Source: Candidatus Tayloriibacteriota bacterium (GTDB lineage: Bacteria > Patescibacteriota > Minisyncoccia > Phycocordibacterales > SIBU01). From it: a DNA stretch of 64,000 bases. This document shows positions 1 through 64,000 of the stretch, piece by piece (position 1 is the stretch's first letter; every line of letters begins with the position of its first letter). The translations under genes and the position numbers were made by a program. Location: assembly GCA_016188455.1 (NCBI GenBank), contig JACPHR010000018.1:5079-69078 (forward strand), written 5' to 3'. Under the pieces are notes generated by a model. The model searched no databases, had not been told where the DNA came from, and was given only the letters and a program-made list of their open reading frames with translations.

Positions 1-2
1 GC

Positions 3-219
3 AATGAGGCTTTTAAGGAGGTTTTAGGCCCTTTTAGAGGTGATTTAATGTACGGAAAAGGCGATTCCAAGCTTCTTGCGGGCAAGATTAAGAAGATTAC
101 AGAGCTTTCTGCTGATGACCGCCGAATGTTAGGTGAAGAGCTTCGTGCCATCGTAGTCCGAGACCACAGCCTTCGTTCTTTTGTTTCTAAAATTCTTTTT
201 GCCATCAAATTTTCAAAAT
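3..219 (+). CDS. C-terminal fragment of an unidentified protein (partial at window edge)
   Basis: Open frame from the window start to TGA at 217-219. The stop overlaps the next ATG (ATGA), suggesting translational coupling. No recognisable family. Confidence 0.3.
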
Positions 220-220
220 C

Positions 221-1021
221 ATGAGCAGTCATAAAATTCAATGCACTGTCGGCATTCTGACCCTAAACTCCGGAGCGACGATTAAAGCGGCGCTTGAGTC
301 GGTCACGGATTTTGCCGAAATAATTGTTTGCGACGGCGGTTCAACCGACGAAACTCTCTCTTTGGCGCGGGCCTATGGGACGCGAGTGATTTTTCAGGCG
401 CAGGAGTTTAAAGTAGAAAGAAACAAGATTGCCGATTTCGCCGGCGTGCGCAACCAGATGCTCGCGGCGGCGAGTTACCCGTGGTTTTTTTATCTTGATT
501 CGGACGAGCTGATGACGGCGGCTTTGGCGGCCGAAATGGCGGCGCTTATTTCCTCGGAACACCCCTCCGCCGCTTTTTGGGTGCCGCGAAAATATCAACT
601 TCGAGGCGAGGTTGTTGATTGCGCCGCCACCTATCCCACGAAGCAGGCGCGGTTTTTCCATCGGGACGCCGTGACCGGTTTTATCAAGACCATCCACGAG
701 AGAATTGAGGTGAAAACCGGCATGCCGCTTTTGAGATTGCGGCATTTCATGCTGGTGCCAATTAATGCTGACCCGGCCTTTCATCGCCGCAAGTGGCGCC
801 ATTACATTGAGCTTGAAGCGGTCCGCCGAGGAAGAATTTCTTTTTGGGAGTGGCTCTTGACCTGCGCCGAGAATTTTAAAATCTCGGCTCTTTACGGCTT
901 GCGCTACGTTCGCAATCTCTTTTTTTGCCGAGGCAGGCGCCTGCCGTGGCGGCTCGAATGGGAGCGGCACGCGTATCACGTAAACATTTGCAGGAGATTT
1001 TGGAAACTTGTTGGCAAATAA
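221..1021 (+). CDS. Family 2 glycosyltransferase
   Basis: N-terminal GT-A signature (LTLNSGATIKAALESV...IVCDGGSTDETL; DSDE motif). Confidence 0.7.
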   Translation: MSSHKIQCTVGILTLNSGATIKAALESVTDFAEIIVCDGGSTDETLSLARAYGTRVIFQAQEFKVERNKIADFAGVRNQMLAAASYPWFFYLDSDELMTAALAAEMAALISSEHPSAAFWVPRKYQLRGEVVDCAATYPTKQARFFHRDAVTGFIKTIHERIEVKTGMPLLRLRHFMLVPINADPAFHRRKWRHYIELEAVRRGRISFWEWLLTCAENFKISALYGLRYVRNLFFCRGRRLPWRLEWERHAYHVNICRRFWKLVGK

Positions 1022-1051
1022 TTGAAAGAGTGTTTTTTGAGTATTTTTTTG

Positions 1052-1098
1052 GTATACCCCCACACCAATCTTGTAACAAGATTGGTGTGGGGGTATAC
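1052..1098. repeat. Perfect 47-bp palindrome (23-bp arms)
   Basis: gtatacccccacaccaatcttgt|a|acaagattggtgtgggggtatac read directly. Lies immediately downstream of the GT2 stop; no T-tract follows. Confidence 0.6.
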
Positions 1099-1108
1099 TT
1101 CCGGAATG

Positions 1109-1282
1109 AATCCCGTTAGTCCCGCTTAGAAGTAAGAACTTCTAACGGGATTTGGAGGATACAGTCGTGAGGGACTTGTCCCGTTAGAAAATTAACCAAA
1201 CAATATATTACAACTTTCTGGCCAATCGTCACAAATACTTAAGTTATGTTAAATTTACAAAATTTAATTTTCTGACGGGATG
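1109..1282. repeat. Family-D palindromic element (composite copy), right end abutting ATG of the next gene
   Basis: aatcccgttag...ttagaag / cttctaacgggatt inverted ends. A third copy sits at 1178-1191, and tttctgacgggATG lies at 1270-1282. Confidence 0.4.
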
Positions 1283-2023
1283 AAAAAACCAAAAGTCATT
1301 GTCGCACTGCCCGCCTACAACGCGGCGGCGACCCTTGAAAAAACTGTCGCTGACGTGCCGATGGAGTATGTTTCGGAATTTATTCTGGTTGATGACGTGA
1401 GCAAGGATGAGACATTTTCGGTTGCCAAAAGGCTGAAGTCAAAAATTTCAAAACCGTTTACCATTTACCAGCACGACCAAAATCTTGGCTACGGCGGTAA
1501 TCAAAAAACTTGCTATACTCTCGCGCTCAAGCGCGGCGCCGACATCGTGGTCATGCTCCACCCCGATTACCAATATGACCCTAAGCTTATAAAATATTTC
1601 GTTGAATTTATCCGCGACGGCTATTTTGACGTCGTGCTCGGTTCTCGGGTGCGCAGTCGGAAGGAAACCCTCGCCGGAGGCATGCCGCCGTACAAATATA
1701 TAGCCAATCGTTTGCTCACTTTATGGTACAACATGGTGAGCGGTTACAACTTGTCGGAATGGCATACCGGCATGCGGGCCTATTCAAGAAAGGCGCTTGA
1801 GACGATAGAGTTTGAAAAATTTTCCGACGACTTCGTTTTTGACACGCAAATGCTGTTCGCCATTGTCGGACATTCTTTCCGCGTCGGCGATATCCCGGTG
1901 CCGTGCCGCTATTTCAAAGAGGCCTCTTCCATCAATCTTCGCCGGAGCATTTGCTACGGCCTAGCCGGAGTCTGGGAATCTTTCAAGCACCTCGCCCGCC
2001 GGATTTTTAAGAGAGAAGTTTAG
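1280..2023 (+). CDS. Family 2 glycosyltransferase (Dpm1/polyprenyl-phosphate sugar synthase-like)
   Basis: KVIVALPAYNAAATLEKTV...LVDDVSKDET GT2 signature; about 247 aa soluble GT-A. Confidence 0.7.
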   Translation: MKKPKVIVALPAYNAAATLEKTVADVPMEYVSEFILVDDVSKDETFSVAKRLKSKISKPFTIYQHDQNLGYGGNQKTCYTLALKRGADIVVMLHPDYQYDPKLIKYFVEFIRDGYFDVVLGSRVRSRKETLAGGMPPYKYIANRLLTLWYNMVSGYNLSEWHTGMRAYSRKALETIEFEKFSDDFVFDTQMLFAIVGHSFRVGDIPVPCRYFKEASSINLRRSICYGLAGVWESFKHLARRIFKREV

Positions 2024-2858
2024 TTTTTTCAAGCACCGGTTTCCACTCGGTTTTCAAATAGTCCACCAGCGCCTTTTGCCACGGGCGCATCAGATTTATT
2101 TTTGAAGTCAAAGCTTCATTGGCCACTCGTTTGGCCGGCAATTTAAAATGGCTTGAGCCAACGGGGATGACCGGCACTTTCTGTTTTAGAGTTTCAACGA
2201 TGAGTTTTGCCACGTCACAGCGCGACCCGCGCCCCTTGCCCGCGAGGTGATAAAGACCCCGCGCGTCTTTAGCGATCAGTTTTTTCAGAGCGCCGACCAA
2301 ATCTTTGGCATAGGTGGGCGAGCCCCAGCAATCGTCCAGAGCTTTGATTGCCGGTTTCTGGAACTGGGCGATGATTTTTGCCACGAACTTTTTGTCTTTT
2401 TTCGGCCCGCCGCCGAACATCCAGCAGGCGCGGGCGATAATATAATCCTTGAGCAGGCTTTGGATGACCAGTTCGCCTAAATATTTTGAACGGCCGTAGT
2501 GATTTTGCGGCCGGCCGGGATCGCTTTCCCGATAGAGACCTTTTTTCAGGCCGTCAAAAATGCCCGCCGTGGAGACATAAACCAGTTTGGCGCCGACCGC
2601 TCGGGCGGCGAGTGCCACATTATAAGTGCCGACGCTGTTTACGAGATAGGCTTGAGCCGGATTTTTTTCGCAGTAATCAAGGTCGGTGAGCGCCGCCAGA
2701 TGGATAATGGTTTTTGAGCGGTGGTTTTTGACGGCACTGAGCACCGCTTGGCCGTCGGTCACGTCAAGCTCGGCTCTGTTAAATTTTTTGCCGAAATCAA
2801 TATAAGAGCCGACCATGCCGTCGCCGCCTATGGTTAGGATTTGGGAAAGCGTCTTCAT
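2007..2858 (-). CDS. rmlD: dTDP-4-dehydrorhamnose reductase
   Basis: RmlD-like spacing of GxxGxxG (ILTIGGDGMVGS), YGRSK catalytic motif, STAGIFDG. Adjacent to rmlA/rmlB. Confidence 0.75.
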   Translation of the reverse strand: MKTLSQILTIGGDGMVGSYIDFGKKFNRAELDVTDGQAVLSAVKNHRSKTIIHLAALTDLDYCEKNPAQAYLVNSVGTYNVALAARAVGAKLVYVSTAGIFDGLKKGLYRESDPGRPQNHYGRSKYLGELVIQSLLKDYIIARACWMFGGGPKKDKKFVAKIIAQFQKPAIKALDDCWGSPTYAKDLVGALKKLIAKDARGLYHLAGKGRGSRCDVAKLIVETLKQKVPVIPVGSSHFKLPAKRVANEALTSKINLMRPWQKALVDYLKTEWKPVLEKTKLLS

Positions 2859-3595
2859 GATTTCGGGGCTCTTTGGGCGATGGTGTTGCTGGCCTGAAGC
2901 AGGGAATCAAACATGCCGACGTCAAACCAGAAGCCGGAAACGAATGAGAAACCGAGTTTGCCGCGCTTGAGGTACTCATTATTGGTGTCGGTGACTTCCA
3001 GTTCGCCTCGAGCGGAAGGTTTCAGTTTTTTAATATAAGAAAAGACTTTGGAATCGTATAAATAAAAACCGGTCTGGGCGTATTCGGACTTTGGTTTTTT
3101 CGGTTTTTCTTCTATGGCGAGGAGCTTTTTGCCGCTTTTGTCAAAGACCGCCACGCCGAACCGTTCCGGGTCGGGCACTTTTTTGAAAAACACCATGGCG
3201 CCGGTTTTAAATTCCGAGACGGCTTTGGAAAAGTTATCCTCAAAAATGTTGTCGCCTAAAATCACCGCGACGTTGTTTCGGTCGGCGAAATCTTCGGCAT
3301 ACAGCAGCGCGTCGGAAATGCCGCCGTTATTTTTGTCTTGGAGAGCGTAAGATAGTTTGACGCCGAATTCCTTGCCTGAGCCCAAGAAATTCATAAAGTG
3401 GCCGGCATGCTCCCGACCGCAAACAATCATGATTTCGGTAAGCCCGGAGCGTTTGAGAGTTTCTATGCCGTAAAGAATCATCGGTTTGTCGTAAACCGGC
3501 AAGAGGTGCTTATTGGTGATTTTGGTGAGCGGGTGGAGGCGCGTGCCAAGACCTCCAGCTAGTATTACGCCCTTCATGTTTGATTTATTCGCCAT
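2855..3595 (-). CDS. rmlA: Glucose-1-phosphate thymidylyltransferase
   Basis: MKGVILAGGLGTRLHPLT...LLPVYDKPMI typical RmlA N-terminus. The longer ORF (to 3673) overlaps rmlB; start taken at an internal ATG (3595, or possibly 3577). Confidence 0.8.
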   Translation of the reverse strand: MANKSNMKGVILAGGLGTRLHPLTKITNKHLLPVYDKPMILYGIETLKRSGLTEIMIVCGREHAGHFMNFLGSGKEFGVKLSYALQDKNNGGISDALLYAEDFADRNNVAVILGDNIFEDNFSKAVSEFKTGAMVFFKKVPDPERFGVAVFDKSGKKLLAIEEKPKKPKSEYAQTGFYLYDSKVFSYIKKLKPSARGELEVTDTNNEYLKRGKLGFSFVSGFWFDVGMFDSLLQASNTIAQRAPKS

Positions 3596-3627
3596 ATTTT
3601 TTCTATTTTCTACCTGCCCGACTACAT

Positions 3628-4701
3628 TCAGGCGGGTTTTCCATTTTCTTTTTTTATTTGATGCGCTTTCCATAAATCAATGTGGGGGTTGAAGACGCCG
3701 GTTCGCTTGCGCACCCGGTCTATCCATTTTGGGTTGTCTATATACCACTGCACGGTATCGCTAAAAGCCTTTTCAAAGGAATGGGTCGGCTGCCAGCCAA
3801 GTTCCGCGCGGATTCTTTTCGGATCAATAGCGTAACGGCGGTCGTGCCCTGGCCGGTCTCCCACATATTCTAGCCAACTTTCGTCGCGATTAAAATATTT
3901 TAAAATTCGGCGCGCGATGCCGGTGTTGTCCAGCTCGTTGTTTGCCCCAATATGATACACGCCGCCCGCAGCGCCTTGAAGCAGGCAAAGCTCCAAGGCG
4001 TGGCAGTGGTCCAATACGTAAATCCAATCTCTCACATGCTTGCCGTCGCCGTAAAGCGGCAGTTTTTTGTTTTCAAGCATCCGCGTGACGAAGAAGGGAA
4101 TAATTTTTTCCGGATACTGGTACGGGCCGTAGTTGTTTGAACAGTGGGTGACGACTACGGGCACTTGCCAGGTTGAATGGTAGGCTCGGCAGAGGAGGTC
4201 GCCTCCCGCCTTGGTGGCGGCGTAGGGCACGTTCGGCGCGAAGAGCGTGTATTCGTTAAACTTCTCTTTGGAATCAAGCGACAAGCTTCCATGCACTTCA
4301 TCAGTTGAAATTTGAACGTATTTTATAACCGTGGGGCTTGCTTTAACCGCTTCCAAAATGTTAAAAACCCCCTGAATGTTTGTTTTGATGAACTCAAGCG
4401 CGCCGACATGAATGCTTCGGTCCACGTGGGTTTCGGCGGCGCAGTTTAGGCAATAATCCGGCTGATGTTTTTTGAACGCGGCCGAAATGGTTTTTTCCTC
4501 CGCGATGTCTCCTTTGACGAAAGCATAGCGTTTGTCTCCCGCGATGTCTCCGAGATTGTCAAGGTTGCCGGAGTAGGTGAGCTTGTCCAGATTGACGATT
4601 TTGACGCGCGGGTATTTCCCCAGAATATAATGGATAAAATTGGAGCCGATGAAACCCGCGCCGCCGCAGACGAGGATGGTTTTGTCGTTAAAGGTTGCCA
4701 T
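3628..4701 (-). CDS. rmlB: dTDP-glucose 4,6-dehydratase
   Basis: ILVCGGAGFIGSNF, ...STDEVHG..., YAATKAGGD motifs of RmlB. Confidence 0.85.
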   Translation of the reverse strand: MATFNDKTILVCGGAGFIGSNFIHYILGKYPRVKIVNLDKLTYSGNLDNLGDIAGDKRYAFVKGDIAEEKTISAAFKKHQPDYCLNCAAETHVDRSIHVGALEFIKTNIQGVFNILEAVKASPTVIKYVQISTDEVHGSLSLDSKEKFNEYTLFAPNVPYAATKAGGDLLCRAYHSTWQVPVVVTHCSNNYGPYQYPEKIIPFFVTRMLENKKLPLYGDGKHVRDWIYVLDHCHALELCLLQGAAGGVYHIGANNELDNTGIARRILKYFNRDESWLEYVGDRPGHDRRYAIDPKRIRAELGWQPTHSFEKAFSDTVQWYIDNPKWIDRVRKRTGVFNPHIDLWKAHQIKKENGKPA

Positions 4702-4771
4702 AGGATAGCTATTATACAGGGCTTCATCATGTCATTTTCAATCTCAAAAATCAAGAAAGCCTTGTTTGAAA

Positions 4772-5066
4772 TGAATTACGAAACTCCCTGAGGCACCTCT
4801 CCGAAAGGGGTGAGACGTGCAGGGAGCACGTCGCAAGACCTTGAGTACTCCGTCTTCGGAGAGCGAAAGGTGTACAGTTCCTGTAGGGAATAGGAGCGGC
4901 CGGCGCCGCAACTTCAGCCCAGCACCATTTTTACCGAATAAATGACGATTGACTTGTTTGGGTTCTAAGAGTAAAAACTTTTTTAATGAATTACAGATTG
5001 CTCTGTGAAAATGGTGCTGGGCGTACCCTTCCCCACAGGTGCCGAGGGAAGGAGTTTCATAATTCA
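4772..5066. mobile_element. Family-A palindromic MITE-like element, long variant with a nested family-C element (4918-5021)
   Basis: Ends tgaattacgaaactcc / ggagtttcataattca. The inner inverted repeat is cccagcaccattttt...aaaatggtgctggg; further nested stems are present. Confidence 0.5.
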
Positions 5067-5109
5067 AATAGCATTGCGCTAGGGGATTTTTTTATCTATC
5101 ATTACCGCT

Positions 5110-6570
5110 ATGTCGTTTCTTAAAATAGGTTCGGAGCGGCTAAAAAATTTTACCCGAGTTCATTGGCACTGGCTTGTTTTAGGAGCGGTTCTGTGCGCCG
5201 TGGTTATTTGGTCGTCCGGAACGCTTTTGACCAAACCGAAGCTTTGGATTGATGAAGCCATGACCATAAACACCGCCAGGAGTTTTATGACGCACGGAGT
5301 GCTTAGCCCGGAAACCGCGCCCAATACTTTTTTTCAGTTTCCTCATCTTGTGCAATCCACCGGTTACCCGCTGACCCTAACCCTGGCGGGCTTCTTTAAA
5401 GTTTTCGGTTACGGTTTCTATCAGGCCAGGATTTTGATGCTCCTCTGGATAGTTGCAGCCTTGTCCTTAGTTTTTTTTCTGGCCAAGAAATTATTTTCCC
5501 GGGAGCAGGCCTGTTGGAGCCTGCTCCTTATCTCGAGCTTCGCCTCGTTTTACGCCAATGGCCGCACGGCGGTGGGGGAGATACCGGGGTTTGCGTTTTT
5601 ATTGGCCGGATTCTACTTTATGCTTGTTCGGCGGCGGTACTTTTGGGCGGGCATTTTTTGGGGACTCTCGGTGGTAACCAAGCCGTCGGTTTTCGGACTC
5701 GTTATACCGGCGATTTTTCTAACTTTTCTTTTAGAACGGTCCGGTTTTTTCCGGAAAATCGTCCCTCTAGCTTTAGGCATGATGCCGGCGGCCGTAGTTT
5801 GGATATTGCTCTTGGTGCCGCGGCCTTTTAACGGAGAAACATGGCTGAGCATCGCCCATTTTTACAAAAACCCCTACAGCTCGTCCATTGCCGGCAATGT
5901 CATTCGCAACCTCTCGGGCGTTTTTCATTCAACCACCCTTATTTATTTCGGCTTATTTTTCTTGCTTGTTTTGGGCGCGCGCTTGCTTCTGAAAGAAACC
6001 AGACTTAGCAGCCTCTATACCTTTACGCTTGTTTATAGTTTGTTGGCTTTTGTCTATTACCTGCGCAGTCCGGGCTGGCTTAGGTATATTTTGATTGCCG
6101 AGCTTTTAATCCTTTTTATTCTGCCGCCTGTTATCGGCGCCCTGACGGCCTATGCCAAAGAGCGTCTAAAGAAAGTTTCAATGAACGCCAATACGTTTGC
6201 CAACTTCATTTTGGGATTTTTGGTCATAGTCCAAATCGCGCAAATGTTCACTATAGCTAAAATTTTTGCCGGCGATAACGCCCTGCGAACCGCCGTTTAT
6301 CTGGAGAAGAATTTTCCCGACAGCGCCATCGGCCTGCTCAACGCTCCGGAGCTCGCCATTCTCCTCAATCCCTCCCGGGTTTTTTTGGCCGTTTATCTGA
6401 CCGGCTTGCCCATTATCGGCGAGAATCCTCTGTTGCTCTCAAAGCCGCCGGCGGTCATCGTCTCTCCCACGGGCAACCCTTTCGCGGCTGAAGGCCGGAA
6501 AATTCTCTATGAGCGCTACGGGTCGTCCTCGGTTGCCGGCGGTTACGGCATCTATAAGCGGTCGCGGTAA
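5110..6570 (+). CDS. GT-C fold membrane glycosyltransferase (PMT/ArnT-like, GT39/GT83-type)
   Basis: About 12 predicted TM segments. First-loop DE motif (LWIDEAMTINTARSF) resembles PMT/ArnT families. Confidence 0.5.
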   Translation: MSFLKIGSERLKNFTRVHWHWLVLGAVLCAVVIWSSGTLLTKPKLWIDEAMTINTARSFMTHGVLSPETAPNTFFQFPHLVQSTGYPLTLTLAGFFKVFGYGFYQARILMLLWIVAALSLVFFLAKKLFSREQACWSLLLISSFASFYANGRTAVGEIPGFAFLLAGFYFMLVRRRYFWAGIFWGLSVVTKPSVFGLVIPAIFLTFLLERSGFFRKIVPLALGMMPAAVVWILLLVPRPFNGETWLSIAHFYKNPYSSSIAGNVIRNLSGVFHSTTLIYFGLFFLLVLGARLLLKETRLSSLYTFTLVYSLLAFVYYLRSPGWLRYILIAELLILFILPPVIGALTAYAKERLKKVSMNANTFANFILGFLVIVQIAQMFTIAKIFAGDNALRTAVYLEKNFPDSAIGLLNAPELAILLNPSRVFLAVYLTGLPIIGENPLLLSKPPAVIVSPTGNPFAAEGRKILYERYGSSSVAGGYGIYKRSR

Positions 6571-6612
6571 AACGGAAACCTATCACCTTTTACCCGGGGA
6601 GAAAATCAAAAT

Positions 6613-6879
6613 ATGAAAAAGAAAAATAAAATGCGAATAAAATACGACCCTGACGCTGATGTGCTAAGCGCGTCGCGGGGCGAAATAAAAGACATTGACC
6701 ACGCGGAGGAAATGGGCGACATCATTCTCCATGTGAACCGAAAAGATGAGCCGGTGCTCGTTGAGGTGCTTAATGCTTCAAAAATCTTTCTGCGCCCCAT
6801 ACTCGGAGCTCTAAAATCTGACGCATCACCGCGCCGCGGCCGTGCCCGCTCCACCCCGCGCAAATTGGTTACCGCATAA
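6613..6879 (+). CDS. DUF2283 family small protein
   Basis: MRIKYDPDADVLSASRGE...ILHVNRKDEPVLVEVLNAS matches the DUF2283 pattern (YDxEADxL). Confidence 0.45.
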   Translation: MKKKNKMRIKYDPDADVLSASRGEIKDIDHAEEMGDIILHVNRKDEPVLVEVLNASKIFLRPILGALKSDASPRRGRARSTPRKLVTA

Positions 6880-6951
6880 TCTTTTTTTCTTTCCTCCTAA
6901 AACAAACCTTGCGGTTCCTTTAAGCGAAGTACATCGGGGCGGCTTTTGGTG

Positions 6952-7212
6952 TCACCTATAAATCTCGTGGTCGCCGACGGCAAGCAAAACAACCTCGTTT
7001 TTTGAAACATAATTGAACACAATCCTGATTTTATAATTAACTGAAAAACCATACCGGTCTTGGAGAGGTCCGTGCAATTTATGCACCTTAAGCTGTCGGT
7101 GACTCCGCGGGTTTTTAAGTAACTCAATTTTCTCCAACACTTCATTTTGCAACACCTCTTCAAGATTATTGAATTGTCGTATGAACGTCGCCTTGTAGGC
7201 TATTTTAATCAT
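6952..7212 (-). CDS. RelE/ParE-family type II toxin
   Basis: 86-aa protein with a C-terminal ...KIRIVFNYVSKNEVVLLAVGDHEIY motif typical of RelE/ParE mRNA-interferase toxins. Overlaps the upstream antitoxin by 4 bp. Confidence 0.55.
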   Translation of the reverse strand: MIKIAYKATFIRQFNNLEEVLQNEVLEKIELLKNPRSHRQLKVHKLHGPLQDRYGFSVNYKIRIVFNYVSKNEVVLLAVGDHEIYR

Positions 7213-7424
7213 TTCGTTCGCAGTTTCCGCGCCAGCACTTTTAAGTCTCCTCTCAAAATTGGCTCCCGCTCCGCCCGAAGCACCGCTTGCACCGCTTCTT
7301 CTTCCGAAAGAAGTTTCAAAGCAGTTCGAACTACCGCGGCCTTGTTTGGTGAGCGGCCGCTCTTTACCTGCCGATTGATGAATTCTTCAAGATGCGCCGG
7401 CAATGGTACCGAGAGTGTAGTCAT
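7209..7424 (-). CDS. Ribbon-helix-helix antitoxin (ParD/CopG-like)
   Basis: Start refined to MTTLSVPLPAHLEEFINRQVKSGRSPNKAAVVRTALKLL (RHH fold). Paired with the downstream toxin; direct TGATAAT repeats lie upstream (7431-7452). Confidence 0.5.
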   Translation of the reverse strand: MTTLSVPLPAHLEEFINRQVKSGRSPNKAAVVRTALKLLSEEEAVQAVLRAEREPILRGDLKVLARKLRTK

Positions 7425-7610
7425 AAATGTATGATAATCTAATATGATAATATCATATACCCTCGGCTTTTCCTTGTCAAATAAATCTCGGTGATTTATT
7501 TGACCCTGAGGCTTTGTCGAATGGGTCAAGAGGCGCGGGCTAAAACAGCCTCGCCGTCCGGCCGAGGCATAGGTGGAATTGGCAGAGAGCGACAAAACTG
7601 CTCGGTAGAA

Positions 7611-9815
7611 TTAAAGGTGGCTGCCCCCCTTTTCTTTTTTGTCAAACAAAGACAGGCCTCCGAGCTGAAGCCAGATAGATGCGATAATCAGCAGTTCCGA
7701 GAAAGTGTACTTGGAGGAATCCAACATTTTGCAGCCCCAGGACGGCGAGGCGAAATCCCGCCAGCCCAAATACATGCAATCGGGCACGAAAGCTAAGATT
7801 AGAGCGACCACGAGCATAAACCACGGAATAGGGTGCATTTTGTCGCTTGACCAAGGGTGGCGGCCGACGGCTAAAGCCGCGAGCGGTATGAGCCAGATAG
7901 TGTTCATGACCCAGGTTAAAGGACCGAGCAAAAGCAAAACCATCAGCACGGCGTACCAATACAAAAACTCCTGCTCCGGCGAAAACTGGGGAGTTTTCAT
8001 TCTGATTTTTTTCAAGCCCAAGAAAGCCAACGGCAGAAAAAACGCCAAGAGGAGAAAAGAAATGAGCGAGGCGGAAATTTGCCAGTTCTTATTTATGTCT
8101 TGCAGTCGCAAGACGATAAAGCGGGAAAGCGAGGCGTTGGGAGAGAAAGAAATTTTAACGTCTTTAAACCAATGCCCGTCTTTGGCAAAGCCGTCTGGGT
8201 GGCCCAGGCCGTACTCACTGTAGTATTTTGCGAAATAACTCTCCGGCAATTTGGCCTCCGCCGGCCCGTTTTCACTGCCATTTTGCACAAAGCGAGGCAG
8301 TTCTTTTGTTAAATAATTTCCTAAGATATTGGGTCCGAGGAACAGTACGGTCAAAACAACGATAGTCGCTCCGCCGAGGAGGTATCCCGCGAGCATTTTC
8401 CACTGTTTCCTTAGAATGAAAAACAAAACCACCAAACCGATATGCAACTTAATCAGGGTGGCGAACGCCCAAAAAAATCCCGAAGCCATTTCGCGGCGGC
8501 TGCCGCTTGAGGCTAGACTGATGGCCGTTAGGGCCAAAAGGAGAGTGAGAGCGTCTATTTGGCCGAGGGCGATAAAGGTTAGCAGGGGGAAAAACAAAGA
8601 AGCGTAAATACCCACCGCCGCGCACTGCCAAAAACGGAGCTTCAGTTTTAAGGCGCGAATAGTAATAAAAATTGACGCCAATAAGCAGGCCAAAGAAAAA
8701 TAAAGCCAAAAAAATTTGGCTGTGCCGTAGGTCATCATGTTTGCCATCAGTTCGAAAGGCACGGCCACCAAGGGCGGATAGATAAAACGGCTGTAGGTGT
8801 AAATGGCGTTCCCGTCCCAAATGGGCGGCTCTCTTACTATGCCGTTTTGGTAAATCGGAAAACCGGCGTTTAAGCTTTGGCCGGCCGTGTAATAAACCGA
8901 GAAGTCTCTTTGGACGCCGTCTTGGCCGAAACGATTGATGTTGCCGTAGAGTCTTATGAGGGAAAATAAGAGGAGCGCGCTCAAACCGCTTGCCGCTATG
9001 ATTTTAAATAAAGATCGCCCTCGCAGGGTATTATTCGCATGAGCGGCATTCGTAGCGCCGCCATCCCCGCTTTTTCGGAAAAGCGGGAGATGTCTTAAGA
9101 AAGTTTTAATGATAAATCTGAGATACCTAAAGCCTTCTCTGGATATTTTCAACTTCGTGGCGCCGTAAATCCTTTCCCCGTATTCAATGGGAATTTCCAT
9201 TATTCTGGCGCCGTTTTCTTTGGCGTAAAACGAAAATTCTATCAAAAAAGTGTTGCCTTTCGTTTTCAGTTTATCTTTGATGGCGTTAAAAACCTTCTTT
9301 TTGAAAAGCCGAAACCCGCTTGAAGTGTCGTAGACGGTAAGTCCCGTTGCCAGGCGCGTTATAAACTGGCTTATAATGCTCAGGAGAACCGGAAAAACCG
9401 GTTTGCCTTTCATCATACTGAACCTGTTATTTACGTATCTTGAGCCTATCACCATGTCAAAATCTTTCATTTTCTTAAGCATCACCGGCAACAATTCGGG
9501 CTCGTAGCAAAGGTCCGCGTCAATGGACGCGACATATTTTTTGCTTGCGGCCTCAAAGCCTTCAAACCAGGCGCCGGCAAGGCTCGGAGGGGGGTCTCTA
9601 AAAATGACTTTCAGTTCCGGAATCAATTTTACTTGCTCGCTGAGATATTCAAAGGAGCCGTCCCCGCTCCGGTCGTCAACCACTATTATTTCCCCGTCCA
9701 GTTGATTTTTTCTGAAGACGGCGAGGATTTTAGGAATCAGTATTTGCAGATTCTTTTTCTCGTTGTAAGTAGGGATTACAACAGATAGTTCTTTTTCCAT
9801 AGTTTTAAACGGCAT
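7611..9815 (-). CDS. Fusion protein: N-terminal GT2 (Dpm1-like) domain plus C-terminal polytopic membrane domain
   Basis: N-terminus LSVVIPTYNEKKNL...IIVVDDRSGDGS (GT2). Residues from about 270 onward are highly hydrophobic multi-pass, resembling DUF2029/GT87-like membrane transferases. Confidence 0.6.
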   Translation of the reverse strand: MPFKTMEKELSVVIPTYNEKKNLQILIPKILAVFRKNQLDGEIIVVDDRSGDGSFEYLSEQVKLIPELKVIFRDPPPSLAGAWFEGFEAASKKYVASIDADLCYEPELLPVMLKKMKDFDMVIGSRYVNNRFSMMKGKPVFPVLLSIISQFITRLATGLTVYDTSSGFRLFKKKVFNAIKDKLKTKGNTFLIEFSFYAKENGARIMEIPIEYGERIYGATKLKISREGFRYLRFIIKTFLRHLPLFRKSGDGGATNAAHANNTLRGRSLFKIIAASGLSALLLFSLIRLYGNINRFGQDGVQRDFSVYYTAGQSLNAGFPIYQNGIVREPPIWDGNAIYTYSRFIYPPLVAVPFELMANMMTYGTAKFFWLYFSLACLLASIFITIRALKLKLRFWQCAAVGIYASLFFPLLTFIALGQIDALTLLLALTAISLASSGSRREMASGFFWAFATLIKLHIGLVVLFFILRKQWKMLAGYLLGGATIVVLTVLFLGPNILGNYLTKELPRFVQNGSENGPAEAKLPESYFAKYYSEYGLGHPDGFAKDGHWFKDVKISFSPNASLSRFIVLRLQDINKNWQISASLISFLLLAFFLPLAFLGLKKIRMKTPQFSPEQEFLYWYAVLMVLLLLGPLTWVMNTIWLIPLAALAVGRHPWSSDKMHPIPWFMLVVALILAFVPDCMYLGWRDFASPSWGCKMLDSSKYTFSELLIIASIWLQLGGLSLFDKKEKGGSHL

Positions 9816-9917
9816 GTTCTTCGTAGGATTTATATTGAAGATTATACCTTACATCATAAATAAAATATCTTCAAATAAGTGTGCTAGACGAGCACATCGG
9901 TGACAGTCCTATTCTTA

Positions 9918-9990
9918 CCTTGAATTACGAAACTCGGTTTCCGCGAAGAGAACTTCATCCCGCGCGCCTTGTCCGGACTGAGGCAAGCCC
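9918..9990. mobile_element. Truncated family-A element (left half only)
   Basis: ccttgaattacgaaactcggtttccgcgaagagaacttcatcccgcgcgccttgtccggac is the reverse complement of the right half of the nadE-internal copy. No matching right end is present. Confidence 0.4.
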
Positions 9991-10091
9991 CCGCACCAAT
10001 TTCACCAAAGATGCGCGAGGGGTTTTGACGAGAGAGGCGGGGATGGACACGCGACAATGCGCGGTATTATGACCCACAGAGAGGGCAGTTC

Positions 10092-10529
10092 TTGAGTCAA
10101 GACCCGCTCCATCTCGCTCTAGGGAATGCACAGCAAGTTAAACAACTGACGGGGCAGGAACAGCAAGCGTATTTGGCAGAGCCACAGAATCTAAATAGCC
10201 ACTCTTACGGAAAAAATAATCCGCTAAAGTTTAGTGATCCAAGCGGATTGTTCTGGTGGTACGGGTTCTACGATTGGACAGGCTACGAGGGTATTCGGGG
10301 GAGTGGCAATGAAAGCAGGAGAAGTGTTTGGTGGCCACAGCCGGGCATTAAATGCCATCCAGTGGTAATTGGTGTAATTGGTGTCAGTAATTGTAATTGG
10401 TGTCATAATTGGTGTCAGATAATTGGTGTCATAATTGGTGTCAGTAATTGGTGTCTAATTGGTGTCATAATTGGTGTCAGGTACCTTTTAGTAATTGGTG
10501 TCAGTAGTAATTGGTGTAATTGGTGGTAA
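10092..10529 (+). pseudogene. Orphan C-terminal fragment of an RHS/YD-repeat polymorphic toxin (NPxxxxDPxGL tip), running into a tandem-repeat array
   Basis: ...QNLNSHSYGKNNPLKFSDPSGL is the RHS core-end motif. No upstream RHS core and no recognisable toxin domain; the ORF continues into 11-bp repeats. Confidence 0.45.
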
Positions 10530-10548
10530 TTGGTGTCAGGTACCTTTT
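10372..10548. repeat. Tandem array of 11-12-bp units (AATTGGTGTCA[T/G]) ending in GGTGTCAGGTACCTTTT (two copies)
   Basis: About 12 direct units read directly. Terminal 17-mers at 10473-10489 and 10532-10548. Confidence 0.7.
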
Positions 10549-10579
10549 ATTTTCCAACATTTCATGATACACTCTCATC

Positions 10580-11260
10580 ATGGGACGAGCACCACGAGTT
10601 GATGTCGGCGGCGAGGTCTATCATATTATAAATCGTGCCAACGGCCGGCAGACAATCTTCCACACAAAAGAGGAGTATTTGCATTTTGAGCAACTTCTCA
10701 CTGAAGCTAAAGAACTGAATAGCATGCGTATTCTTGCCTATATCCTTATGTCAAACCACTGGCACTTGGTACTTCATCCTCACCGTGACGGCGATCTTTC
10801 TGTGTTCATGCAATGGCTTACCTTAACTCACACCCAGCAATATCACTCAAGAACAAAAACGATTGGCTACGGCCATCTCTATCAGGGACGATACAAGTCA
10901 TTTCTCGTCGAAAAAGACAACCATCTTCTCCAGCTTATCCGCTATGTGGAGCGCAATGCTTTTCGTGCTAAACTTGTTAAACAGGCGGAGAATTGGCGAT
11001 GGGGAAGTGCATACCGGAGAACCCAGGGTGCACCGCAAGCAAAAGCATTACTGAGTGATACCATTATTGAGCTTCCCAAAGATTATCTTGAGTGGTTGAA
11101 CGAAAAAGAAGATGCGGGCGCCCTTGCTATTATTCGCCAGTCAGTAAACAAAGGAACCCCATTGGGAGCAGTAAAATGGGTCAAGCGGACAGTTGATAAA
11201 TTTGATTTACTTTTAACCACGCGCTTGCGTGGAAGGCCGAAAGATGAAAAAGGTACCTGA
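10580..11260 (+). CDS. REP-associated tyrosine transposase (RAYT; IS200/IS605-like HUH Y1 transposase)
   Basis: YHIINRANGRQTIF...ILAYILMSNHWHLVL (HuH motif) ...YQGRYKS (catalytic Tyr region). About 226 aa, typical RAYT length. Confidence 0.75.
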   Translation: MGRAPRVDVGGEVYHIINRANGRQTIFHTKEEYLHFEQLLTEAKELNSMRILAYILMSNHWHLVLHPHRDGDLSVFMQWLTLTHTQQYHSRTKTIGYGHLYQGRYKSFLVEKDNHLLQLIRYVERNAFRAKLVKQAENWRWGSAYRRTQGAPQAKALLSDTIIELPKDYLEWLNEKEDAGALAIIRQSVNKGTPLGAVKWVKRTVDKFDLLLTTRLRGRPKDEKGT

Positions 11261-11480
11261 CACCAATTCCTCAATTCCTGACACCAATTCCCCAATTCCA
11301 ATTCCTGACACCAATTCCCATTGGGAGCAGTAAAATGGGTCAAGCGGACAGTTGATAAATTTGATTTACTTTTAACCACGCGCTTGCGTGGAAGGCCGAA
11401 AGATGAAAAAGGTACCTGACACCAATTCCTCTGACACCAATTCCTGACACCAATTCCCTGACACCAATTCCACAGGTTAC
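11247..11480. repeat. Inverted copy of the 11-bp repeat array (TGACACCAATT units) with AAAAGGTACCTGACACC ends, including a 106-bp tandem duplication of the RAYT 3' end
   Basis: 11161-11266 is repeated at 11320-11425 (period 159 bp). The unit orientation is the reverse complement of the upstream array. Confidence 0.65.
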
Positions 11481-11557
11481 TTTTCCCACTAATTACCTAA
11501 ATAATTAATAACGGTATGAAAAACCCACACCTCCTGGAGAGGTGCGGGGTAAGAGGT

Positions 11558-12097
11558 CTAACTCAAGATCGCTTTGAGTTTAAGGATATGCGGGTCATCA
11601 TCCATGTGTCGTCTTGTTACCCGGAGCAGGGTTTGAAGCAAAGAATGCCCGCGAACCTTCCAATTCTCCCGTAACACGCTTTCTTCTTGCGGCGATGAGG
11701 GAAATACATAGACCGCGATATTCCAGTCTTTGCTTTCGGCTACCCGTTTTGCTTTTTCTTTGAGTTCACACAATTTCAGGCGTAGATGTTCTGAAACCGC
11801 GGGAGTTTGCTGAAGTTGCTCAAAGAATAAGTCAAGTGACATATCATAATCCGTGTACAGGTGAAGTCCTTGTTCCATGAGAGACCAATCTCCATCCAAG
11901 AGAAAAGTTAACATGGCAATCTTTCTTATCTGTTCCACAGCAACAATACATGTCTCAAATAAATCCAATCGAAAGGCATGAGAAGGGACTAGCCCCGTTT
12001 CTTCCAGAACATTTTCAAGAATTTCGGATGCCTCTTTCGATTTTTTACTTATGTCAAAAAACTCGGGTATTTCTTCCAGTCGGAATGTGTAGGTCAT
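11558..12097 (-). CDS. Hypothetical protein
   Basis: 179-aa ORF with no recognisable motifs. Confidence 0.35.
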   Translation of the reverse strand: MTYTFRLEEIPEFFDISKKSKEASEILENVLEETGLVPSHAFRLDLFETCIVAVEQIRKIAMLTFLLDGDWSLMEQGLHLYTDYDMSLDLFFEQLQQTPAVSEHLRLKLCELKEKAKRVAESKDWNIAVYVFPSSPQEESVLRENWKVRGHSLLQTLLRVTRRHMDDDPHILKLKAILS

Positions 12098-12220
12098 TTT
12101 CTTCCTTTTTGTTTTTGTGTGTTTTTTGTAGGATTCTTAATACTACTCTAGAACAAGTATACATATTTATTGATATTTGTCAACCTTGGGAGTTTTCTAA
12201 ATGAAACTAGCAAGAAGACC

Positions 12221-13084
12221 TTACTCATTCACGGTGTAGGGATATGACTTTTTATCCGCGACCCCTCTCCGCAAAGCATAGTTTAATATGCCGAGAGTTT
12301 CCAGTTCGGCATATGCTTTTTTTCCTGTTTCAGGCGTCGGCACGGGGAACAATCTTACTTTTGTGGTTCTCGGGAACGGCGGTTGTTTATTTATCATGCG
12401 CATGATTCGCGCTAGATGGGGGGCGTGGGCGACAATCGCCAGTTCTTGATCAGCTTCAAACCCCTGCGGTAATTTTAACGTTTTTACGGTATCCAGAGTA
12501 TTGACGATAGGCTGTTCAGTAGTTCCCCGTATGATGGTCACTTTATCTTCCGGAATAATCGTTCCTTCACGCGAGAGTACGTCCGCGACAGTATCGTTTT
12601 CAAGTTCTACGCCGTTGTAGATAATTTTCGGACCGAACTTTTCAATCATCTCTTTAATTTTTGCCTTCCGTTCCTTGATGCTCGCAAGAGAACCCCTGTC
12701 AAAATTTTCTCCGCTTCTTGCTTCCGCCACTTTCCGCGCAAGAATTGCCGCGTGATTCAGCCGTGCCCGGTCTGCCCACTCCATCCAGGGAAGATTTTTA
12801 TACACCCCCCGCTCTTTTTCCTTGATAGCCGTATCATAAGTTCCCACGCCGGAGTTCACCCAGATTGCGCCGATTTTTTTCGCCATTTCCGCTGGCATTT
12901 CAATTCTGGCTTTTTCTTTTTCGCCAACCTCTTCCAGTCGTTTTATCTCTTCCGCGATTTCGGTAATCAAAACTTTGACTTCGCTTTCGGGCAAGCTTCC
13001 GTAGTCGGCGTGATCCGCGAGTGCTTTTTGGTACAGTTCATCTGGATTGAACTGTTCATTTGTAGAGTTGAGAGATTCTGGCAT
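12221..13084 (-). CDS. Hypothetical protein, possibly DUF218 (YdcF/ElyC-like)
   Basis: C-terminal ...TTEQPIVNTLDTVK...LAIVAHAPHLARI resembles the DUF218 sTxxNA...VTSxxHmpRA pattern. Weak. Confidence 0.3.
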   Translation of the reverse strand: MPESLNSTNEQFNPDELYQKALADHADYGSLPESEVKVLITEIAEEIKRLEEVGEKEKARIEMPAEMAKKIGAIWVNSGVGTYDTAIKEKERGVYKNLPWMEWADRARLNHAAILARKVAEARSGENFDRGSLASIKERKAKIKEMIEKFGPKIIYNGVELENDTVADVLSREGTIIPEDKVTIIRGTTEQPIVNTLDTVKTLKLPQGFEADQELAIVAHAPHLARIMRMINKQPPFPRTTKVRLFPVPTPETGKKAYAELETLGILNYALRRGVADKKSYPYTVNE

Positions 13085-13092
13085 GGATTTAT

Positions 13093-14028
13093 TTAAGACG
13101 AGGAATGTTTCTTATGCCAATCAACCGTTTTCTTCAGTCCTTGCCGAAGGGCAGTTTTTGCTTGGAACCCGATTAGGTGTGATGCCCGACTGACGTCCAA
13201 AAAGCGCTTCAGCTCGCCTTCCGGCTTCGTCGTATCCCAACGTACCGTGCCTTCAAATCCGATGAGAGAGGACAGCAAGGCCACCAGCGCTTTTATTGAA
13301 ATGCCGGCGCCCGAACCGATATTGAGAGGCATCGCCTCATCGTACGACTCCGCGGCGCGGACAATGCCTTCGGTGGCGTCTTCAACGTAAATCAGGTCGC
13401 GCGTCGCCCGCCCCGTTCCCCAGGCTTCTATTTCTTTTTGGCCGCCTTTTTTTGCCTTCATAATTTTTTGGATGAGCGAGGGAATCATATAGCCGCTGGA
13501 AAACTTTTCACCCGGCCCGTAGGAATTCGTGAGAATCACGTGAATTGAATTGAATCCCGTCTGGCGCCGGTACAATTCGCCCTGCAGGGCGACAATCCGC
13601 TTTGACAAGCCGTAGGGGATGCTCGTTTCCAAAGGCAGGCCGTTCCAGAGGGCGTCTTCGCGCAGAGGCACCCTCGCGTCTTTGGGGTATTCTATCACGC
13701 TCCCAACAGTAACGACTTTTTGCGCTCCTGCCCGCCGCGCCGCCTCAAGAAGCTGTATGCCCATCATGAGATTCTCGTAAAAAAGCTCCCCGGGAATTTT
13801 GCCCCTAATGAGCAGGTCTCCGGTATTGGCGGCGCAGTCAAAGACCACTTCTATTCCTTTCGTGGCCTTCAGACAATCGTTCCATATGAGCAAGTTACAT
13901 TCCTTGGAAGACGGAGCAAAAATGCGCTCGTTCGGCACGCCGCGTTTTTTGAGCGTCTGGACCAAGTGAGAGCCGATAAATCCGCCGCCGCCTAGAACGA
14001 GGATTCGTTTGTTTTTCAGGTCGAGCAT
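13093..14028 (-). CDS. NAD-dependent epimerase/dehydratase (GDP-L-fucose synthase-like)
   Basis: RILVLGGGGFIGSHL Rossmann motif, YGLSK catalytic motif, extended-SDR architecture. Confidence 0.6.
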   Translation of the reverse strand: MLDLKNKRILVLGGGGFIGSHLVQTLKKRGVPNERIFAPSSKECNLLIWNDCLKATKGIEVVFDCAANTGDLLIRGKIPGELFYENLMMGIQLLEAARRAGAQKVVTVGSVIEYPKDARVPLREDALWNGLPLETSIPYGLSKRIVALQGELYRRQTGFNSIHVILTNSYGPGEKFSSGYMIPSLIQKIMKAKKGGQKEIEAWGTGRATRDLIYVEDATEGIVRAAESYDEAMPLNIGSGAGISIKALVALLSSLIGFEGTVRWDTTKPEGELKRFLDVSRASHLIGFQAKTALRQGLKKTVDWHKKHSSS

Positions 14029-15007
14029 TGATAGTATATCTTATACCATGAATGACAAGCCAACAACCATATGCTATTTCGGCTTGTATCGCCCCTCGGC
14101 TAGGGCTCTTGAAGGCCGGTACGACCTTCTTTGGGTCGGCTATTTGAGCACCATGGTGGCGCCGCTGGCGCGGCTTTTTTGCCGAAAGCCCATTGTTTTT
14201 AACGCCCTGGACTCTTGGTATGACAGAGCGATTCGCGATAGGGAAATGCATTCAAAGTTTTCTCCGGCGGCGTGGGGCATTTGGCTGTGCGATTTATTGG
14301 CGTTTCATTTGGCAACTGTTGTTTTAGTGGAGAGCGAAGCCCAGAAAAAGTTTTTGGCGAAAGAATTTCACGTCAATCCGAAAAAGCTCGCCGTGGTTTT
14401 TACCGGCGCCGACCCGTCCGTGTTTTTCCCCGACCCGTCCGTTAAAAAACGCGACCGTTTTACGGCCGTGTTCCGCGGCATGTTTTTGCCGGCCACGGGG
14501 GTGGAATATGTGATTGAGGCCGCTCGCATTCTCCGTGACCAGCCGATTGACTTTATCATTATCGGTTGGGGGCCGTTACTTTCCGAAGTTAAGGCCAAGT
14601 TTGCCGCATACGAACTTTCGCATGCGACGCTCATGGCCGAATTTCTGCCGCCGAAAGTTCTGCGGGAGCTGATGCTTTCCTGCCACGTGATGCTCGGTCA
14701 ATTCGGCAACCACCCGCGGCTTCTACGCACCATTCAACACAAGACATTTGAGGCCCTCGCTCTCGGCATGCCTTACATCACCCGCGACTCGGCGAGCAAC
14801 CGCGAACTTTTGACTGACGGCGTCAACTGCCTTTTGGTGCCGCCCGCCGATGCCTCCGCGTTGGCAAAGAAAATCATGCTTCTTGATAACAACAAGGCGC
14901 TCCGAGAAAGTTTGGCGAAGAATGCCCGCGTCACTTACGGGGAAAATTGCAGGGGAGATGTTCTGACCGCTGCCGTTTTGAAACTGCTCGAAACGTTTAA
15001 GCCTTAA
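14009..15007 (+). CDS. Glycosyltransferase family 4 (GT-B)
   Basis: C-terminal GT4 region (...FRGMFLPATGVEYVIEAAR..., ...MPYITRDSASNRELLTDGVNCLLV...). Confidence 0.55.
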   Translation: MFFRSSIDSISYTMNDKPTTICYFGLYRPSARALEGRYDLLWVGYLSTMVAPLARLFCRKPIVFNALDSWYDRAIRDREMHSKFSPAAWGIWLCDLLAFHLATVVLVESEAQKKFLAKEFHVNPKKLAVVFTGADPSVFFPDPSVKKRDRFTAVFRGMFLPATGVEYVIEAARILRDQPIDFIIIGWGPLLSEVKAKFAAYELSHATLMAEFLPPKVLRELMLSCHVMLGQFGNHPRLLRTIQHKTFEALALGMPYITRDSASNRELLTDGVNCLLVPPADASALAKKIMLLDNNKALRESLAKNARVTYGENCRGDVLTAAVLKLLETFKP

Positions 15008-15924
15008 GCTTTGGCGATGGCGCGGATGGTGCTAGAGACATAGTCAATTTGTTTTTCCGTGATAGCGAGGCCCGACGGCAGATAAAGACCGTTTTGCGCC
15101 GCAAAGGCCGCGTTGGGAAACCTCTCCCCGCCGATTATTTCTTTAAGCACTGGCTGTTCTTCGGGCGGATAAAAGAAGTCGCGGGTGTCAACGCCCTTTT
15201 CTTTGAGCTTTGCCCGAAGGGCGTCTTTGCTCAGACCGAATTTCTTTTCGTCCACGAGCGTCGCGTACATCCAATAGACATTTTTAACCCCGGGTTTGGT
15301 GATTGGCAGGCGCAGGCCGGGAATGCCAGCCAGTCCTTTTTCGTAGCTTTTCGCCATCTGTTGTTTGCGCTCAATATATTTCGGCAGATTGGCGAGTTCT
15401 CCGCAGCCGACGGCGGCTTGGAGGTTTCCCAGTCTGTAGTTGTAGCCGATTTCGTCGTGGATGAACCGTTTGGCTTTTGAGAAGCTGTATGACTTCAGTT
15501 GTCTCGCATGCTCCGCCCACTCGTCATTGTTGGTAATAAGCATGCCGCCTTCGCCGGTGCTGATGATTTTATTGGCGTAAAAACTGAAACAGCCGAAATC
15601 GCCCATGGCGCCGCAAAGTTTCTTTTTGTATTCGCCGCCGTGCGCTTCCGCCGCGTCTTCAATAACCCGCAGACGGTGTTTTTTGGCAATTTCTAAAATG
15701 GAGTTCATCTCGCAGGCGTGGCCGTAAATATGAACGGGTATAATGGCCTTTGTTCTCGGAGTAATTTTCGCTTCAATTTTTTTCGGGTCAATGTTCCAGG
15801 TATCAGGCTCGCAGTCCACGAAGACCGGGGTGGCGCCGGTGTACATCACGGCAAACCAAGGCGCCGCCATGGTGAAGGCCGGCACAATCACCTCGTCTCC
15901 CGGGCCCAAGCCGAGCGCGAGCAA
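15004..15924 (-). CDS. DegT/DnrJ/EryC1/StrS sugar aminotransferase, apparently N-terminally truncated
   Basis: Conserved ...ALGLGPGDEVIVPAFT..., ...EDAAEAHG..., FSFYANKIISTGEGG. The upstream in-frame residues (GTNGGAALHVALL) are preceded by a stop about 50 codons short of a normal DegT N-terminus. Confidence 0.6.
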   Translation of the reverse strand: MLALGLGPGDEVIVPAFTMAAPWFAVMYTGATPVFVDCEPDTWNIDPKKIEAKITPRTKAIIPVHIYGHACEMNSILEIAKKHRLRVIEDAAEAHGGEYKKKLCGAMGDFGCFSFYANKIISTGEGGMLITNNDEWAEHARQLKSYSFSKAKRFIHDEIGYNYRLGNLQAAVGCGELANLPKYIERKQQMAKSYEKGLAGIPGLRLPITKPGVKNVYWMYATLVDEKKFGLSKDALRAKLKEKGVDTRDFFYPPEEQPVLKEIIGGERFPNAAFAAQNGLYLPSGLAITEKQIDYVSSTIRAIAKA

Positions 15925-16006
15925 AGCGACATGCAGGGCCGCGCCGCCGTTGGTGCCACATTCTTTTTTGCCTCATCGGATATTACGGATTCGTTTACCG
16001 GTACGT

Positions 16007-17275
16007 TCATTGTGGTTTTTGAATATTTTTTAGCAGGGATTTTTGCCGCTCTTCAATAATTCTCATAATTGTCGCGTTATAATCGTCTTTTGTCCATAGC
16101 GAGAGCCGTTTTTGTCCGTTTAGAACTAGTTTCTTTCTTAGTTCCGCGTTATTCCAAAGCAGGTGAATCTTTTCGGCCATATCTTCGGGAGACTTGGGAT
16201 TTATGAGGAGCGCGGCGTCGCCGGCCTGCTCTTTACAGCCTCGGACGTTTGAATAGATTGCCGGACAATTCATTTGCCAGGCTTCAACCAACGGTATGTT
16301 GGTCCAGCCGAAGTAAGTGGGCATGATAAAACCGGTGGCCAGTCGGTATAAGGCCCCCATCTCTTCATTGTCAACATAGCCCAACAGATAGACCTGGGGT
16401 TCAAGGTTATTTTGTTTAATATACTGAAGCACTTTGTCGTAAGTTCCCCACAGCCCCCGTTTAGAGCCGGCCAGCGCCAGCGGCGCGATTTCATCCCTGT
16501 CTCTTAAGAGCTTGACCGCTTTGAGCAGGTTCAAATGATTTTTATGCGGCCAGAATTGCGCCGGATAAAAAAGAAATTTTTCCGGCAGAGAAAACTTGGC
16601 GGCGATTTGTTTCGCCTTTTGGACCGAGAGGTTGGTTTTAAGGTATTTCGGCGGCAGGGGAGGGAGAATGATGATTTTTTCCGGAGAGACGCCGTAATAG
16701 CGCGTTATGTCTTCTTTGCCGATTGGCGAATCAACCAGAATTCTGTAGGCGCGATTTTTGATGCGCTGATAGAGATACTGGCGCTTTTGCCGCTGGCCCA
16801 GTTTTGAAACTTCCGGAAATCTCGGATTGATGAGATGCTGCAAGTCTTGGATAGGCACGACGGCGGGAATGGGGTTAAGGAAAGACAATTCCGAAGGCCC
16901 ATGAAAAAAAATCAAGTCCGGATTTTCTTTCATGACGGCTTGAGCCCTTTTTTTCGCCCGCCAAGTCGTTAGAAAAATTTCCAGCCGGTAGAGGCGCAAT
17001 TTTTGGAGCATGCCGCGAATGAAGACCGAAAGCCTTCTTTCGGCGGTTTCTTTTTTCGCCGGCCCCGTTTTCGTTTCCGCCGCGCCGCCGCGGCGCATCA
17101 GATTGATGATTTTCCAGTTTGGCAGATTGAAATCGGCGAACGGAAAGTCCGAAGAAACGGTAAAGACGACAAAATCATGCTCTCGGTTTTCCCTTAAGGC
17201 ATCCAAAAGATTCAGAGCGTATTGATATACCCCGCCGCTGCTTTTTAGGCATTCAAAATAAAAACCGATGCGCAT
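16007..17275 (-). CDS. Glycosyltransferase family 4 (GT-B)
   Basis: C-terminal ...GFIMPTYFGWTNIPLVEAWQMNCPAIYSNVRGCKEQAGDAALLINP typical GT4 nucleotide-sugar binding region. Confidence 0.6.
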   Translation of the reverse strand: MRIGFYFECLKSSGGVYQYALNLLDALRENREHDFVVFTVSSDFPFADFNLPNWKIINLMRRGGAAETKTGPAKKETAERRLSVFIRGMLQKLRLYRLEIFLTTWRAKKRAQAVMKENPDLIFFHGPSELSFLNPIPAVVPIQDLQHLINPRFPEVSKLGQRQKRQYLYQRIKNRAYRILVDSPIGKEDITRYYGVSPEKIIILPPLPPKYLKTNLSVQKAKQIAAKFSLPEKFLFYPAQFWPHKNHLNLLKAVKLLRDRDEIAPLALAGSKRGLWGTYDKVLQYIKQNNLEPQVYLLGYVDNEEMGALYRLATGFIMPTYFGWTNIPLVEAWQMNCPAIYSNVRGCKEQAGDAALLINPKSPEDMAEKIHLLWNNAELRKKLVLNGQKRLSLWTKDDYNATIMRIIEERQKSLLKNIQKPQ

Positions 17276-17284
17276 AAGCTATTG

Positions 17285-17393
17285 TGAATTACGAAACTGG
17301 CGTGCTTCAAGAAACCCCTCCCGCTTGCCCCCCGTAAGGCCTTGAGCGCGCGGGAGGGGTTTCTTTTCGCACTAAGCAAGCCCTCGTAATTCA
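17285..17393. mobile_element. Family-A palindromic MITE-like element
   Basis: tgaattacgaaactgg...ccctcgtaattca ends; inner stem gaaacccctcccgc/gcgggaggggtttc. Fills the intercistronic gap between two minus-strand genes. Confidence 0.55.
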
Positions 17394-17401
17394 TAGTAAG
17401 T

Positions 17402-17812
17402 TTAGTCTATGAGCTTGTCTTTACCGGTGAGCCGGACGACGTCCGATTCAAATTCCGCGCCTTGGCGGGGACCTAAAGTGCAGCTTAACATGACGGCATC
17501 TTCCAAGGCTTTATAGGCGTGCCGCTGGGGGAACGGCTGGGTGACGAGGTCGCCGGCCACTACTATTTTTTCTTCCGTCGGCGCGGTCGCGTCCGGTCTG
17601 ACGCGGCACAAGAAAGAGCCGCTTAGGATGTAATCGTACTGCACGCTCTTGTTGTGGTAATGATTGCCCCGCACCGCGCCTTTCTTGAAAGTAATGTAGG
17701 TAATGGCGTCTACCAGAGTGTGGGTGGTAATGTCTCGGATAACGCCGCGTTCGTCCTCGAAACTATTTTTTATTTTTTTGACTATCATTTTTTTTGTATT
17801 CTTTGGCGTCAA
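17402..17812 (-). CDS. Cupin sugar 3,4-ketoisomerase (FdtA/QdtA/Tyl1a-like)
   Basis: FEDERGVIRDI...KKGAVRGNHYH core typical of TDP-4-keto-6-deoxyhexose 3,4-isomerases (WxcM-like cupin). Confidence 0.55.
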   Translation of the reverse strand: MTPKNTKKMIVKKIKNSFEDERGVIRDITTHTLVDAITYITFKKGAVRGNHYHNKSVQYDYILSGSFLCRVRPDATAPTEEKIVVAGDLVTQPFPQRHAYKALEDAVMLSCTLGPRQGAEFESDVVRLTGKDKLID

Positions 17813-19109
17813 CGATTCTTGGTTTTGGTATTGGTATTATAAATTTTCCTCCATTATCGCTAAAAACTTTCAAGTTATCAATGATTTCCTTTGAAAAGTT
17901 CCAAGCGAGCAAAATGGCGTAGTCGGGGCGGTTCTTAAGGAGTGCCAGGTCGGAGACAACCCGAATATAACCCCCGGCGTGGCCGCCCGGAGCGACCCGT
18001 CCCACTTTGAGGCGGGCTTTTTCCGAAATAAAACGAATATGGCGGTTGGTCAAGCCGACGTAGTTGATCAGGGTCATGCCTTTGGCCGGCGCGCTTACCG
18101 CCGCCACGGTTTTGCCTTGGCTCAAGAGCTTTTCCAGAAGTGCAATCAGCTCTTGGCGGTTTTTTTCAACCCGCCGAGCGAAGCCGCGCATGGTTTCCAG
18201 GCTGTGCAATTTACGCGATTCCTCCATTCGGATGAACTTCAAAACGCTTGGGTCGATTGGATGGGCATCTTTCCTCCCGACAAAAACCCGGAAGGAACCG
18301 CCGTGAATATCCGTCTGCTTTACCGTGAACACCGCCAGTCCGAATCGGGCAAAGAAAGGGACGAGAGGTTTGAGCGAAAGATATGAGAGGTGCTCGTGGT
18401 ATACGGTGTCGTATTCAAGGTTGTCCACGAGGTGCTGGAAGTAGGGCGATTCAAAAATAAAAACCCCGTCTTTTTTCAAAAGATATTTTACCGCCCGTAT
18501 CACCTCATCAAGGTCGTCGATATGGGCGAAGACATTGGCGCCGACGACGACCGACGCGGGTCCCTCCGCCCTTCGGATTTTTCCGGCGCTTTTCATGCCG
18601 AAGAAATCGCACAGAGTTTTGATGCCATTTTCTTTGTTGGCGATAGAGACGATATTGGGCGCGGGGTCAACGCCGACAACCCTCATGCCTTCCTTCTTGA
18701 AAGCGCCGAGTAGAGTGCCCACATTGCTGCCAATGTCAACGACTAGGCTTTTGGGCTTTAGTTTCAGTTCGCTTACCACCGAATGGGCAAAACTGTCCCA
18801 GTGGGACTGGCCGGTCTTGGTGGTGGATTGTTCGTAGGGGTAGTCGTGCTGGTAGAGTATTCGCGGGTCAACGACATGGCTTAACTGAGAGAGGCCGCAA
18901 TTTTTGCAAAGCAGCACGCGGAGAGGATAAAAAATTTCCGGCAGGTCAAGCTCGTCGGTCGCCCGAAACTGGTCTGCCGGCGGCGTCAGACCCAAGTCGA
19001 GGTAGAGCGCGAGATTCGGGCTTTTGCACATTCGGCAGTTTCGCGCCACTCGGTATAATTTTTCCAGCGCTCGGCTCTGGATGTCCGTTTTTTTGATTTT
19101 TCTCGGCAT
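17763..19109 (-). CDS. NDP-hexose C-methyltransferase (TylC3-like, zinc-ribbon plus class I MTase)
   Basis: N-terminal CxxC...CxxC (CRMCKSP...CKNCGL), then VVDIGSNVGTLL SAM motif and a C-terminal Methyltransf_14-like region. Confidence 0.55.
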   Translation of the reverse strand: MPRKIKKTDIQSRALEKLYRVARNCRMCKSPNLALYLDLGLTPPADQFRATDELDLPEIFYPLRVLLCKNCGLSQLSHVVDPRILYQHDYPYEQSTTKTGQSHWDSFAHSVVSELKLKPKSLVVDIGSNVGTLLGAFKKEGMRVVGVDPAPNIVSIANKENGIKTLCDFFGMKSAGKIRRAEGPASVVVGANVFAHIDDLDEVIRAVKYLLKKDGVFIFESPYFQHLVDNLEYDTVYHEHLSYLSLKPLVPFFARFGLAVFTVKQTDIHGGSFRVFVGRKDAHPIDPSVLKFIRMEESRKLHSLETMRGFARRVEKNRQELIALLEKLLSQGKTVAAVSAPAKGMTLINYVGLTNRHIRFISEKARLKVGRVAPGGHAGGYIRVVSDLALLKNRPDYAILLAWNFSKEIIDNLKVFSDNGGKFIIPIPKPRIVDAKEYKKNDSQKNKK

Positions 19110-19127
19110 GAATTTGGTGTGAATGGC

Positions 19128-19225
19128 GAAGTTCGCTTTCGGCGCAGAGAAACCCCTCCCGCGCGCCTTGGCTGGACTCTAGGCAAGCGGGAGGGGTTTC
19201 TTGAAGCGCGAGCTTCGCCATTCAC
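19128..19225. mobile_element. Diverged family-A element
   Basis: gtgaatggcgaagttcgc...gcgagcttcgccattcac ends (12/16 identity with the canonical TGAATTACGAAACTCG). Same internal gaaacccctcccgcgcgccttg...caagcgggaggggtttc core. Confidence 0.45.
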
Positions 19226-19253
19226 GGAAATTTAATGACAGATTTTCTCACAG

Positions 19254-20027
19254 TTACGGCTTTTTTGCAACGATTGCCATGGCCCACTTTTTGTCTGAAA
19301 TAGGGAGCTTGGCGTTACCGAATTGACAAGCGAGAGCCAGCTTGAAGCCGTGTCTTCGGAGTATTTTTCTGATGTCTCCAAGTTTCCAAGCGCGGACGCG
19401 GTGCTTTTCCGTTTCTCGTCCCGTAATTTTGCCGCTTTTAATTTCCATCAGTTCAATTTTCAGGTTGATCGTTTCGCCGCCGCCAAAAGGCGTCGCGTCC
19501 GTCAGGCGATAGAGTTCCGTAGGGCCCCGCCTAAATTTTACAAAGCGCGTTTTTGGCGGGTCTTTTTTCACGGCGCCGGCGTTCCAGCAGTCAAAAATAA
19601 ATACGGCTTTCGGTTTAAGCGCCCTCGCGGCGGTTATAAAAACCGCTTCCAATTCCTTGAGATTTTTGCAATAACCGATGACATTAAACATGGAAAGCGC
19701 GGCGTCAAATTTTTTGTCGGTTTGCCACGAGCGGATATCGCCGTGCTCGATGGTGACGCGCCGCAACCTTTCTTTTTTAATTTTTTGCCGAGCCAAAGCG
19801 ACCATGCCTTTTGAGAAATCAACGCCGTGAATGGTATACCCCTTTTTGAGCAAACACCGTTCGTGATTTAAGGTGCCCGCCCCAAAACTGGCGAGAGTTT
19901 TCGCGCCGGGCCGGCCATATTTTTTTAGGAGCGAACTAAAAAAGAGCGCCTCGCCGGCGTAATCTTTTTTGCCGTAGATGAGGTCGTAGTATTTGGAATG
20001 GAGTTTATTGAAAATGGTTAACGGCAT
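19254..20027 (-). CDS. SAM-dependent sugar N,N-dimethyltransferase (TylM1/DesVI-like)
   Basis: YYDLIYGKKDYAGEA...FGAGT...GVDFSKGMV...HGDIRSW...FNVIGY pattern of the TylM1 family. Confidence 0.5.
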   Translation of the reverse strand: MPLTIFNKLHSKYYDLIYGKKDYAGEALFFSSLLKKYGRPGAKTLASFGAGTLNHERCLLKKGYTIHGVDFSKGMVALARQKIKKERLRRVTIEHGDIRSWQTDKKFDAALSMFNVIGYCKNLKELEAVFITAARALKPKAVFIFDCWNAGAVKKDPPKTRFVKFRRGPTELYRLTDATPFGGGETINLKIELMEIKSGKITGRETEKHRVRAWKLGDIRKILRRHGFKLALACQFGNAKLPISDKKWAMAIVAKKP

Positions 20028-20077
20028 GTTAGAAAACTAACACATTCAAGGCTTTTTTGCCACTTATGTAGAACCAA

Positions 20078-20110
20078 ATAAAAACCGCCTTGGTTACAAT
20101 GCCAAGGCGG
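20078..20110 (-). terminator. Rho-independent terminator (minus strand)
   Basis: ccgccttgg-ttacaatg-ccaaggcgg hairpin. A T-tract follows on the minus strand, downstream of the 20134 stop. Confidence 0.5.
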
Positions 20111-20133
20111 CTTGCGCGGTCAGACTTTTTCTT

Positions 20134-20893
20134 TTATTTCGGAGCCCACATTTCGTAGTACTCCCCGAGACATTTATTGATGTCATCCTCCACGGTATTC
20201 GGCACACCGTGAGCCTCGGACACTTCTCGCGCGAAGGCGCGGATGAAAAAGAGCAGGTGCTCAAACCGCCACGGATGGCGTTTGATCAACTTGCGGATTA
20301 GGGGAAATACCGCGTACCATTCAAGGATTCGATAGAAATTTTGGTAAAGGGTTTCGTAACCTTTCTTCCCCGGTTCCGCTTCGGCCGTTGAGCCGTAGCC
20401 GAAGGGATGTTTCGGTTCGTAGGCGGGCATTTTACAGCCGAGCCATTGGAAACCCGATATTCCACCGAGTACCCCGACCCGGTCCCATTTGTCCGCGAGC
20501 CGTAGCGCTTGGAGGACCGGTGAGTCATTTTCACTGTCTAGGAATTTGCTGTGCTCCTCCACCGCTTGGATGATCCTCGCGGCAACTTCTTCATTTAGTT
20601 TGTCCCATATCATTTCCCCCCAACACGACACGCAGAGTTTTCTCCGCAATTTCTTCCTGGAAAGCCCCGCAACGGTCAACATTGTGGAGCCACACGGCAA
20701 TCTCGTACTCAACCCTTTCAACTCTAGGAATGAGCTCGGCGATTTCAGGGAACATGCGCTCCATACGTAGCACGTGCGGGAGGTCATGGGCTCCTTGAGC
20801 GACGTAAAGCGGTCGAAGTTGTTTTTTCAAATTTTCTAGGAGTTTGTTCGCTTTCAAAGATTTCTCCTTTTTCAAGTTCTTCTTTAAACCCAC
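20134..20893 (-). pseudogene. Frameshifted paralog of the 53323-54042 HD-like protein
   Basis: The N-terminal part is in frame 20591-20893 (...PHVLRMERMFP...WLHNVDRC...) and the C-terminal part in 20134-20787 (...RLADKWDRVG...). The frame switch is near a C6/G6 homopolymer (about 20615). Confidence 0.5.
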
Positions 20894-20985
20894 TTTCGGG
20901 CAAGGCTTCAGCCGGCCGATTTAGGTTTTGGTCTGGCAGGAACTATATACATATTATTTAACATTGTCAAGTAAGCTCATGAGGT

Positions 20986-21060
20986 TGGCGCGTGTTACCA
21001 TAAAGGCTCCTAGATGAACATACGAATATACGAATTATACGAACAATACGAATGGCTACG
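20986..21060. repeat. AT-rich TACGAA-motif repeat region
   Basis: acatacgaatatacgaattatacgaacaatacgaatggctacgaat; related to the copies at 59341, 59855 and 60705. Confidence 0.4.
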
Positions 21061-21170
21061 AATCCCGTTAGAAGTCCAAAGATTGTATGTATATAGCAAG
21101 AGCATACATATTTGAAAAACATCGGATGTATTGCAGTACAGGATTTAGCAAGACTTCTGACGGGACGAAT
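21061..21170. repeat. Family-D palindromic element
   Basis: aatcccgttagaagtcc ... gacttctgacgggacgaat inverted ends. Confidence 0.45.
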
Positions 21171-21196
21171 AAAAAAATACCCCGCGTTGCGCGGCG

Positions 21197-22381
21197 GTGT
21201 CGCCATTAAATTTGCTTATGGCGGGAATTTCTCATATTAAAAAGTTGTATCTAATATTTCACGGGCGGTTTCCGTCTGAAAAGGCGGCGGCGCTTTTCGC
21301 CGCGAAAAGCGCCGAAGCCTTCGCCGAGAGGGGTCTCGACGTAATGGTTCTCGCGCCTCGCCGCCTCGGCCGCGCCAAACAGACCGCCTTTGATTTTTAC
21401 CGCTTGAAAAATAATTTCCAAGTGGTGTTTTTGCCGACGGTTGATTTGTTCAAAGTTCCGGTTTTGAAGCGGCTTGCTTTTCCCGCCAGTTTTTTTTCCT
21501 TTTCTGTTTTTACATTTTTCTATTTACTGTTCGCCGCCAAAAAATCCGACATCATTTATTCCAACGAAGCTCTGCCGATTCTTTTGGCCGCGCTGGCGTT
21601 TCCGAAAACGGCGTATGAAATTCATGATTTTCCGAAAAAAAACTTTTTCTACGCCGCGGTACTTGCCCGGGTCAAGTTTATTATTGCCACCAATCATTGG
21701 AAAAAAAAGAAGCTTCAGGAAATTTTTGCCATGGCCGCCGAAAAAATTCTTGCCGAACCAAACGCCGTTTCGCTTGACGATTTTTTGGCCAGCCAGTCCA
21801 AGGCCGAAGCCCGAAGCAAGCTCAGGTTGCCCTCTGACGCCGTCCTCATCTGCTATATTGGAACACTTCGCACCATGGGCATGGAAAAGGGGATAGAGAT
21901 TTTACTCAAAGCAGTAAAATCAGTTGTAAGTTGTAAGTTGTTAGTTGTGGGAGGGAGCCCTGAGGATGTGGAATTTTATAAAAAAGTGGCCAGTGAGTGT
22001 GGCATTATTGACAGAGTTATTTTCACCGGTTTCGCGCCGCACCCGAAAGTGCCACTTTATCTTGCCGCCGCCGATATTTTAGTCGCGCCCTTTCCGAAAA
22101 ACGACCATTATGAATTTTACATGTCGCCCATGAAGATTTTTGAGTACATGGCAAGCGGCCGCCCCATCATCGCTTCCGACCTCAATTCCATAAGGGAAAT
22201 TCTTCCGGCAGACAGCGCCGTTTTTGTCCCGCCGGGCGACGGTTCGGCGCTTACGGCGGCTATCAGTGAGCTTATGGCCGACAAAGAAAAGGTTTCGCGC
22301 TGCGCCGCCAAAGCCTTGGCGGCAGTTGTCGAACACACTTGGCCAAAGCGGGCGGAGAGGATTCTTCAATTTATAAGATGA
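21197..22381 (+). CDS. Glycosyltransferase family 4 (GT-B)
   Basis: ...VVGGSPEDVEFYK...FTGFAPHPKVPLYLAAADILVAPF...EYMASGRPIIASDL GT4 EX7E region. Confidence 0.65.
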   Translation: MSPLNLLMAGISHIKKLYLIFHGRFPSEKAAALFAAKSAEAFAERGLDVMVLAPRRLGRAKQTAFDFYRLKNNFQVVFLPTVDLFKVPVLKRLAFPASFFSFSVFTFFYLLFAAKKSDIIYSNEALPILLAALAFPKTAYEIHDFPKKNFFYAAVLARVKFIIATNHWKKKKLQEIFAMAAEKILAEPNAVSLDDFLASQSKAEARSKLRLPSDAVLICYIGTLRTMGMEKGIEILLKAVKSVVSCKLLVVGGSPEDVEFYKKVASECGIIDRVIFTGFAPHPKVPLYLAAADILVAPFPKNDHYEFYMSPMKIFEYMASGRPIIASDLNSIREILPADSAVFVPPGDGSALTAAISELMADKEKVSRCAAKALAAVVEHTWPKRAERILQFIR

Positions 22382-22451
22382 ACACACGAATGGCTGCAAA
22401 TTTATTCGAGCGGTCGCTTGCATTACTTAAAATTGCGAATACAATCTTTCT

Positions 22452-23489
22452 ATGAGCAAAAATTCGGCGAGGAGCAATCCGGGACTGTCCCGGGACAGAG
22501 CCGTCATTATTACCCAAACGCCAATGAGGATTACGCTGGCCGGCGGGGGCACCGATGTTAGCTGGTACAGCAAAATCAAAGGCGGCGCTTGGATAAGCGC
22601 TTCCATCAACCGCTATTTGGTAGTTACTTTGACGATGACCGAGGACCCGAATTTTATCGGCTACGGCTACGGCCAGGAAGCCACTCAAGGCAATTCCTAT
22701 AAAGACATACCCAACCCTTACGTCAAAGCTTGCTTGGAGCACGCGGGGGTAACCAAAGGAGTGAGTGTCAATATCACCTCGGAGGTTTCCGGCCGGTCAG
22801 GCTTGGGCGGGTCGGCGGCTCTGGAAGTCGGATTGCTCAACGCCCTTTATTGCTTCAAAAGAAAGTCGGTTTCTCGGTTGGAATTGGCCAAAAAGGCTTT
22901 TCAGATTGAAAGCGTCAAACTGAAGCGGGACTTTATCGGTCCGCAGGACCAGTACATCGTGGCCTTGGGCGGTTTTAATTACTTTGAAAGGGACACCTCG
23001 GGGCGGGTGACGGTGGAGCCTTTGCCGCTGTCCCTGCATACCATTTCAGAATTGGAGTCCAATCTTTTATTTTTTAGAACCGGCATATACCGAGACGCCC
23101 ATGCCGCTTTAGCGGACCAGCAAGAGCGCGCCGGCCGCAAAAACATCAAGGCCTTGGACGACATCAAAAAGCTGGGGCAAAAGGCCAGGGCCTATTTGCT
23201 GAAGGGGGACGTTGACAGTTTCGGCAAAACTTTCAACGAGCATTGGCGGATTAAAAAAACTCTGTCTCAAAAAGTTTCTAATCCCAAGATAGACCGATGG
23301 TACTCTGAAGCCATGAAGGCGGGGGCCTTGGGCGGCAAAATCATAGGCGCGGGCGGCGGCGGGTGGTTTGTGTTTTATGTCAACAAGAAAAAAGAGGCCT
23401 TCAGGGCCAGGATGGCGGCGATCGGTTTACAGGAACGCAAAGTGCGATTTGATTTGGAAGGCACTAAAGTATTGGTTAATCTAAGCTGA
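22452..23489 (+). CDS. GHMP sugar kinase (D-glycero-D-manno-heptose 7-phosphate kinase HddA-like)
   Basis: TPMRITLAGGGTD... and ...GRSGLGGSAALEVGLL (GHMP motif 2). Co-localised with gmhA and gmhB. Confidence 0.6.
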   Translation: MSKNSARSNPGLSRDRAVIITQTPMRITLAGGGTDVSWYSKIKGGAWISASINRYLVVTLTMTEDPNFIGYGYGQEATQGNSYKDIPNPYVKACLEHAGVTKGVSVNITSEVSGRSGLGGSAALEVGLLNALYCFKRKSVSRLELAKKAFQIESVKLKRDFIGPQDQYIVALGGFNYFERDTSGRVTVEPLPLSLHTISELESNLLFFRTGIYRDAHAALADQQERAGRKNIKALDDIKKLGQKARAYLLKGDVDSFGKTFNEHWRIKKTLSQKVSNPKIDRWYSEAMKAGALGGKIIGAGGGGWFVFYVNKKKEAFRARMAAIGLQERKVRFDLEGTKVLVNLS

Positions 23490-24073
23490 TGAAAAAACAA
23501 CAAAATTACATCAATACGTATCTCACGCTCGTAAAAAAAGTCGTCGCGGGTCTGGACACCGCGGAGATTGAGGCCGTGATTTCCCTTTTGGTTAAGCTTA
23601 AAAAAGCGGGCGGCCGGCTTTTCCTCTTGGGGGTCGGCGGCTCGGCGGCCAATTGTTCTCACGCCGTCAACGATTTCCGGAAAATCTGCCGCATTGAAGC
23701 CTATGCGCCGACCGACAATGTGGCCGAATTGACGGCCAGAACCAACGATGACGGTTGGGGAACCGTTTTTTGCAACTGGCTTGAAGTCAGTAAGCTCACT
23801 TCCTCGGACATGGTTATGGTTTTGTCGGTCGGCGGCGGCCTCATGGAAAAAAACGTAAGCCCCAATATCGTCAAGGCCTTGGAGTTCGCGCAAAAAGTCG
23901 GCAGTGTCATCACCGGCATCGTCAGCCGCGACGGCGGCTATACTCGAAAAGTGGCGACTGCCTCCATTCTCATTCCCATTGGCGAAGCGGATTTCATTAC
24001 GCCCCTCGCCGAAAGTTTTCAGGCGGTCATCTGGCATTTGCTGGTGACTCATCCGAAACTCGCCAAACATTGA
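23489..24073 (+). CDS. gmhA: Phosphoheptose (sedoheptulose-7-phosphate) isomerase
   Basis: SIS domain: ...GRLFLLGVGGSAANCSHAVNDF...VMVLSVGGG.... Confidence 0.75.
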   Translation: MKKQQNYINTYLTLVKKVVAGLDTAEIEAVISLLVKLKKAGGRLFLLGVGGSAANCSHAVNDFRKICRIEAYAPTDNVAELTARTNDDGWGTVFCNWLEVSKLTSSDMVMVLSVGGGLMEKNVSPNIVKALEFAQKVGSVITGIVSRDGGYTRKVATASILIPIGEADFITPLAESFQAVIWHLLVTHPKLAKH

Positions 24074-24109
24074 CAAAGAAACTCATACATGCTACGCTTT
24101 TAACAGTCT

Positions 24110-24919
24110 TTGAACAGTAAAAAATTAGGTAACCCTCAAAAAGAAAGTAGAGGTGTCAGATGTTTGAAATGGTCGCTATTCTCGGCCGCGGTATTCAGGC
24201 TTTCGGAGAACGGTCCTTGGGTTCTGACCGAGGACCTTGAGGTTTGCGACGAACGGTCGGCTCATCTTCCGGTCCGGGTTCCGGCGGATGATGATAACCC
24301 GTTTTGTATGGTCGGCGGCGGCGAAATGAACTTGAGGGCGGGCATTGAGCTCATCTACAAGTACGGCCCGACGATGGTTGTTTGCGCCTATGGCGGCCGT
24401 TCCCAATACCTGGAGTCCATTGGCGCGCCGTCGGAGAGCGAGGTGATGAGCAGGGAACTGCGCTACCAAATTCAGTATGACCTCGAAATCTCGTCATGGC
24501 GACCATCGTTACCCAGCATTGTAGTCTGGAAACGCACTCGCCAGCTCCCCGTGCCCTCCAACACCCGCCAAGAGCTCCTTAACATCTTTGACTTGGCGAT
24601 TGAGTACGAAATGACCCGGGTCGCCATCGTCACAGTCGGCGTCCATGTCCCGCGAGCGGCAACTTACGTTGCCAAACATCTCTCGGTCTACGAGAAATAT
24701 CGCGGGCTTTCCCCGGTCGTTCTTGAAAGCGAGGAGGTGTTGCTCGCCGCCAATCGTGAGAAATACGGTCCGCGCGTGGAAGCGCTCCGCAATTCAAAAT
24801 CCTTCGCCCGCAACTGGGGAGGGAAAAACCGCGAGGTGGACGGAATTTCAAAAATTGTCCGCGATGTGTACGGCGACGCGGTAAAGCCCCTCGTTGAGGC
24901 AAAGACGGCGTCCGCGTAA
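24110..24919 (+). CDS. DUF218 (YdcF/ElyC-like) domain protein
   Basis: ...VVCAYGGRS...SESEVM...VAIVTVGVHVPRAA matches DUF218 conserved positions. The true start may be internal. Confidence 0.45.
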   Translation: MNSKKLGNPQKESRGVRCLKWSLFSAAVFRLSENGPWVLTEDLEVCDERSAHLPVRVPADDDNPFCMVGGGEMNLRAGIELIYKYGPTMVVCAYGGRSQYLESIGAPSESEVMSRELRYQIQYDLEISSWRPSLPSIVVWKRTRQLPVPSNTRQELLNIFDLAIEYEMTRVAIVTVGVHVPRAATYVAKHLSVYEKYRGLSPVVLESEEVLLAANREKYGPRVEALRNSKSFARNWGGKNREVDGISKIVRDVYGDAVKPLVEAKTASA

Positions 24920-24927
24920 AAATCAAG

Positions 24928-24967
24928 GCGGTCGTTCCAAATCTGGAACGACCGCATTTCTTTTTTT
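24928..24967. terminator. Bidirectional Rho-independent terminator between convergent genes
   Basis: gcggtcgttcc-aaatct-ggaacgaccgc hairpin followed by atttcttttttt. Confidence 0.55.
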
Positions 24968-25822
24968 CTAGAACTGCCGCGGCGGGTGAAAAGTTTTTCT
25001 GGCCGATTCCAGTTTTTGGAGATTGCCGATATCTATGAAATAACCGGTTGTCGGGTAGGCATACAAGGCCTTTTTTGAAGCGAGCAACTTCGGGTAAATG
25101 TCCGCGCCAAAGTCGCTTTTCAGCGACTCTGGGATGAAATCAAAAATTTCCGGTTCCAAAACGTAAAATGAGCCGTTGACGAAGACGGGCTCGCCCCGCG
25201 TGTCTTTCACGGTCGGACGCTCTATAAATTCTAAAATCCTGTTCGTATCGTCAAATTTTATCATGCTCTTTGGGTCTGGCCCCTCTCTTTTGTAGACGTT
25301 CAAGGTGGCGAAGGCCTTTGTTTTTTTGTGGCCCTCAATCATTTTAGTGACATCAAGCTCTCTTACAATATCGGCGTATGTCACGATGAAACTTTCCTTG
25401 ATATAGGACTTCCGCAGTCGGCGCATTTCTTCGTTGCTTCGCTCGTTTGCTCCCGCAGTGTATATGCATACACTTTGGTCGCAAGCCTCGCTCGCGCCTC
25501 GAACTGCATCCGACTGCGTAGGTCCTATGATGAATTTTTTAGCGAGGGTTATGGCGCCGGCGGTGCCGAGGGGATTTTTCGGGTCTTCGTGCGTATAGGC
25601 GATGCGCACACCGAATTTGGAACCATCACCAAAGTAAGAAACTACTTTCTCCGGCAAATGACAAAGGGCGATGATAAAATCTTTGACGCCGTGGCTTTTT
25701 AATAAATCAACCGTGTGGAAAAGAATGGGTTTGCCCCCGACCTCCAGCATCGGTTTTGGGGTAGTATCGGTGAAAGGCCGCAGTCTTTCTCCTTTTCCTC
25801 CTGCGACAATTATGGCTTTCAT
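24968..25822 (-). CDS. Sugar-phosphate nucleotidyltransferase (HddC / mannose-1-P guanylyltransferase-like) carrying an in-frame 40-codon repeat-element insertion
   Basis: MKAIIVAGGKGERLRPFT...GGKPIL N-terminus. The segment IGPTQSDAVRGASEACDQSVCIYTAGANERSNEEMRRLRKSY is encoded by the family-B element (25406-25525). Confidence 0.7.
   Translation of the reverse strand: MKAIIVAGGKGERLRPFTDTTPKPMLEVGGKPILFHTVDLLKSHGVKDFIIALCHLPEKVVSYFGDGSKFGVRIAYTHEDPKNPLGTAGAITLAKKFIIGPTQSDAVRGASEACDQSVCIYTAGANERSNEEMRRLRKSYIKESFIVTYADIVRELDVTKMIEGHKKTKAFATLNVYKREGPDPKSMIKFDDTNRILEFIERPTVKDTRGEPVFVNGSFYVLEPEIFDFIPESLKSDFGADIYPKLLASKKALYAYPTTGYFIDIGNLQKLESARKTFHPPRQF
25406..25525. mobile_element. Family-B palindromic element inserted in frame within a coding sequence
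   Basis: 120 bp. Ends ggacttccgcagtcgg / ccgactgcgtaggtcc. Reverse-complement match to the intergenic copy at 39740-39862. Confidence 0.6.
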
Positions 25823-25939
25823 CCCGTTAGAAATAGGACGCGGACAGGCATCCTCCGCATCCCGAATTATTGCGAGTAAGATTCAACTTTGATATTGAAG
25901 TCATGTATTTTTTTTCGCGTCCGCGATTTCTAACGGGAC
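25821..25939. repeat. Family-D palindromic element, intercistronic, abutting an ATG
   Basis: atcccgttagaaat ... atttctaacgggac. The left end overlaps the start codon of the 24968-25822 gene. Confidence 0.5.
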
Positions 25940-26538
25940 CGTTTTATTAGTGGTACGGCGTCCGTAAGTTTTTTAATTATAAAATCCGGTTTGATATCGC
26001 CCAGTTGCCGCTCAATGATTCTTAAATTTTCCGCCGCGTCTATGTTGGCGAGAAGCATGGTTTTGCAGCCGGCCGCTTTGCCCGCCAGTACGTCCGCTAC
26101 GCCGTCTCCTATCGTCCATGAAGAGTTTAAGTCAATGTCGTGTTCTTTGGCGGCTTCCAGAAATAAACCCACCCCGGGTTTTCGGCAGTCGCATTTTTTT
26201 CTGAATTTTTTGACTTTGGCGAAGGGATGGTGGAAGCAGTAATACTCCGCGTCAATCGTTACGGCTTCTTTTTTCAGCAGGCCTTTAATTTTTCGGGAGA
26301 TTCGCGCGAAGTTGGCTTCGCTGGTTTTTGCCAACGCCAGATTCGGCTGGTTGGATATAATAATCAAAAGATACCCAAGTTTTTTGGCCCATTTTAAGAG
26401 CGGCACGATGCCAAACACCAGTCGAACCTGCGCGGTATTAAGCGGGCTCTCAATGACGCCGTATTCGGGGTCGTAGCGGAGCTCGTTTATGATGCCGTCT
26501 CTATCCAAAAATATAGCCCTTTTTTTCCTTGCAAACAT
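25930..26538 (-). CDS. gmhB: D,D-heptose 1,7-bisphosphate phosphatase (HAD-IIIA)
   Basis: AIFLDRDGIIN (HAD motif I), Zn-finger-like CFHHP...CDCRKP, ...IGDGVADV.... Start refined to MFARKK. Confidence 0.7.
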   Translation of the reverse strand: MFARKKRAIFLDRDGIINELRYDPEYGVIESPLNTAQVRLVFGIVPLLKWAKKLGYLLIIISNQPNLALAKTSEANFARISRKIKGLLKKEAVTIDAEYYCFHHPFAKVKKFRKKCDCRKPGVGLFLEAAKEHDIDLNSSWTIGDGVADVLAGKAAGCKTMLLANIDAAENLRIIERQLGDIKPDFIIKKLTDAVPLIKRSR

Positions 26539-26566
26539 GGGTTTAGAGTATACAATATCACTTATC

Positions 26567-27358
26567 ATGCAAAAGAAGCAATTACATTTCAACCGGAGCA
26601 TTTTTTTGGATTCTTCCAAGGTGAGCGAGATAGAGAAGTGGAACGGCACGGGAGTGATTGACGGCGTGACCACCAATCAGAGCATCATGCTCAAAGACGG
26701 TTTGACGCTGACACAATTGAAGCCGACTATCAAAGCCATTTGCAAAATAATGAAGGGCAAGCCGGTATCAATAGAGTTGACCGACAGCAAAGCCACAGTG
26801 GCGGAAATGGTGAGCGAAGCGAAAAAATACAGAGCGCTGGCGGCCAACGTCGTCATTAAGGTGCCCATGATACCGGGAGACGTAAAAAGTTTGGTGGTGA
26901 TTAAAAAACTTTGCGAGCTGAAAATAGCCGTCAACGTAACCGCCATGATGACTTTTGAGCAGTTGGTGGCCGCCTCTCTGGCCGTCAAGGACAACCCCTC
27001 TCCTTCTTTCGTCAGCTTGTTTTGGGCGAGAAGCATTGAAGACCACGAGCGATACAGAGGGGTGGAAGCGTTCGTTAAGAGCCATGAAATGATGGGGCCC
27101 GAATCTAAAGTTAACACTCATCCGGCAAAAATTGTCGCAGCCATCGGAGAGTTTCTGCAATCCGGCGGTTACGACAACCCGAAACTGATAGTGGGCAGCA
27201 TTAGAAACGTGTCGCAAGTGGGCGAAGCCATAGCCGCCGGCGGCAACATCCTTACGGTACAGCCGGCTATTTTGGAAGCCATGCTCTATAGCCAGCGCAC
27301 CGTTGAGACTAACGCCGATTTTGACAAGTCCTGGGTGGCCTTAAAACAACGCTCTTAA
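26567..27358 (+). CDS. Transaldolase (Fsa/TalC-type)
   Basis: ...FLDSS...GVIDGVTTNQSIM... transaldolase signature. Start refined to MQKKQL. Confidence 0.65.
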   Translation: MQKKQLHFNRSIFLDSSKVSEIEKWNGTGVIDGVTTNQSIMLKDGLTLTQLKPTIKAICKIMKGKPVSIELTDSKATVAEMVSEAKKYRALAANVVIKVPMIPGDVKSLVVIKKLCELKIAVNVTAMMTFEQLVAASLAVKDNPSPSFVSLFWARSIEDHERYRGVEAFVKSHEMMGPESKVNTHPAKIVAAIGEFLQSGGYDNPKLIVGSIRNVSQVGEAIAAGGNILTVQPAILEAMLYSQRTVETNADFDKSWVALKQRS

Positions 27359-27364
27359 CCCGAC

Positions 27365-28213
27365 ATGAGTGATTTTAGCGGCAAATGCGTCATAGTCACC
27401 GGCGGTTCGCGCGGCATCGGCAAGGCGATAGCCGAAGAATTTTTCGGGCTGGGCGCCCGAGTTTTAATTTGCGCCAGGGGTCGCGAGGAACTGGAAGCCG
27501 CCTGTAAAGAAATAGACCCAAAGGGTAAAAAGTTTTTTGGGATAAAAGCGGATGTTTCAAAGATTGCTGATTGCCAGAAAGTAATAAATTTTGCCCTTAA
27601 AAAATTCGGCACGATTGATGTTTTAGTGAATAACGCCGGCGCTTACGGCGAAATCGGCGCGTTGGAAAAAGTTGACCTTGAAAATTGGGCAAAGACTTTA
27701 GCAGTCAATCTTTTGGGAACGGTTTACTGCACCAAACTGGCGATTGCCGTCATGAAAAAAGCCCGAGCCGGCAAAATTATTAATTTTGCCGGCGGGGGAA
27801 TCGGCGGCAAAAAACCTCTGCCGAATTTTTCCGCCTATTACACCTCAAAAATGGCCATCGCCGGCTTTACGGAAACCGTTGCCGCCGAAGTCGCAGAATG
27901 GGGCATACAAATTAATTGCGTATCGCCCGGGGCGGTCAATACCGGCATTACCGACTGCTTGATAGCCCAAGGGCCGGAAAAAGCGGGAGAGGAAATGTAC
28001 CGGCAATCGCTCCGGCAAAAAAAGACCGGCGGCACGCCGCCCAAGATGACCGTGGACCTTATCAGTTTTTTATGTTCCGAAGAAGCTGACCAAATTACCG
28101 GCAGGTTGCTCTCCGCCAAATGGGACAGGATTGAAGTTTTGAAAAAATTGGAAAAGGAAGGGGACCTGTTCAAATTAAGAAGAATTGACAATGACTTATT
28201 CCGCGCCAAGTAA
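27365..28213 (+). CDS. SDR-family oxidoreductase
   Basis: CVIVTGGSRGIGKAIA (TGxxxGxG), ...NNAG..., YxxxK (YYTSKMAIAG). Confidence 0.7.
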   Translation: MSDFSGKCVIVTGGSRGIGKAIAEEFFGLGARVLICARGREELEAACKEIDPKGKKFFGIKADVSKIADCQKVINFALKKFGTIDVLVNNAGAYGEIGALEKVDLENWAKTLAVNLLGTVYCTKLAIAVMKKARAGKIINFAGGGIGGKKPLPNFSAYYTSKMAIAGFTETVAAEVAEWGIQINCVSPGAVNTGITDCLIAQGPEKAGEEMYRQSLRQKKTGGTPPKMTVDLISFLCSEEADQITGRLLSAKWDRIEVLKKLEKEGDLFKLRRIDNDLFRAK

Positions 28214-29594
28214 AACCACACACCTTGGCCCTCACACCCGACATACATTTGGTGGTGCGGGGGCAAGGAAGAGTAGAAACCAGCGCGGAGCGCGGGGTAT
28301 TCATGCAAGGTGTGAGGGTAAAAATATCGCCGTAGTCGGCTTGTGGCATTTGGGCTCCGTCTATGCGGCGTCCCTGGCCAAAATGGGCTTTAACGTCTGG
28401 GGTTTTGATTTTGACAAAAAAACGGCGGCCAATCTGAAAAAAGGCATCCCGCCGATTTTTGAACCGGGGCTTGAAGAAACGATAAAAAAACACCTCAATA
28501 AAAATCTTTTTTTCTCGGCCTCGGAAAAAACACTCAAAAACAAAGATTACATTTTCATAACCCACGATTTGGAAGTGGACGCGGACGACTCGGTGAAAAC
28601 GGCCGTACTGGAAAAAACTTTCTCCGTGATTTTAAATTCGGCGGGCGACTCGGTCATTGTGATTTCCAGCCAAGCGCCCGTCGGTACGTCAAGAATTTTG
28701 GTGAATTTACTGAAAAAGCGGGGGATTGAAAATCCCCAAGTCGTTTGCTTTCCCGAGAATTTAAGATTAGGTACGGCTCTCGCTTCTTTTTTAAATCCGG
28801 ACAGGATAATTTTAGGTTCGGACAACGGGGAAGTTTTAAGGCAATTTCAAAATGATTTTAAATTTGGTTGTCCGGTAATCGCCATGGGCCTGGAAAGCGC
28901 CGAAATGGCCAAACACGGCTTGAACGTTTACTTGGCCACCTGCATTTCTTTCGCCAGCGAGCTGTCCGACTTGGCGGAAAAGACCGGCGCCAACATGGCG
29001 GACGTGGTCAAGGCTCTGAAGCTGGAGAAGCGGGTCAGTCCCCACGCTCCCATAAATCCGGGCTTGGGTTTCGCGGGCGGTACGCTCGGGAGAGATGTTC
29101 AATCTTTGAGAAAAGTAGCCAAAGGTCATAACTATGAACCCAAACTTTTAAACGCCGTTTATGCCGTTAACCGAGACAGGTTGCCGGCGCTCGTTTCAAA
29201 AATCAAATCCGTTTACCCGTCTTTAAAAGGCAAAACCGTCGGTATTTTGGGCTTGACTTATAAGCCGAATACCAATACCTTGAGAAGGTCCAACTCTTTG
29301 GAGCTGGCCGCCATGCTGAAAGAAAAAGGCTGCCGATTAAAAGCCTTTGACCCGGCGATTAAAAACATGATTACCGGCGCCCCTTACGTTGAAATCTGCA
29401 AGAATCTTGGAGCTTTTTTTAGAGACCTTGACGCGATAATTTTGATGACCGACTGGCCGGAATTTTTGGCGATGGACTTGGAGAGATTGCCGCTCTTGAT
29501 GCACAATAAAATTATCATAGACACTAAAAATTTTCTGACGTCTTCCGAATACAAAAAGCGCGGTTTTACTTATTTGGGAATGGGAATCAATTAA
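28185..29594 (+). CDS. NDP-sugar dehydrogenase (UDP-glucose/GDP-mannose dehydrogenase family)
   Basis: KNIAVVGLWHLGSVYAASLA N-terminal NAD fold, central and C-terminal UDPG_MGDP_dh regions. The true start is uncertain (no in-frame ATG near the fold). Confidence 0.65.
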   Translation: MTMTYSAPSKTTHLGPHTRHTFGGAGARKSRNQRGARGIHARCEGKNIAVVGLWHLGSVYAASLAKMGFNVWGFDFDKKTAANLKKGIPPIFEPGLEETIKKHLNKNLFFSASEKTLKNKDYIFITHDLEVDADDSVKTAVLEKTFSVILNSAGDSVIVISSQAPVGTSRILVNLLKKRGIENPQVVCFPENLRLGTALASFLNPDRIILGSDNGEVLRQFQNDFKFGCPVIAMGLESAEMAKHGLNVYLATCISFASELSDLAEKTGANMADVVKALKLEKRVSPHAPINPGLGFAGGTLGRDVQSLRKVAKGHNYEPKLLNAVYAVNRDRLPALVSKIKSVYPSLKGKTVGILGLTYKPNTNTLRRSNSLELAAMLKEKGCRLKAFDPAIKNMITGAPYVEICKNLGAFFRDLDAIILMTDWPEFLAMDLERLPLLMHNKIIIDTKNFLTSSEYKKRGFTYLGMGIN

Positions 29595-29602
29595 TAACAT
29601 GA

Positions 29603-29710
29603 CCTTGAATTACAAAACTCATTGCTCCAAGAAACCTCTCCCGCTTGCCTAACTCCGGACAAGGCGCGCGGGAGGGGTTTCTCTCCGCGGATAATGAGTT
29701 TCGTAATTCA
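29603..29710. mobile_element. Family-A palindromic MITE-like element
   Basis: ccttgaattacaaaactcat...atgagtttcgtaattca perfect ends. Core ccggacaaggcgcgcgggaggggtttc. Ends 7 nt before the next ATG. Confidence 0.55.
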
Positions 29711-29717
29711 CAGTAAT

Positions 29718-30686
29718 ATGGACATCGCCATTATAGGAGCGGGTTTAATAGGAAAGAAAAGAGCCCGAGCTTTGCCCAAAGGAGTGCGTTTGCGCGCGGT
29801 TTGCGATATTGACCGAGAGAGAGCCCTGAAATTTTCCGAAGAGTTTCAGTGCGACAGCGAAACCAATTGGCGAAAAACGGTAGCCGACCCTCTCATAGAG
29901 GCGGTGATAATTGCCACTCCCAACAAGCATTTGTCGGTAATTGCCGCGGCCGCCATTGCCCGCGGCAAGCACGTGCTCGTGGAAAAACCGGGGGCTAAAA
30001 ATTTGAAAGAACTGCAAAAAATTATCGCGGCCTATTGCCAAAGAAAAGTCGTCGTCATGTTCGGTTATAACCATCGCTATCATGCCGCCATTGAAAAGGC
30101 CAAAAAAATCGTTGATTCCAAAAAGTACGGCAAGGTTTTGTTTATCAGAGCCAAGTACGGCCATGGCGGGAGATTGGGCTACGAAAAAGAATGGCGATTC
30201 AACGAAGATTTGGCGGGCGGCGGGGAATTGCTTGACCAGGGGACGCACTTGATTGACTTGGTCAATTTTTTCTGCGGGGCGTTAAATTACCACTCCAGTT
30301 ATCTGGGCACTCTTTTTTGGCGGACAAAATTAGAGGATTCATCCTTTGTTATTCTCAAGGGCGATAAAACGGCGGCCAATTTATCGGCCACTTGCGTTGA
30401 ATGGAAGAACCTTTTTTGTTTTGAAATAATGCTTGAGAGTGCCAAGATTCAGATTGACGGTTTGGGCAGAAGCTACGGAACGGAAAAGTTGACTCTGTAC
30501 GTCATGAGTCCTGAAATGGGACCGCCGAAAGTCACGGAATTTAATTTTCCGGGCGAGGACCTTTCGTGGAAAAAGGAAAATGAAGTTTTTTTCAAAAGAA
30601 TACGCTCCCGCGATTTTTCCGAACAGGCCCTGCGGGACGCTCAATACGTTTTAAGCATTATCAGTAAAACTTACGCAAAAAAATGA
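29718..30686 (+). CDS. Gfo/Idh/MocA-family NAD(P)-dependent oxidoreductase
   Basis: MDIAIIGAGLIGKKRA... and ...EKP... motifs. Start refined past the MITE. Confidence 0.7.
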   Translation: MDIAIIGAGLIGKKRARALPKGVRLRAVCDIDRERALKFSEEFQCDSETNWRKTVADPLIEAVIIATPNKHLSVIAAAAIARGKHVLVEKPGAKNLKELQKIIAAYCQRKVVVMFGYNHRYHAAIEKAKKIVDSKKYGKVLFIRAKYGHGGRLGYEKEWRFNEDLAGGGELLDQGTHLIDLVNFFCGALNYHSSYLGTLFWRTKLEDSSFVILKGDKTAANLSATCVEWKNLFCFEIMLESAKIQIDGLGRSYGTEKLTLYVMSPEMGPPKVTEFNFPGEDLSWKKENEVFFKRIRSRDFSEQALRDAQYVLSIISKTYAKK

Positions 30687-31627
30687 AGTATTTGATAACA
30701 GGCGGGGCGGGCTTTATCGGTTCGCACATAGTGGACTGCGTTCTTAAAAACGGGGACAGAGTTGTTGTCTATGATAATTTTTCAACCGGCAAAGAATTAT
30801 TCGTGGCACACAATTTAAGCAACAAAAACTTCAAGTTGACGGAAGGCGATGTGTTGGACACCAAAAAGTTAACCTCAGCGATGAAGGGCGCGGATTTTGT
30901 TTTCCACATGGCCGGGCACGCTGATGTCAGAGGGGGGTTTGATGATCACAGTGTTGATCACATCCAAAATTTGGAGGCGACCCAGTCCGTGTTGGAAGCC
31001 ATGCAAAAAACCGGCGTCACCAAAATAGCCTTCCCTTCTACCTCTTCGGTCTACGGAGACGCCACGGTTCATCCCACCCCGGAGGATTACCCTTTTGAAC
31101 CGACTTCACTTTACGGCGCCACCAAAGCCGCGGCTGAAAATTATATACGGGCCTACGCCAGTTATTACGATTGGCAAGCGTACATTTTTCGCTTCGTGTC
31201 TTTTGTCGGCGAAAGATACACCCATGGCATTATTTTTGACGTTTTGAAAAAGCTCAAAAAAAATCCGAAAGTGCTGGAGCTTCTCTCCGACGGCACTCCC
31301 AAGAAATCGTCGGTCTATGTGGCGGATGGAGTAGAAGCCATATTTAAGGTAATTGGTTCAACCCGCGACCGAGTTAATATTTTTAACATCGGCCATCAAG
31401 ACATTCTTACCGTTGATGAAATCGTTGACACCATTTTGGCGGCCGCCGGCGTTGAAATCAGGAAAAAATATCTCGGTGGCGAAAGAGGTTGGAAGGGCGA
31501 CAACAGTTTCGTTTATCTTGACGGCCGTAAGCTGAAAAAATTGGGTTGGGAGCAGAAATATAGCTTTCAAGAAGGCATCAGAAAAACAGTGGCGTATTTG
31601 AAAAATAATCCGGACCTTTTAGATTAG
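30683..31627 (+). CDS. NAD-dependent epimerase/dehydratase (GalE-like)
   Basis: LITGGAGFIGSH..., YGATKAAAE. Confidence 0.7.
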   Translation: MKYLITGGAGFIGSHIVDCVLKNGDRVVVYDNFSTGKELFVAHNLSNKNFKLTEGDVLDTKKLTSAMKGADFVFHMAGHADVRGGFDDHSVDHIQNLEATQSVLEAMQKTGVTKIAFPSTSSVYGDATVHPTPEDYPFEPTSLYGATKAAAENYIRAYASYYDWQAYIFRFVSFVGERYTHGIIFDVLKKLKKNPKVLELLSDGTPKKSSVYVADGVEAIFKVIGSTRDRVNIFNIGHQDILTVDEIVDTILAAAGVEIRKKYLGGERGWKGDNSFVYLDGRKLKKLGWEQKYSFQEGIRKTVAYLKNNPDLLD

Positions 31628-31673
31628 TCCTTCCGCCTCTCAGGATACTCTGGATACTCTGAAAATCTCCTTG

Positions 31674-31709
31674 TTACCTAACTCAAGCGTACGCTTGAGT
31701 TAGGTAACA
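31674..31709. repeat. Perfect 36-bp palindrome (copy 1 of 2)
   Basis: gttacctaactcaagcgtacgcttgagttaggtaac. Identical 41-mer context at 43032-43072. Confidence 0.6.
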
Positions 31710-31784
31710 TAGGTGACAGGTGACCGGTGACAGATGTTTTCGCGACACAGTCAGTGTTTATGATTGACGGCTTTGTTGGTATAT

Positions 31785-31820
31785 AAAAACGCCCTAGGCA
31801 AACCAGTTGCTAAGGGCGTT
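31785..31820 (-). terminator. Rho-independent terminator (minus strand)
   Basis: acgccctag-gcaaaccagttg-ctaagggcgt hairpin; A-run on plus strand means a T-tract after the stem on minus. Downstream of the 31841 stop. Confidence 0.5.
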
Positions 31821-31840
31821 GTGATGAAGCAGGTCGCGGC

Positions 31841-32599
31841 TTAGGCGCCGTCCCGCCATTCAAGATACTTCAGTACCTCATCTGTGGCAAGTAAGTGGAC
31901 TGACGAGCACTGTTTGGCATAATGCGGGATTTTACGCAGACTCTCAAGAAGGGTCCCGTTCCGTAAGGCGGTTTTCAGAAACATCAATCCGTCCGCCCCA
32001 AGCCGCATCAGCTTGCTCTGTCGCTGATATCGTTTGATGCGACGCAGTTCCTCCACAATAAGGTCCTGGCGTGTAGCCATAAGAATCCCCTGAGAGTGCA
32101 GGACTTTTTGGTCCCAAGGCAACGTTGAACCGACCTGATTGTAAACTCGTAGGGTCGTGTTCTGCAGAAGCCTTATCGCGGTTACCATGGAGATGAATGC
32201 TCGGAGCTGGTGAAAAGGGGCAGCGACAATGATGAGCTTTCCCCACCCTTGGTCGTGGGCGTATTTCGCCAAGGCCTTGGCTTCCGAAAAAGTGTGCCCC
32301 AGTTCCAGACAAGGGATGCCGGTGATTTGAGAGGCGCGCACACCGCCTTCAGACAAGTGCTTTTTCCATACCCCGATTCCCTCATAGCCCTTGTTTTTTT
32401 CACCTTGAGCGTCATGTAGCAGAAGCCTTGAGACCACATTATCACGCAAAAGCTCTGCACCTCTCTCAAGCACGGAGTGTTTATTATCCGCTGTCTGGCC
32501 AAAGAGGTATGCCGCGGGAGCACGGTGAATCGTATCCGTCAGCACCATCGTTGCGAGCTGAAGCAGTTTTTCCGCCTCCGTAGGTTGAGTTTGAAGCAC
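31841..32599 (-). CDS. DUF218 (YdcF/ElyC-like) domain protein
   Basis: ...HTFSEAKALAKYAHDQGWGKLIIVAAPFHQLRA matches the DUF218 core. Confidence 0.45.
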   Translation of the reverse strand: MLQTQPTEAEKLLQLATMVLTDTIHRAPAAYLFGQTADNKHSVLERGAELLRDNVVSRLLLHDAQGEKNKGYEGIGVWKKHLSEGGVRASQITGIPCLELGHTFSEAKALAKYAHDQGWGKLIIVAAPFHQLRAFISMVTAIRLLQNTTLRVYNQVGSTLPWDQKVLHSQGILMATRQDLIVEELRRIKRYQRQSKLMRLGADGLMFLKTALRNGTLLESLRKIPHYAKQCSSVHLLATDEVLKYLEWRDGA

Positions 32600-32707
32600 A
32601 AGGCCTCCTTTTTGTTATGGGTTTTTGATCTGACGCAATTATACCTATATTCTATAATCTGTCAATCTCACAAGAGGCGATTCGGATTGGAGCTTTGGGC
32701 TAAGTCA

Positions 32708-33727
32708 TCAATTCATTTTGAGCAGGCACTTGATGAAAAATTTCAAGAGTGCGGGCCACTCTTCTTTTTTATTGAGGCATTTTGAAAGGGGAGAAGACCA
32801 GAATTTTTTCCAGCCGTAGAATCCGACCCGCGCGTTGGTCTGAAGGGTCGTTAGAAACCTCTCCGCCATCACTTCATTGAAGGTTTTTACGTCATACCTG
32901 TTGGTTTTACGATTGGCTTCAATCAGTTTCAGAAGCCACAGTTCGCGTCTGTCCATAAATTTTTTCACTTCTTCAGCCGTGCCGACAAAAGTGTAGCTCG
33001 CTCTGTGCAAGGCTAGTGCTTCCGCGTCAGCCCGCACACCCAGACCTTCAAGCTGGGAGAGTATAACCTGATTGACGGCCTGGCGCAGTAAAGCGCTTTT
33101 TCTGGTGGTGGTGTTTTCATTGTGGGCGCGGTATTTCAGGAGGATTTTCCGAAGGTTTTTCGCTTTCCATGTTTTGAGCATTCGCACCCACAAAGCGTAA
33201 TCTTCAGAAGTGCCTTCAATGTAGCCTTCCGGCGGAACGGCTTTTTTTCTGATTAGCAGGGAAGACTGGGCGAAACAGTTGCCGAAAAGCAGACGGATGG
33301 GAATTTTTTCGCTTGGAATTTCCTCTTGCCACCGAGCGCCGGTGGCTTTGCCGGTTTCGTCAATGACGGAGACGCCTCCCCCGACCAGGCCGAAATCCGG
33401 ATTTTTTTCCAGAAAAGCCACCTCCAGTTTCAGGCGGTCTTTGAGGGCGATATCGTCAGAGTCCAAAGGGGCGATGAATTCGCCGCGACTGGCTTCAAGT
33501 CCGTGATTGCGCGATTCCACAATGGTAGTTTTCTTATCGCTCTGCAAAAGCACGATACGGGTGTCGGCAAAAGACCTGATAATCTCCAAACTTTTATCGG
33601 TTGAGCCGTCGTTTATGATGAGCAGTTCAAAGTCCGTGAAGCTTTGGTTCAGAACGCTTTGAATGGCCAGCCGAAGGTATTTTTCGCTGTTATAGACGGG
33701 CATAATGACGCTTACACGCGGGTTCAT
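32708..33727 (-). CDS. Family 2 glycosyltransferase
   Basis: VSVIMPVYNSEKYL...LLIINDGSTDKS and DSDD motif. Confidence 0.7.
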   Translation of the reverse strand: MNPRVSVIMPVYNSEKYLRLAIQSVLNQSFTDFELLIINDGSTDKSLEIIRSFADTRIVLLQSDKKTTIVESRNHGLEASRGEFIAPLDSDDIALKDRLKLEVAFLEKNPDFGLVGGGVSVIDETGKATGARWQEEIPSEKIPIRLLFGNCFAQSSLLIRKKAVPPEGYIEGTSEDYALWVRMLKTWKAKNLRKILLKYRAHNENTTTRKSALLRQAVNQVILSQLEGLGVRADAEALALHRASYTFVGTAEEVKKFMDRRELWLLKLIEANRKTNRYDVKTFNEVMAERFLTTLQTNARVGFYGWKKFWSSPLSKCLNKKEEWPALLKFFIKCLLKMN

Positions 33728-34587
33728 AAAGTTTGTAAAGTTATAAAGTTTGGTGACAGGAGGCCGGTTTTTCTAGAAAGATCCACGAACCATTTCTTGG
33801 GCGCGATGACTATTTTCCGCGGGTTTTGGTTGAGCCAAGCGCCCCACCAGCTCATAGTGGAGTTGGCGATGATGTTGTGCCGGCACCGGCTCATCAGCGC
33901 CAATTCTTCACAGTCGCCGATTGCCGGTCGGGAAACAAAAGTGACCGCGTAGTCTTTCGGAAAATGTTCCTTCGCCCAAAGGATGTCGTCCGATGATACG
34001 AAAAAGCGGGCATCGGGAAAGTTTTCAAGAATTTTTTCGCAGGCGGCCTTGTAATAGGCGAGCGGCAAAACTCCGTGGCGGTCGGTGATTTTTTTTATGG
34101 CAACATAGTCGCCGCGGCGGATATGGAGGCTCGTGCCGTTCGGTTCGCGCGCCATTCGCGCCGCCATCTTTTCCGCCTCGCGGCCGAAAGGGTTTTTCAA
34201 AGTGAAGTTCTCCCGGACTTTTTTTTCATAACCTTTGAAGTACCGCTCGTCCTGCCAATGGCCGTCAAAATAGCCGTCATCGCGCTTTAAGATTTCCGGG
34301 TCAAAGGCGAAAGATTTTTCCAGAACCGTTTTCTTTTTTAAGTCCGGCCGAAAACGGTCCAGCATTTTTTGAAGAGTGCCGCGATAGGCGCGGATTTCAT
34401 CCGCGCTCGCCTCAGGGGCGGCGACGTTGAGTCCGTCGAGCAGGAAGGAACGACGGCTTTGATTGGGGGAGCGGAGGTAGGAAGAGTCAATTTTGAGTGG
34501 CGCATTGTGCCGCAATGAAAGCCCGCACCCGAGGGCGTATTGGAACATTTGATTGCCGAGGCCGCCTTGTAATTTAACGATAATCAT
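33724..34587 (-). CDS. Alpha-1,2-fucosyltransferase (GT11)
   Basis: GGLGNQMFQYA N-terminal motif, HIRRGDY, ...IIANSTMSWWGAWL GT11 motifs. Confidence 0.8.
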   Translation of the reverse strand: MIIVKLQGGLGNQMFQYALGCGLSLRHNAPLKIDSSYLRSPNQSRRSFLLDGLNVAAPEASADEIRAYRGTLQKMLDRFRPDLKKKTVLEKSFAFDPEILKRDDGYFDGHWQDERYFKGYEKKVRENFTLKNPFGREAEKMAARMAREPNGTSLHIRRGDYVAIKKITDRHGVLPLAYYKAACEKILENFPDARFFVSSDDILWAKEHFPKDYAVTFVSRPAIGDCEELALMSRCRHNIIANSTMSWWGAWLNQNPRKIVIAPKKWFVDLSRKTGLLSPNFITLQTL

Positions 34588-34671
34588 GGCAGATATTATA
34601 ACCCAAGGCTGGTTCCTATGTTGTATCTCAAAAATAAAAGGCTTGCTCCGTGAGAAGCAAGCCTTTGCGCG

Positions 34672-35199
34672 TTAAACCTTAAGGAACTTTTTTACCATCG
34701 CCACTAGGGTGCGGTGGTGAGGGATGGTGTGTCGAGGGAGGTTATTGATGGGGAAGAATTTACCCCCTTCAAGAGCCTCGCCCCTGTATTCCACCATGTA
34801 AAGGTGGGCCAGTTCGTGCCCGCGTCGGCAGTGGTTCCGGCCATCGCCTTTGAGCAGGTCGCGAACACCGACGAAATGCAACTTGCCGAAGTCCTTGCCT
34901 TCGCAGAACACTTCGCTTTTGAGGAGGCGCCTGTAGGCCTCAGCCGTGGTTTCGTTTTGCCGGATAATCGTGCCCGGCTCGTTCCACATGTTCGGCCAGA
35001 ACTTGTCTTTTGGCCCTCGATTAGTCATGAAGACTTCCCAGTCGGTATGCGACAATCGCACAACGGCGAGCTCAAAGGCGACATGGGGCAGGTTCTCCAC
35101 CCAGCCGTCAAATGCCGGCCGAGGTAGAGGAAATTTGGCTTTCGCCAGGAGCTTTCCGAGGAGCACAGCCTCGGATTCCAAAAGACCTTTCTTTTTCAT
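34672..35199 (-). CDS. Hypothetical protein, weak Nudix-like box (possible GDP-sugar hydrolase)
   Basis: ...NEPGTIIRQNETTAEAYRRLLKSEV loosely fits GX5EX7REUXEE. Adjacent to the fucosyltransferase. Confidence 0.25.
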   Translation of the reverse strand: MKKKGLLESEAVLLGKLLAKAKFPLPRPAFDGWVENLPHVAFELAVVRLSHTDWEVFMTNRGPKDKFWPNMWNEPGTIIRQNETTAEAYRRLLKSEVFCEGKDFGKLHFVGVRDLLKGDGRNHCRRGHELAHLYMVEYRGEALEGGKFFPINNLPRHTIPHHRTLVAMVKKFLKV

Positions 35200-35501
35200 G
35201 ATTCTCTTTCTGTGCAGGGTTGAGGTTGAATTGCTGTAACTGACTCTTACAAAAGGTTAGCACGGATTAAGAAAATTGTCAAATAATCGTATCATGACCT
35301 TCACAACACCCAAGGAGTAAAATTATGCATATGTACACAACCAATCCACACATCGCAAAGATCTGCAGGGACGCGGTAAATCTCGTTAAGTATCTAGGCT
35401 AGTCGATCCGCAAAGCCGCCAGATATTTCGGAGTGTACTAAAGCGCGGCGTTGCGTTAGTGTGAAAGAGATATCACTGGGAGATTTCTCATGTTCCCAGG
35501 T

Positions 35502-35541
35502 ACACACATTAACTTTGTACTATAGTACAAAGTTAATGTGT
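35502..35541. repeat. Perfect 40-bp palindrome
   Basis: cacacattaactttgtacta|tagtacaaagttaatgtgtg. Intergenic, upstream of the epimerase gene at 35622. Confidence 0.6.
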
Positions 35542-35621
35542 GGTCGGGCGGAAAATTTTTTAAGTACGCCAGTACACGCGAAATTATGTGGTAAGAGATA
35601 TATCTGCTGAAATGATATATA

Positions 35622-36590
35622 ATGCCGTGCATGACAAAAATTTCAAAATCAAAACTAAGCGGCTCGATACTCGTTACCGGCGCCACGGGCTTTGTGGGCT
35701 CGCACCTTGCCAGAAAGCTAGTCATGCTTGGCTGTGATATTCACGTTCTGGTCCGTCCAACCTCCAACCTCTGGCGGCTCAAGGATATTAGTTCAAAAAT
35801 CACCCTTCATCACGGCGACCTTGCCGACAAAGCCTCGGTAGAAAAAGTTGTGGCCGAGGTCAAGCCCAAAGGTATTTTTCACCTTGGAGCGGCCATTGTT
35901 ATAAGCGGCCTTGGCGCCGACAGTGAGACAATGGTTGCCGCCAATGTTTTAGGCACGGTTAATCTCTTGGATGCCGCCTCTTCCTATCCTTATGATTTTT
36001 TTGTGGCCATGGGCAGTTTTCTTGAGTACGGTTTCAAAGACCATCCTATAGCGGAGAGCGAGATTTGCCAGCCCGGGGAGCTTTACGGCATCACCAAGCT
36101 TTTGGGCACGCTCTACGGCCAGGCGCTGGCGCGTAGGGAAGGCAAACCCATCGTCACGCTTCGCTTGTTCACGCCCTACGGCCCGTGGAACGAAAAGGAA
36201 CGGCTGACGCACAAAATTATCGCTTCCGCGCTCGCAGGTAAAGAGATTGCTTTGACTCGTCCCACCGTGTCACGGGATTTTGTTTTTATTGACGATATCG
36301 TGGAGCTTATCCTTGAAGCGGCGCTAGCAGCTTTAAAGTATCGGGGAGAAATTTTTAATCTCGGTTCGGGCGTGCGGACGCCCATCGGCGATGTGGTTTC
36401 TTATATCTTAAAAAAAACCAACTCCAAAAGTGAAGTCAAGTGGGGAACTTTTCGCGGTGTTTCCTACGACAGCGACTGGTGGCAAGCGGATATGACCAAA
36501 ACCTTTTCCTGTTTTTCCTGGCGGCCGAAGTGCCCCCTTCACGCGGGTCTCGATAAGACCATTGAACATTTCAAAAAGTACGCCTGCTAA
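35622..36590 (+). CDS. NAD-dependent epimerase/dehydratase
   Basis: ILVTGATGFVGSHLARKL..., YGITK. Confidence 0.7.
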   Translation: MPCMTKISKSKLSGSILVTGATGFVGSHLARKLVMLGCDIHVLVRPTSNLWRLKDISSKITLHHGDLADKASVEKVVAEVKPKGIFHLGAAIVISGLGADSETMVAANVLGTVNLLDAASSYPYDFFVAMGSFLEYGFKDHPIAESEICQPGELYGITKLLGTLYGQALARREGKPIVTLRLFTPYGPWNEKERLTHKIIASALAGKEIALTRPTVSRDFVFIDDIVELILEAALAALKYRGEIFNLGSGVRTPIGDVVSYILKKTNSKSEVKWGTFRGVSYDSDWWQADMTKTFSCFSWRPKCPLHAGLDKTIEHFKKYAC

Positions 36591-36743
36591 TTTTCTTGAC
36601 ACCAGTTAGGGCTAATGGACTATACTCTCATCATAAGTAGTACGGTACTTGCACCAAAAGAGCATGTCCTAGGTCTAGAGTCCGCTCTTTTGGTTTTTTA
36701 CCAGATTTTATAGAGATATTTTTACAGTTATACACTTTCCCGC

Positions 36744-36772
36744 TTGACTTCCGGTAAGCCGCTTGCTAATAT
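36744..36772 (+). promoter_or_regulatory. Sigma70-like promoter (TTGACT-N17-TAATAT)
   Basis: Read directly. The downstream region (about 36780-36865) is structured and ends in a terminator, consistent with a short transcript. Confidence 0.3.
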
Positions 36773-36835
36773 ACTTTTGGCGCTTGGAGGGCTCTGGCCC
36801 TGTCACGGCTATCCAAGCTGTAGCCAAGTGCCGCT

Positions 36836-36864
36836 AAAAAACACCGCCTTGCGCGGCGTTTTTT
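36836..36864. terminator. Bidirectional terminator-like hairpin flanked by A6 and T6
   Basis: aaaaaacaccgccttgcgcggcgtttttt, immediately after the 36868 stop. Confidence 0.45.
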
Positions 36865-36867
36865 AGT

Positions 36868-37449
36868 TTAATCGTTTTCCGGATTACCGCTATGCAAAAC
36901 TCGACGGCTGTTCGTTGAATCAATTTTCCAATATGGAATGACGCTCCAAAAATGTTTCTCGCCGCCTAAAACCTGCTTGACAATCACTTTCATACGAACA
37001 TTTTCCAGTACGGCGATAAATTCATAGAATGTTACTTCTTTCAAAACATGCTCCCAGCGACTACTTGTTTTTTGGTCCTCAAACTTTTTCGTAGACCAAA
37101 TACCTTGAACGGTGTGAGATTTTCTTAGCACTTCTGCCACAAATGGCAACAACTTCAATCGGGTATATTGGTCATCCCGCACTCGAGCAACCTGATCTGA
37201 CTTGAATTTGAGATGTTTTAACCCTTTAGTGTTGAAAGAAATCTTCTCTTTAAAATATGGGCAGTAAATCTCACCGATAGACGCGTAAAGTTTCTCGGCT
37301 TTATTGCTTACTTCCACAAAATCTTTTTCGTCTTTGAGATTAAATGTGCCCATGGTTTTAGTGTTTCGTCGCGTCCACCAACTTGTATAACGACCCTGCT
37401 TTGTGAGTAGGCGACAATGTTTTGCCTTTAACGCCCGTAATTTCTTCAC
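36868..37449 (-). CDS. Hypothetical protein (lower GC than neighbours)
   Basis: 193-aa ORF, basic N-terminus, no recognisable motifs, composition visibly more AT-rich than the flanking sugar genes. Confidence 0.4.
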   Translation of the reverse strand: MKKLRALKAKHCRLLTKQGRYTSWWTRRNTKTMGTFNLKDEKDFVEVSNKAEKLYASIGEIYCPYFKEKISFNTKGLKHLKFKSDQVARVRDDQYTRLKLLPFVAEVLRKSHTVQGIWSTKKFEDQKTSSRWEHVLKEVTFYEFIAVLENVRMKVIVKQVLGGEKHFWSVIPYWKIDSTNSRRVLHSGNPEND

Positions 37450-37474
37450 CGGTCAAGGGTAGGACCAGAGGATT

Positions 37475-38746
37475 TTATTTTGTAGCAGGTTTTGCTTCCC
37501 CAATTCGTATGACTTTTACGCCGGGCCGGTTCTTGAAATATCTAAAAGGGTCAATGACCACCGAGCCTTTCGGGAAACGATAGGTGTTAAATACTTCGTG
37601 CTTGGTAGCTAAGAAATAAATAGCTGGTTTTAATTTCAATGGTTTGTCATCAATATGAGGGTCGTGATGAGTATGCTTCAGTTCTCGTTCTCTAAGGATA
37701 TTTACTAATAGTGTCGCGGGGCTTCCGACAGTCAGATTAGTGCCGGCCTTGAAAGATTTTCCAAGAACGATAATCGGCAATTTATGCTTTTTATGCTCGG
37801 CATGTACGAGATTCGCCAGCCATTCGGTCTGATGTTCCCGCGCCATCATCAAATCGTTGAAAATGTTGTGGGACAATTTCAATTTGCCAGCGAGCCAGCT
37901 CATGGCTATATTGTCTCTGGGGTGGCAGCCGCCGCCGTCTCCCATGCCGCCGGAGAGATACCGCGGACTCATCAGACGATGCCGAGCCAAACCGATTGCC
38001 CGTGTGACACTATCCGCGTCGGCTCCCACATTGTGGCAGATTTCCATGACGGTGTTGGCAAACACTATTTTCATTCCGATGTAAGTGTTATAGGCCACCT
38101 TTATCAATTCCGCCGATTTAATGGTGGTCTCATAAATGAGACCGCGGTGGATAGTCTGATAGAAATTCTTTAACGCTCTGGCGGCCGCTTTTTCGTCAAC
38201 GCCGATTAAAACAAATTCCGGATTGAGAAAGTCTTTCACGGTCGTACCCATGGCGATAAAGAGCGGTTCATACACCAAGTGGATGTATTGGTTGAGGAGA
38301 GGTTTTATTTCCCGCTCTATGGTGCCTGGCAAGACGGTGGAGATAATGACTAAAACAATGTTTTTACGCAATTTTTTCGCCGCCGCCACCACATCTTTTA
38401 TGCCGGCAACCAAAAAGGAGTATTCAAAATCGGCCCGCTCTTTCGGCAATCTGGTTGTGCCTTCAAATTTTTCATGGTGCGGGGTTTGAATCGGCATGAA
38501 CACCATATCGGAAAATTTTACCACCTCCTCAACCGAACCCAGTTTGATTTTGGTTTTTTTGAGCAGAGCCGGCGCGCCTTCCTCTTGGTAGGGGATTTTT
38601 CTCTTTCTGAGATATTCCGCAATCTTTGGACTGATGTCGTAGCCCATGACCTTGTACCCCTTGCTTTCAATGGCCAGCGCTACCGGCAACCCGAGCTTGC
38701 CCAAGCCGATGAAGCCGATGTTTTTTTTGGAGCTCTTTTTATTCAT
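37475..38746 (-). CDS. NDP-sugar dehydrogenase (UDP-glucose/UDP-ManNAc dehydrogenase family)
   Basis: NIGFIGLGKLGLPVALAI N-terminal Rossmann, UDPG_MGDP_dh central and C-terminal regions. Confidence 0.7.
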   Translation of the reverse strand: MNKKSSKKNIGFIGLGKLGLPVALAIESKGYKVMGYDISPKIAEYLRKRKIPYQEEGAPALLKKTKIKLGSVEEVVKFSDMVFMPIQTPHHEKFEGTTRLPKERADFEYSFLVAGIKDVVAAAKKLRKNIVLVIISTVLPGTIEREIKPLLNQYIHLVYEPLFIAMGTTVKDFLNPEFVLIGVDEKAAARALKNFYQTIHRGLIYETTIKSAELIKVAYNTYIGMKIVFANTVMEICHNVGADADSVTRAIGLARHRLMSPRYLSGGMGDGGGCHPRDNIAMSWLAGKLKLSHNIFNDLMMAREHQTEWLANLVHAEHKKHKLPIIVLGKSFKAGTNLTVGSPATLLVNILRERELKHTHHDPHIDDKPLKLKPAIYFLATKHEVFNTYRFPKGSVVIDPFRYFKNRPGVKVIRIGEAKPATK

Positions 38747-38766
38747 AATATTGTGTTATTTGTTAA

Positions 38767-39729
38767 TCAAGCGTAGAGGATTTTAAAAGCCAGGGTTCTA
38801 ATCAGGCTGTGTTTTTTAAGGTCCAGATTTTCCGCCGGCATGCCGGGATTCAAAAATCTAGCGACGGTAGGGATATTTGAAGCGCCGTGGAGCATGAACG
38901 CGCATTTGGCCAAAAGCAGGCAATCAATGAGCACTTCCTCCGCCAGCATTCGGCGATTATTGGTTTTCATAAACCTAATACCCGCGACCGTGACATCCTG
39001 CTGGGTAGAATAGGCGACAAGCTTGTCCCCGTAACGCCTCTTAAACGCCTTGAGAGTGGCCGGGTCGTCGGTCGCCAGAAATATTTTAGAGAAGTTGCCG
39101 CCAACAAGCAAGCGGTCAATTTTCTCAAAATAGCCTTGGAGCGGATATTTGATGAAATACGGGTCGGGTTTGCCGGTGGCGCCGTGGGCCATTCTAAAGG
39201 CGTCAAACGCTCCGCGGTATTGCACGGCAAGACATCTTTTTCCTTTGAGGCGGGCGGTGTAAAACTGTGCCACTTTGTCCAGAATTTCTTTTTTAATCCG
39301 GAGGCGGTCATTAAACACTCGATGAAAAAGTTTTCGCTGTCTTTGGCTTAAGTCGGAGTAGGGATTGCGGTGCATTCTCGTCAGAAAAAGATAGCGGTAT
39401 ATCTTTTTTGACTGCGGAGTGTTTACCACCGGTTCAAAACAGTATTGCCACATATTTTCTTGGGGCGAGTCATTATAAACCGTATGGCGATAATCAACAA
39501 AAATATCCTTTTCGCCGTTAACGGAAATGAGATAGAGCACCTCGCGAACGAAAGAGAAAAAGCCGCGGCCGACGGACGGCTGGTGGCTGGTGTCGTTTAT
39601 GAATACCGCCTCCGAGCTCACGCGCCGGACCTTCAAGGCGTTTCGCGCCGACAGGCCAAAATCGGCAAGCGTGTCGGATAAGAGTCGCATCCGAAATTTT
39701 ATTTTTGGCCACATCTTGCGTATGCCCAA
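38767..39729 (-). CDS. Hypothetical protein (possibly glycan-related)
   Basis: 320-aa soluble ORF, no confident family assignment. Confidence 0.3.
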   Translation of the reverse strand: MGIRKMWPKIKFRMRLLSDTLADFGLSARNALKVRRVSSEAVFINDTSHQPSVGRGFFSFVREVLYLISVNGEKDIFVDYRHTVYNDSPQENMWQYCFEPVVNTPQSKKIYRYLFLTRMHRNPYSDLSQRQRKLFHRVFNDRLRIKKEILDKVAQFYTARLKGKRCLAVQYRGAFDAFRMAHGATGKPDPYFIKYPLQGYFEKIDRLLVGGNFSKIFLATDDPATLKAFKRRYGDKLVAYSTQQDVTVAGIRFMKTNNRRMLAEEVLIDCLLLAKCAFMLHGASNIPTVARFLNPGMPAENLDLKKHSLIRTLAFKILYA

Positions 39730-39739
39730 TTTGGGTATA

Positions 39740-39862
39740 GGACTTACGCAATCGGATGCAGTTCGAGGCGCGAGCTCGGCTTGCGACCAAGCTGTAGTTA
39801 GATGCTACTGCGCGGGAGCAAACGAGCGAAGCAACGAAGAAATGCGCCGATTGCGTAAGTCC
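39740..39862. mobile_element. Family-B palindromic element (intergenic copy)
   Basis: Perfect 16-bp ends ggacttacgcaatcgg / ccgattgcgtaagtcc. Interior matches the copy inside the nucleotidyltransferase gene. Confidence 0.6.
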
Positions 39863-39974
39863 TAAAGAAATAATCACCACATGGTCGCATATTCATCGGC
39901 AAAAATCAATCAACTACCGCGCAGCAAACTGACTAGGTATACCGAGTCAGACTTGCTGGCAGTGCGGTAGTTGA

Positions 39975-40076
39975 CCCAGCACCATTTTCACCGATATGCC
40001 GCTTGTGATATATGAAAATCTTTCCCCAATCATGTATAACAGTTAGAAACGAGCATTCTGTAAAAATGGTGCTGGG
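39975..40076. repeat. Family-C palindromic element
   Basis: cccagcaccattttcacc...ctgtaaaaatggtgctggg; same ends as 4918-5021. Confidence 0.5.
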
Positions 40077-40160
40077 TTGATTATCCGCAAGCCACCTCAA
40101 AAATTTCCGGTGGGCGGATAATAAAAAATTGAAAAATCCAAACCGTTTGCTATGATTGCT

Positions 40161-40267
40161 TTGAATTACGAAACTCGTTTTTTGCGGAGAGAAACCTCTC
40201 CCGCGCGCCTTGTCCGGACGGGAGGCAAGCGGGAGGGGTTTCTCGAAGCAAGAGTTTCGTAATTCAA
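40161..40267. mobile_element. Family-A palindromic MITE-like element
   Basis: ttgaattacgaaactc...gagtttcgtaattcaa perfect 16-bp ends. Core ccttgtccggacgggaggcaagcgggaggggtttc. Lies 27 nt upstream of the nadE start. Confidence 0.55.
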
Positions 40268-40293
40268 GACATGATTACACCCATTACGTTTCT

Positions 40294-42105
40294 ATGCGTA
40301 TAGCCATACTACAACTCAATTACACAGTCGGAGATTTTGAAGGAAACGCGGCCAAGATTCTTCAAGGCTATCGTCGCGCCCGCAAAGAAGGGGCGGAGGT
40401 AGTGCTCGGGACGGAGCTCTCGCTCTTCGGCTACCCGCCGCTTGACCTGTTGGAACGCGCTGACTATATTGCGAAACAGTACGATGAATTAAAAAAATTG
40501 ACCGCCAAAATCGGCGGCGTCCCTCTGGTCATAGGCGTTGCCGAGAAAAACGAAAACAAAAAAGGCAAACCGCTTTTTAACAGCGCGGTTGTTATTCACA
40601 ACGGGCGGATTGTTCACCGCGCGCGCAAGACACTGCTTCCCACCTATGATGTCTTTGACGAGTCGCGTTATTTTGAAGCCAACGACGGGCCGGTTCGGCC
40701 TTGGGTATACAAAGGCAAAAAAATCCTTATACTGCTCTGTGAAGATATTTGGAACGGGTCCGAGAACGCCGACAATAAACTCTACCATACCTTGAATTAC
40801 GAAACTGGCGCTTCGAGAACTTCTTCCCGCCCGCCTGCCAGCGCCGGAGCCGCAGGCTATGGCGGGCAGGCTTGCTTCCCGTCCGGACAAGGCGCGCGGG
40901 ATGAAGTTCTCTTAGCGGAAACCGAGTTTCGTAATTCAAGGTACCACAAGGACCCGCTTATAGAAGCCAAGGCGCTTTCTCCCGATTTGGTATTGGTCAT
41001 CAACGGCTCGCCCTATTTTTGGGGCAAGGGAGACGGGCGGCTGTCGCTTGTCTCGGGCATCGGCCGGCGCTTGCGCTGCCCGATATTTTACGCCAATCAA
41101 GTGGGCGGCAATACGGACCTGGTTTTTGACGGGCGAAGTTTCGCGGTGGACGGAAATGGCAGATGCATCGGAGCCGCCAAACCGTTCGCCGAGGATGTCT
41201 TGATGGTTGATACCAAAACAGCCAAAGCGGTTGCATATTCCTCCGATGCTGGCAAACCGGAAGAACTTTACAACGCGCTTGTCTGCGGGGTCCGTGACTA
41301 CTTGAGGAAAATCAAAAACACCAAAGGAGTGGTGGTGGGGCTTTCGGGCGGCGTTGATTCGGCGCTGGTCGCTACCATCGCCGTGGACGCGCTCGGTGCG
41401 GACAAAGTGCGCGGCATTGCTATGCCCTCGACCTTCTCCTCCGATGAGAGTGTCATTGACGCCAAGACCCTGGCGGAAAATCTTGGCATTCAATTTGACG
41501 TTGTTCCCATTAAAAAAGCCTACGGCTCTTTCGGAGAAATACTCGGGCCGGTCATTGGCTGGGAAAAGCCGCTTGCCTTGGCCGAAGAGAATGTGCAAGC
41601 GCGCGTTCGGGGCCTGATTTTGATGGCCATTTCAAATCGCGAGGGCAATATTGTGCTCACCACCGGAAACAAATCGGAGATTGCGGTGGGCTACTGCACG
41701 CTCTACGGGGACATGGCCGGGGGCTACGCCGTGATTTCGGACATTCCCAAGACGGTTGTCTACAGCTTGGCGGAATACCGGAACGCTAAAGCCAAGAAAG
41801 ACATCATTCCGCGCCGCAGCCTTGAAAAGGCGCCGTCCGCCGAGCTTCGGCCAAACCAGAAGGACCAGGACACCTTGCCGCCTTATGACGTGCTTGACGA
41901 TATTTTAGAGCAGTATGTTGAAGAGCAGAAAGGTCTAGCTGATATTGTTAAATCGGGGCACAATCCAAAAACGGTGGAGTGGGTAATCCAGACGATTGAC
42001 AGGAACGAGTATAAACGTCGGCAGATGCCGCCCGGGCCGAAGGTCACGGGCAAAGCCTTCGGCAGCGGCCGGCGGATTCCCATCGCGGCCAAGTTTATCC
42101 TGTAG
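40294..42105 (+). CDS. nadE: Glutamine-dependent NAD+ synthetase carrying an in-frame repeat-element insertion
   Basis: N-terminal CN-hydrolase domain (...ILILLCEDIW...) plus C-terminal NAD synthetase (VVGLSGGVDSALVA, ...SDE..., ...GYCTLYGDM...). Start refined to MRIAILQL. Confidence 0.8.
   Translation: MRIAILQLNYTVGDFEGNAAKILQGYRRARKEGAEVVLGTELSLFGYPPLDLLERADYIAKQYDELKKLTAKIGGVPLVIGVAEKNENKKGKPLFNSAVVIHNGRIVHRARKTLLPTYDVFDESRYFEANDGPVRPWVYKGKKILILLCEDIWNGSENADNKLYHTLNYETGASRTSSRPPASAGAAGYGGQACFPSGQGARDEVLLAETEFRNSRYHKDPLIEAKALSPDLVLVINGSPYFWGKGDGRLSLVSGIGRRLRCPIFYANQVGGNTDLVFDGRSFAVDGNGRCIGAAKPFAEDVLMVDTKTAKAVAYSSDAGKPEELYNALVCGVRDYLRKIKNTKGVVVGLSGGVDSALVATIAVDALGADKVRGIAMPSTFSSDESVIDAKTLAENLGIQFDVVPIKKAYGSFGEILGPVIGWEKPLALAEENVQARVRGLILMAISNREGNIVLTTGNKSEIAVGYCTLYGDMAGGYAVISDIPKTVVYSLAEYRNAKAKKDIIPRRSLEKAPSAELRPNQKDQDTLPPYDVLDDILEQYVEEQKGLADIVKSGHNPKTVEWVIQTIDRNEYKRRQMPPGPKVTGKAFGSGRRIPIAAKFIL
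40789..40940. mobile_element. Family-A palindromic element inserted in frame within nadE
   Basis: Perfect 18-bp ends ccttgaattacgaaactc / gagtttcgtaattcaagg. Encodes ...TLNYETGASRTSSRPPASAGAAGYGGQACFPSGQGARDEVLLAETEFRNSRY... without interrupting the frame. Confidence 0.6.
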
Positions 42106-42134
42106 ACTTTTTCCCGTTTCGAATTAAATCAATT

Positions 42135-42917
42135 ATGAATGAGCTGATGTATAAGGTAAAAAGAAAACTCTTACACCTCATTGGCAGTGGATGGGGTTAC
42201 TCTGGCGACTATCAAAACTGGAACCACCCTACATTTACCAGATATGATGATCCGATTATTTTTCAAAGAACACAAAAAGCTTTTGAAATGGTTAAGGCCA
42301 ACAATGCGTTATATGTTCGAGACAGCACACCGGTAAGGACTAGAGAGTATAACACCACTCTCACCAACATCTTAGATAGAATCTCAAGAGAGAGAGAGAG
42401 AGAGAGGATTGTCCTGCTAGATTTTGGAGGAGGAATGGGAACTGCGTACTTTCAAAACAAAGAACGGCTACCTTTAATGGATTGGAATATTGTTGAGCAG
42501 AAGAACCTGATTGATTACATGACAAAGGAGATACCTTACAGGTTTGGCTTGTTTACTGACACACAGGATTGTATTTACCAAAAGGATCCTGATGTCGCAT
42601 TATTTTCTGGTTCTCTGCAGTACATTGAACATCCTTATAAAATTCTGGGTTTAGTTGCCAAAACGGTTGATTATATTATTTTTGATCATACGACATTCAT
42701 TGACGCAGAAAAGGATCGTCTTACTCGACAAATCATCAATCCAAAAATCTACCCGGCACGCTTTCCTTGTTGGTTTTTTAGCGAAAACAAGATCAAGAAT
42801 TTTTTATCGCAATATGGCTTTCGATTTGAATCAGAATCTGATACAAAATCCATCAAATTAAAGGGAGTACAAGCCGCTTATAAAGATATGTTTTTTATAA
42901 AAACTCGAGTAAAATAA
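42135..42917 (+). CDS. Putative SAM-dependent methyltransferase on a low-GC cassette
   Basis: LLDFGGGMGTAYF (motif I-like). Markedly AT-rich relative to nadE. Flanked by an identical 29-mer at 42079-42107 and 42948-42976. Confidence 0.45.
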   Translation: MNELMYKVKRKLLHLIGSGWGYSGDYQNWNHPTFTRYDDPIIFQRTQKAFEMVKANNALYVRDSTPVRTREYNTTLTNILDRISRERERERIVLLDFGGGMGTAYFQNKERLPLMDWNIVEQKNLIDYMTKEIPYRFGLFTDTQDCIYQKDPDVALFSGSLQYIEHPYKILGLVAKTVDYIIFDHTTFIDAEKDRLTRQIINPKIYPARFPCWFFSENKIKNFLSQYGFRFESESDTKSIKLKGVQAAYKDMFFIKTRVK

Positions 42918-42947
42918 AAACAGCGTCATTTGTGTGATTTTTCAGCT

Positions 42948-42976
42948 CCCATCGCGGCCAAGTTTATCCTGTAGAC
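42948..42976. repeat. 29-bp direct repeat of the nadE 3' end (second copy)
   Basis: cccatcgcggccaagtttatcctgtagac identical to 42079-42107. Confidence 0.7.
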
Positions 42977-43031
42977 CTTATTATCTGCCCGCAGAATATC
43001 CAGCACTTGCTTTATCTTAATCTTACCTAAT

Positions 43032-43067
43032 GTTACCTAACTCAAGCGTACGCTTGAGTTAGGTAAC
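43032..43067. repeat. Perfect 36-bp palindrome (copy 2 of 2)
   Basis: gttacctaactcaagcgtacgcttgagttaggtaac; identical to 31674-31709. Confidence 0.6.
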
Positions 43068-43218
43068 ATAGGGCAATCGTTATTCGGTAAAAATGGCGTT
43101 GAGTCAACCTACCTAGCGGTGTGATTTTTCTCTAGTGAATGGGGTTATAGAAGCCGATTGAAAAGGCCGCCAGTGTTTGCTATGATTACGCGCACTGTCG
43201 CATTGAGTCACATAATAA

Positions 43219-44469
43219 ATGTCTCTAATTACGATGAAGGTTACTAAGACTAAAACAAAAAAAAATATCCGGGTACCCTATCTTTTGACCGTTTACGGCA
43301 AGGAGGAGATAAAGGCGGTCAATGAAGTTTTGAAAGACCCGACCAAAATCTCAAGCGGGCCAAGGGTGCGCGAATTTGAACAAAAAATCGCGGGGATGTT
43401 CGGCAAAAAATTCGGCGTCATGGTCAATTCCGGTTCCTCGGCCAACCTTTTGGCCGTGGACGCGCTTAACATGCCCAAAGGTAGCGAAGTCATCACCCCA
43501 ATTCTCACTTTTGCCACTACCGTCTCGCCCATCGTGCAGAGGGATTTAGTGCCGGCTTTTGCGGATGTAGAAGAGGGAACTTACCAGATTAATATAAACC
43601 AGATTGGCAGTTTGCTTTCCAAAAAGACCAAGGCGCTCATGATCCCGTCTCTCATTGGCAATATGGCCGACCTTTCTAAACTGAAAGCTTTCGCGAAGAA
43701 ACACAAGCTTTGGTTCATTGAAGATTCCTGCGATGTGCTGGGCGCCAAATTTGCCGGCCGGCCGACCGGAAGCTATTCGGATGTTTCCACCACCAGCTTC
43801 TACGCCGCCCACGTTATCACCACCGCGGGCGCGGGCGGCGTGGTGGCCTTTCACGACGGCGCGCTGGCCAAGCGGGCCCTTATCAAAGCCAACTGGGGGA
43901 GGGAGTCAACGCTTTTTGGTTTTTACGAAAAATCGGAAGAGCTAAAGAAACGTTTCGCCGGCGCACTCGGGGGCATGCCGTATGACGCCAAATTTATTTT
44001 CAGCGAACTGGGCTACAATTTTCAGTCAACGGAAATCAACGCCGCTTTCGGTTTGGAGCAACTCAAACGATTCCCGAAATTTGTCGCCCGCCGCAAACAA
44101 AACGCGGCGGCGCTCTTAAAATTTTTCAAACGCTATGAAGCCTTTTTCATTTTGCCGGTAGAACACCCCAAAGCAGAAACTTTCTGGCACGCTTTTCCGC
44201 TCACTATCAGAAAAGGCGCCCCATTCACCCGTCTTGAGATTACGAAATATCTTGAGGAAAGAAATATTCAAACCAGGCCGATTTTTACGGGCAACATTTT
44301 GAGGCAGCCGGCCTTCCGCCATATAAAAGCCAAGACGTTAAAAGAGGGCTATCCCGTGGCCGACCATATTATGCGCAACGGGTTTCTGATAGGGTGCAAT
44401 CATGGATTGGGAGAAAAACATATTGCCCATCTGTTCGATTCTTTTGAGCAGTTTCTCAAGAACAAATAA
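43219..44469 (+). CDS. DegT/RfbH-family PLP-dependent enzyme (CDP-6-deoxy-hexulose 3-dehydrase / sugar aminotransferase-like)
   Basis: About 416 aa with ...VNSGSSANLLAV... and ...DSCDVLGAKF... (Lys region); the length fits RfbH/DdhC-type. Confidence 0.6.
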   Translation: MSLITMKVTKTKTKKNIRVPYLLTVYGKEEIKAVNEVLKDPTKISSGPRVREFEQKIAGMFGKKFGVMVNSGSSANLLAVDALNMPKGSEVITPILTFATTVSPIVQRDLVPAFADVEEGTYQININQIGSLLSKKTKALMIPSLIGNMADLSKLKAFAKKHKLWFIEDSCDVLGAKFAGRPTGSYSDVSTTSFYAAHVITTAGAGGVVAFHDGALAKRALIKANWGRESTLFGFYEKSEELKKRFAGALGGMPYDAKFIFSELGYNFQSTEINAAFGLEQLKRFPKFVARRKQNAAALLKFFKRYEAFFILPVEHPKAETFWHAFPLTIRKGAPFTRLEITKYLEERNIQTRPIFTGNILRQPAFRHIKAKTLKEGYPVADHIMRNGFLIGCNHGLGEKHIAHLFDSFEQFLKNK

Positions 44470-45456
44470 ATGCTTAAAAAACAAAGAATTTTGGTTGCCG
44501 GCGGGGCCGGCTATGTGGGTTCAAGACTCGTTCCTGCTCTTATTAAAGACGGCCACCAAGTGACGGTTCTTGACTTGTTATGGTTTGGCAATACACTTCC
44601 CAAAAAAGTAAAAGTCATCAAAAAGGATATTTTTGATATTGACACAAACACCCTAAAGGGTTTTGACCAGGTGATTTTTTTGGCCGGCCTTTCCAATGAC
44701 CCGATGGCCGAGTATTCGCCCGCCCAAAATTTTATTTGCAACAGCGCCGCTCCGGCCTATCTCGCTTATATCGCCAAAGTCGCCGGAGTGAAACGTTTTA
44801 TCTACGCCTGTTCCGGCTCCGTCTACGGCTTCACCGAAGATAAAATTCTTGATGAGAACTCAGTTGCAGAGAGTTCGTTTCCCTACGGCATCTCCAAGAG
44901 GAAGGGCGAGTTCGGCGTGATGTATCTTCAGGACGAAACTTTTTCAGTAATCAGTTTGCGCAAAGGCACTATCTCCGGCTGGAGTCCGCGGATGCGCTTT
45001 GATCTTATCGTCAACACCATGTACATGAAAGCCCAAACGCTCGGCAAGGTTAGCATAAACAATCCGGCCATTTGGCGGCCGATTCTTGCCATTGAAGACG
45101 CGGTGGCGGCTTACCTAAAGGCGGTGGCTACGCCTCTTTCGGTGAGCGGCGTGTTCAATATTTCCTCGGGCAATTTTACCGTTGGCGCCGTGGGAGAAAA
45201 AGTCAGAGAACATTTTAAGCAAAAACACGGCCGGTCTTTGGTTGTTGAGGTTAAAAATATTCCCGACAAGCGCAATTATAAAATCTCCACCAAAAAAGCC
45301 CAAAAAATTCTCGGTTTCAAACCGACCGGCACCATAGAATCAATTCTTAAGGAATTGGACGAGCGCGTCGGCGCCGATTTCAATTTCGCCGATGAGAAGC
45401 ACTACAACATTCTGGTGTTCAAGAAAACTTTCAAAAACCGTCGTTCTAAAAATTAA
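44470..45456 (+). CDS. NAD-dependent epimerase/dehydratase
   Basis: ILVAGGAGYVGSRL..., YGISKRKGE. Confidence 0.65.
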   Translation: MLKKQRILVAGGAGYVGSRLVPALIKDGHQVTVLDLLWFGNTLPKKVKVIKKDIFDIDTNTLKGFDQVIFLAGLSNDPMAEYSPAQNFICNSAAPAYLAYIAKVAGVKRFIYACSGSVYGFTEDKILDENSVAESSFPYGISKRKGEFGVMYLQDETFSVISLRKGTISGWSPRMRFDLIVNTMYMKAQTLGKVSINNPAIWRPILAIEDAVAAYLKAVATPLSVSGVFNISSGNFTVGAVGEKVREHFKQKHGRSLVVEVKNIPDKRNYKISTKKAQKILGFKPTGTIESILKELDERVGADFNFADEKHYNILVFKKTFKNRRSKN

Positions 45457-45471
45457 ATCAAAGTTTCTTAA

Positions 45472-45691
45472 TATTGAATTACAAAACTCTTGCCAAGAGA
45501 TTCCCTTTCCACAAGCCTCGGCTCCGGACAAGGCGCGTGGAAGCGGAAAAGGTCTCTTTCCGCGAACAATCCGCATCTTTTAAGGGTATCACCGATACCC
45601 AGAAATGGCTTTTAGCCGCTATCGCGGCTAAAAGCCATTGTTGAACATTTTATGTAGCGGGAGGTGACTGAAAAAGAATTTCGTAACTTAG
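45472..45691. mobile_element. Family-A-related composite element (diverged ends, extra internal hairpins) flanked by a 10-bp direct repeat AGTTTCTTAA
   Basis: ttgaattacaaaactcttgcc...agaatttcgtaactta. Core ccggacaaggcgcgtggaagcgg. Internal 15-bp perfect stem atggcttttagccgc/gcggctaaaagccat. Direct repeats at 45462-45471 and 45692-45701. Confidence 0.45.
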
Positions 45692-46395
45692 AGTTTCTTA
45701 AACCAAAAACAGCCGCAGCCGTAACGCTCAAGGTCGGCTAGTTTCGGGTCGGCATTTCTTATGAGGCCCCCGTCCCGAGCGTCCTCCGGTATGAGCGAGA
45801 ATTCAACCAGTTTTAACTTTGAGAAATATTCCATAATTTGCCCGTAAGCATATACGCGGTGGGCGTTAAAGACGATTTTCGGTTTGCCTACCGGCGCCAC
45901 GAAAAGCAAATCGCCTTTCGGAGCGAGCACCCGCATCAGTTCGCCGATGGCTTTGAGGTCGCCGTCCGGGTCCAAGGGCTCGCCGTAGCGGCCGAGGCCG
46001 ATATGCTCTACGGTGTGCATGCATGAAAGCGATTGGACGCTGCCATCTTTAAACGGCAGAGCGGTCAGGTCGGCCGCCGCCGATTTTAGATTGTCCAACT
46101 CCAGAGCGGCTGGCCGGTAATCGTAAAATTCAACGGGGAGAAACGCCGACACGATGACGCCGAAGGTTAAAGTTGAAGATATGTCAGTGTGCGTTTTCGG
46201 TTTGGTTTCCGCCAGCACCCGCGCCGCCCACGCCGGATGATAGACGTAATGCCGGTCAAAACCGGTTTGCTTGGTCTTGTCGCCCAAGCAAGGCTTTCGC
46301 TCGTTCCAATCCATGGCAAAACGCTCGTTGCCGAACGACTTGAATTTTCGCCAGTTGCTTAAAAACTCCAAATATTTTAGATATTGCCGCATCAA
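45688..46395 (-). CDS. Putative class I SAM-dependent methyltransferase
   Basis: ...SLSCMHTVEHIGLGRYGEPLDPDGDLKAIGELMRVLAPKGDLLF resembles the Methyltransf_11/DUF268 type. Confidence 0.45.
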   Translation of the reverse strand: MMRQYLKYLEFLSNWRKFKSFGNERFAMDWNERKPCLGDKTKQTGFDRHYVYHPAWAARVLAETKPKTHTDISSTLTFGVIVSAFLPVEFYDYRPAALELDNLKSAAADLTALPFKDGSVQSLSCMHTVEHIGLGRYGEPLDPDGDLKAIGELMRVLAPKGDLLFVAPVGKPKIVFNAHRVYAYGQIMEYFSKLKLVEFSLIPEDARDGGLIRNADPKLADLERYGCGCFWFKKL

Positions 46396-47354
46396 TTTTT
46401 GCTCAATATTAGCGCCAGTATTTTCGGGTGTTTTCTGGCGAATCTGACGGAGATTCTTTTCAGCTTTTCTCTGAAGGGCACGGTCAGCGCGCCGGTTTTG
46501 CCGACGGGCGTATTTTTGAGGCGGATAGGCGAGCGGTCAAGCGTATTATACCAGCTTTTGCTTCCCGCCTCGCTTTTAATGTATAGGGCGTCGCGCGGGT
46601 CCAGCAAATCCAAATAAGGCATAATCATTTTGGTGGCCATGAGCGACACCTCGTTTTCTTTTTTTGCTTCGCGGGTGAAAAGGGAATCGGTGCCGTAGCG
46701 GTGATAGTAGAAGCTGTTCGGCATGACCGCGAATTTGGCGCCGGCGGCCAGGCATTTTAGAGTGAAGCCCCAAGCCTCGTGCAGGCCCTTGCCGTATTCC
46801 CAAACGCCGCCGACGGTTTGCCAAAGGGCTTTGGTGAACATATAATTTCCGCCGGGGCCGGGATTGATGTCGCCCGCCAGAAAATCGGCAAAAGTTAAAA
46901 CACCCGGGCGGCAAAGCCACTTGTGGGTAATTTTTTTCTTGCCGTTTTTTTCTTCTCGAAAATAGCGGTACTCGGCGAAGCCTGCCATGTCGGCCTTTTC
47001 GGCAATCATGCAGGTTTTTAGTTTGGGCACGCTTGCCGGCGCCAAGACATCGTCGGCGTAGAGGTTAAAAATAATTGGATTTTTGGCGGCGGCGTAAGCG
47101 ATATTTCGGGCCGCCGGACAGCCTCTGTTTTCCTTACTTACGATGATTTCAATGAAGGGGTATTTTTTTCGGAGCTCTTCAAGTATCAGAAGGGTATCGT
47201 CGGTCGAGCCGTCATCCACGACGATAAGCTCGTCTCCGGTCCCGAAATTGCCGTTCATGATGGACTCCACCGATTCCGCGACAGTGCCGCCAGCGTTGTA
47301 CGCTGGCATGCAAAAGCTTATGCGGTCTTCGTTTTTTATTTTAGGACCGATCAT
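46392..47354 (-). CDS. Family 2 glycosyltransferase
   Basis: ISFCMPAYNAGGTV...LIVVDDGSTDDT. Confidence 0.7.
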   Translation of the reverse strand: MIGPKIKNEDRISFCMPAYNAGGTVAESVESIMNGNFGTGDELIVVDDGSTDDTLLILEELRKKYPFIEIIVSKENRGCPAARNIAYAAAKNPIIFNLYADDVLAPASVPKLKTCMIAEKADMAGFAEYRYFREEKNGKKKITHKWLCRPGVLTFADFLAGDINPGPGGNYMFTKALWQTVGGVWEYGKGLHEAWGFTLKCLAAGAKFAVMPNSFYYHRYGTDSLFTREAKKENEVSLMATKMIMPYLDLLDPRDALYIKSEAGSKSWYNTLDRSPIRLKNTPVGKTGALTVPFREKLKRISVRFARKHPKILALILSKN

Positions 47355-48219
47355 TGTTGGTGTTCATGAGTACGTCTTCGAGCTTCTTTTTAGGAAAGAC
47401 GTCAAGCAGGCTGCCGGGCGTGCAGTTTACGATACTCGCGCCTCTCTTGTCGCAATACCGTTTTAGCTTCTTGTATATTCGCCACAGGTTGACTTGCGAT
47501 TGCAGGACGAATTCAAAATCCTTGTTCCACTCGTTATAGTTGGCTTGGGTCAAAGCGCTCTTCTTCTCGTCGTAAAAATGCCGAGTTTCGCCGTAGTGGA
47601 GAATCCAGTCGTGGTCGGCGCCCACGAGACAGAGGTTTTTCGCTCCCATATAGAGCGCGATATAGAGGGCGGTGTGGGGACTGGTTTGGATGAGCAGCAG
47701 TTGTTTGGCGAGGTCAATGGTCATGTTCTCGCTCGGTTCTTTCGTGCCGGTGAGGTAGTAATAGACCCGCTGTTTTTTGAAGAGCCGATATTTATCAACG
47801 ACCACTTTGTCCGTCAGGCCGATGAAAACTTTCTGGCCCTCGGGCATGTGTTTTTCAGCGTCCTCAAACCACGCTTTATACTGCTCGTAACTGATGGGGG
47901 AATGTGAGGCGGTGAAAATGTGATACTCGGGCTTGATGACGTTGAAATCCGGATGCAGGAAAAAATTGCTTACGCTTATACAAAACTCGCCCTCAAGCTT
48001 TTTCAGGTCCATCTTGTTGATGGACGGGCCGGTGGCCAGAATAAAACAACGTTTGCCCGGGGCAGAATTTTTGAGCAGTTTGTTCGGTCTTAAAACCTCT
48101 CGGTTTTTGTAATAAAACCGCCATTGCTTGAACTTATTCCGCCATGTTTGAAGCCAGCCGCTGGCTTTTGTCAAACTCGGCCCCACCAGAGTATTTTGTT
48201 TGAGAGCTTCTTTTATCAT
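47341..48219 (-). CDS. DUF115 (MptE-like / motility-accessory-factor-like) putative glycosyltransferase
   Basis: ...CFILATGPSI... and ...LCLVGADHDW... are DUF115 hallmark motifs. Confidence 0.45.
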   Translation of the reverse strand: MIKEALKQNTLVGPSLTKASGWLQTWRNKFKQWRFYYKNREVLRPNKLLKNSAPGKRCFILATGPSINKMDLKKLEGEFCISVSNFFLHPDFNVIKPEYHIFTASHSPISYEQYKAWFEDAEKHMPEGQKVFIGLTDKVVVDKYRLFKKQRVYYYLTGTKEPSENMTIDLAKQLLLIQTSPHTALYIALYMGAKNLCLVGADHDWILHYGETRHFYDEKKSALTQANYNEWNKDFEFVLQSQVNLWRIYKKLKRYCDKRGASIVNCTPGSLLDVFPKKKLEDVLMNTNNDRS

Positions 48220-48343
48220 CCCGTTAGAGGCAAGTCGCGATCAACCCGCGCTGTGGGTAGTTACTTTTGTTAATAATGATAGGACGGCAACACATAACAG
48301 TTCTAGCTTCTTCTTAAACCGTGACCGCGGCCTCTAACGGGAT
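48218..48343. repeat. Family-D palindromic element, intercistronic, abutting an ATG
   Basis: atcccgttagagg ... cctctaacgggat. The left end overlaps the start codon of 47341-48219, and the right end overlaps the last codons of 48303-49130. Confidence 0.5.
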
Positions 48344-49130
48344 TCATGCCGAAAATATACAGGCCGGTCGCGCCGCTCCACTTTGAATCGTGGCGGAGGG
48401 TCAGCACGTGGCTTTTAATCCAGAGCATAAAGTTTTTTATCGCCTTCTCCTTGCGCCTTAGGCCCATGTCGGAGAGCACGTTGGGCAAGCGGTGGCTAAA
48501 ATCTTTAATGAGTTTAGTACCCTGCGCCCACTCAAAGTCAAAGGTTTTCCAGACGAGTTTCAGGTTGAGAGCCTTTGCCCAGCCCGCAAATTCAATCGGC
48601 GTGAGATAGTGAAGGTCGGCGAGCGTAATGGGAGCGTCAAAAAGAAAACGCAAGGTCTGAAGGATGTAGCCGCGCGGATTGGTCCAGTTGGGACTGGTAA
48701 TGATTATGGAACCTCCCGGGTTTAGATGTTTTTTGAATAATTTGAGGGCGGCCAGCGGTTTATCCATGTGCTCCAATGTGCCGAGCGACATGACAATATC
48801 GTATCGGCCTCGGTGATTTTTTACGTCTTCCGTTCGGTATTCAAGATTGGGCGCCGCGTAAGTTCTGCGGGCTTGCCGGATGCCGTCGCGGCTAAAGTCA
48901 ATGCCCACCACCTTCTTGGCGCCCGAGCGCGCGGCGAGCGCCGCCATGAGCCCGGTGCCGCAGCCGACGTCAAGCACGCTCTTGCCTTGCCACTTGACGG
49001 CCTTTCTCACTTCGGCCTCGTCAATCGGCAGGCGAGCCTTTTCCCCGAAGAGCAGTTTCGTGTAGTGCTTTTTCTCACCGCGCCGATAGACCGAATTGTA
49101 GAATGCCGCAAGGTCTTTGTTTTTTCTCAT
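48303..49130 (-). CDS. Class I SAM-dependent methyltransferase
   Basis: VLDVGCGTGLMAALAA (motif I) ...VVGIDFS.... Confidence 0.65.
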   Translation of the reverse strand: MRKNKDLAAFYNSVYRRGEKKHYTKLLFGEKARLPIDEAEVRKAVKWQGKSVLDVGCGTGLMAALAARSGAKKVVGIDFSRDGIRQARRTYAAPNLEYRTEDVKNHRGRYDIVMSLGTLEHMDKPLAALKLFKKHLNPGGSIIITSPNWTNPRGYILQTLRFLFDAPITLADLHYLTPIEFAGWAKALNLKLVWKTFDFEWAQGTKLIKDFSHRLPNVLSDMGLRRKEKAIKNFMLWIKSHVLTLRHDSKWSGATGLYIFGMNPVRGRGHGLRRS

Positions 49131-49135
49131 AGATT

Positions 49136-51031
49136 TTACAGACCGTATTTTTTTAATCTTTTAAGGGCCGTAATAAAACCCTCGCCGTTGTAGTGGTGGC
49201 CCATCCAGATTTCCGGTGCCATGGTCACGTTTGTTCTAAGAATTTCCGGCATCAATATTTTCCACGGGACATCACCGTCGCCCACTTGAATACCCTCGCC
49301 GTCGGTGCCGATGCCGTCCGAGAGGTGAATATGTTTGACCAACGGTTTGAGGGTTTTGAAGAATGCTAACGGATCTTTCTTCGCAAAGGTGCAATACAGT
49401 TGAGCGTGGCTGGTGTCGTAACAAAGCGAGTAGCCGTATTTTTTGGCGAATAGATAAATTTCTTCAGCGTCGGTGAATGTGTTTGAGAACCAGGCGCCGC
49501 CTTTGTACCACGGGAAGGGCGGCAAGTTCTCTAAAAGAAGCTCAATGCCGGTTTGGTCCAGCTTTTTGAGGCCGTGGCCGAGCCGCGTATACATTTTTGC
49601 CCGTTCTTTTTTAGTGGCGAATTGGTTATAGCTCATGCCGCCGGTGTGAAGCGCCACTTTCACTTTTGGCGGCGTTTTCCCGAAATATTTTCTAATCTCA
49701 CGGACTTTCTTAAGGAAGTCGTTTATGTGTTTGATTGAAGCCCTTACCGTTTCCTTGTCGTCGGAGCAGAAATCCAAAAGTTTGTCGTCCCATAACTCAG
49801 GCGCGTGGGCCACGAGCTCAAGCTCTGGATGATTTTTGAAAACCATCGGGTGGCCGAGGTCGTGGGAGCTGAAATGAAATTCCACAAATGAAGGCTTGAG
49901 TCCCGAAATCATGTTTTCAAAATCGTGCGGCCGGACAATGAGTCCCCATTTTCGTTTTGAGCTGAAAGCGCGGTCATGCTTTTTCTTACCGAGGTCTTCT
50001 TCCGTGAAGTAGCCGTCTTTGGCGATGTCTCTTCTGGCTTTTTGCCCCACCAGTTCGTACAGCTTCTGCGGCGAAAGGCCTTTGGCCGGACTCTTGGCCG
50101 CTATCATCTCGCGGGTCAGGGTTTCTCCGGCTTTAACGGCCTTGGCCGCCACCAGGCTTTTGCCGAGAATTTTCCGATTGATGAATTCTCCCATGGTCAT
50201 GAATTTTTTGTCGCTTTGCAGCGCTTCCTCAATTCGGCGGATGTCGCGGACGAGCCTTATGATGCCGGCTGGCTCGAGCGAGATGGCATGGTCCGGTCCG
50301 GTCATTGTCCGGTCAAGGGTGATGTGGCGCTCAATCACTTTGGCCCCCAGGGGGACGGCCGCCATTGAAATGGCCAGTCCGAGCTCATGTCCTGAATAAC
50401 CGACGACACAATCAAACTTTGCCTTAAGCACCTCTATGAACTTCAGGTTAGCGTCTTTGGCGGCGGCGGGGTAGGCACTGTTGCAGTGAAGGAGAATGTA
50501 CTCCGCGCCGAGCTTGTTAAGATGCGACACAGTCGCTTCAATTTCTTCAAGCGAGGACATGCCGGTTGAAAGGATCATGGGCTTTTTCTTTGAAGCGACG
50601 TATTCGATAAGCTCAAAATTGACTAAGTCGGCCGAGGCGAGTTTGTAGGCGGGCACGTCGAGCTTTTCCAAAATGTCCACGCTCGCGATGTCCCACGGCG
50701 TGCAGAGAAACATAATGCCTTTCTCTTTGGCGTAGCGGGCGAGCATCTTGAAATTTTCATCCGACAGGGTGGCTTCGCGGATGAGGGAGAGGATGTACTG
50801 CGAAGCGATGTCTTCATGTTTCGTATTGTTAAAGGCCTTATCGGTGTAGAGGGTTTTGAAATCGCGCATCTGGAATTTCACCGCGTCGGCTTTTGCCTCA
50901 ACGGCCAGGTCAATCAGCTTTTTGGCGAGCTCAATCCGGCCGTTATGATTGATGCCCGCTTCGGCAATGATAAAAGCCGGGTGTCCGTCACCGATTAGCC
51001 GGTTGCCGATTTTGATTGTTTTGTTTTTCAT
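49136..51031 (-). CDS. NeuB-family sialic/nonulosonic acid synthase fused to a C-terminal xylose-isomerase-like TIM-barrel domain
   Basis: N-terminal about 340 aa: ...FIIAEAGINHNG..., ...CTPWD..., SAF domain. C-terminal about 290 aa: TIM-barrel sugar-phosphate isomerase/epimerase-like. Confidence 0.65.
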   Translation of the reverse strand: MKNKTIKIGNRLIGDGHPAFIIAEAGINHNGRIELAKKLIDLAVEAKADAVKFQMRDFKTLYTDKAFNNTKHEDIASQYILSLIREATLSDENFKMLARYAKEKGIMFLCTPWDIASVDILEKLDVPAYKLASADLVNFELIEYVASKKKPMILSTGMSSLEEIEATVSHLNKLGAEYILLHCNSAYPAAAKDANLKFIEVLKAKFDCVVGYSGHELGLAISMAAVPLGAKVIERHITLDRTMTGPDHAISLEPAGIIRLVRDIRRIEEALQSDKKFMTMGEFINRKILGKSLVAAKAVKAGETLTREMIAAKSPAKGLSPQKLYELVGQKARRDIAKDGYFTEEDLGKKKHDRAFSSKRKWGLIVRPHDFENMISGLKPSFVEFHFSSHDLGHPMVFKNHPELELVAHAPELWDDKLLDFCSDDKETVRASIKHINDFLKKVREIRKYFGKTPPKVKVALHTGGMSYNQFATKKERAKMYTRLGHGLKKLDQTGIELLLENLPPFPWYKGGAWFSNTFTDAEEIYLFAKKYGYSLCYDTSHAQLYCTFAKKDPLAFFKTLKPLVKHIHLSDGIGTDGEGIQVGDGDVPWKILMPEILRTNVTMAPEIWMGHHYNGEGFITALKRLKKYGL

Positions 51032-51135
51032 CCCGTTAGAAGTTTAGTAACTAATGGAAAGTGATAGTATATTAAAAGTAGCTATTCGTCCAACCCGTTT
51101 TCAAAAAAGATACCGGCTGCGCTTCTAACGGGATT
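51030..51135. repeat. Family-D palindromic element, intercistronic, abutting an ATG
   Basis: atcccgttagaag ... cttctaacgggat. The left end overlaps the start codon of the neuB-like gene. Confidence 0.5.
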
Positions 51136-51161
51136 CACGCGGCGTGTCATATGTATAACGT

Positions 51162-52292
51162 TCAAACTTGGAGCGATGTTTCAGAGGCCGCTTTAGGTAT
51201 GTTCAACACCGCCATTATCCGGTCGCAAAAATAGGCTGGAGAGAATTGTCCGAATCGGCCGGTTTCAAGATACGTCTGTCCAGCGCTAATCATTTTTCGG
51301 TATTCTTCTTCGGTGACGCTTTTCAAATATTTCGCCAGGGCGGCGTCGCTCTTGAAACGGCGGCGGTCGACGAACGCTTCCCGGTCAACATAGGTTTCTA
51401 TATTGGAAGCTCCCCAATAGATCGGCACGGTGCCGGCTTGAATGGTATCAAATATTTTCTCTGTTATATAGCCCTTGGTGCCGGAGAGGTTTTCGTAGCA
51501 CAGGGCGAATTTATAACGGGACAGCGTCTCCATTTTGTCTTGGCTCACGCCGCGCCAGCAGGCGAACTTGGGTATCAGCGCCGGGAAGTATTTTTGCCAG
51601 CGCGAGGTCGGCGTGTGCCACCTCGCACCGAACAGGTCAAAATCGTCAGGGTAGTGCGAATCGAAATAAGCGCTGGTTTTTGCCCTCGCGGAGTACAGTT
51701 CGCGCGGCCTTGGATAGTAGCGGTTGGCCGACATGTTGACGAGCAGTTTTTTTTCTTCAAACGGCAAAGGGTTTTTCCGCGGCGGCCTCGTCGGGGTCGG
51801 CAGGAAAAATTTAAAAAACTTTTTGTCGTCCACAAGGTCGTCGTCCCAGGTGAAGATGGTTTTAAATTTGTCCCACACCCGAGGGCTGTAGTTTAGCGGG
51901 TTGTTCACTTTTCCTTCCCAAAGGATAAGCGCCATTTTATCCCCCATGTTTTTTTGGAGCGCTTCCTCGTAGAGCGGCCGCACCGGCCAGCCGCGGCGGT
52001 CTTTGATGCCGAGGATTTTTTTGAAAAATTCTTTGATTCCGTATGCCGGCTGGTCCAACCCGAGGCTTGACGAATCAAAAAATAATATCCAGGCGCAGTC
52101 ATCCAGGGGGTTGTCGTCCGCCGTCATGAGGTTATAGCCACGTAACGCCAACCGCCGTTTCAGTTCGCGCCACGGCTCGTTCATGCCGTTTTTGTCGGGG
52201 CCAAAGATGGCGTTGTGGGCCAGGGATTTGTGCGACACATGAAGAAGGATTTTTTTCATAGCGGTTTTTTCTTTAACGGCAGCGGTTTCCAA
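51162..52292 (-). CDS. Alpha-1,3/4-fucosyltransferase (GT10)
   Basis: YKFALCYENLSGTKGYITEKIFD...IPIYWG matches the GT10 motif (YKFxLxFENSxxxxYxTEK). Confidence 0.6.
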   Translation of the reverse strand: METAAVKEKTAMKKILLHVSHKSLAHNAIFGPDKNGMNEPWRELKRRLALRGYNLMTADDNPLDDCAWILFFDSSSLGLDQPAYGIKEFFKKILGIKDRRGWPVRPLYEEALQKNMGDKMALILWEGKVNNPLNYSPRVWDKFKTIFTWDDDLVDDKKFFKFFLPTPTRPPRKNPLPFEEKKLLVNMSANRYYPRPRELYSARAKTSAYFDSHYPDDFDLFGARWHTPTSRWQKYFPALIPKFACWRGVSQDKMETLSRYKFALCYENLSGTKGYITEKIFDTIQAGTVPIYWGASNIETYVDREAFVDRRRFKSDAALAKYLKSVTEEEYRKMISAGQTYLETGRFGQFSPAYFCDRIMAVLNIPKAASETSLQV

Positions 52293-53332
52293 ATGATGAT
52301 GGAATAGCCCTCAATAAACTGGCTGCCGATGCGGGTTCTTTTGGCTTCAATGATTTTGATTTTCTTTGCTTTTTCCAATTCTCTCAAATAATCAAGAAAG
52401 CCCTCCAGGTAATTTCTTTTTCTGAAGTATTTAATTGACAGGTTGTCAATCAGCCGGTCTTCGTTCAGCAATTCGGCGATCGGTTCAACGTGCAAGCAAA
52501 GCGCCGGTTGATTTTGGAGGAGATATGAAACAAAGGCCTTATATTTTATGCCAACTTGTTCCAGCGCCGCTGCGGTATAGATTGCCGAGTGGGCGGCCAG
52601 CTTGATTTTTTTGTTCGGCTTGAAAAAATCAAAATTATAACCTTTGATGTTTTTCACTAAATGAGCGTCAGCCATTTGCTTGATGATTCTTTGCGACGAT
52701 TTCGCCCAATCAAGACCGAAGAGGTTGGCGGACGGATTAACTTCGCGCGCCCTAAGAAGGTTGTGGCCGGTGCCGCAGCCGAACTCGTAGATATTCTCAG
52801 ATTTTCTCAAGTATTTATCAAAAACGTAATCAAGAATGACATAAAGCATATTTCTTTCGTAATTTGGCGAGGCGGCTCTGATGAACTTTTGGTCTAGCCG
52901 GTTAACCGGGTATTTGCCGTGGTAGCGGGGGAATACGGCATCAGCGGTTTTTTCTTTTCGGAGTCGCGTGAGATTTTGTCCCCAGCCTTTTTCCCACTGT
53001 TTCAACCGATGCGGCCCTGAATAAACCAAAGACGGGTCAAGCAGGGTGTTGATAATCTTGATGAAAACTTGTTCTTCCTCGCGTGTACTGAGCGGGCAAT
53101 AGGCCAGCTTGTAGCCGGCGATTTTATGTTTGACGTAGCCGCTCAATTTTTCACGCCAGAGCTTCTCTATCTCTTTGTAGCCTAGACGGACTTTTTTCAT
53201 TCGCAGTATCATACAGGATTGACGATTGTTTGACAAGTGTTGATAAATATGATAACTTACTATCCAGACAGAAACGGCGGCGCTTTTGCGGGTGCAGAAT
53301 ACGTTTGCTGTAGGGGATAAATTTGAAATCAA
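52256..53332 (-). CDS. Putative class I SAM-dependent methyltransferase
   Basis: ...YEFGCGTGHNLL... (motif I), DxA region. Confidence 0.45.
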   Translation of the reverse strand: MISNLSPTANVFCTRKSAAVSVWIVSYHIYQHLSNNRQSCMILRMKKVRLGYKEIEKLWREKLSGYVKHKIAGYKLAYCPLSTREEEQVFIKIINTLLDPSLVYSGPHRLKQWEKGWGQNLTRLRKEKTADAVFPRYHGKYPVNRLDQKFIRAASPNYERNMLYVILDYVFDKYLRKSENIYEFGCGTGHNLLRAREVNPSANLFGLDWAKSSQRIIKQMADAHLVKNIKGYNFDFFKPNKKIKLAAHSAIYTAAALEQVGIKYKAFVSYLLQNQPALCLHVEPIAELLNEDRLIDNLSIKYFRKRNYLEGFLDYLRELEKAKKIKIIEAKRTRIGSQFIEGYSIIIWKPLPLKKKPL

Positions 53333-54042
53333 AAGAAAGGTTACCGATGAACTACTATGAAAGTTTGGTTGCTAAATTGGCGCCGCTCTATCGTCCGCCC
53401 CATGTGATAGGCGGTCATACAGAAGTTCATGTGAGGGGCGTGGAAAAGCTCGGGGAAAAGATTTTGCCGCGCATGAGAGAGGTGGACCCGGCGGAGTATC
53501 GGGTCGCGGCATGGCTCCACAATCTTGACCGGTGTCTCGCTCTGGAAGCAGAGATAGCGAGTTCGGGTGGGTTTGCTTCCCACCTTCAATGGTTTCTCCA
53601 AGACAGCCCTTTTGATGGAGCCGGTCGGGAGAGAATCATTGATGCTGTCCTTCAACATGGCAAAAAGGATGACGACCCGATGAATGACTCACCGCTCCTA
53701 ACGGCCATTCGCATCGCCGATAAGTTGGACCGGTTAACGCCGCTCAACATCATGGCCGGCCCCACCGGTAGAAGCGATCTTCCGTCCTATGACGCGGACC
53801 AGCCGTTCGGTTACCAGACAAACAAACCGTGCCACCTGAAATTCTTCCTTTGGAACGTTGAGTGGTACGGTATGCTCCCGTACGACTGGGCTCGTGAACT
53901 GGTGGACAAGAACTTCTTCCGTCTGTTTCTTTCGTTTCTGCGAGAGCTCGGCCACGATATCGCGGAGCGGCACGGCATTGAGAACAGAATTGAGGACGAC
54001 ATCAGGACGGCTCTAGGTCGCCACTACGAAAAGTGGCGCTGA
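53323..54042 (+). CDS. Hypothetical HD-like protein (intact paralog of the frameshifted 20134-20893 gene)
   Basis: H...AAWLHNLDR resembles an HD-type motif. Clear paralogy over the full length. Confidence 0.4.
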   Translation: MKSKERLPMNYYESLVAKLAPLYRPPHVIGGHTEVHVRGVEKLGEKILPRMREVDPAEYRVAAWLHNLDRCLALEAEIASSGGFASHLQWFLQDSPFDGAGRERIIDAVLQHGKKDDDPMNDSPLLTAIRIADKLDRLTPLNIMAGPTGRSDLPSYDADQPFGYQTNKPCHLKFFLWNVEWYGMLPYDWARELVDKNFFRLFLSFLRELGHDIAERHGIENRIEDDIRTALGRHYEKWR

Positions 54043-54059
54043 GCCAGCAGTTTATCCAG

Positions 54060-54088
54060 AGCGCGCGACTTAGGGTTGCGCGCTTTTT
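54060..54088 (+). terminator. Rho-independent terminator
   Basis: agcgcgcgac-ttagg-gttgcgcgct followed by tttttctttt. Confidence 0.5.
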
Positions 54089-54093
54089 CTTTT

Positions 54094-54172
54094 CGCCAGT
54101 TTTCTCTATTCTCTATTTTCTATTCTCTACTCTACTCTCTATTCTCTACCCTCTATTTTCTAACTTTCGGAT
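54094..54172. repeat. Short tandem CTATTCTCT/CTATTTTCT repeat tract
   Basis: tctctattctctattttctattctctactctactctctattctctaccctctattttc. Inverted and direct copies lie at 55074-55140 and 55203-55252. Confidence 0.6.
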
Positions 54173-55073
54173 AATTTTCCACAAACCAATTAACGGTCTG
54201 CTCTATGCCTCCGTCAACCGGAGTAAACTTAAAATCCGGCAGGTACTTTTTCAGTTTCGTTCCGTCCGACGGTTTGCGGAACTGGCCGTCGGGTTTAGAG
54301 CCGTCAAAAACGATTTTGCCCGTGAACCCCATTTTTTTGGCGATGACGAGGACGAGGTCGCGTATGGAGGTTTCAATACCGGAGGTAAATATGATCGGCG
54401 CTGACTCTTTGTAATTATCAAGCATCCACAGCGCCAGTTTGGCAATGTCATCCGTCAACACCAGTTCGCGCAAAGGTTTGCCGCTGCCCCAGACGACCAG
54501 GTCCGTATTATTTTTCTTGGCCAGGTAGCATTTATGGATGAGAGATGGCACCACGTGGCCGTCCGTGAAATTAAAATTATCATTCGGGCCGTAGATGTTT
54601 GTGGGAATGGCGATAATGTAATTGCAGCCCCACTCGCTGTTATAGGCGCTGCTTTGCACTTCAAGCATCCTTTTGGCGTAGGCATAGCCGAAATTTGAAG
54701 GATGAGGCGGGCCGTTATGCAGGTCTTTTTCGTTGAGCGGGTAGGGGCACTTGTCGGGGAAGACGCAGGTGGACATGAAAGAAATCAGTTTTTTGACGCC
54801 GGTCAATCGCGCCGCTTCCAAGACGTTGATGTTTATCATGATGTTGTTGCGGAAGTATTCCCCGGAGTGAATCATGTTGCCGCCGATGCCGCCCACTTGG
54901 GCGGCCAGATGAATCACTTTCGCCGGCCGGTGCTTTTTGAAGAGCTTCACGGTTTGGTTAAAATCGGTCAAGTCGCCGTCTTTCCGAGAAAGAAAAACCA
55001 TATTTGGCAGACCCAATCTTTTAATGGCCGAACCGATAAGGCCGCTGCCTCCCGTGACTAATGTTATAGACAT
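54153..55073 (-). CDS. GDP-L-fucose synthase family epimerase/reductase (paralog)
   Basis: ITLVTGGSGLIGSAI...YAYAKRM...NIYGPNDNFN...HVVPSLI pattern of Fcl/WcaG. Confidence 0.65.
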   Translation of the reverse strand: MSITLVTGGSGLIGSAIKRLGLPNMVFLSRKDGDLTDFNQTVKLFKKHRPAKVIHLAAQVGGIGGNMIHSGEYFRNNIMININVLEAARLTGVKKLISFMSTCVFPDKCPYPLNEKDLHNGPPHPSNFGYAYAKRMLEVQSSAYNSEWGCNYIIAIPTNIYGPNDNFNFTDGHVVPSLIHKCYLAKKNNTDLVVWGSGKPLRELVLTDDIAKLALWMLDNYKESAPIIFTSGIETSIRDLVLVIAKKMGFTGKIVFDGSKPDGQFRKPSDGTKLKKYLPDFKFTPVDGGIEQTVNWFVENYPKVRK

Positions 55074-55252
55074 AGATAATAGATGTTAGAAAACAGATAA
55101 TAGACGGTAGAAATTAGAGAATAGAAAATAGAGATTAGACTTTTTAAGAAATTGCCTTGATAAATTTGTTAAGCATTTTCGTAATTATTAGTTTTCATTT
55201 CTTTCTGTGTTCTATTTTCTATTCTCTACTCTCTATTTTCTATTCTCTCATA
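55074..55252. repeat. Inverted pair of CTATTTTCTATTCTCT-type repeat tracts with a 70-nt AT-rich spacer
   Basis: gagaatagaaaatagag (55115-55131) opposed to ctctattttctattctc (about 55225-55245). Confidence 0.55.
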
Positions 55253-56266
55253 TAAGATTTTTTGCCACTCTACAGTGCGAGAGAGTCCCTCGTCAAGCGG
55301 CACATAATCGGTTTTCTTGAATTCATTTTTCACTCTCGTCATATCTAGTTGGGTATCAAGTGGCGCGCCCGCTCCCAAGTTCTCTGATCTTGAAACCGCC
55401 GGAAAAACCACCGGCACCTTGAGCAATTTGCCGATTTTCTTCGCTAAGTCAGCAATGGTGATGGTTCCCGCGCCGCCGACATTGTAAATTGGTTCTTTGC
55501 CGAAAAGCAGTATCCGCCAGAGAATTTCCACGGCGTCGCTTACATAACAGTAGGTTCTTTTAACCTCACCATGATCCAGGAGCGTTAATTTGCCCCGCAG
55601 AGCTTTTTCAATGAAAGCATTGATAACCCGCTTGTCTCCCGGTTTCGTGCCGGGACCGTAGGCTAACGATAGCCGCGCCGATTTTGCGTCAACGGCTTGG
55701 GCTCTTTCGGCGTTGACGATGGCCTCTCCGCATCTTTTGCCCTCAATGTAGCAAGCTCTCGGGTGCGCGGTGTTTGTCGTGCCTATCATGTCCTCCCCGT
55801 AGGGGGTCGTCTCCAATCCGCTGTAGACTTCGCTGGTGCTCATAAAAAGGAACTTGCCGCCCTTCTTTAATTTTTGAAAGAGAGCGATGGTCACTGTCGT
55901 GTTAAGCCCCATGGTTTTTAGGGGATTCTCCAGAAATTTCCCGGGTTGGCCGTAGCCGGCGGCATGGATAATATAATCCGCTTGGGGCAGTGAGGCCATC
56001 AGTTTCGCATTGGTCAAATCGCCCTGTACGAAGCCCACATTTTCTCCAAAATAAGAAAGATATTCGGGAAATTTATTTTGCACGACGGCGACGATATCCA
56101 TCTTCACGCCTTTGTTCCGCAGCTCTCTTAAAGTTGCCAAAAAATACGTGCCAATGAGCCCGGACGCGCCAGTCAAGAGTATGGTTTTGCCGTCAAGTTC
56201 GCGAAAATCAATCTTCGGCAAGATTTCCAAAACGTCATTTTTAATTATGGTCGCAAGCTCATTCAT
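55226..56266 (-). CDS. NAD-dependent epimerase/dehydratase
   Basis: ILLTGASGLIGTYF..., YxxxK (YIEGKRCGE). Confidence 0.65.
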   Translation of the reverse strand: MNELATIIKNDVLEILPKIDFRELDGKTILLTGASGLIGTYFLATLRELRNKGVKMDIVAVVQNKFPEYLSYFGENVGFVQGDLTNAKLMASLPQADYIIHAAGYGQPGKFLENPLKTMGLNTTVTIALFQKLKKGGKFLFMSTSEVYSGLETTPYGEDMIGTTNTAHPRACYIEGKRCGEAIVNAERAQAVDAKSARLSLAYGPGTKPGDKRVINAFIEKALRGKLTLLDHGEVKRTYCYVSDAVEILWRILLFGKEPIYNVGGAGTITIADLAKKIGKLLKVPVVFPAVSRSENLGAGAPLDTQLDMTRVKNEFKKTDYVPLDEGLSRTVEWQKILYERIENRE

Positions 56267-57147
56267 TGCAATAATTTTCTCAAGCGGCGGCGGATAGATG
56301 AAGCGGTGATTGCCATACGTTCGTCATGCTCTTCCGCCTTGCCGTAGTTGAGAATAAATTTTCGAGGTACTCCCGCCGTTTCAACAACCAGAGGGCGAGG
56401 TTTCAGCGCGGCCGTGACTTCGTTCGTTAAACCGCCTTCGTAATAGGGCTCACAGAGTAAAACCTTTGCCGACGGGCAATTGTTTCTCAAGGTCTCTCCG
56501 TCAAAAGGAGCGACGGTCGTGTAATAAAGCACCGTCACGTCTTCGCCTTTAGAGGCTTCAAGCGCGCTCTTAAGCGCCGGACCAACGGCGATGACCGTGG
56601 CCTGCCTGCCTTTTTTTACCACCTGGGCCTTGCCGAATCTGACCTTATAACTTTCGGCGTTTTCTTTTTCCGAGAGCCGGTAGTATGTCGGGTGGCCGTT
56701 GCCGTAGGCTTGCCTGAAAAGAGCGTCAAATTCGGCGGCGGTTCCCGGCACCACTATCTCCATCCCGGGGATATTCTGGAGGAGGCCGACATCCCCCGGG
56801 CAGTGGTGTGTTGGGCCGAGGGCGGCGTAATCGTAGGATGCTCCGATGCTGACAAAATTGCCTCCGAGTTTTTGATAGCCGAAGTCGTCTTTCAATTGCT
56901 CAAAAGAGCGTTCTACCAAGAAAGTGGCGATGGTGTGGACTACCGGAATAAATCCCGTCATGGCCAATCCCGCCGCCGCGCCTATCGTGGATTGTTCCAA
57001 AATTCCTATATTGTAAATTCTCTCGGGGAACTCCTTGAATGATTTTCGAAGAGCGAACACACTGATGTCGCCTAGGAGTACGACAAGACGCTCGTCGCTC
57101 GCCAGCAAGCTTTCAGTGGTTTGAACGAATTGTCTTCTCATGCTCAT
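56263..57147 (-). CDS. Transketolase, C-terminal subunit (split transketolase)
   Basis: Pyrimidine-binding/C-terminal domain pattern (...GPTHHCPGDVGLL...). Sits directly downstream of the N-terminal subunit gene. Confidence 0.7.
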   Translation of the reverse strand: MSMRRQFVQTTESLLASDERLVVLLGDISVFALRKSFKEFPERIYNIGILEQSTIGAAAGLAMTGFIPVVHTIATFLVERSFEQLKDDFGYQKLGGNFVSIGASYDYAALGPTHHCPGDVGLLQNIPGMEIVVPGTAAEFDALFRQAYGNGHPTYYRLSEKENAESYKVRFGKAQVVKKGRQATVIAVGPALKSALEASKGEDVTVLYYTTVAPFDGETLRNNCPSAKVLLCEPYYEGGLTNEVTAALKPRPLVVETAGVPRKFILNYGKAEEHDERMAITASSIRRRLRKLLQ

Positions 57148-57282
57148 GTTTCAAATGTAAAATGTAAACATCAAAATGGAAAATGACATATTGCAATATT
57201 AAAAATTTTGAGAGGTCTTAAATTATTTGATTTTGAATTTTGCATTGTCATTTTAATCTTTGATTTTTTAATTTTCAATTTA

Positions 57283-58062
57283 TCATGACGGGGAAAGTTC
57301 TTTTAAGATAATTTCCAGTTCTTCCCTGTTGGGCGCTTTGTGGTGCCAGGCCGGATTGTTTTCCATGATTTTTGAGCCGCGGCCTTTAATTGTCTCGGCG
57401 ATTACGGCCAAGGGCTTGCCGAGGTGTTTCGTTCTCAAGGCTTTTTCAATCGCTTTGTGGTCGTGGCCGTCTACCGAGACGCTCGTCCAGCCGAAAGCTT
57501 CAAACTTAGTCCTAAGGTCTCCGAGGCGAAGCGCCCGGTCGGTGGAATGATTGTAGTCCAGGATAAGCGAGAGGTTGTCCAGCTTGTGGTGGGCCGCCAA
57601 GAGCGCCGATTCCCAGACGGCGCCTTCGTTGGCCTCGCCGTCGCCGATAAGCACGAAGACGCGGGAGGGAAAGTGCTTAATCTTGAGCCCTAAAGCGTTG
57701 CCTACCGCCATGGGAAAGCCGTGACCCAGAGAGCCAGTGGAGGCTTCGGCGCCCGGCACTTTGTTTCTGTCCGGATGGCCGCCGAGACGGCTTTCAAAAT
57801 CACAGTATTTTTTCAACCACTCGCCGCTGAAGAAACCCTTTTCGGCCAAAACGGCGTAGAGGGCGAGCGACGCTTGGCCTTTGGACAGAAAGAATCTGTC
57901 CCTCCTCGGGTCGTCTGGGCGCTTCGGGTTTATGGCGAGTACCTTGTCGTAGAGGACCCAGAGGATGTCCAAAATGGAAAAATCGCTTCCGAGGTGCCCC
58001 TCGCCGGCGTGGAACGACGCCTTGACTATCAAACGTTTTAATTTGTTCAGGTTAGCTTTCAT
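57283..58062 (-). CDS. Transketolase, N-terminal (ThDP-binding) subunit
   Basis: ...HAGEGHLGSDFSILDIL..., ...GDGEANEG... ThDP motif. Confidence 0.7.
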   Translation of the reverse strand: MKANLNKLKRLIVKASFHAGEGHLGSDFSILDILWVLYDKVLAINPKRPDDPRRDRFFLSKGQASLALYAVLAEKGFFSGEWLKKYCDFESRLGGHPDRNKVPGAEASTGSLGHGFPMAVGNALGLKIKHFPSRVFVLIGDGEANEGAVWESALLAAHHKLDNLSLILDYNHSTDRALRLGDLRTKFEAFGWTSVSVDGHDHKAIEKALRTKHLGKPLAVIAETIKGRGSKIMENNPAWHHKAPNREELEIILKELSPS

Positions 58063-59353
58063 CGGATTGCTTGTTTTGGTCAGAGACTAATTTTAAGGTC
58101 CACCGGTTTTTTATGAAAATTTTTCCTTCCGGTTTTTCCGCCGGATGCGCCTGGTTGAAGTACGCCGACGGCCCGACGGTTACGGTTTTTTCTATGGTGT
58201 GTTTAGCGAGATAATTCATGACCGAAAAACGATTCAGGCTTAAACTGACGAAATAATTTCCCGGCATCAGCAATTTTTCCGGGAACAGCAAAGTTGCTTG
58301 GTATCTGCCCTTGGCGACCCGTTCAAGTTCCGGCTGCCAGTCGGAAGTGAAACTTCTTGTTAGCACGTCGCCAAGGGCGTTTTTTAAGTACACGCCCGCG
58401 CGGAAAAGCGAAAGGTTGGCGTGCGCCTCAAAGTCAATTTCAACGGTAAACGGCGTGTCCGCGTCCAAATGGGCCGTACGGATGTTTTTCTGGCTTACCG
58501 CGAAATCATGAAGTGTCACTTCGCCTTTAAGTTTCAACGGAAAAAGTTTTTCGTGGCCGGAGCTTTTTTCGTACTCGGCGGCCAGATAATGCCGGATAAC
58601 GTCTCTCGTCTCGCCCGCTTTGACGATTTTGCCGTGAGACAGAAGAATTGATGTGGGGCAAAGCTTTTCCACCGCTGACATATTGTGGCTGACGAAAAGA
58701 ATCGTCCGGCCGGCTTTGCCGGTGACCTCTTCCATTTTACCCAAACACTTTTTTTGAAACTCGGCGTCGCCGACGGCCAGCACTTCGTCAACCAGAAGGA
58801 TGTCGGGTTCAATGTGGGCGGCGATGGAGAAAGCCAGACGGACGTACATGCCGGTGGAATAGCGTTTGACCGGCGTATCAATGAAATCGCCGATGCCGGA
58901 GAAATCAACGATGGCGTTAAATTTCTCTCCGATTTCTTTGCGAGTCATGCCCAAGATGGCCCCGTTGAGGAAGACATTTTCGCGGCCCGACAGCTCGGGA
59001 TGAAAACCGGTGCCCACTTCCAGGAGCGAGGCCACCCGGCCGTTCAGTCTGACTTCCCCTTCGGTCGGCGGGGTGATTCGGGAGAGAATTTTCAGCAGGG
59101 TTGACTTGCCGGCGCCGTTAGCCCCGATAATGCCCACCGCTTCGCCTTTTTTGACTGAAAGGTTTATGTTTCGCAACGCCCAAAAAGTTTCCATTCGGTT
59201 TGTGCCCATGATGTTTCTGCCGATGCCCGCCAGCGCCGAGAGCGGATGTTTTAATTTTTCCGATATTACGTCGCGCAGCGCTACGTATCCCCGTTTCCTT
59301 CCGGTGATGTTATAACGTTTGCCGACGTTTTTTATTTCTATAATGGATAACAT
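58052..59353 (-). CDS. wzt: Polysaccharide ABC transporter ATP-binding protein with C-terminal carbohydrate-binding domain
   Basis: Walker A GANGAGKST, LSGGQ-like YSTGMYVRL, Walker B ILLVDE, plus an about 180-aa C-terminal extension typical of Wzt/TagH. Confidence 0.75.
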   Translation of the reverse strand: MLSIIEIKNVGKRYNITGRKRGYVALRDVISEKLKHPLSALAGIGRNIMGTNRMETFWALRNINLSVKKGEAVGIIGANGAGKSTLLKILSRITPPTEGEVRLNGRVASLLEVGTGFHPELSGRENVFLNGAILGMTRKEIGEKFNAIVDFSGIGDFIDTPVKRYSTGMYVRLAFSIAAHIEPDILLVDEVLAVGDAEFQKKCLGKMEEVTGKAGRTILFVSHNMSAVEKLCPTSILLSHGKIVKAGETRDVIRHYLAAEYEKSSGHEKLFPLKLKGEVTLHDFAVSQKNIRTAHLDADTPFTVEIDFEAHANLSLFRAGVYLKNALGDVLTRSFTSDWQPELERVAKGRYQATLLFPEKLLMPGNYFVSLSLNRFSVMNYLAKHTIEKTVTVGPSAYFNQAHPAEKPEGKIFIKNRWTLKLVSDQNKQSDES

Positions 59354-59420
59354 ACGAAAATTATAAGATACGAAAACTATGCGAATGGCTACGAAATGAT
59401 ACGAAAATTGCGGGGTACGA
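59341..59420. repeat. AT-rich TACGAA-motif repeat (about 60 bp; direct copy of 60705-60770) overlapping the wzt start codon
   Basis: catacgaaaattataagatacgaaaactatgcgaatggctacgaaatgatacgaaaatt. Confidence 0.45.
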
Positions 59421-59425
59421 ATTTG

Positions 59426-59836
59426 CTAATGCAGAAAATGATTATCAATATGGATGATTCTTACGGGTTTTAAAAATTTTTGTCTGAAGTTTGCAAGCAT
59501 GCCGAGTTTTAAATCGGTTTGTTGAAGATAGTTTTGCACTTGTCTATAATTATCTTTAGTGATAAAACGCGCGGATTTTATCTCTAAAATGATTTTTCCT
59601 TCAATAACAAAATCAAGAATGTTTCCGGTGCCGGCTATGGAAACTTCTCTTTCAAATTTTATGCCTTCTCTCAGTAATTTTTCCGCAATAGCATTCCCAT
59701 ACTGTTTTTCTCGAGCGAAACAACCGAGCTCTCTGTGGACTTTGAATAATACGCCATTCAAATCATAAGACAGTTTGGGATATATGACTTGGGGTCCGTA
59801 CGCGGGCTTATTTTGTTTTTTTGCTTCTGATTCCAT
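59426..59836 (-). CDS. GxxExxY family protein
   Basis: ...HRELGCFAREKQYGNAIAEKLLREGIKFEREV...DFVIEGKIILEIKS matches GxxExxY (PD-(D/E)xK-like). Start refined to MESEAK; the longer ORF reads into the repeat. Confidence 0.65.
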   Translation of the reverse strand: MESEAKKQNKPAYGPQVIYPKLSYDLNGVLFKVHRELGCFAREKQYGNAIAEKLLREGIKFEREVSIAGTGNILDFVIEGKIILEIKSARFITKDNYRQVQNYLQQTDLKLGMLANFRQKFLKPVRIIHIDNHFLH

Positions 59837-59854
59837 GATTTTTTTATTTAAATT

Positions 59855-59900
59855 TTCGTTGTAATTCGTCATCATTCGCATAATTTTCGTATGTTACACG
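59855..59900. repeat. Inverted partial copy of the TACGAA-motif repeat
   Basis: Reverse complement cgtgtaacatacgaaaattatgcgaatgatgacgaattacaacgaaaatt. Confidence 0.4.
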
Positions 59901-60709
59901 ATGTCCGCGAAATACCGTTCGGTTTTTTTGAAAAAGAAAATGCCAGCGGCCAAAAGCGCCAGGGCGGCCAAGGAGGAAATCGCCAGCGACTGCCAGCCTA
60001 TCGGTCCCGTGCCCAAGAGCCCCGCCCGGGCGGCTTTGATGACGCCGGTCATGGGATTAAAAGAGAGCAGCCAAGCGTATTTGCCGGCGATGCTTGAGGG
60101 GTAAATGACCGGCGTGAGGAAAAGCAGCAGTTGCATGAAGAAAGGCAATACGTAGCGCACATCGCGGTATTTGACGTTTATGGAGGCTAGTATCAATCCC
60201 GCGCCCACCGCCGTGGCGGAGGTGATAATCAAGAGAATCGGTATAAGCGCTATCCCGGAGAATCGCGGCGCGTAGCCGTAGTGGAACATGAGGAAGATTA
60301 AAGCCAGGCTGGCGAAAAAAAGGTCAACGAATTTGTTGGCGGTGTCGGCCAGCGGCAGAATGATTCGCGGGAAATAAACTTTGGTGACGATGGCGGCATT
60401 GCCGATGAGCGAGTTGCTGGTATCGCTCAAGGCGCTCGCGAACAGTTGCCAGAATAAGAGGCCGGTATAGACGAAGATGGGGTAGGGAATGCCGTCCGAC
60501 GGCACCTTGATCAGTTTTCCGAAGAACACGCTGAACACCACCATGGTCATAAACGGCTGGAAAATGGCCCAGCCGATGCCGACAATGGTTTGTTTGTAGC
60601 GCACCTTGATGTCGCGCCAAACGAAAAAGTACAGCAGTTCTTTGTAGCGCCAGATTTCCCTCAAGTCTTCAAGGCTGAAGGTTTTTTTTGGTTTTATTAC
60701 AGTTACCAT
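59894..60709 (-). CDS. wzm: Polysaccharide ABC transporter permease (ABC-2 type)
   Basis: Six predicted TM helices; ...LLYFFVWRDIKVRYKQTIVGIGWAIFQPF... typical Wzm N-terminus. Confidence 0.7.
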   Translation of the reverse strand: MVTVIKPKKTFSLEDLREIWRYKELLYFFVWRDIKVRYKQTIVGIGWAIFQPFMTMVVFSVFFGKLIKVPSDGIPYPIFVYTGLLFWQLFASALSDTSNSLIGNAAIVTKVYFPRIILPLADTANKFVDLFFASLALIFLMFHYGYAPRFSGIALIPILLIITSATAVGAGLILASINVKYRDVRYVLPFFMQLLLFLTPVIYPSSIAGKYAWLLSFNPMTGVIKAARAGLLGTGPIGWQSLAISSLAALALLAAGIFFFKKTERYFADIV

Positions 60710-60770
60710 ACGAAAATTATACGATACGAAAACTATGCGAATAATTACGAATGATTACGAAAATTTAAGA
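60705..60770. repeat. AT-rich TACGAA-motif repeat overlapping the wzm start codon
   Basis: catacgaaaattatacgatacgaaaactatgcgaataattacgaatgattacgaaaatt. Confidence 0.45.
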
Positions 60771-60815
60771 AATGAAAAAGAAATGAAAAGGATATAATAT
60801 TGGCGGTACTGGTAT

Positions 60816-61745
60816 TTATTTATTTTGTTTATACCACTTATAGGTGGACCGGACACCCTCTTCAAGCGGGATTTGGTGGCGCCAGCCCAGAGCGTGAATT
60901 TTTGAGACGTCAAGCCGTTTCCGGGGCATGCCGTCCGGGTTTTTCCCGTCCCAGACGACCCGGCCCTTAAAGCCCACGATTTTTTTTATCAGTTGGGCCA
61001 GTGCTTTGATGGAAATATCTTCCCCGGTGCCGACATTTATAATTTCGCTCCGGTTGTAATGCTCCATCAGAAAAACGGCGGCATCGGCGAAATCGTCAAC
61101 ATGGAGAAATTCCCGCCGCGCCACGCCGGTTCCCCAGAGGGTCAATGCTTTTTTGCCGGTTTTTTTCGCTTCATGAAATTTGCGGATGAGCGCCGGCAGA
61201 ACATGAGAGTTTTTAAGGTCAAAATTGTCATTCGGGCCGTACATATTTGTCGGCATGGCTGAAATAAAATTGGTGCCGTATTCCTCGTTATAGGACTGGC
61301 AGCTAATAATGCCGGCGATTTTGGCGATGGCGTATGCCCTGTTGGTCGGTTCCAGCGGACCGGAGAGGAAGTACTCTTCCTTAATCGGTTGCGGCGAGAG
61401 GCGGGGATAGATGCATGAACTGCCCAGGAACAGCAATTTTTTGATGCCGCTTACGTAGGAATTCTCTATGACATTTGACTGCACGACCAGATTTTCATGG
61501 ATAAACTCGGCCGGGTAATTTTTATTTGACATAATGCCCCCCACTTTGGCCGCGGCGAGAAAGACGTACTCCGGCTTTTCTTTTTTAAAAAAATCGGCCA
61601 CTTTTTTTTGGTCCAAAAGCTCCAGTTCGTCTCGGGTTCTAAGCGTCAGGTTCCCGAAGCCGCGCGCTTTAAGCGCCCGAACGATAGCGGACCCCACCAG
61701 CCCGCGGTGACCGGCAACGTAAACTTTTGAATGCTTCTTCATCAT
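60816..61745 (-). CDS. fcl: GDP-L-fucose synthase
   Basis: KVYVAGHRGLVGSAI...LTLRTRDELELLD...YAIAKIAG...NMYGPNDNF..., classic Fcl. Overlaps the gmd stop. Confidence 0.8.
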   Translation of the reverse strand: MMKKHSKVYVAGHRGLVGSAIVRALKARGFGNLTLRTRDELELLDQKKVADFFKKEKPEYVFLAAAKVGGIMSNKNYPAEFIHENLVVQSNVIENSYVSGIKKLLFLGSSCIYPRLSPQPIKEEYFLSGPLEPTNRAYAIAKIAGIISCQSYNEEYGTNFISAMPTNMYGPNDNFDLKNSHVLPALIRKFHEAKKTGKKALTLWGTGVARREFLHVDDFADAAVFLMEHYNRSEIINVGTGEDISIKALAQLIKKIVGFKGRVVWDGKNPDGMPRKRLDVSKIHALGWRHQIPLEEGVRSTYKWYKQNK

Positions 61746-62872
61746 TAGGCCTTTTTTATTCCGCCCTTGGCCAGCTCGCTTCGGAGAGTGCTCTCAATGT
61801 CCGCGGTCACCATTTCCTTGATGAGTTCGTGGAATTTTATTTTCGGTTTCCAGCCCAGTTCCTTAGAGGCTTTTCGAGGGTCGGCGCGCAGCGAATTGAC
61901 TTCCGCCGGTCGGAAATAGTTGAGGTCAATCGCCACTAGCACGTCTCCGGTCTTCGCGTCCACGCCTTTTTCATTCTGGCCGGCGCCGCGCCATTTCAGA
62001 GTGACGCCGATTTGCTTGAACGCCAGTTCGCACAATTGCCGGACCGAGTGCTGTCTGCCGGTGCCTATGACGTAATCTTTCGGTTTCGGCTGCTGGAGCA
62101 TCAGGTACATGGCTTCCACGTAGTCTTGGGCGTGGCCCCAGTCGCGGCGGGCTTCCAGGTTGCCGAGGTAGAGTTTGTTTTGAAGCCCCAATTTTATTTT
62201 TGCCACCGCCGACGTGATTTTTCGGCTGACGAAGGTTTCGCCGCGCCGCGGGCTTTCGTGGTTGAAGAGAATGCCGTTGACGGCGAAGAGGCCGTAGGAT
62301 TCGCGGTAGTTGATGGTGGCGTAGTAGGCGGCCGCTTTGGAAACGCCGTAGGGCGACCGGGGAGCGAATTTCGTGTTTTCATTTTGCGGCGGCGGAGCCG
62401 AGCCGAACATCTCGCTTGACGACGCTTGGTAAAATTTTACTTTCTTGCCGGTTTGTTTTTGGTAGTCGCGGATGGCTTCAAGGACGCGGAAGACCCCGAG
62501 GCCAGTGATATTGCCGGTGTACTCCGCCATGTCAAAGGACACTTTTACGTGCGATTGGGCGGCGAGGTTGTAAATTTCATCCGGTTCAAGGGTAAAAATC
62601 AGTTTCTTAATGTTGCTCGCGTCCGACAGGTCGCCGTAGTGGAGAAAAAGTCGGGTGCCGCGAATGTGCGGGTCCTGATAAAGGTGCTCAATCCGGCCGG
62701 TATTGAAAGTGGAAACCCGCCGGATGAGCCCGTGCACCTCGTAACCCTTTTTGAGCAGAAGCTCGGTGAGATACGAGCCGTCCTGGCCGGTGATGCCGGT
62801 GATGAAAGCGCGTTTAACTTTTTTAGTATTCTTTGTCGCGCGCGCGGTTTTCATTTTAGATTCTTTTTTCAT
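61745..62872 (-). CDS. gmd: GDP-mannose 4,6-dehydratase
   Basis: [28 protein letters not shown], ...FNHESPRRG.... Confidence 0.85.
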
Positions 62873-63014
62873 ACATTATTTGGTTTCGATGCGAATATAC
62901 TAATTTACTAATCATACTAATGGGCGTTTTCTCAATTCGCATCATTAGCATGAATTCGTATATTAGCATCGCTACTGCGTCAGCCAGTATAACATGTTCC
63001 ACCGCGTGAATGTT

Positions 63015-63260
63015 CTACCAATTTTTGATTTTTCTTACCACCGTTCGTTTGAGTTTTCGGTAGGATTTCGCCGTTTCCCGCTCCAGTTCGGGGGAGAGCA
63101 TATGCAAAAGTTCTTTGCCGAGAATTCGGTACTGGCCGCCGACTTTGTTGGCGCGAATCAGGCCGCGTTTCAAAAGCCGCTTAATCGTGCTCTCGCTTAT
63201 TTTAAGAATTTTTTGGGTTTCGGCTGTCGTATAAACAGCCTGTTCCTTGATCTCTTCCAT
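63015..63260 (-). CDS. Helix-turn-helix (excisionase/MerR-like) DNA-binding protein
   Basis: ...YTTAETQKILKISESTIKRLLKRGLIRANKVGGQYRI... HTH_17-like. Start refined to MEEIKEQ. Confidence 0.45.
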   Translation of the reverse strand: MEEIKEQAVYTTAETQKILKISESTIKRLLKRGLIRANKVGGQYRILGKELLHMLSPELERETAKSYRKLKRTVVRKIKNW

Positions 63261-63469
63261 AAAGTTTAAAAGTTGCAAGTTAGAAAGTTTGAAAGTTACA
63301 AAGCATGAAAACCTGCGCACTTTTTACTTTCCAACTTTTTTCTTGCGTACTTGTCGCTTTCTAACTTACTATAAGTGTCAAAAGGTGTCAACTCGGTTCA
63401 CCTGCTTTTCTTTTATAACACGGCGCGCGGGTGTTTTGTTATCGGACACCGATGTGCTATAGTATGTTT

Positions 63470-63673
63470 ATGGCAACCTTACGCTACAAAAATAAGTTGA
63501 CACACGCGGTTCGCAAGCAGGTGGCGGCGGCTTTTCGGGAACTGTTGAGCGACCCGGATGCGGGGTCTGTGCTTCGTCCCGCATTTGAGTCGCGTCTTCG
63601 GAAGTCGGTCAGGTCCGCGGAGGCCGGGCGAGTGAAAGATTTTTCGGAAATTTTTAAGCGATATCGGGTGTAA
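63470..63673 (+). CDS. Putative antitoxin of a RelE/ParE pair
   Basis: Small ORF ending 5 bp upstream of the toxin gene. No strong family motif. Confidence 0.35.
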   Translation: MATLRYKNKLTHAVRKQVAAAFRELLSDPDAGSVLRPAFESRLRKSVRSAEAGRVKDFSEIFKRYRV

Positions 63674-63678
63674 CGACC

Positions 63679-63954
63679 ATGTGGCGATTTCGCTTTTCTT
63701 TGGAGGCCGAAACCGATTTTGCCCGCCTTGAGCGGATTATGCAAAAGCGTGTTGCGAAAAAGTTGCGTTACTTTGAAGCTCATTTTGAAGAGACCGTTCC
63801 GTCTCCGCTCGGGGGCGCGTGGAATGGTTTTTTCAAACTGCGGGTCGGGGATTGGCGCATTGTGTACGGGGTTCACAATGCGAACGAGCTCATTACTGTG
63901 TATGTGATTGACCACCGAAGCCGGATTTATAGAAGAACTCCGCCAAGACTGTAG
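63679..63954 (+). CDS. RelE/ParE-family type II toxin
   Basis: ...GFFKLRVGDWRIVYGVHNANELITVYVIDHRSRIY, characteristic ParE/RelE C-terminal region. Confidence 0.55.
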   Translation: MWRFRFSLEAETDFARLERIMQKRVAKKLRYFEAHFEETVPSPLGGAWNGFFKLRVGDWRIVYGVHNANELITVYVIDHRSRIYRRTPPRL

Positions 63955-64000
63955 AGTTTGTTCTGTAAAAAGTACCTGACTCTTTCTCCTCCAGTGTGCG

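Follow-up and report, generated by a model that had tools for sequence, protein, structure and literature searches.

The window, a 64,000-nt stretch of the genome of a groundwater Candidatus Taylorbacteria (CPR), carries a cassette that is widely shared yet unstudied. The region had been taken in an earlier, sequence-only reading for a nucleotide-sugar tailoring cluster, and this description holds. All of the open reading frames named there are present and belong to the superfamilies given. The features of the cassette and of the possible precursor genes are listed here:

2007..4701, minus strand: RmlD-like, RmlA-like and RmlB genes
13093..14028, minus strand: GDP-L-fucose-synthase-like SDR, 311 aa (200 bits with NCBIfam Fcl, whose cut-off is 500)
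14048..15007, plus strand: convergent GT4 glycosyltransferase
15004..15954, minus strand: DegT-family aminotransferase, perosamine-synthase-like, 3′ 316 codons, otherwise intact (PF01041, relatives)
15954..15955 (15954|15955), minus strand: junction of a 103-nt deletion (mafft and blastn against L005, L006, L007 and L008)
15955..16010, minus strand: 5′ remnant of the aminotransferase gene, ATG plus 18 codons MNVPVNESVISDEAKKNV
16007..17275, minus strand: GT4 glycosyltransferase, 422 aa, inside the cassette (Pfam Glycos_transf_1, Glyco_transf_4)
17276..17401, no strand: palindromic repeat element, second copy, between the cupin and GT4 genes (blastn, nhmmer, folding)
17402..17788, minus strand: cupin, 128 aa, canonical HxH..Q..H site, predicted NDP-4-ketosugar epimerase or isomerase
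17763..19109, minus strand: NDP-hexose C-methyltransferase, 448 aa, TylC3/TcaB9/MtmC family (Pfam Methyltransf_13 and Methyltransf_14)
19111..19235, no strand: palindromic repeat element, ~125 nt, between the N- and C-methyltransferase genes (blastn, nhmmer, folding)
19254..20027, minus strand: SAM-dependent methyltransferase, 257 aa, TylM1/DesVI-like, predicted sugar N-methyltransferase
60816..61745, minus strand: Fcl-like SDR (Fcl, 476 bits)
61745..62872, minus strand: GDP-mannose 4,6-dehydratase, Gmd (TIGR01472, 551 bits, above cut-off)

The enzymes of the cassette and their relatives

Both methyltransferases bear out the families first proposed for them. DesVI and TylM1 are the best solved relatives of the 257-aa enzyme (132 and 119 bits with its family profile, nearly full length), and its AF2 model (pLDDT 96.7) matched TylM1, DesVI, CalS10 and KedS8 in Foldseek at TM 0.8-0.87. 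It keeps the SMF(S/N)xxGY motif, with F114 aligned to TylM1 F118 and Y119 matching the DesVI tyrosine, while Tyr14 of TylM1 is replaced by Phe (6m81 is the Y14F form). The TylC3-like C-methyltransferase aligned end to end with the mycarose 3-C-methyltransferase 4rv9 (304 bits) and with TcaB9 (233 bits), and is a clear member of the family that includes the MtmC and TcaB9 structures.

The cupin was correctly placed in its family, but its reading frame had been drawn as 17402-17812, and translation in fact begins at the ATG of 17788, which yields the 128 aa of NCBI protein P0001. The gene shares its first 26 nt with the end of the C-methyltransferase gene, stop codon included, and the two are probably translationally coupled. 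In fold, nucleotide-sugar ketoisomerases and epimerases matched it equally well, and Pfam and NCBIfam profile searches found no RmlC match. Because the FdtA-like RGxHxH..Q motif is kept, ketoisomerase chemistry is conceivable, although identity with the FdtA/Tyl1a 3,4-ketoisomerases, as first suggested, is not demonstrable. The C-terminal cupin domain of CapF (S. aureus Cap5F) is a C3-epimerase of a UDP-4-hexulose; that domain, however, works on UDP-sugars as part of a fusion with an SDR, and in this comparison the cupin of the cassette scored 26.2 in Pfam, under the cut-off of 28.7.

The aminotransferase had been read as a C3 enzyme. A full-length DegT relative scored 301 bits with GDP-perosamine synthase (Per), a C4 aminotransferase, versus 213 bits with the C3 enzymes QdtB and DesV (TylB lay outside this comparison), and the top NCBIfam matches were all 4-aminotransferases. 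Per is the best solved relative after the uncharacterised 7b0m; 3bn1 and 3dr4 are the Caulobacter Per structures. The enzyme is perosamine-synthase-like and groups with 4-aminotransferases, although the regiochemistry of DegT enzymes is a property that similarity alone does not reliably reveal.

Among 61 loci of many phyla gathered with the cupin as bait, a sample outside which DegT plus N-methyltransferase pairs lacking a cupin fall, the C-methyltransferase adjoins the cupin in 55. DegT accompanies 27 of these pairs, while the other 28 lack both DegT and the N-methyltransferase; the constant neighbour of the cupin is the C-methyltransferase and not an aminotransferase. The N-methyltransferase gene, in turn, occurs only where DegT does (17/17 loci with DegT vs 0/32 without). 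The module order is kept in L005, L006 and L008, and the embedded GT4, presumed to be the transferase for the cassette sugar, is placed alike in L005 and L008; in several phyla a similar GT4 comes after the cassette. Such a gene set had been thought unusual outside actinomycetes, but related cassettes are found in many phyla of archaea and bacteria, the latter including Rhizobium, Acidobacteriota, Verrucomicrobiota, Omnitrophota and CPR members.

A branched 4-amino sugar as the predicted product

We propose, with a probability of roughly one half, that the conserved module of N-methyltransferase, C-methyltransferase, cupin, GT4 and DegT aminotransferase starts from an NDP-4-keto-6-deoxyhexose and makes a branched amino sugar for a cell-surface glycan. 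The product is most likely a C-methylated, N-methylated 4-amino-6-deoxy sugar; the best reading of its class is a 4-(methyl)amino-4,6-dideoxy-3-C-methylhexose resembling sibirosamine and kansosamine, and not a 3-dimethylamino-3,6-dideoxyhexose. Each step of the following scheme is predicted from the genes. A 4,6-dehydratase, either RmlB (~10 kb away) or Gmd (~42 kb away), would supply the 4-keto sugar, on dTDP or GDP as carrier, and the TylC3/TcaB9-type enzyme would methylate C3, beside the 4-keto group. Enzymes of the TylC3/TcaB9/EvaC type methylate a carbon alpha to the 4-keto group, which survives for reduction or transamination. The small cupin would then epimerise or otherwise isomerise the 4-keto intermediate, most plausibly at C5, by analogy with TylK and EvaD acting after TylC3 and EvaC. 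Amination of C4 by the perosamine-synthase-like DegT enzyme, one or two methylations of the new amine by the TylM1/DesVI-like enzyme and transfer by the embedded GT4 would complete the pathway. The order found in many loci (dehydratase, C-methyltransferase, cupin, DegT, N-methyltransferase, GT4) is collinear with this chemistry, which we count in its favour.

Either of two gene sets in the window might provide the precursor. One possible source, by a dTDP route, comprises RmlB (3628-4701; TIGR01181, 428 bits, above cut-off), the RmlA-like enzyme (2855-3673; TIGR01207, 251 bits, below cut-off) and the RmlD-like enzyme (2007-2858); rmlA and rmlB had been listed at 2855-4701, and both are present. 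The alternative is a GDP route through Gmd and the adjacent Fcl-like SDR (60816..62872). Orthologous cassettes adjoin Gmd (nine loci), CDP-glucose genes (Rhizobium) or RmlA/RmlB, and in L005, L008 and L009 RmlB and RmlA are 5-10 kb from the cassette. Gmd and a Per-like aminotransferase recall the GDP-perosamine pathway (Gmd plus Per), although perosamine has neither a C-methyl branch nor an N-methyl group, and in the lineage of the window RmlA/RmlB lie nearer to the cassette than Gmd.

Among the closest known pathways are those to the sibirosamine of sibiromycin and the N-acylkansosamine of the Mycobacterium kansasii LOS, 4-amino-4,6-dideoxy-3-C-methylhexoses made by 4,6-dehydration, C3-methylation, epimerisation and C4 amination, with N-methylation in sibirosamine. 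The step set predicted for the cassette is the same. Those pathways, however, use an RmlC-family epimerase, reside in actinomycete natural-product or LOS clusters and, for sibirosamine, end in transfer by a GT1-type enzyme, whereas the cassette has an unrelated 128-aa cupin in the epimerase slot, a GT4 transferase and a CPR host. Its order of C-methyltransferase, cupin and 4-keto-processing enzyme also mirrors the C-methylation, 5-epimerisation and 4-ketoreduction of mycarose and epivancosamine synthesis, but TylK and EvaD are RmlC-family proteins of ~200 aa, and no 2-deoxygenation genes were seen.

Alternative routes

It is unlikely, though worth weighing, that two sugars arise from one 4-keto precursor: a virenose/evalose-type 6-deoxy-3-C-methylhexose made by the C-methyltransferase, the cupin and an SDR, and an unbranched N-methyl-4-amino-4,6-dideoxyhexose made by DegT and the N-methyltransferase. 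The candidates for the SDR are the 311-aa Fcl-like enzyme and the RmlD-like enzyme; the former (157 bits to GDP-L-fucose synthase structures) is possibly an epimerase/4-reductase for a sister 4-hydroxy branch. The 28 loci with neither DegT nor N-methyltransferase often have SDRs, L015 has cupin, DegT and N-methyltransferase with no recognisable C-methyltransferase, and the cluster in the window holds a pair of GT4 genes along with an Fcl-like SDR. A GDP-linked pathway proposed for Coxiella burnetii virenose, with Gmd, the TylCIII-like CBU_0691 and the Fcl-like CBU_0688, offers a precedent for a TylC3-type C-methyltransferase working with Gmd and Fcl-like enzymes in a surface glycan, and the window likewise encodes Gmd and three Fcl-like SDRs; virenose, however, has no amino group, and a cupin is not mentioned in that study (PMC3539893). 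Against two products, 16 loci have the four genes side by side on a single strand, mostly with one GT4, and the module of L008 has no adjoining SDR.

The route first suggested, in which an FdtA/Tyl1a-type cupin, a 3-aminotransferase and a 3-N,N-dimethyltransferase yield a mycaminose-like dTDP-3-dimethylamino-3,6-dideoxyhexose, is improbable. The N-methyltransferase does have the fold of its counterparts in the mycaminose and desosamine pathways (Tyl1a, TylB, TylM1; DesV, DesVI), but the cassette adds a C-methyltransferase, lacks a demonstrable 3,4-ketoisomerase, and has a DegT enzyme that is not closest to DesV/QdtB. Moreover, C3-methylation leaves C3 without a hydrogen, so a C3-methylated sugar cannot undergo 3,4-isomerisation, and a route via a 3-keto sugar would leave the C-methyltransferase unused. 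A vancosamine/tetronitrose-type route (2,3-dehydration, C3 amination and C3 methylation of the 3-amino-4-keto sugar, giving a 3-amino-3-C-methyl sugar) is established for the C-methyltransferase relatives TcaB9, KijD1 and EvaC, but can be practically dismissed here, as the scan of the cluster ORFs yielded no hexose 2,3-dehydratase (31.8-53.3 kb lay outside the profiled set) and 3-aminotransferases are not the closest relatives of DegT.

A deletion in the aminotransferase gene

As suspected from its length, the aminotransferase is defective in the assembled sequence: the 306-aa frame at 15004-15924 (PF01041, 328 bits) begins to match at profile position 56/360, while relatives 85-87% identical have 369-370 aa. 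The gene's own ATG survives at 16010-16008, overlapping the GT4 stop, but in another frame than the 3′ part, and beyond codon 18 the remnant is out of frame and stops after 40 aa. The 103-nt deletion takes out codons ~20-53 (ESLRTGWLSSAGPFV...HAVTV) and puts the rest of the gene in another frame. Rescue by frameshifting, the earlier idea, is excluded, since it could not restore the 34 conserved codons that the DNA has lost. In the branched-amino-sugar pathway, this haplotype would be blocked at the amination step. The remaining 316 codons contain no stop or frameshift and retain 85-87% identity to intact relatives, which suggests that the deletion is recent or polymorphic.

It is conceivable, if on balance doubtful, that the lesion reflects a choice made in assembly or a minority allele, with an intact gene co-existing and the pathway working in situ. 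The clean remainder of the gene favours this idea, as does a Logan contig, L001 (run SRR12113385), which is 99.75% identical over 3221 nt and ends exactly at 15955, the last base common to the deleted and intact forms. Such a break in an independent assembly is the behaviour expected at an assembly-graph branch and hints at a mixed population. However, no intact allele of >87% identity occurs in the protein collection, the assembler output implies that junction k-mers are present in the reads, and the adjoining convergent GT4 bears a second deletion, an in-frame loss of 37 codons (~111 nt) near 14100 in the N-terminal domain (evident when the protein is aligned to those of L005 and L008; in blastn the match is interrupted between 14094 and 14119). 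The cassette also differs from its relatives by the palindromic repeat elements: L005 has a 20-nt gap in place of the copy at 19111..19235, relatives have a 3-nt gap at the second site, and the element folds with a delta-G of about -71 kcal/mol.

Gene content of the sugar module and its predicted product

The most likely product of the module is an NDP-4-(methyl)amino-4,6-dideoxy-3-C-methylhexose, a sugar of the sibirosamine/kansosamine type destined for a surface glycan. The sequence-only reading had taken the same genes for a mycaminose/desosamine-like pathway to a TDP-3-dimethylamino-3,6-dideoxyhexose. Profile and structure-relative searches located all of the genes on which it drew, and yet four lines of evidence speak against that assignment: the family affinity of the cupin, the gene neighbourhood of the cupin, the relatives of the aminotransferase, and the very presence of a C-methyltransferase. 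The genes concerned are as follows.

19254-20027, minus strand: N-methyltransferase, 257 aa
17763-19109, minus strand: C-methyltransferase, 448 aa
17402-17788, minus strand: cupin, 128 aa
16007-17275, minus strand, as the rest of the module: GT4 transferase
15004-15954, minus strand: DegT-family aminotransferase
14048-15007, plus strand, convergent with the module: GT4 transferase
3628-4701: RmlB, above the NCBIfam equivalog cut-off
Next to RmlB: RmlA-like (2855-3673) and RmlD-like (2007-2858) genes (NCBIfam)

The C-methyltransferase possesses zinc-ribbon, Rossmann and C-terminal domains (PF08421, PF13489 and PF08484) and aligns end to end with the mycarose 3-C-methyltransferase 4rv9 (304 bits, residues 20-438) and with TcaB9 (233 bits), the alignment showing four cysteines (CRMC...CKNC) and a YHEHLSY motif; this architecture and these alignments bear out its designation as TylC3-like. 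Enzymes of the TylC3/TcaB9/EvaC type methylate the carbon beside the 4-keto group. Because methylation at C3 leaves no hydrogen on that carbon, neither 3,4-ketoisomerisation nor C3 amination could follow it, while the 4-keto group stays available for transamination, and C4 amination is therefore the consistent reading.

The aminotransferase belongs to the DegT/DnrJ/EryC1 family (PF01041, 328 bits). Aligned through P0118, a full-length intact relative, its FSFYANKIISTGEGG corresponds to FSFFGNKIITTGEGG in the GDP-perosamine synthase Per, which we take to be the PLP-lysine motif. P0118 scores 307 bits with 7b0m and 301 with Per, a C4 enzyme, as compared with 213 for each of the C3 aminotransferases QdtB and DesV, and the leading NCBIfam matches (LegC, PseC, WecE, ArnB and DesI) are all C4 aminotransferases. 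The top structural relative, 7b0m, is uncharacterised and labelled only "sugar aminotransferase"; a literature search on PDB entries 7B0M and 7B0D returned nothing usable. By sequence, the characterised enzymes nearest to the window enzyme appear to be 4-aminotransferases rather than 3-aminotransferases, a pattern suggestive of C4 regiochemistry.

The best characterised solved relatives of the N-methyltransferase, a class I enzyme, are DesVI and TylM1, so that the TylM1/DesVI-like call was sound. A family profile built from 60 relatives matches DesVI with 132 bits (positions 4-228 of 254) and TylM1 with 119 bits, scores equalled by methyltransferases of unknown function (1wzn, 3d2l and 1y8c). 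The predicted structure (pLDDT 96.7) superimposes on TylM1, DesVI, CalS10 and KedS8 with Foldseek TM values of 0.8-0.87. Relative to the TylM1 active site, Tyr14 is replaced by Phe (F6, at least 90% conserved), Phe118 is kept as F114, and His123 is replaced by Tyr (Y119), as it also is in DesVI. Among related loci the gene is confined to those with a DegT aminotransferase (17 of 17, versus 0 of 32 lacking DegT). This gene context supports action of the N-methyltransferase on the amino sugar formed by the neighbouring aminotransferase, and is equally compatible with mono- and dimethylation.

A cupin family partnered with C-methyltransferases

The cupin (P0001; identical to NCBI protein HYV67_03015) adopts an FdtA-like, small single-domain fold, and its H43 and H45 may correspond to the catalytic His-x-His pair of FdtA, His49 and His51. 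Its identification as an FdtA/Tyl1a 3,4-ketoisomerase is nevertheless not supported, since the protein has no match to PF05523 (FdtA/QdtA/Tyl1a), even at E<=1, and its constant neighbour is the C-methyltransferase. Of 50 relatives, 32 match PF05523 weakly (best 8e-7), and all 50 match PF14667, the CapF C-terminal cupin, at E<=1 (best 8e-9); P0001 itself reaches 26.2 bits with PF14667, below the cut-off of 28.7, and otherwise has generic cupin matches. The family profile finds Mn-cupins first, followed by the Cap5F cupin domain (31 bits), WxcM-like proteins (27), archaeal RmlC (27), QdtA (22) and FdtA (17), the last two at E values of 0.001-0.025. RmlC 3,5-epimerases are proteins of about 180 aa whose catalytic Tyr is carried by a C-terminal extension. 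An RmlC-type identity was rejected for this 128-aa protein, which matches neither PF00908 nor TIGR01221 of NCBIfam; PF00908 gives weak matches in six of the 50 relatives, and an S. enterica RmlC probe matched nothing in the window. Four residues, H43, H45, Q50 and H90, are invariant among the 50 relatives; in the alignment they fall on H95, H97, E101 and H140, the residues that bind Mn in oxalate decarboxylase (OxdC) and that occupy generic cupin metal-ligand positions, indicating that the canonical cupin metal site is retained.

To define the genomic context of this family, 80 genome loci encoding cupin relatives were fetched and their ORFs classified using the window proteins, giving 61 loci with a clear cupin. 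A TylC3-type C-methyltransferase directly adjoins the cupin, usually with overlap, in 55 of the 61. A DegT gene lies within 5 kb in 27 of these 55, accompanied by the N-methyltransferase in 16, and the other 28 have neither, often carrying SDR genes instead. An adjacent C-methyltransferase in 55 of the 61, with no aminotransferase in 28 of these 55, makes the C-methyltransferase rather than the aminotransferase the obligate partner of the cupin, in contrast to the ketoisomerase-aminotransferase pairs FdtA/FdtB, QdtA/QdtB and Tyl1a/TylB. DegT enzymes and reductase-like SDRs appear to alternate as the enzyme that removes the 4-keto group.

Besides CPR bacteria, the cassette is found in archaea and in Rhizobium, Acidobacteriota, Verrucomicrobiota and Omnitrophota. 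In five loci the SDR gene that immediately precedes the C-methyltransferase/cupin pair encodes a bona fide GDP-mannose 4,6-dehydratase (Gmd), and its counterpart in a sixth, L030, falls just under the Gmd cut-off (388 vs 415); phmmer places Gmd within 4 kb in nine loci overall. For Coxiella virenose, GDP-linked methylation of the TylCIII type is a published proposal (PMC3539893). A purely GDP-linked pathway, considered on account of the Gmd genes beside six cassettes, was withdrawn because of CDP-glucose genes in Rhizobium and of true RmlA and RmlB near the cassette of another cupin-bearing locus, L052, and of Taylorbacteria relatives. In Rhizobium phaseoli (L025), the only one of three rhizobia to be profiled, the genes downstream of the cassette encode glucose-1-phosphate cytidylyltransferase, CDP-glucose 4,6-dehydratase, a second C-methyltransferase and RmlC. 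The window encodes both RmlA/RmlB and Gmd, and the carrier nucleotide may be either dTDP or GDP.

The full cassette (C-methyltransferase, cupin, DegT, N-methyltransferase and GT4) is present in the culturable R. phaseoli, R. redzepovicii (L028) and R. bangladeshense (L031), in each of which its downstream neighbours are a weak 4,6-dehydratase-like SDR and a second C-methyltransferase. These rhizobia offer a tractable system for the predicted sugar.

In the proposed pathway the cupin would epimerise or isomerise the 4-keto intermediate, ketoisomerase and epimerase being inseparable by sequence and fold comparison of the protein. The cassette is a combination of known enzyme families, and its novel element is the cupin family. 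The most far-reaching proposal is that this cupin founds an uncharacterised, probably metal-dependent family acting on NDP-4-keto sugars with the C-methyltransferase as obligate partner, and that the widespread dehydratase/C-methyltransferase/cupin/Per-like/TylM1-like cassette makes a C-methyl, N-methyl 4-amino-6-deoxyhexose new to surface glycans; we hold it tentatively, at a probability of about three in ten. In a bolder variant the substrate of the cupin would be the tertiary alpha-ketol arising from C-methylation, and its reaction, e.g. a ketol rearrangement, would be more than a simple epimerisation. To our knowledge, actinomycete antibiotics and a few mycobacterial glycolipids are almost the only sources of branched N-methylated amino sugars. 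Should the reading of the module be right, uncultivated bacteria and archaea, as well as culturable Rhizobium, commonly carry a compact cassette for such a sugar, and the small cupin would join sugar C-methyltransferases as a new enzymatic partner, useful for glycodiversification.

Deletions in the aminotransferase and convergent GT4 genes

Full-length relatives of the aminotransferase are 369-370 aa long and 85-87% identical to the window protein, and in their four loci (L005-L008) the module is present with its gene order unchanged. Alignment with these relatives shows the window to be short of exactly 103 nt between 15955 and 15954. The original ATG at 16010, which overlaps the GT4 stop, survives upstream of the deletion together with 18 codons (MNVPVNESVISDEAKKNV), past which the frame shifts, and translation from this ATG ends after 40 residues. 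The DegT N-terminus is conserved in the segment that was lost, ESLRTGWLSSAGPFV...KHAVTV. As the sequence-only reading had noticed, the aminotransferase is incomplete: its PF01041 match begins at profile position 56, positions 1-55 are absent, and the N-terminal part of the fold is not whole. The programmed frameshift that the same reading had entertained is ruled out, because no frameshifting mechanism can restore the 34 conserved codons that are missing. The remaining 316 codons contain no other stop or frameshift. The amination step is knocked out in the assembled haplotype, and the 306-aa "aminotransferase" of the public annotation (ORF 15004-15924) is really a deletion remnant.

A Logan contig, L001 (run SRR12113385), matches the window with 99.75% identity over 3221 nt and ends exactly at 15955, the last base shared by the deleted and intact forms, its other end lying in a repeat. 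Such ends are as expected from a branch in a de Bruijn graph and are a hint of a population with both deleted and intact alleles. None of the C-methyltransferase, the SDR and the two GT4 genes gave a match in exact-product look-ups, so that no other assemblies spanning the two deletion junctions were recovered, and a 25-mer from upstream of the aminotransferase junction was absent from the scanned JGI metagenome contigs. The second junction lies in the convergent GT4 gene, which, relative to L005 and L008, has lost 37 codons in frame near 14100, in its N-terminal domain; this deletion, likewise of about 100 nt (111 nt), is within 2 kb of that in the aminotransferase.

Surrounding glycan genes and palindromic elements

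The window belongs to a CPR (Patescibacteria) metagenome-assembled genome: the cupin protein HYV67_03015 comes from a Candidatus Taylorbacteria MAG, and the 306-aa aminotransferase ORF is identical to a protein annotated on the same 90.7-kb contig. Glycan genes predominate in the window, among them GT2, GT4, GT87 and PMT_2 transferases, heptose-type activation genes and UDP-glucose dehydrogenase. Features outside the module include the following.

54153-62872, minus strand: Gmd (551 bits), two Fcl-like SDRs related to GDP-L-fucose synthase (476 and 234 bits), another SDR, split transketolase genes and a Wzm/Wzt ABC exporter
43219-44469, plus strand: second, distant DegT-family paralogue, 416 aa, 119 bits to P0118
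44470-45456: SDR
22452-27358: GHMP kinase, SIS (GmhA-like) isomerase, HAD phosphatase, nucleotidyltransferase and transaldolase, a heptose-type activation set
20134-20787, minus strand: 217-aa ORF directly upstream of the N-methyltransferase, with no Pfam match
7611-9815, minus strand: GT2 and GT87 domains fused in a single 734-aa ORF

The first of these is an ABC-transporter-dependent glycan pathway supplied with GDP-6-deoxyhexose, and the DegT paralogue with its SDR could be part of another amino- or deoxy-sugar route. The kinase, isomerase, phosphatase and nucleotidyltransferase types of the heptose set adjoin the module in L005 too, which suggests that NDP-heptose is made for the same glycan as the module's product. 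L005 has a 222-aa ORF with a faint HD-domain match in the place of the 217-aa ORF, blastn finding no similarity over the body of the window ORF, and two adjacent genes (238 and 471 aa) in place of the GT2-GT87 fusion, at whose junction the window is about 70 nt longer.

The window also carries palindromic elements of two types, the first with about seven copies in the 64 kb, all of them intergenic.

17276-17401, 19111-19235, 29596-29718, 40154-40276, 40784-40943 and 45472-45570: palindromes of about 110-125 nt
9914-9988: half copy of the same type
25396-25532 and 39730-39870: second type, about 135 nt

Elements of the first type form long hairpins (delta-G -59 to -71 kcal/mol) with arms such as TTGAATTACGAAACT...GAAACCCCTCCCGC / GCGGGAGGGGTTTC...AGTTTCGTAATTCA, and look like MITE or REPIN elements. 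Two copies lie within the sugar module, at gaps that measure 3 and 20 nt in relatives. The copy of the second type at 25396-25532 is inserted in frame inside a sugar-1-phosphate nucleotidyltransferase ORF (24968-25822, minus strand), where it adds about 45 residues (284 aa vs 239 aa in L005) and interrupts the Pfam match, leaving two stretches; the other copy is 87.5% identical and intergenic. Recent lesions and mobile palindromic insertions in a surface-glycan locus are consistent with rapid cell-surface variation in an episymbiotic CPR bacterium. About 600 nt from the half palindrome copy, an IS200-like Y1 transposase ORF (10580-11260, plus strand; 226 aa, Pfam Y1_Tnp 57 bits) could mobilise the palindromes in the manner of a RAYT.

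Follow-up and report, generated by a model that had tools for sequence, protein, structure and literature searches.

The window, by which we mean the whole stretch of 64,000 nucleotides, contains a heptose-nucleotide gene cluster, and in one gene of this setting, encoding a sugar-1-phosphate nucleotidyltransferase, lies a palindromic element (copy A). A second copy of the element (copy B) sits between a divergent gene pair. Foldseek relates the nucleotidyltransferase to GDP-mannose pyrophosphorylases, MurU, HddC and RmlA. The initial annotation had called the gene HddC-like, a label that fits given the GHMP kinase, SIS/GmhA-like and HAD phosphatase genes nearby. As judged from their domains, these genes would provide the remaining steps of the NDP-heptose pathway, and all of them are intact. 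An identical nucleotidyltransferase protein is recorded in a Candidatus Taylorbacteria MAG. All features are collected in Table 1.

Table 1. Features of the locus and copies of the element at other loci (positions are those of the window unless a locus is named).
Feature	Position or identifier	Strand	Evidence or remark
Host gene, sugar-1-phosphate nucleotidyltransferase, 284 aa, HddC / GDP-mannose pyrophosphorylase-like	24968..25822	-	Pfam, homologues, AF2, Foldseek, PDB
GHMP-kinase gene	22452-23489	+	Pfam, also on identical Logan contigs
SIS/GmhA-like gene	23489-24073	+	Pfam, also on identical Logan contigs
HAD phosphatase gene	25930-26676		Pfam
Element copy A, 124-nt palindromic MITE, TAGGACC...GTCCTA on minus strand, inside nucleotidyltransferase gene	25404..25527	-	Hairpin, end matches, family alignment
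43 extra codons, residues 97-139, FIIGPTQSDAVRGASEACDQSVCIYTAGANERSNEEMRRLRKS	25406..25534	-	0/89 homologues, Pfam split, PDB 8yre_D, pLDDT 37-62
Target-site duplication, upstream copy, CATCA on minus strand	25528..25532	-	4/5 bases match other copy
Target-site duplication, downstream copy, TATCA on minus strand	25399..25403	-	
Element copy B, 127 nt, intergenic, perfect 18-bp terminal inverted repeats	39738..39864	+	
KsgA/RsmA with insert	P0123, P0124, P0126		
MutY-like HhH-GPD glycosylase with insert	P0125		
ComF-like phosphoribosyltransferase, insert near N-terminus	P0121		
Alpha/beta hydrolase beginning with element	L011		
Copies in KsgA / MutY-like gene	L023 3296-3419; L024 2441-2564; L025 613-734		Terminal stems non-canonical yet complementary
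Copies just upstream of or overlapping gene starts (ftsZ, alpha/beta hydrolase, ComF-like)	L007 591-712; L011 10445-10568; L026 482-605		
Perfect 5-bp duplications	L012 (CTACA); L015 (TAAAA); L016 (TTTTT and TAGTA); L020 (ATTTA); L022 (TTAAA); L008 (ATTGA)		

An in-frame insertion in the nucleotidyltransferase gene

The minus-strand ORF of the gene (24968-25822) runs through copy A as IGPTQSDAVRGASEACDQSVCIYTAGANERSNEEMRRLRKSY. In an alignment of 90 sequences, residues 97-139 are filled by the window protein only and by none of the 89 homologues, while the flanks of the insert (LAKK on one side, [F/Y]IKESFIVTYADI on the other) align unambiguously. The window protein has 284 aa against 213-268 aa for the other 119 relatives among the matches listed. 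Also, the Pfam NTP_transferase match is interrupted, its first part reaching residue 99, and the alignment to PDB 8yre_D is split at the insert, where query residues 99-142 stand opposite only five residues (98-102) of the chain. The claim that the element was inserted in frame and that the segment is no conserved part of the enzyme is therefore borne out.

At the DNA level the insertion amounts to 129 nt, or 43 codons, made up of the 124-nt element and 5 bp of duplicated target (plus-strand copies TGATA at 25399-25403 and TGATG at 25528-25532). This sum accounts both for the 43 codons and for the apparent '[F/Y]-I' duplication in the protein. The initial annotation had placed an element of exactly 40 codons at 25406-25525; the quoted ends and peptide are present there, but that length covers the GGAC...GTCC core only and the inserted unit, target duplication included, is 43 codons long. 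A tryptic peptide of the 284-aa protein with the insert is GASEACDQSVCIYTAGANER, and the predicted empty-site junction reads ...AAAAAATTCATCA joined straight to AGGAAAG....

The second copy had been reported at 39740-39862 in opposite orientation, almost identical to the first and with perfect 16-bp terminal repeats. It is indeed there: aligning 25406-25525 to 39740-39862 gives strong nucleotide identity (approximately 90%, with a stretch of 39 nt identical). Its terminal repeats are perfect as well, although they measure 18 bp rather than 16 since the inverted repeat takes in the flanking TA. In copy A the repeats have decayed, with two mismatches per end compared to the canonical 18-mer, TAGGACTTACGCAATCGG. 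When up to three mismatches are allowed, this 18-mer has four matches in the window, which are the four element ends (0.05 expected from shuffles). Both copies fold over their whole length into a single hairpin on either strand (z -5.3 to -8.6), at -59.5 kcal/mol (z -6.9) for copy A and -71.1 kcal/mol (z -8.3) for copy B. The observation of a palindromic element is thus not due to chance. Around copy B a recognisable target duplication is absent. In the region 39730-40293, upstream of nadE, copy B (39738-39864) stands beside a family-1 element (approximately 40161-40270) in a small nest of repeats.

Palindromes of this kind break short-read assemblies, with contigs ending inside them, and we compared the window with the Logan assembly of run SRR12113431. 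Two contigs match the window at 100% identity; one ends at 25447 and the other starts at 25484, so that both break in the centre of the palindrome and each contains one gene/element junction including bases specific to copy A. This independent support covers both junctions and copy A outside its central 36 nt. The presence of copy A in the gene is not an assembly artefact. An empty-site allele was not seen in the Logan contigs of the run. It might still be argued that the 43 residues form an ancestral or lineage-specific functional domain of which the intergenic copy is a fragment, or that the junction is an assembly chimera. Nothing besides the open frame speaks for this explanation. The segment is missing from each of the 89 aligned homologues, and its DNA turns up in intergenic regions and, in other genomes, inside genes of other kinds, flanked by target duplications; a chimera is contradicted by the two junctions, which were assembled independently and without a mismatch. 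Its probability is practically nil, as it is already refuted.

In the AlphaFold2 model, based on the same 90 sequences, confidence is very high on both flanks (pLDDT >94) and low (37-62) across residues 97-139. Located on this model, the insert is a low-confidence loop that leaves the otherwise confident fold between helix 86-96, which follows the GTAGA motif, and a strand (145-149) that runs towards the conserved Asp151. Catalytic residues in this fold lie at the C-terminal ends of the strands, so an insert at the N-terminal start of strand 145-149 would point away from the active site. Given this position at the edge of the sheet opposite to the catalytic Asp151 end, the enzyme probably still folds and works. 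Also, the protein has lost none of the residues that are invariant, or nearly so, in the 90-sequence alignment.

Alternatively, the insertion may have inactivated the gene, in which case the open frame would be coincidental and the ORF of 284 aa a pseudogene of recent origin. Three of the six combinations of orientation and phase are stop-free for copy A, and 124 + 5 nt never shifts the frame; hence an intact ORF is expected in about half of the cases without any selection. By itself the intact ORF is therefore weak evidence, and a dead gene could stay open. Yet the element is not young: it differs from copy B by approximately 10%, and decay is visible in its terminal repeats. The conserved residues are nonetheless kept, the remainder of the AlphaFold2 model is confident and the other genes of the pathway are intact. 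Moreover, KsgA orthologues that are 80% identical retain an insert of the same family in the same frame (see below). Taking these observations together, we consider a pseudogene unlikely.

A family of elements with a 5-bp target duplication

Searches with a pattern built on the two element ends yield three loci in GTDB species genomes, all of them Patescibacteria/Parcubacteria MAGs, and 19 in JGI metagenomes. From these 22 loci we left out L009, an unrelated, GC-rich chance match to the pattern, and two others turned out to be the same locus. Five further copies come from nhmmer, which adds one, and from protein matches. Altogether, 26 copies besides those of the window were found in Patescibacteria/Parcubacteria MAGs and metagenomes. 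Several copies may be present per sequence: two in the 64-kb window, two in L013 and two in L016, a contig of 1.2 kb. Within the window, nhmmer did not detect a third copy. Contigs reached by way of the neighbouring proteins all fall inside the window.

Across the 26 copies the element can be described as TAGGAC...GTCCTA with a length of 122-129 nt (modal length 124 nt). The ends are conserved over approximately 35 nt, TAGGACnnnCGCAnTCGGATGCAGTTCGAGGCGC ... GCAACGAAGAAATGCGCCGAnTGCGnnnGTCCTA, and the centre varies among subfamilies with its self-complementarity kept. Directly outside TAGGAC...GTCCTA a perfect 5-bp direct repeat flanks 7 of the 26 copies, against 0.9% when flanks are paired between different copies (P ~3e-9). 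If at least four of the five bases are required to match, the number increases to 12 of 26 (P ~3e-8). An example is CTACA-TAGGAC...GTCCTA-CTACA in L012. No other boundary or length, 6 bp included, shows perfect flank repeats. The duplicated targets are AT-rich, and the duplication is not seen in about half of the copies, copy B among them.

These data also argue against several other boundaries. A duplicated TA as in IS630-like elements would leave an insert of 122 nt, out of frame, and the repeats of the family are 5 bp long and lie outside the TA. A duplication of 7 or 9 bp at copy A is unsupported across the copies. Neither is the insert an intein: these need at least approximately 130 aa, a Cys/Ser N-junction and a C-junction of His-Asn followed by Cys/Ser/Thr, and the 43 residues found here start with FIIG and end with RKS followed by Y. 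Judged by its sequence features, the element is a MITE: a size below approximately 300 bp, too small to encode a transposase, inverted repeats, a fixed duplication and multiple copies all agree with this class.

An autonomous partner, either a transposase or a full-length IS with the same ends, was sought with nhmmer over the window and the collected loci (approximately 300 kb), and only short copies were found. The phage and plasmid collections and viral contigs contain no match to the element. In Rfam 15 nothing in the window reaches the gathering score or passes the E-value threshold, the sole match being a miRNA at chance level (E 0.12).

The window harbours further repeats. The element discussed here is unrelated to a separate palindromic family with ends TTGAATTACGAAACT...AGTTTCGTAATTCAA, as had been noted at first reading, and about seven copies of that family are present (9906-9988, 17280-17380, 19108-19224, 29601-29716, 40150-40273, 40786-40953 and 45474-45546). 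The remark that both families have an in-frame coding copy is correct too: the other family contributes 40792-40939, within the gene for the glutamine-dependent NAD+ synthetase NadE (40294-42105), of which residues 157-224 (approximately 64) have no counterpart in PDB 4f4h_A. Two identical, perfect palindromes of 39-42 nt, TGTTACCTAACTCAAGCGTACGCTTGAGTTAGGTAACA, occupy 31672-31713 and 43030-43072 and may represent either a terminator common to both sites or one more family of small repeats, the third in the window; independent Logan contigs stop within the former copy, at 31701. ORF 10580-11260 is flanked by arrays (10374-10540 and 11158-11484) in which a unit of 12-14 nt, TAATTGGTGTCA, recurs together with its complement, CTGACACCAATTCC; these arrays include a perfect 115-nt duplication (11158-11272 and 11317-11431). 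Pyrimidine-rich arrays, TCTCTATTYTCTA, with a spacing of 12-14 nt are located on either side of ORF 54153-55073 (54083-54168 and 55189-55274), with inverted partners at 55095-55139. Finally, three intergenic gaps of a polysaccharide cluster (59328-59409, 59839-59892 and 60684-60777) carry AT-rich repeats of approximately 80% identity with reiterated ATACGAAAA, which may be shared promoter or operator regions.

Copies in other genes, reading frame and hairpin pairing

A search with concatenated open-frame peptides of the element leads to host proteins whose domains can be recognised (Table 1). Compared to solved structures, the KsgA insert lies between query residues 106 and 152, and in the MutY-like protein the insert (query 177-215) stands in place of three residues of PDB 8uuc_A. 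Two KsgA orthologues of 80% identity share the insert at the same site and in the same frame. Other searches were less productive. The 43-aa peptide matches only 20 clusters of the representative library, and nearly all of these are ORFs of 38-156 aa that reflect gene calls over intergenic copies; clustering at 50% hides the host proteins. A second concatenated six-frame peptide search, aimed at other subfamilies, gave 8000 word candidates of which none scored, and is uninformative.

Every copy within a gene of recognisable domain is read in the orientation and frame seen for the window copy. The initial annotation had suggested looking for further copies and their frame; such copies do exist, 26 in total, and those in genes are read in one frame. 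This frame, GxTQSDAVRGASEACDQ...AGANERSNEEMRRLRKS, is hydrophilic and charge-balanced (GRAVY -0.7 to -1.3). Of the remaining frames, those frequently free of stops are either hydrophobic and devoid of acidic residues, or very basic. The N-terminal cases are ambiguous, because the start codon may lie after or inside the element (L011 has an ATG in the terminal repeat). With three firm internal and two ambiguous N-terminal events, the rule of a shared frame is suggestive, not proven. Palindromic elements give spurious or extended ORF calls, and gene callers indeed extend ORFs through the copies at L007, L011 and L026. L007 had been considered as an in-gene copy in another frame and was rejected; its ORF is read antisense across ftsZ, whose start lies downstream of the element.

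How common are such insertions? The DNA pattern, which is blind to coding status, found 25 distinct copies, of which one (the window copy) lies inside a gene and one at the N-terminus of a gene. Long ORFs, as a crude measure, cover approximately 89% of the window. Set against this coding share, two out of 25 copies would make coding insertions rare survivors, which fits an occasional toleration of the one hydrophilic frame. As the duplicated targets are AT-rich, the intergenic bias may stem in part from a preference for certain targets and not from purifying selection. Among the intergenic copies, 9 of 21 have a frame-preserving length, which is no enrichment. It had been proposed that the genome systematically tolerates or selects these insertions; toleration stands, but given the low number of copies in genes and the lack of an excess of frame-preserving lengths, selection does not.

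As for the hairpin itself, over 35 consensus pairs in 28 copies, 96% of the cells are standard pairs and 22 pairs are changed on both sides. None of 500 shuffles reaches the observed pairing or number of double changes, and slid controls give 3-10 such pairs. Between the inserts of the two KsgA orthologues there are 12 differences over 124 bases, two compensated double changes among them (simulated P ~0.01), and 42 of 45 pairs are retained against 38 expected. The MutY-like copy has its apical part in common with the KsgA copies but departs from the canonical repeat at 8 of 17 terminal positions, each time with compensation. On the strand that is sense in all in-gene copies, cells of the G-U type are commoner than those of the A-C type (57 against 11). 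The terminal stem of copy A, on the other hand, carries uncompensated mismatches.

Compensated pairing inside a gene, as in the KsgA orthologues, is not predicted for a purely neutral passenger. Going by the changes in the KsgA and MutY-like inserts, the hairpin may be under selection even once it is fixed in coding sequence. This would imply a role at the mRNA level in CPR bacteria, where the elements would not be inert passengers but would regulate through RNase III or ribosome pausing, or be bypassed from one 5-bp repeat to the next, and we regard such a role as very unlikely. The broader explanation, according to which the hairpin is a functional RNA or ssDNA unit (through RNase III processing, ribosome pausing or bypass) and the peptide is incidental or not made at all, draws on the same covariation along the full stem, the double changes and the G-U excess. 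It is highly improbable: intergenic copies show no orientation bias relative to neighbouring genes, Rfam gives no match and the terminal stem of copy A is left uncompensated. Furthermore, a skipped or spliced insert would permit stops and any frame, and the in-gene copies use one hydrophilic frame. Template-switch correction of quasi-palindromes and conversion from other copies can produce compensated changes too, with no selection involved. Each of these processes, like selection for a hairpin in RNA or ssDNA, is a possible source of the observed pattern.

Summarizing, copy A is most probably a non-autonomous MITE of a Patescibacteria/Parcubacteria-wide family and a near-neutral, tolerated accident, the CPR counterpart of the Rickettsia palindromic elements (RPE), rather than an adaptation. 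The course of events may have been as follows. An element of approximately 124 nt, with conserved ends of about 35 nt that begin with TAGGAC and self-complementary over its whole length, would be mobilised in trans by a transposase whose cuts are staggered by 5 bp, as the duplication indicates. In the nucleotidyltransferase gene it would have landed on CATCA, in the codons for Phe97-Ile98. Since 124 + 5 equals 129 nt, the frame should be kept wherever a 124-nt copy lands. The orientation and phase at this site would then place the ribosome in the one frame of the element that is hydrophilic, charge-balanced and stop-free. Finally, the 43 residues would link helix 86-96 to strand 145-149 as a flexible loop on the surface of an enzyme that probably folds and works.

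Comparison with known repeats and implications

In architecture and behaviour, the RPE appear to be the closest known analogue of the family described here, and we treat them as an analogue only. They go back to Ogata et al. 2000 (Science 290:347). The RPE are palindromes of 105-146 bp that are fused in frame into conserved genes and are neutral or mildly harmful (PMC2229807, PMC10969869). Both groups consist of palindromic repeats of 100-150 bp that form one long stem-loop. They occur between genes as well as in frame in conserved housekeeping or metabolic genes of small-genome hosts, with the peptide placed where the fold tolerates it. For gmk of Rickettsia, neutral toleration is reported. 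In-frame insertion at fold-compatible sites, as in RPE, is found here in the nucleotidyltransferase, KsgA and the MutY-like glycosylase. Differences concern the host phylum (Patescibacteria, here Candidatus Taylorbacteria, against Rickettsia) and the ends: the present family has a clear 5-bp duplication and TA-bearing 18-bp inverted repeats, whereas the duplication of RPE is given as '?' in a review table (PMC2229807). The coding fraction differs as well, with two of the 25 pattern-found copies here compared to nearly half of the RPEs (PMC10969869).

Other families are less similar. Correia/NEMIS, RUP and other IS630-type MITEs resemble our element in size, in 5'-TA-3' repeat tips, in long stem-loop transcripts and in open frames that are sometimes fused to genes (PMC2229807). 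They duplicate TA, however, whereas here the duplication comprises 5 bp beyond the TA, which itself is part of the element; also, an IHF site or cognate IS is not known for the present family. The enterobacterial repeats ERIC/IRU and YPAL are imperfect palindromes of approximately 127-168 bp with a contiguous open frame and an occasional in-frame gene fusion (PMC2229807). By their description they occur in unrelated hosts and their fusions mostly concern gene ends or new small ORFs, while the insertions reported here are internal to conserved catalytic domains. For REP/BIME, PMC3733652 gives palindromes of 20-40 bp with a GTAG/CGTC tag and no duplication. We rejected this class in view of the 124-nt length, the 5-bp duplication and the different ends. 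The 'byps' of Magnusiomyces mitochondria and the insert of T4 gene 60 are likewise short mobile palindromic inserts in protein genes with matching short flank repeats, yet those are untranslated and carry stops. The insert studied here is stop-free, always in one frame and of a length divisible by three.

No description of MITEs in Patescibacteria/Parcubacteria was found in the literature we searched. The element is an undescribed MITE family, and RPE-like in-frame insertion is repeated in a new bacterial group. The insertions in the nucleotidyltransferase, KsgA and MutY, together with the one in NadE by the other family, provide natural experiments on loop tolerance in folds that have been studied well. 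It is known that proteins and rRNAs of CPR/Patescibacteria contain additional segments of unexplained origin. The MITE offers a concrete and datable source for at least some of these, as its footprint of 124 + 5 nt always comprises whole codons and one of its frames is harmlessly hydrophilic.

Follow-up and report, generated by a model that had tools for sequence, protein, structure and literature searches.

In Helicobacter pylori, fucosyltransferases of the families GT10 (alpha-1,3/4) and GT11 (alpha-1,2) act on a LacNAc-type O-antigen, which thereby resembles host Lewis x/y or a/b antigens. The fut genes of H. pylori are not known to be clustered, and proximity of a GT10 and a GT11 gene is therefore no Lewis signature. 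GT11-family enzymes are also able to use GDP-colitose. For the GDP-fucose synthase Fcl, the roles of the Ser/Tyr/Lys and Cys/His residues have been described (PMC7949155).

The locus analysed here is a stretch of 64 kb (the window) from a MAG contig of Candidatus Taylorbacteria, an ultrasmall bacterium of the candidate phyla radiation (Patescibacteria/CPR). The window appears devoted for the most part to the synthesis and export of a fucose-containing, probably methylated cell-surface sugar polymer. A preliminary description had named six genes for fucose synthesis and transfer and had seen a heavy investment in fucosylation. All six were confirmed, each on the minus strand and at or close to its first proposed position, with scores far beyond chance. 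The genes are genuine and all of known kinds, and the investment was if anything understated, as the window encodes Gmd, two catalytically intact enzymes of the GDP-fucose synthase type and, instead of two, three glycosyltransferases of the fucosyltransferase type. The analysis directly established what the genes are, which catalytic-residue patterns they carry, how the operons are arranged and that the cassette is conserved among relatives.

Predicted GDP-fucose synthesis and glycan export

61745..62872, minus: gmd, GDP-mannose 4,6-dehydratase, first gene of operon A
60816..61745, minus: Fcl#1, E. coli-type GDP-L-fucose synthase, sharing one base with the end of gmd
59894..60709, minus: wzm, ABC-2 permease (PF01061)
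59426..59881, minus: PD-(D/E)XK_3 protein between wzm and wzt (PF13366, E 3.5e-21)
58052..59353, minus: wzt, ABC ATPase with a C-terminal carbohydrate-binding Wzt_C domain (PF00005, PF14524)
54153..55073, minus: Fcl#2, human-FX-type GDP-L-fucose synthase, 306 aa, last gene of operon A
13093..14028, minus: Fcl#3, Fcl-derived SDR without the epimerase pair, predicted 4-ketoreductase only

Profile and PDB matches bear out the proposed Gmd and three Fcl-family paralogs. Gmd matches TIGR01472 with 551 bits (cut-off 415) and PF16363 with E 4e-146. Fcl#1 reaches 476 bits against the GDP-L-fucose synthase model NF047922 and E 1e-113 against E. coli GMER (PDB 1bsv), with the motifs GSSCIYP, YAIAK and NSHV all intact. 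Fcl#2 is closest to human GDP-fucose synthase (4e5y/4bkp, E 1e-100), compared with just 1e-54 for the E. coli enzyme, and its motifs MSTCVFP, YAYAK and DGHV are likewise intact. Both proteins thus keep the Ser/Tyr/Lys and Cys/His residues, and all three Fcl-like proteins stay below the NCBIfam equivalog cut-off of 500 bits (NF047922). With at least 7920 homologues that are 69-73% identical across phyla, Fcl#2 is a member of a very large, highly conserved family of 306-aa GDP-L-fucose synthases. The Fcl#2 gene and an HD gene converge, and the hairpin between them (54058..54086, 13-bp stem) is a candidate bidirectional terminator.

The gmd-fcl pair leads the operon containing wzm and wzt, and Wzt carries the Wzt_C domain (PF14524, 37.1 bits, cut-off 30.4), which together indicate an ABC-transporter-dependent surface glycan. 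Wzt also matches NCBIfam models of teichoic-acid and galactan export ATPases, and Wzm is 85-91% identical in the related loci L001-L003. The PD-(D/E)XK_3 gene is missing at the equivalent position in L001-L004 and lies outside the conserved cassette.

Three fucosyltransferase-type genes

51162..52259, minus: GT10-family glycosyltransferase, 365 aa (PF00852)
52256..53332, minus: methyltransferase-like protein (PF13847, 28.3 bits), its stop overlapping the GT10 start (ATGA)
33724..34587, minus: GT11-family glycosyltransferase, alpha-1,2-fucosyltransferase type (PF01531)
32708..33727, minus: GT2 glycosyltransferase (PF00535), overlapping GT11 by 4 nt
34672..35199, minus: NUDIX hydrolase upstream of GT11 (PF00293, 23.1 bits; no NCBIfam match)
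38767..39729, minus: GT23-like (NodZ/FUT8-like) fucosyltransferase-type protein, probable start Met6 (39714)

The GT10 protein matches PF00852 with 61.2 bits (cut-off 23.9). The motif first reported for it, YKFALCYENLSGTKGYITEK, was recovered in an alignment with residues 223-297 of H. pylori FucT; GT10 residues 251-326 are covered and the equivalents of Asn240, Tyr246, Glu249 and Lys250 are kept. The likeness is confined to the GDP-binding half, while the acceptor-binding N-terminal half is unrelated by sequence. The AlphaFold model (pLDDT 91.5) has a full-length GT-B fold, with 2nzx as top Foldseek match (E 4.5e-12). The gene and its end stand as first described (51162-52292), but position 52292 marks the longest open reading frame, with TTG. 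The ATG at 52259 is the most likely start because homologues are about 355-365 aa long and the same cluster includes a database protein of 365 aa. This ATG overlaps the upstream stop codon, and the methyltransferase-like gene and GT10 are translationally coupled. The longest reading frame of the former spans 358 aa (318 aa in the database gene call), and the gene co-occurs with tktN, tktC and SDR55k (below) in relatives.

For GT11, PF01531 scores 88.9 bits (cut-off 23.9), and the reported motifs GGLGNQMFQYA and HIRRGDY are both found in the translation. Identity to a provisional H. pylori FutC sequence is 33% (E 3e-40). The GT11-GT2 pair is conserved in L004, L013, L015, L017, L018, L020 and L023. 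The initial inventory of GT10 and GT11 was correct as far as it went and overlooked the third, GT23/NodZ-like type. Searched singly, this protein reaches only E 0.0015 against NodZ. Pfam NodZ is matched by 37 of the 42 family members, and the family profile finds NodZ (E 2.5e-27) and FUT8 (E 7e-18) in the PDB. The model has a pLDDT of 85, and the top 50 Foldseek matches are fucosyltransferases throughout. All three proteins can be classed as fucosyltransferase-type; donor and acceptor specificity are beyond the reach of sequence. A distance of 16.6 kb separates GT10 from GT11, and nadE (40210-42105) lies in this interval on the plus strand, which places the two outside one transcription unit here. 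In relatives, both occur within one same-strand cluster.

A proposed pathway

49136..51031, minus: fusion of NeuB, SAF and a xylose-isomerase-like TIM barrel, ulosonic acid synthase-like (PF03102, PF08666, PF01261)
48303..49130, minus: class I SAM methyltransferase (PF13489, E 6e-21)
47341..48219, minus: MptE-like (DUF115) protein (PF01973, 41.3 bits)
46392..47354, minus: GT2 glycosyltransferase (PF00535)
45688..46395, minus: DUF268 methyltransferase, last gene of operon B (PF03269, E 2.4e-13)

We suggest that Gmd would convert GDP-mannose to GDP-4-keto-6-deoxymannose, from which the two intact synthases of different lineages (the E. coli-type beside gmd and the human-FX-type) would produce GDP-L-fucose. 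Working at the cytoplasmic face, GT10, GT11 and the GT23-like protein (GT-B), with several GT2 and GT4 enzymes, would assemble on a lipid carrier a glycan to be modified by four or five methyltransferases, including the one coupled to GT10. The finished, probably methyl-capped chain would be bound by the C-terminal domain of Wzt and exported via Wzm/Wzt. Patescibacteria are not known to have an outer membrane, and attachment would most plausibly be to an S-layer protein or a wall-linked glycan. The donor sugars really used, the methyl capping and the surface acceptor are what we infer here. The NeuB fusion scores 348 bits against TIGR03569, under the cut-off of 399.65, and the DUF268 methyltransferase adjoins GT10 in L006, L015, L017, L018 and L023.

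Several observations count against this pathway. It offers no reason for two intact fucose synthases and gives the transketolase-like module between wzt and GT10 no role. The sub-cut-off NCBIfam scores of all three Fcl-like proteins also weigh against it. No initiating phosphoglycosyltransferase or ligase was found within the window; Bac_transf and Wzy_C genes lie close to the cassette in relatives.

A split transketolase-like block

57283..58062, minus: TktN, N-terminal chain of a split transketolase-like ThDP enzyme (PF00456)
56263..57147, minus: TktC, divergent C-terminal chain of the split enzyme (PF02779, PF02780)
55226..56266, minus: SDR55k, extended SDR nearest to UDP-glucuronate decarboxylase (UXS-like; PDB 2b69, E 2e-31)

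The divergent split transketolase, the UXS-like SDR and the methyltransferase-like protein lie between wzt and GT10, and the block recurs across phyla. SDR55k invariably accompanies TktN/TktC in synteny.

GT10 might install a modified sugar instead of plain fucose, made by TktN/TktC together with SDR55k, the methyltransferase-like protein and another SDR, here Fcl#2. The product could be a two-carbon-branched, methylated NDP-deoxy sugar derived from an NDP-4-keto intermediate. Such a role is rather unlikely, even though 9 of the 23 close loci share the order TktN-TktC-SDR55k-(SDR)-methyltransferase-like-GT10, among them those of a Bacteroidota MAG (L031) and an 'Eubacteriales' MAG (L021). More remote Tkt-like pairs adjoin GT10 in loci of Bdellovibrio, Bacillota, Spirochaetales and Chitinophaga, with an E1/ColD-type dehydrase nearby in three of the four (not Bdellovibrio). 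The coupling of the methyltransferase-like and GT10 genes and the divergence of TktC also argue for it. TktC reaches only E 2.9e-28 (PDB 6yaj), and its canonical substrate-binding motifs (THxx...GEDGxxHQ and RxGR) are replaced in all 11 aligned cassette orthologues. Supporting precedent comes from split-gene transketolases proposed for keto-sugar branching in miharamycin and amipurimycin biosynthesis (PMC12247030). However, GT10 orthologues of similar identity occur without the Tkt module, directly 3' of wzt and beside gmd-fcl (L006, L011, L012, L014, L018, L020), so the GT10 family is independent of the module. Fcl#2 shares about 70% identity with ordinary GDP-fucose synthases, TktN is close to genuine transketolase (PDB 6yak, E 1.2e-68), and the literature has no characterised enzyme of the proposed kind. 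As Patescibacteria use the non-oxidative pentose phosphate pathway, TktN/TktC could still be metabolic.

A possible colitose route and a third reductase

43219..44469, plus: E1/ColD-type PLP/PMP sugar 3-dehydrase (PDB 3bcx, E 8.6e-75; ColD 2gms, E 2e-46)
44470..45456, plus: SDR beginning directly after the 3-dehydrase (PF01370)
12221..13084, minus: unknown-function protein, 287 aa, conserved partner downstream of Fcl#3

The 3-dehydrase raises the alternative that one of the two intact Fcl proteins is a ColC-type GDP-L-colitose synthase, in which case the glycan would contain a 3,6-dideoxyhexose beside or instead of fucose. ColC is an Fcl homologue, and colitose is transferred by some GT11 enzymes, both in favour of this alternative; together with the dehydrase, the latter can be counted against a plain-fucose pathway. 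In the alignment, the dehydrase has the diagnostic His for the usual Lys (SFYAAHVIT) and lacks the E1 Fe-S cysteines (CxC cluster), and it stands beside operon B, as in L001. Colitose synthesis nevertheless seems improbable. The dehydrase is nearer to CDP-specific E1 than to ColD, its high-identity orthologue was seen in L001 only, and its immediate partner is a different SDR (87% identical and equally arranged in L001). Fcl#2 is also found in L002, L003 and L019, where no such dehydrase orthologue lies inside 10 kb.

Fcl#3 has the motifs GSVIEYP (Cys109 to Ile), YGLSK and SGYM (His179 to Tyr). With the Cys109/His179 epimerase pair lost, it is predicted to act solely as a reductase and not as a GDP-fucose synthase. 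Its best PDB match is 7ll6 (E 4e-45). The earlier suggestion that the paralogous reductases make other 6-deoxy sugars is supported for Fcl#3 alone, where the epimerisation pair is missing, and not for paralogues such as Fcl#2 in the GDP-L-fucose synthase family. Fcl#3 is probably an offshoot with 4-ketoreductase activity only that serves a different deoxy-sugar branch, encoded at 12-27 kb. The loss of both residues and the lowest NF047922 score of the three (200 bits) would also fit a degenerate, non-functional synthase copy, which is very improbable given an intact reading frame with the GxxGxxG motif and Ser/Tyr/Lys triad retained. Of the 120 best homologues, the 34 closest to Fcl#3 show the identical loss, at identities down to about 50% and in several Patescibacteria lineages. 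The neighbouring 287-aa gene is also retained (85% identical and equally placed in the Liptonbacteria locus L007; a weak DUF218 match and no other), and DdahC and MlghC, characterised Fcl homologues likewise lacking the pair, are active reductases.

Conservation in relatives

The arrangement gmd-fcl-wzm-wzt-(tktN-tktC-SDR)-...-GT10-MT-NeuB-MptE is conserved in L001-L004, and the gmd-fcl-wzm-wzt...GT10 cassette is found repeatedly throughout Patescibacteria, frequently accompanied by GT11-GT2 and several methyltransferases. Across 23 GTDB loci with a GT10 at least 40% identical, genes within 10 kb included Wzt (14), Wzm (12), Fcl#1-type (12), Gmd (9) and GT11 (9). Lewis-antigen mimicry, which the preliminary description had read from the joint presence of both transferase families, is extremely improbable despite their conserved GDP-fucose-binding motifs, given that close relatives of this Patescibacteria MAG with a named source come from groundwater and Lake Baikal (lake water) rather than from a mammalian host, GT10 and GT11 occur together in many environmental Patescibacteria, the genes belong to a polymer cassette that has Wzm/Wzt and numerous methyltransferases, the FucT alignment is confined to one half of GT10, and the fut-like genes contain no C-terminal heptad-repeat region, tandem repeat or poly-C/G tract of at least 7.

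A fucose pathway joined to Wzm/Wzt export thus remains our preferred reading, and the window likely belongs to a very large island of cell-surface glycan genes in Candidatus Taylorbacteria.

Fucose donor genes and export operons

The glycan island includes two minus-strand operons. A convergent HD-domain gene lies between them, together with a strong hairpin (54058-54086), the one informative feature of a promoter and terminator scan.

Operon A, minus strand: gmd (61745-62872), fcl#1 (60816-61745), wzm, a PD-(D/E)XK insert, wzt with a Wzt_C domain, tktN and tktC (a split transketolase-like pair), a UXS-like SDR gene (SDR55k, 55226-56266) and fcl#2 (54153-55073)
Operon B, minus strand: methyltransferase-like gene, GT10 gene (ORF 51162-52292), NeuB-SAF-TIM barrel fusion gene, methyltransferase gene, MptE-like gene, GT2 gene and DUF268 methyltransferase gene
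33724-34587, minus strand: GT11 gene
38767-39729: GT23-like gene
13093-14028, minus strand: fcl#3

The preliminary description had read gmd-fcl, additional Fcl-like paralogues, GT10 and GT11 as heavy fucosylation, and ORF listing and profile searches found all the genes it named in place on the minus strand. Gmd exceeds the equivalog cut-off of TIGR01472 (551.2 vs 415 bits), with residues 20-361 aligned to profile positions 1-341 of 342. The three Fcl-like paralogues, all SDRs, were classified by PDB bit scores and catalytic-residue patterns. Fcl#1, encoded next to gmd, is of the E. coli type (PDB 1bsv, E 1e-113). Fcl#2 matches human GDP-fucose synthase (4e5y/4bkp, E 1e-100, 340 bits) better than the E. 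coli enzyme (E 1e-54), and Fcl#3 is the most divergent of the three (best PDB match E 4e-45). Identities of the paralogues to Fcl#1 are 38% and 32%. The equivalog cut-off of NF047922 (500 bits) is missed by all three (475.9, 233.8 and 200.4 bits for Fcl#1, Fcl#2 and Fcl#3), and this model appears to be tuned to the E. coli type.

GDP-fucose synthases carry out the reduction with Ser107/Tyr136/Lys140 and both epimerisations with Cys109/His179 (E. coli numbering; PMC7949155). The reductase triad is kept in all three paralogues. The Cys/His pair is kept in Fcl#1 (GSSCIYP and NSHV) and in Fcl#2 (MSTCVFP and DGHV), and all five residues of both enzymes recur in the orthologues at L001-L003, loci from a set (L001, L002 and so on) collected in other genomes by GT10 similarity. 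The family of Fcl#2 is very large, nearly all its members are 306 aa long, and it includes ~70% identical proteins in Omnitrophica, Desulfobacterales and Methylomonas, which suggests an ordinary FX-type fucose synthase. Gmd above its cut-off and the triad and pair of Fcl#1 and Fcl#2 match what is known from Gmd/WcaG of E. coli colanic acid synthesis and from human GMDS/GFUS. Unlike in these pathways, one operon here holds two synthases of different lineages, and this arrangement is kept in relatives. In public records, Fcl#2 (MBI2476223.1) is named 'GDP-L-fucose synthase' and GT10 (MBI2476220.1) 'hypothetical protein'; these and the Fcl#3 record (MBI2476183.1) come from a Candidatus Taylorbacteria MAG and are each 100% identical to the proteins described here.

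Fucosyltransferase-type enzymes

The window encodes three fucosyltransferase-type enzymes rather than two: GT10, GT11 and a GT23-like protein. For GT10 and GT11, the genes and the motifs in the translations agree with the preliminary description, and the GT10 start at 52292 had to be revised. The GT10 start is almost certainly the ATG at 52259, for a protein of 365 aa, as indicated by homologues, by a cluster member of the same length and by the ATGA that this start shares with the gene upstream. PF00852 matches residues 250-331 (61.2 bits vs a gathering score of 23.9) and is present in all but one of the 120 GT10 homologues listed. Residues 251-326 align with residues 223-297 of H. pylori FucT (CYEN...GYITEK vs CFEN...GYVTEK). 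The equivalents of Asn240, Tyr246, Glu249 and Lys250, which we take to be the GDP-fucose-binding residues of FucT, are all kept. In CYEN, Glu-Asn does not vary among 22 family members, and in TEK, conservation of Glu and Lys is at least 90%. No similarity in sequence to any characterised enzyme is detectable in the N-terminal half, the acceptor side of GT10. The predicted structure (pLDDT 91.5) adopts a GT-B fold with H. pylori FucT as best Foldseek match in the PDB (2nzx, E 4.5e-12). It also matches FUT9 and mango FucT13, and SenB, a GT-B enzyme outside GT10, scores similarly.

GT11 matches PF01531 with 88.9 bits (gathering score 23.9) and contains all family motifs (GGLGNQMFQYA, HxRRGDY, SDD, STxSWW). 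Residues 3-267 are 33% identical (E 3e-40) to an approximate H. pylori FutC sequence; a PDB sequence search with GT11 returned no homologue. The motif comparison proposed earlier thus shows the GDP-binding stretch of GT10 and all motifs of GT11 to be conserved with the H. pylori enzymes.

The third enzyme is a distant GT23-like protein. On its own, the ORF reaches NodZ at E 0.0015 (17.8 bits), below the Pfam threshold of 28.3. Its family comprises 1629 proteins at E 1e-3 or better, and Pfam NodZ is matched by 37 of 42 sampled members. The family profile aligns over almost the full length with NodZ (E 2.5e-27) and FUT8 (E 7e-18) in the PDB, and all top-50 Foldseek PDB matches of the model (pLDDT 85.2) are FUT8, NodZ, POFUT1/2 or plant FUT1. 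Compared with the GT23 alpha-1,6-fucosyltransferases NodZ and FUT8, which include its best structural matches, the protein keeps the invariant Arg of GVHxRG but reads AVQYRG with Gln for His, and identity to solved structures is 13-16%. These three enzymes, and the NUDIX hydrolase encoded upstream of GT11 (34672-35199), have no matching NCBIfam model.

Export and conservation of the cassette

Wzm (PF01061) and Wzt (PF00005 with PF14524, Wzt_C, 37.1 bits vs 30.4) are encoded in an operon with glycan genes. A PD-(D/E)XK_3 nuclease-superfamily gene (59426-59881) lies between wzm and wzt and is missing there in related cassettes. The same gene order is kept in loci with GT10 proteins 84%, 63%, 60% and 49% identical to the one here, and relatives of this GT10 are encoded at no fewer than 588 loci in GTDB species representatives. 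Within 10 kb of GT10, the 23 loci with at least 40% GT10 identity encode Wzt in 14 cases, Wzm and Fcl#1-type proteins in 12 each, and Gmd, GT11 and TktN/C in 9 each. A second correction to the preliminary description is that GT10 and GT11 lie 16.6 kb apart with nadE between them. This housekeeping NAD synthase gene (40210-42105) sits in the middle of the island and has the same position in L001. GT11 is followed by a GT2 gene (32708-34587), a pair which recurs in seven loci, several times in the same-strand cluster of GT10 itself. Co-occurrence of GT10 and GT11 is therefore a recurrent Patescibacteria feature.

The nearest characterised analogues are of two kinds: O-polysaccharides that depend on an ABC transporter, for example in E. 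coli O8/O9a, and S-layer glycoprotein glycans with methyl caps, made by the slg clusters in Geobacillus stearothermophilus and Aneurinibacillus thermoaerophilus. Common to these systems and the cassette are Wzm, a Wzt with a carbohydrate-binding domain, and sugar, glycosyltransferase and methyltransferase genes in shared operons; cassettes of relatives also have FdtA/FdtB-type and Wzy_C/TPR ligase-like genes. The cassette differs in its Patescibacterium host, a fucose-centred sugar set and three fucosyltransferase families. No initiating phosphoglycosyltransferase and no ligase or attachment enzyme was recognised within the 64-kb window of a contig extending to 90,688 bp. In L003 and L006, the cassette is bordered by Bac_transf and Wzy_C genes.

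What we observe is the identity of the genes, their residue patterns and their synteny; which donors are used, how the chain is capped and what it is attached to at the surface we infer. GDP-mannose would be converted to GDP-L-fucose by Gmd with Fcl#1 or Fcl#2. The GT10, GT11, GT23-like, GT2 and GT4 enzymes would then assemble a glycan on a lipid carrier, with methylation to follow. The carbohydrate-binding domain of Wzt would recognise the glycan, and Wzm/Wzt would export it. Taken as a whole, fucose-glycan synthesis, methylation and Wzm/Wzt export is the probable function of the island.

A predicted reductase-only Fcl paralogue

The preliminary description also considered that the Fcl paralogues make other 6-deoxyhexoses. 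For Fcl#3, an identity as Rmd or GDP-6-deoxytalose synthase is contradicted by the PDB matches. All significant PDB matches are Fcl- or GME-type, hence Fcl#3 is an Fcl derivative and not an Rmd-type enzyme. The GDP-6-deoxy-D-mannose reductase 6x3b is not among its PDB matches at E 1e-10 or better, and 6x3b matches Fcl#1 only weakly. The motifs GSVIEYP and SGYM of Fcl#3 replace Cys109 by Ile and His179 by Tyr. The pair is absent from 34 of the 120 best Fcl#3 homologues, including the 17 closest, down to 55% identity, with Thr, Ile, Val, Met, Ala or Ser and Tyr, Phe, Asp or Gly as replacements. Cys and His are kept in 85 of the 120, most of them with 44-51% identity and many annotated as GDP-L-fucose synthase. 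Because the triad is kept and loss of the pair is common to the closest homologues, Fcl#3 is predicted to act as 4-ketoreductase only, as a stable branch of a third Fcl lineage that has taken on a new function. A pseudogene was rejected since the residue changes are conserved across the clade. In L013, L018, L021, L022, L033 and L035, the gmd partner is a third-lineage Fcl (41-46% identical to Fcl#3) and not an E. coli-type enzyme.

Precedents for such reductases are the Fcl-like C4 reductases DdahC (Thr/His) and MlghC (Tyr/Arg) of C. jejuni GDP-6-deoxyheptose pathways, which lack epimerase activity (PMC7949155). Fcl#3 resembles them in the kept triad and the replaced pair (Ile/Tyr), and also in its setting, with a heptose- or octose-type nucleotide-sugar gene set 8-13 kb away. 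It differs in stemming from an Omnitrophota/archaeal-type Fcl lineage and is only distantly similar to the C. jejuni enzymes (PDB 7anh, 106 bits). No cupin-type epimerase partner for Fcl#3 was identified. The neighbouring gene (12221-13084, 287 aa) encodes an uncharacterised but conserved protein, 85% identical in a Liptonbacteria locus, and in one relative the Fcl#3 neighbourhood adjoins a sugar C-methyltransferase resembling that at 17763-19109. Weak DUF218-type matches were found for 12221-13084 (E 0.022), 24110-24919 (E 3e-5) and 31841-32599 (E 0.0013). An IS200-like Y1 transposase (10580-11260; PF01797, E 2e-15) marks the edge of the Fcl#3 sub-cluster.

A split transketolase module

Between wzt and GT10 lies a block of TktN, TktC, SDR55k, an optional second SDR and the methyltransferase-like protein, with TktN/TktC/SDR55k at 55226-58062. 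The TktN/TktC/SDR55k block has the same position in L001-L004, L013, L015, L016, L019, L021, L023 and L031, which belong to Patescibacteria, one Bacteroidota MAG and one 'Eubacteriales' MAG. Four other lineages have more distant Tkt-like pairs beside GT10, three of them with an E1/ColD-type dehydrase nearby. Of the two chains, TktN is similar to a genuine split transketolase (6yak, E 1e-68), and TktC is divergent. TktC reads SIGASYDYAALGPTHH and YYRLSEKE where the split transketolase of C. hydrogenoformans reads ATHAGLTVGEDGASHQ and YIRLGRSG. The replacements are kept in 11 aligned cassette orthologues, but L015 is gapped over the first motif. TktC thus departs from the canonical Pyr-domain motifs (THxxxGxGEDGxxHQ and the Arg of the S/G-R motif), which we take to bind the sugar phosphate in canonical transketolases.

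TktN/TktC may act in keto-sugar branching and not in the pentose phosphate pathway. The alternative of a housekeeping pentose-phosphate transketolase, suggested by the match of TktN, is weakened by the replaced substrate-binding motifs and by the presence of the cassette in a Bacteroidota MAG. For miharamycin and amipurimycin biosynthesis, branching of keto sugars by split-gene transketolases is a proposal that was never demonstrated, and the 13 candidates listed so far are all from natural-product clusters of Streptomycetes (PMC12247030). Like these, and comparable to the YerE-type ThDP enzymes that branch LPS sugars (PMC12247030), the pair here is a split transketolase-family ThDP enzyme inside a deoxy-sugar/glycosyltransferase cluster. 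Unlike the Streptomycetes examples, it belongs to a cell-surface glycan cassette of Patescibacteria, Bacteroidota and others. Literature searches on transketolases with GDP-4-keto-6-deoxy sugars or with O-antigen gene clusters returned nothing relevant. A specific version of this proposal is that the block from wzt to GT10, with the FX-type Fcl as its second SDR, encodes a new route. In this route, an NDP-4-keto-deoxy sugar of the cell-surface glycan would receive a hydroxyacetyl (two-carbon) branch from the ThDP enzyme, before its reduction, methylation and installation by GT10. We consider this route unlikely, as equally similar GT10 orthologues occur without the Tkt module. If true, the GT10 clade would transfer a branched sugar and not plain fucose, and split-gene transketolases, so far proposed only in Streptomyces nucleoside-antibiotic clusters, would gain a first role in the cell envelope.

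Further sugar branches

Besides the fucose genes, the window encodes two NDP-sugar dehydrogenases, an aminotransferase, a C-methyltransferase and the following sets.

2007-4701: rmlD/A/B-like genes
22452-27358: kinase, isomerase, phosphatase and nucleotidyltransferase set with a divergent transaldolase

These further branches make fucosylation one theme of a broader deoxy-sugar investment. The set at 22452-27358 clusters a GHMP kinase, a SIS isomerase, an NTP-transferase, a HAD phosphatase and a transaldolase/FSA-like protein (89 bits vs a cut-off of 246). It resembles the GDP-heptose genes HddA/GmhA/GmhB/HddC and, with the aldolase, also the lincomycin GDP-octose set LmbR/N/P/K/O. In the region 43219-45456, an E1/ColD-type 3-dehydrase with His for the catalytic Lys (SFYAAHVIT) and without the CDP-specific E1 Fe-S cysteine cluster is directly followed by an SDR, and the pair suggests a 3,6-dideoxyhexose branch. 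Fcl#2 was considered as a ColC partner of the dehydrase and set aside as a minor rival, since their co-occurrence is inconsistent.

The gene at 49136-51031 encodes a 631-aa fusion of NeuB, SAF and a xylose-isomerase-like TIM barrel, which is kept in L001 and L002, and the MptE-like (DUF115) gene lies nearby (47341-48219). The window has no recognisable gene for a CMP-sugar synthetase; L003 has one beside a short NeuB. A DegT/LegC-type aminotransferase ORF (15004-15924) starts at position 56 of the Pfam profile (62-66 in NCBIfam), so that ~55-65 N-terminal residues are missing. The upstream gene is only 82 nt away, and the ORF may be truncated or mis-started. A perfect (AG)10 tract (42387-42406) lies inside ORF 42135-42917, which has a weak methyltransferase-like match. 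Two candidates for enzymes that transfer glycans at the outer face of the membrane are encoded at 5110-9815, namely a PMT_2 (GT-C) membrane glycosyltransferase and a 734-aa GT2-GT87 fusion.

Lewis-antigen mimicry, an unsupported reading

The joint presence of GT10 and GT11 had been taken as possible Lewis-antigen mimicry of the H. pylori type. Similarity to H. pylori is real for the GDP-fucose-binding stretch and overall fold of GT10 (FutA/FucT) and for GT11, which resembles the approximate FutC sequence over its full length. The GT10 alignment does not extend into the acceptor half, which is unrelated in sequence. Marks of the H. pylori type are the heptad-repeat C-terminus of FutA and homopolymeric phase-variation tracts. 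A repeat scan found no tandem repeats in GT10 or GT11, and a homopolymer scan found no C/G runs of 7 or more in these genes. Lineage and habitat differ as well. The closest relatives of the cassette are in Taylorbacteria, Vogelbacteria, Paceibacterota, Minisyncoccia and other Patescibacteria, and those with a named source come from groundwater and Lake Baikal, not from mammalian hosts. Unlike the H. pylori fut genes, GT10 and GT11 here belong to a methyltransferase-rich polymer-export cassette of an environmental bacterium. We therefore reject Lewis mimicry by this locus as extremely improbable. Because this reading is unsupported, the locus carries no weight as a case of such mimicry.

Implications for Patescibacteria

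The enzymes belong to known families and are largely recoverable by standard annotation. Our analysis adds the reductase-only Fcl#3 clade, the GT23-like gene, the Patescibacteria cassette and the odd transketolase module. A 2024 study called glycosylation in Saccharibacteria 'unexplored'. In our literature searches on Patescibacteria or CPR with fucosyltransferase or fucose, no publication described such bacteria as producers of fucosylated glycans. Patescibacteria (CPR) have ultrasmall cells, and the cultivated ones grow while attached to other microbes. Recognition of the host must take place through their surface. To our knowledge, their glycans are essentially unstudied and no surface glycan has been characterised. 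Here, most of a 64-kb stretch of a reduced genome is given over to the chemistry of surface sugars, including three fucosyltransferase families, two fucose synthases and an export cassette that is widely shared. Clonable targets are the divergent split transketolase, the widespread GT10 clade and the Fcl#3 clade, whose members would be GDP-fucose synthase variants that naturally retain the reductase function only. If the glycan is rich in fucose or methyl-fucose, lectins could label or enrich these uncultured cells.
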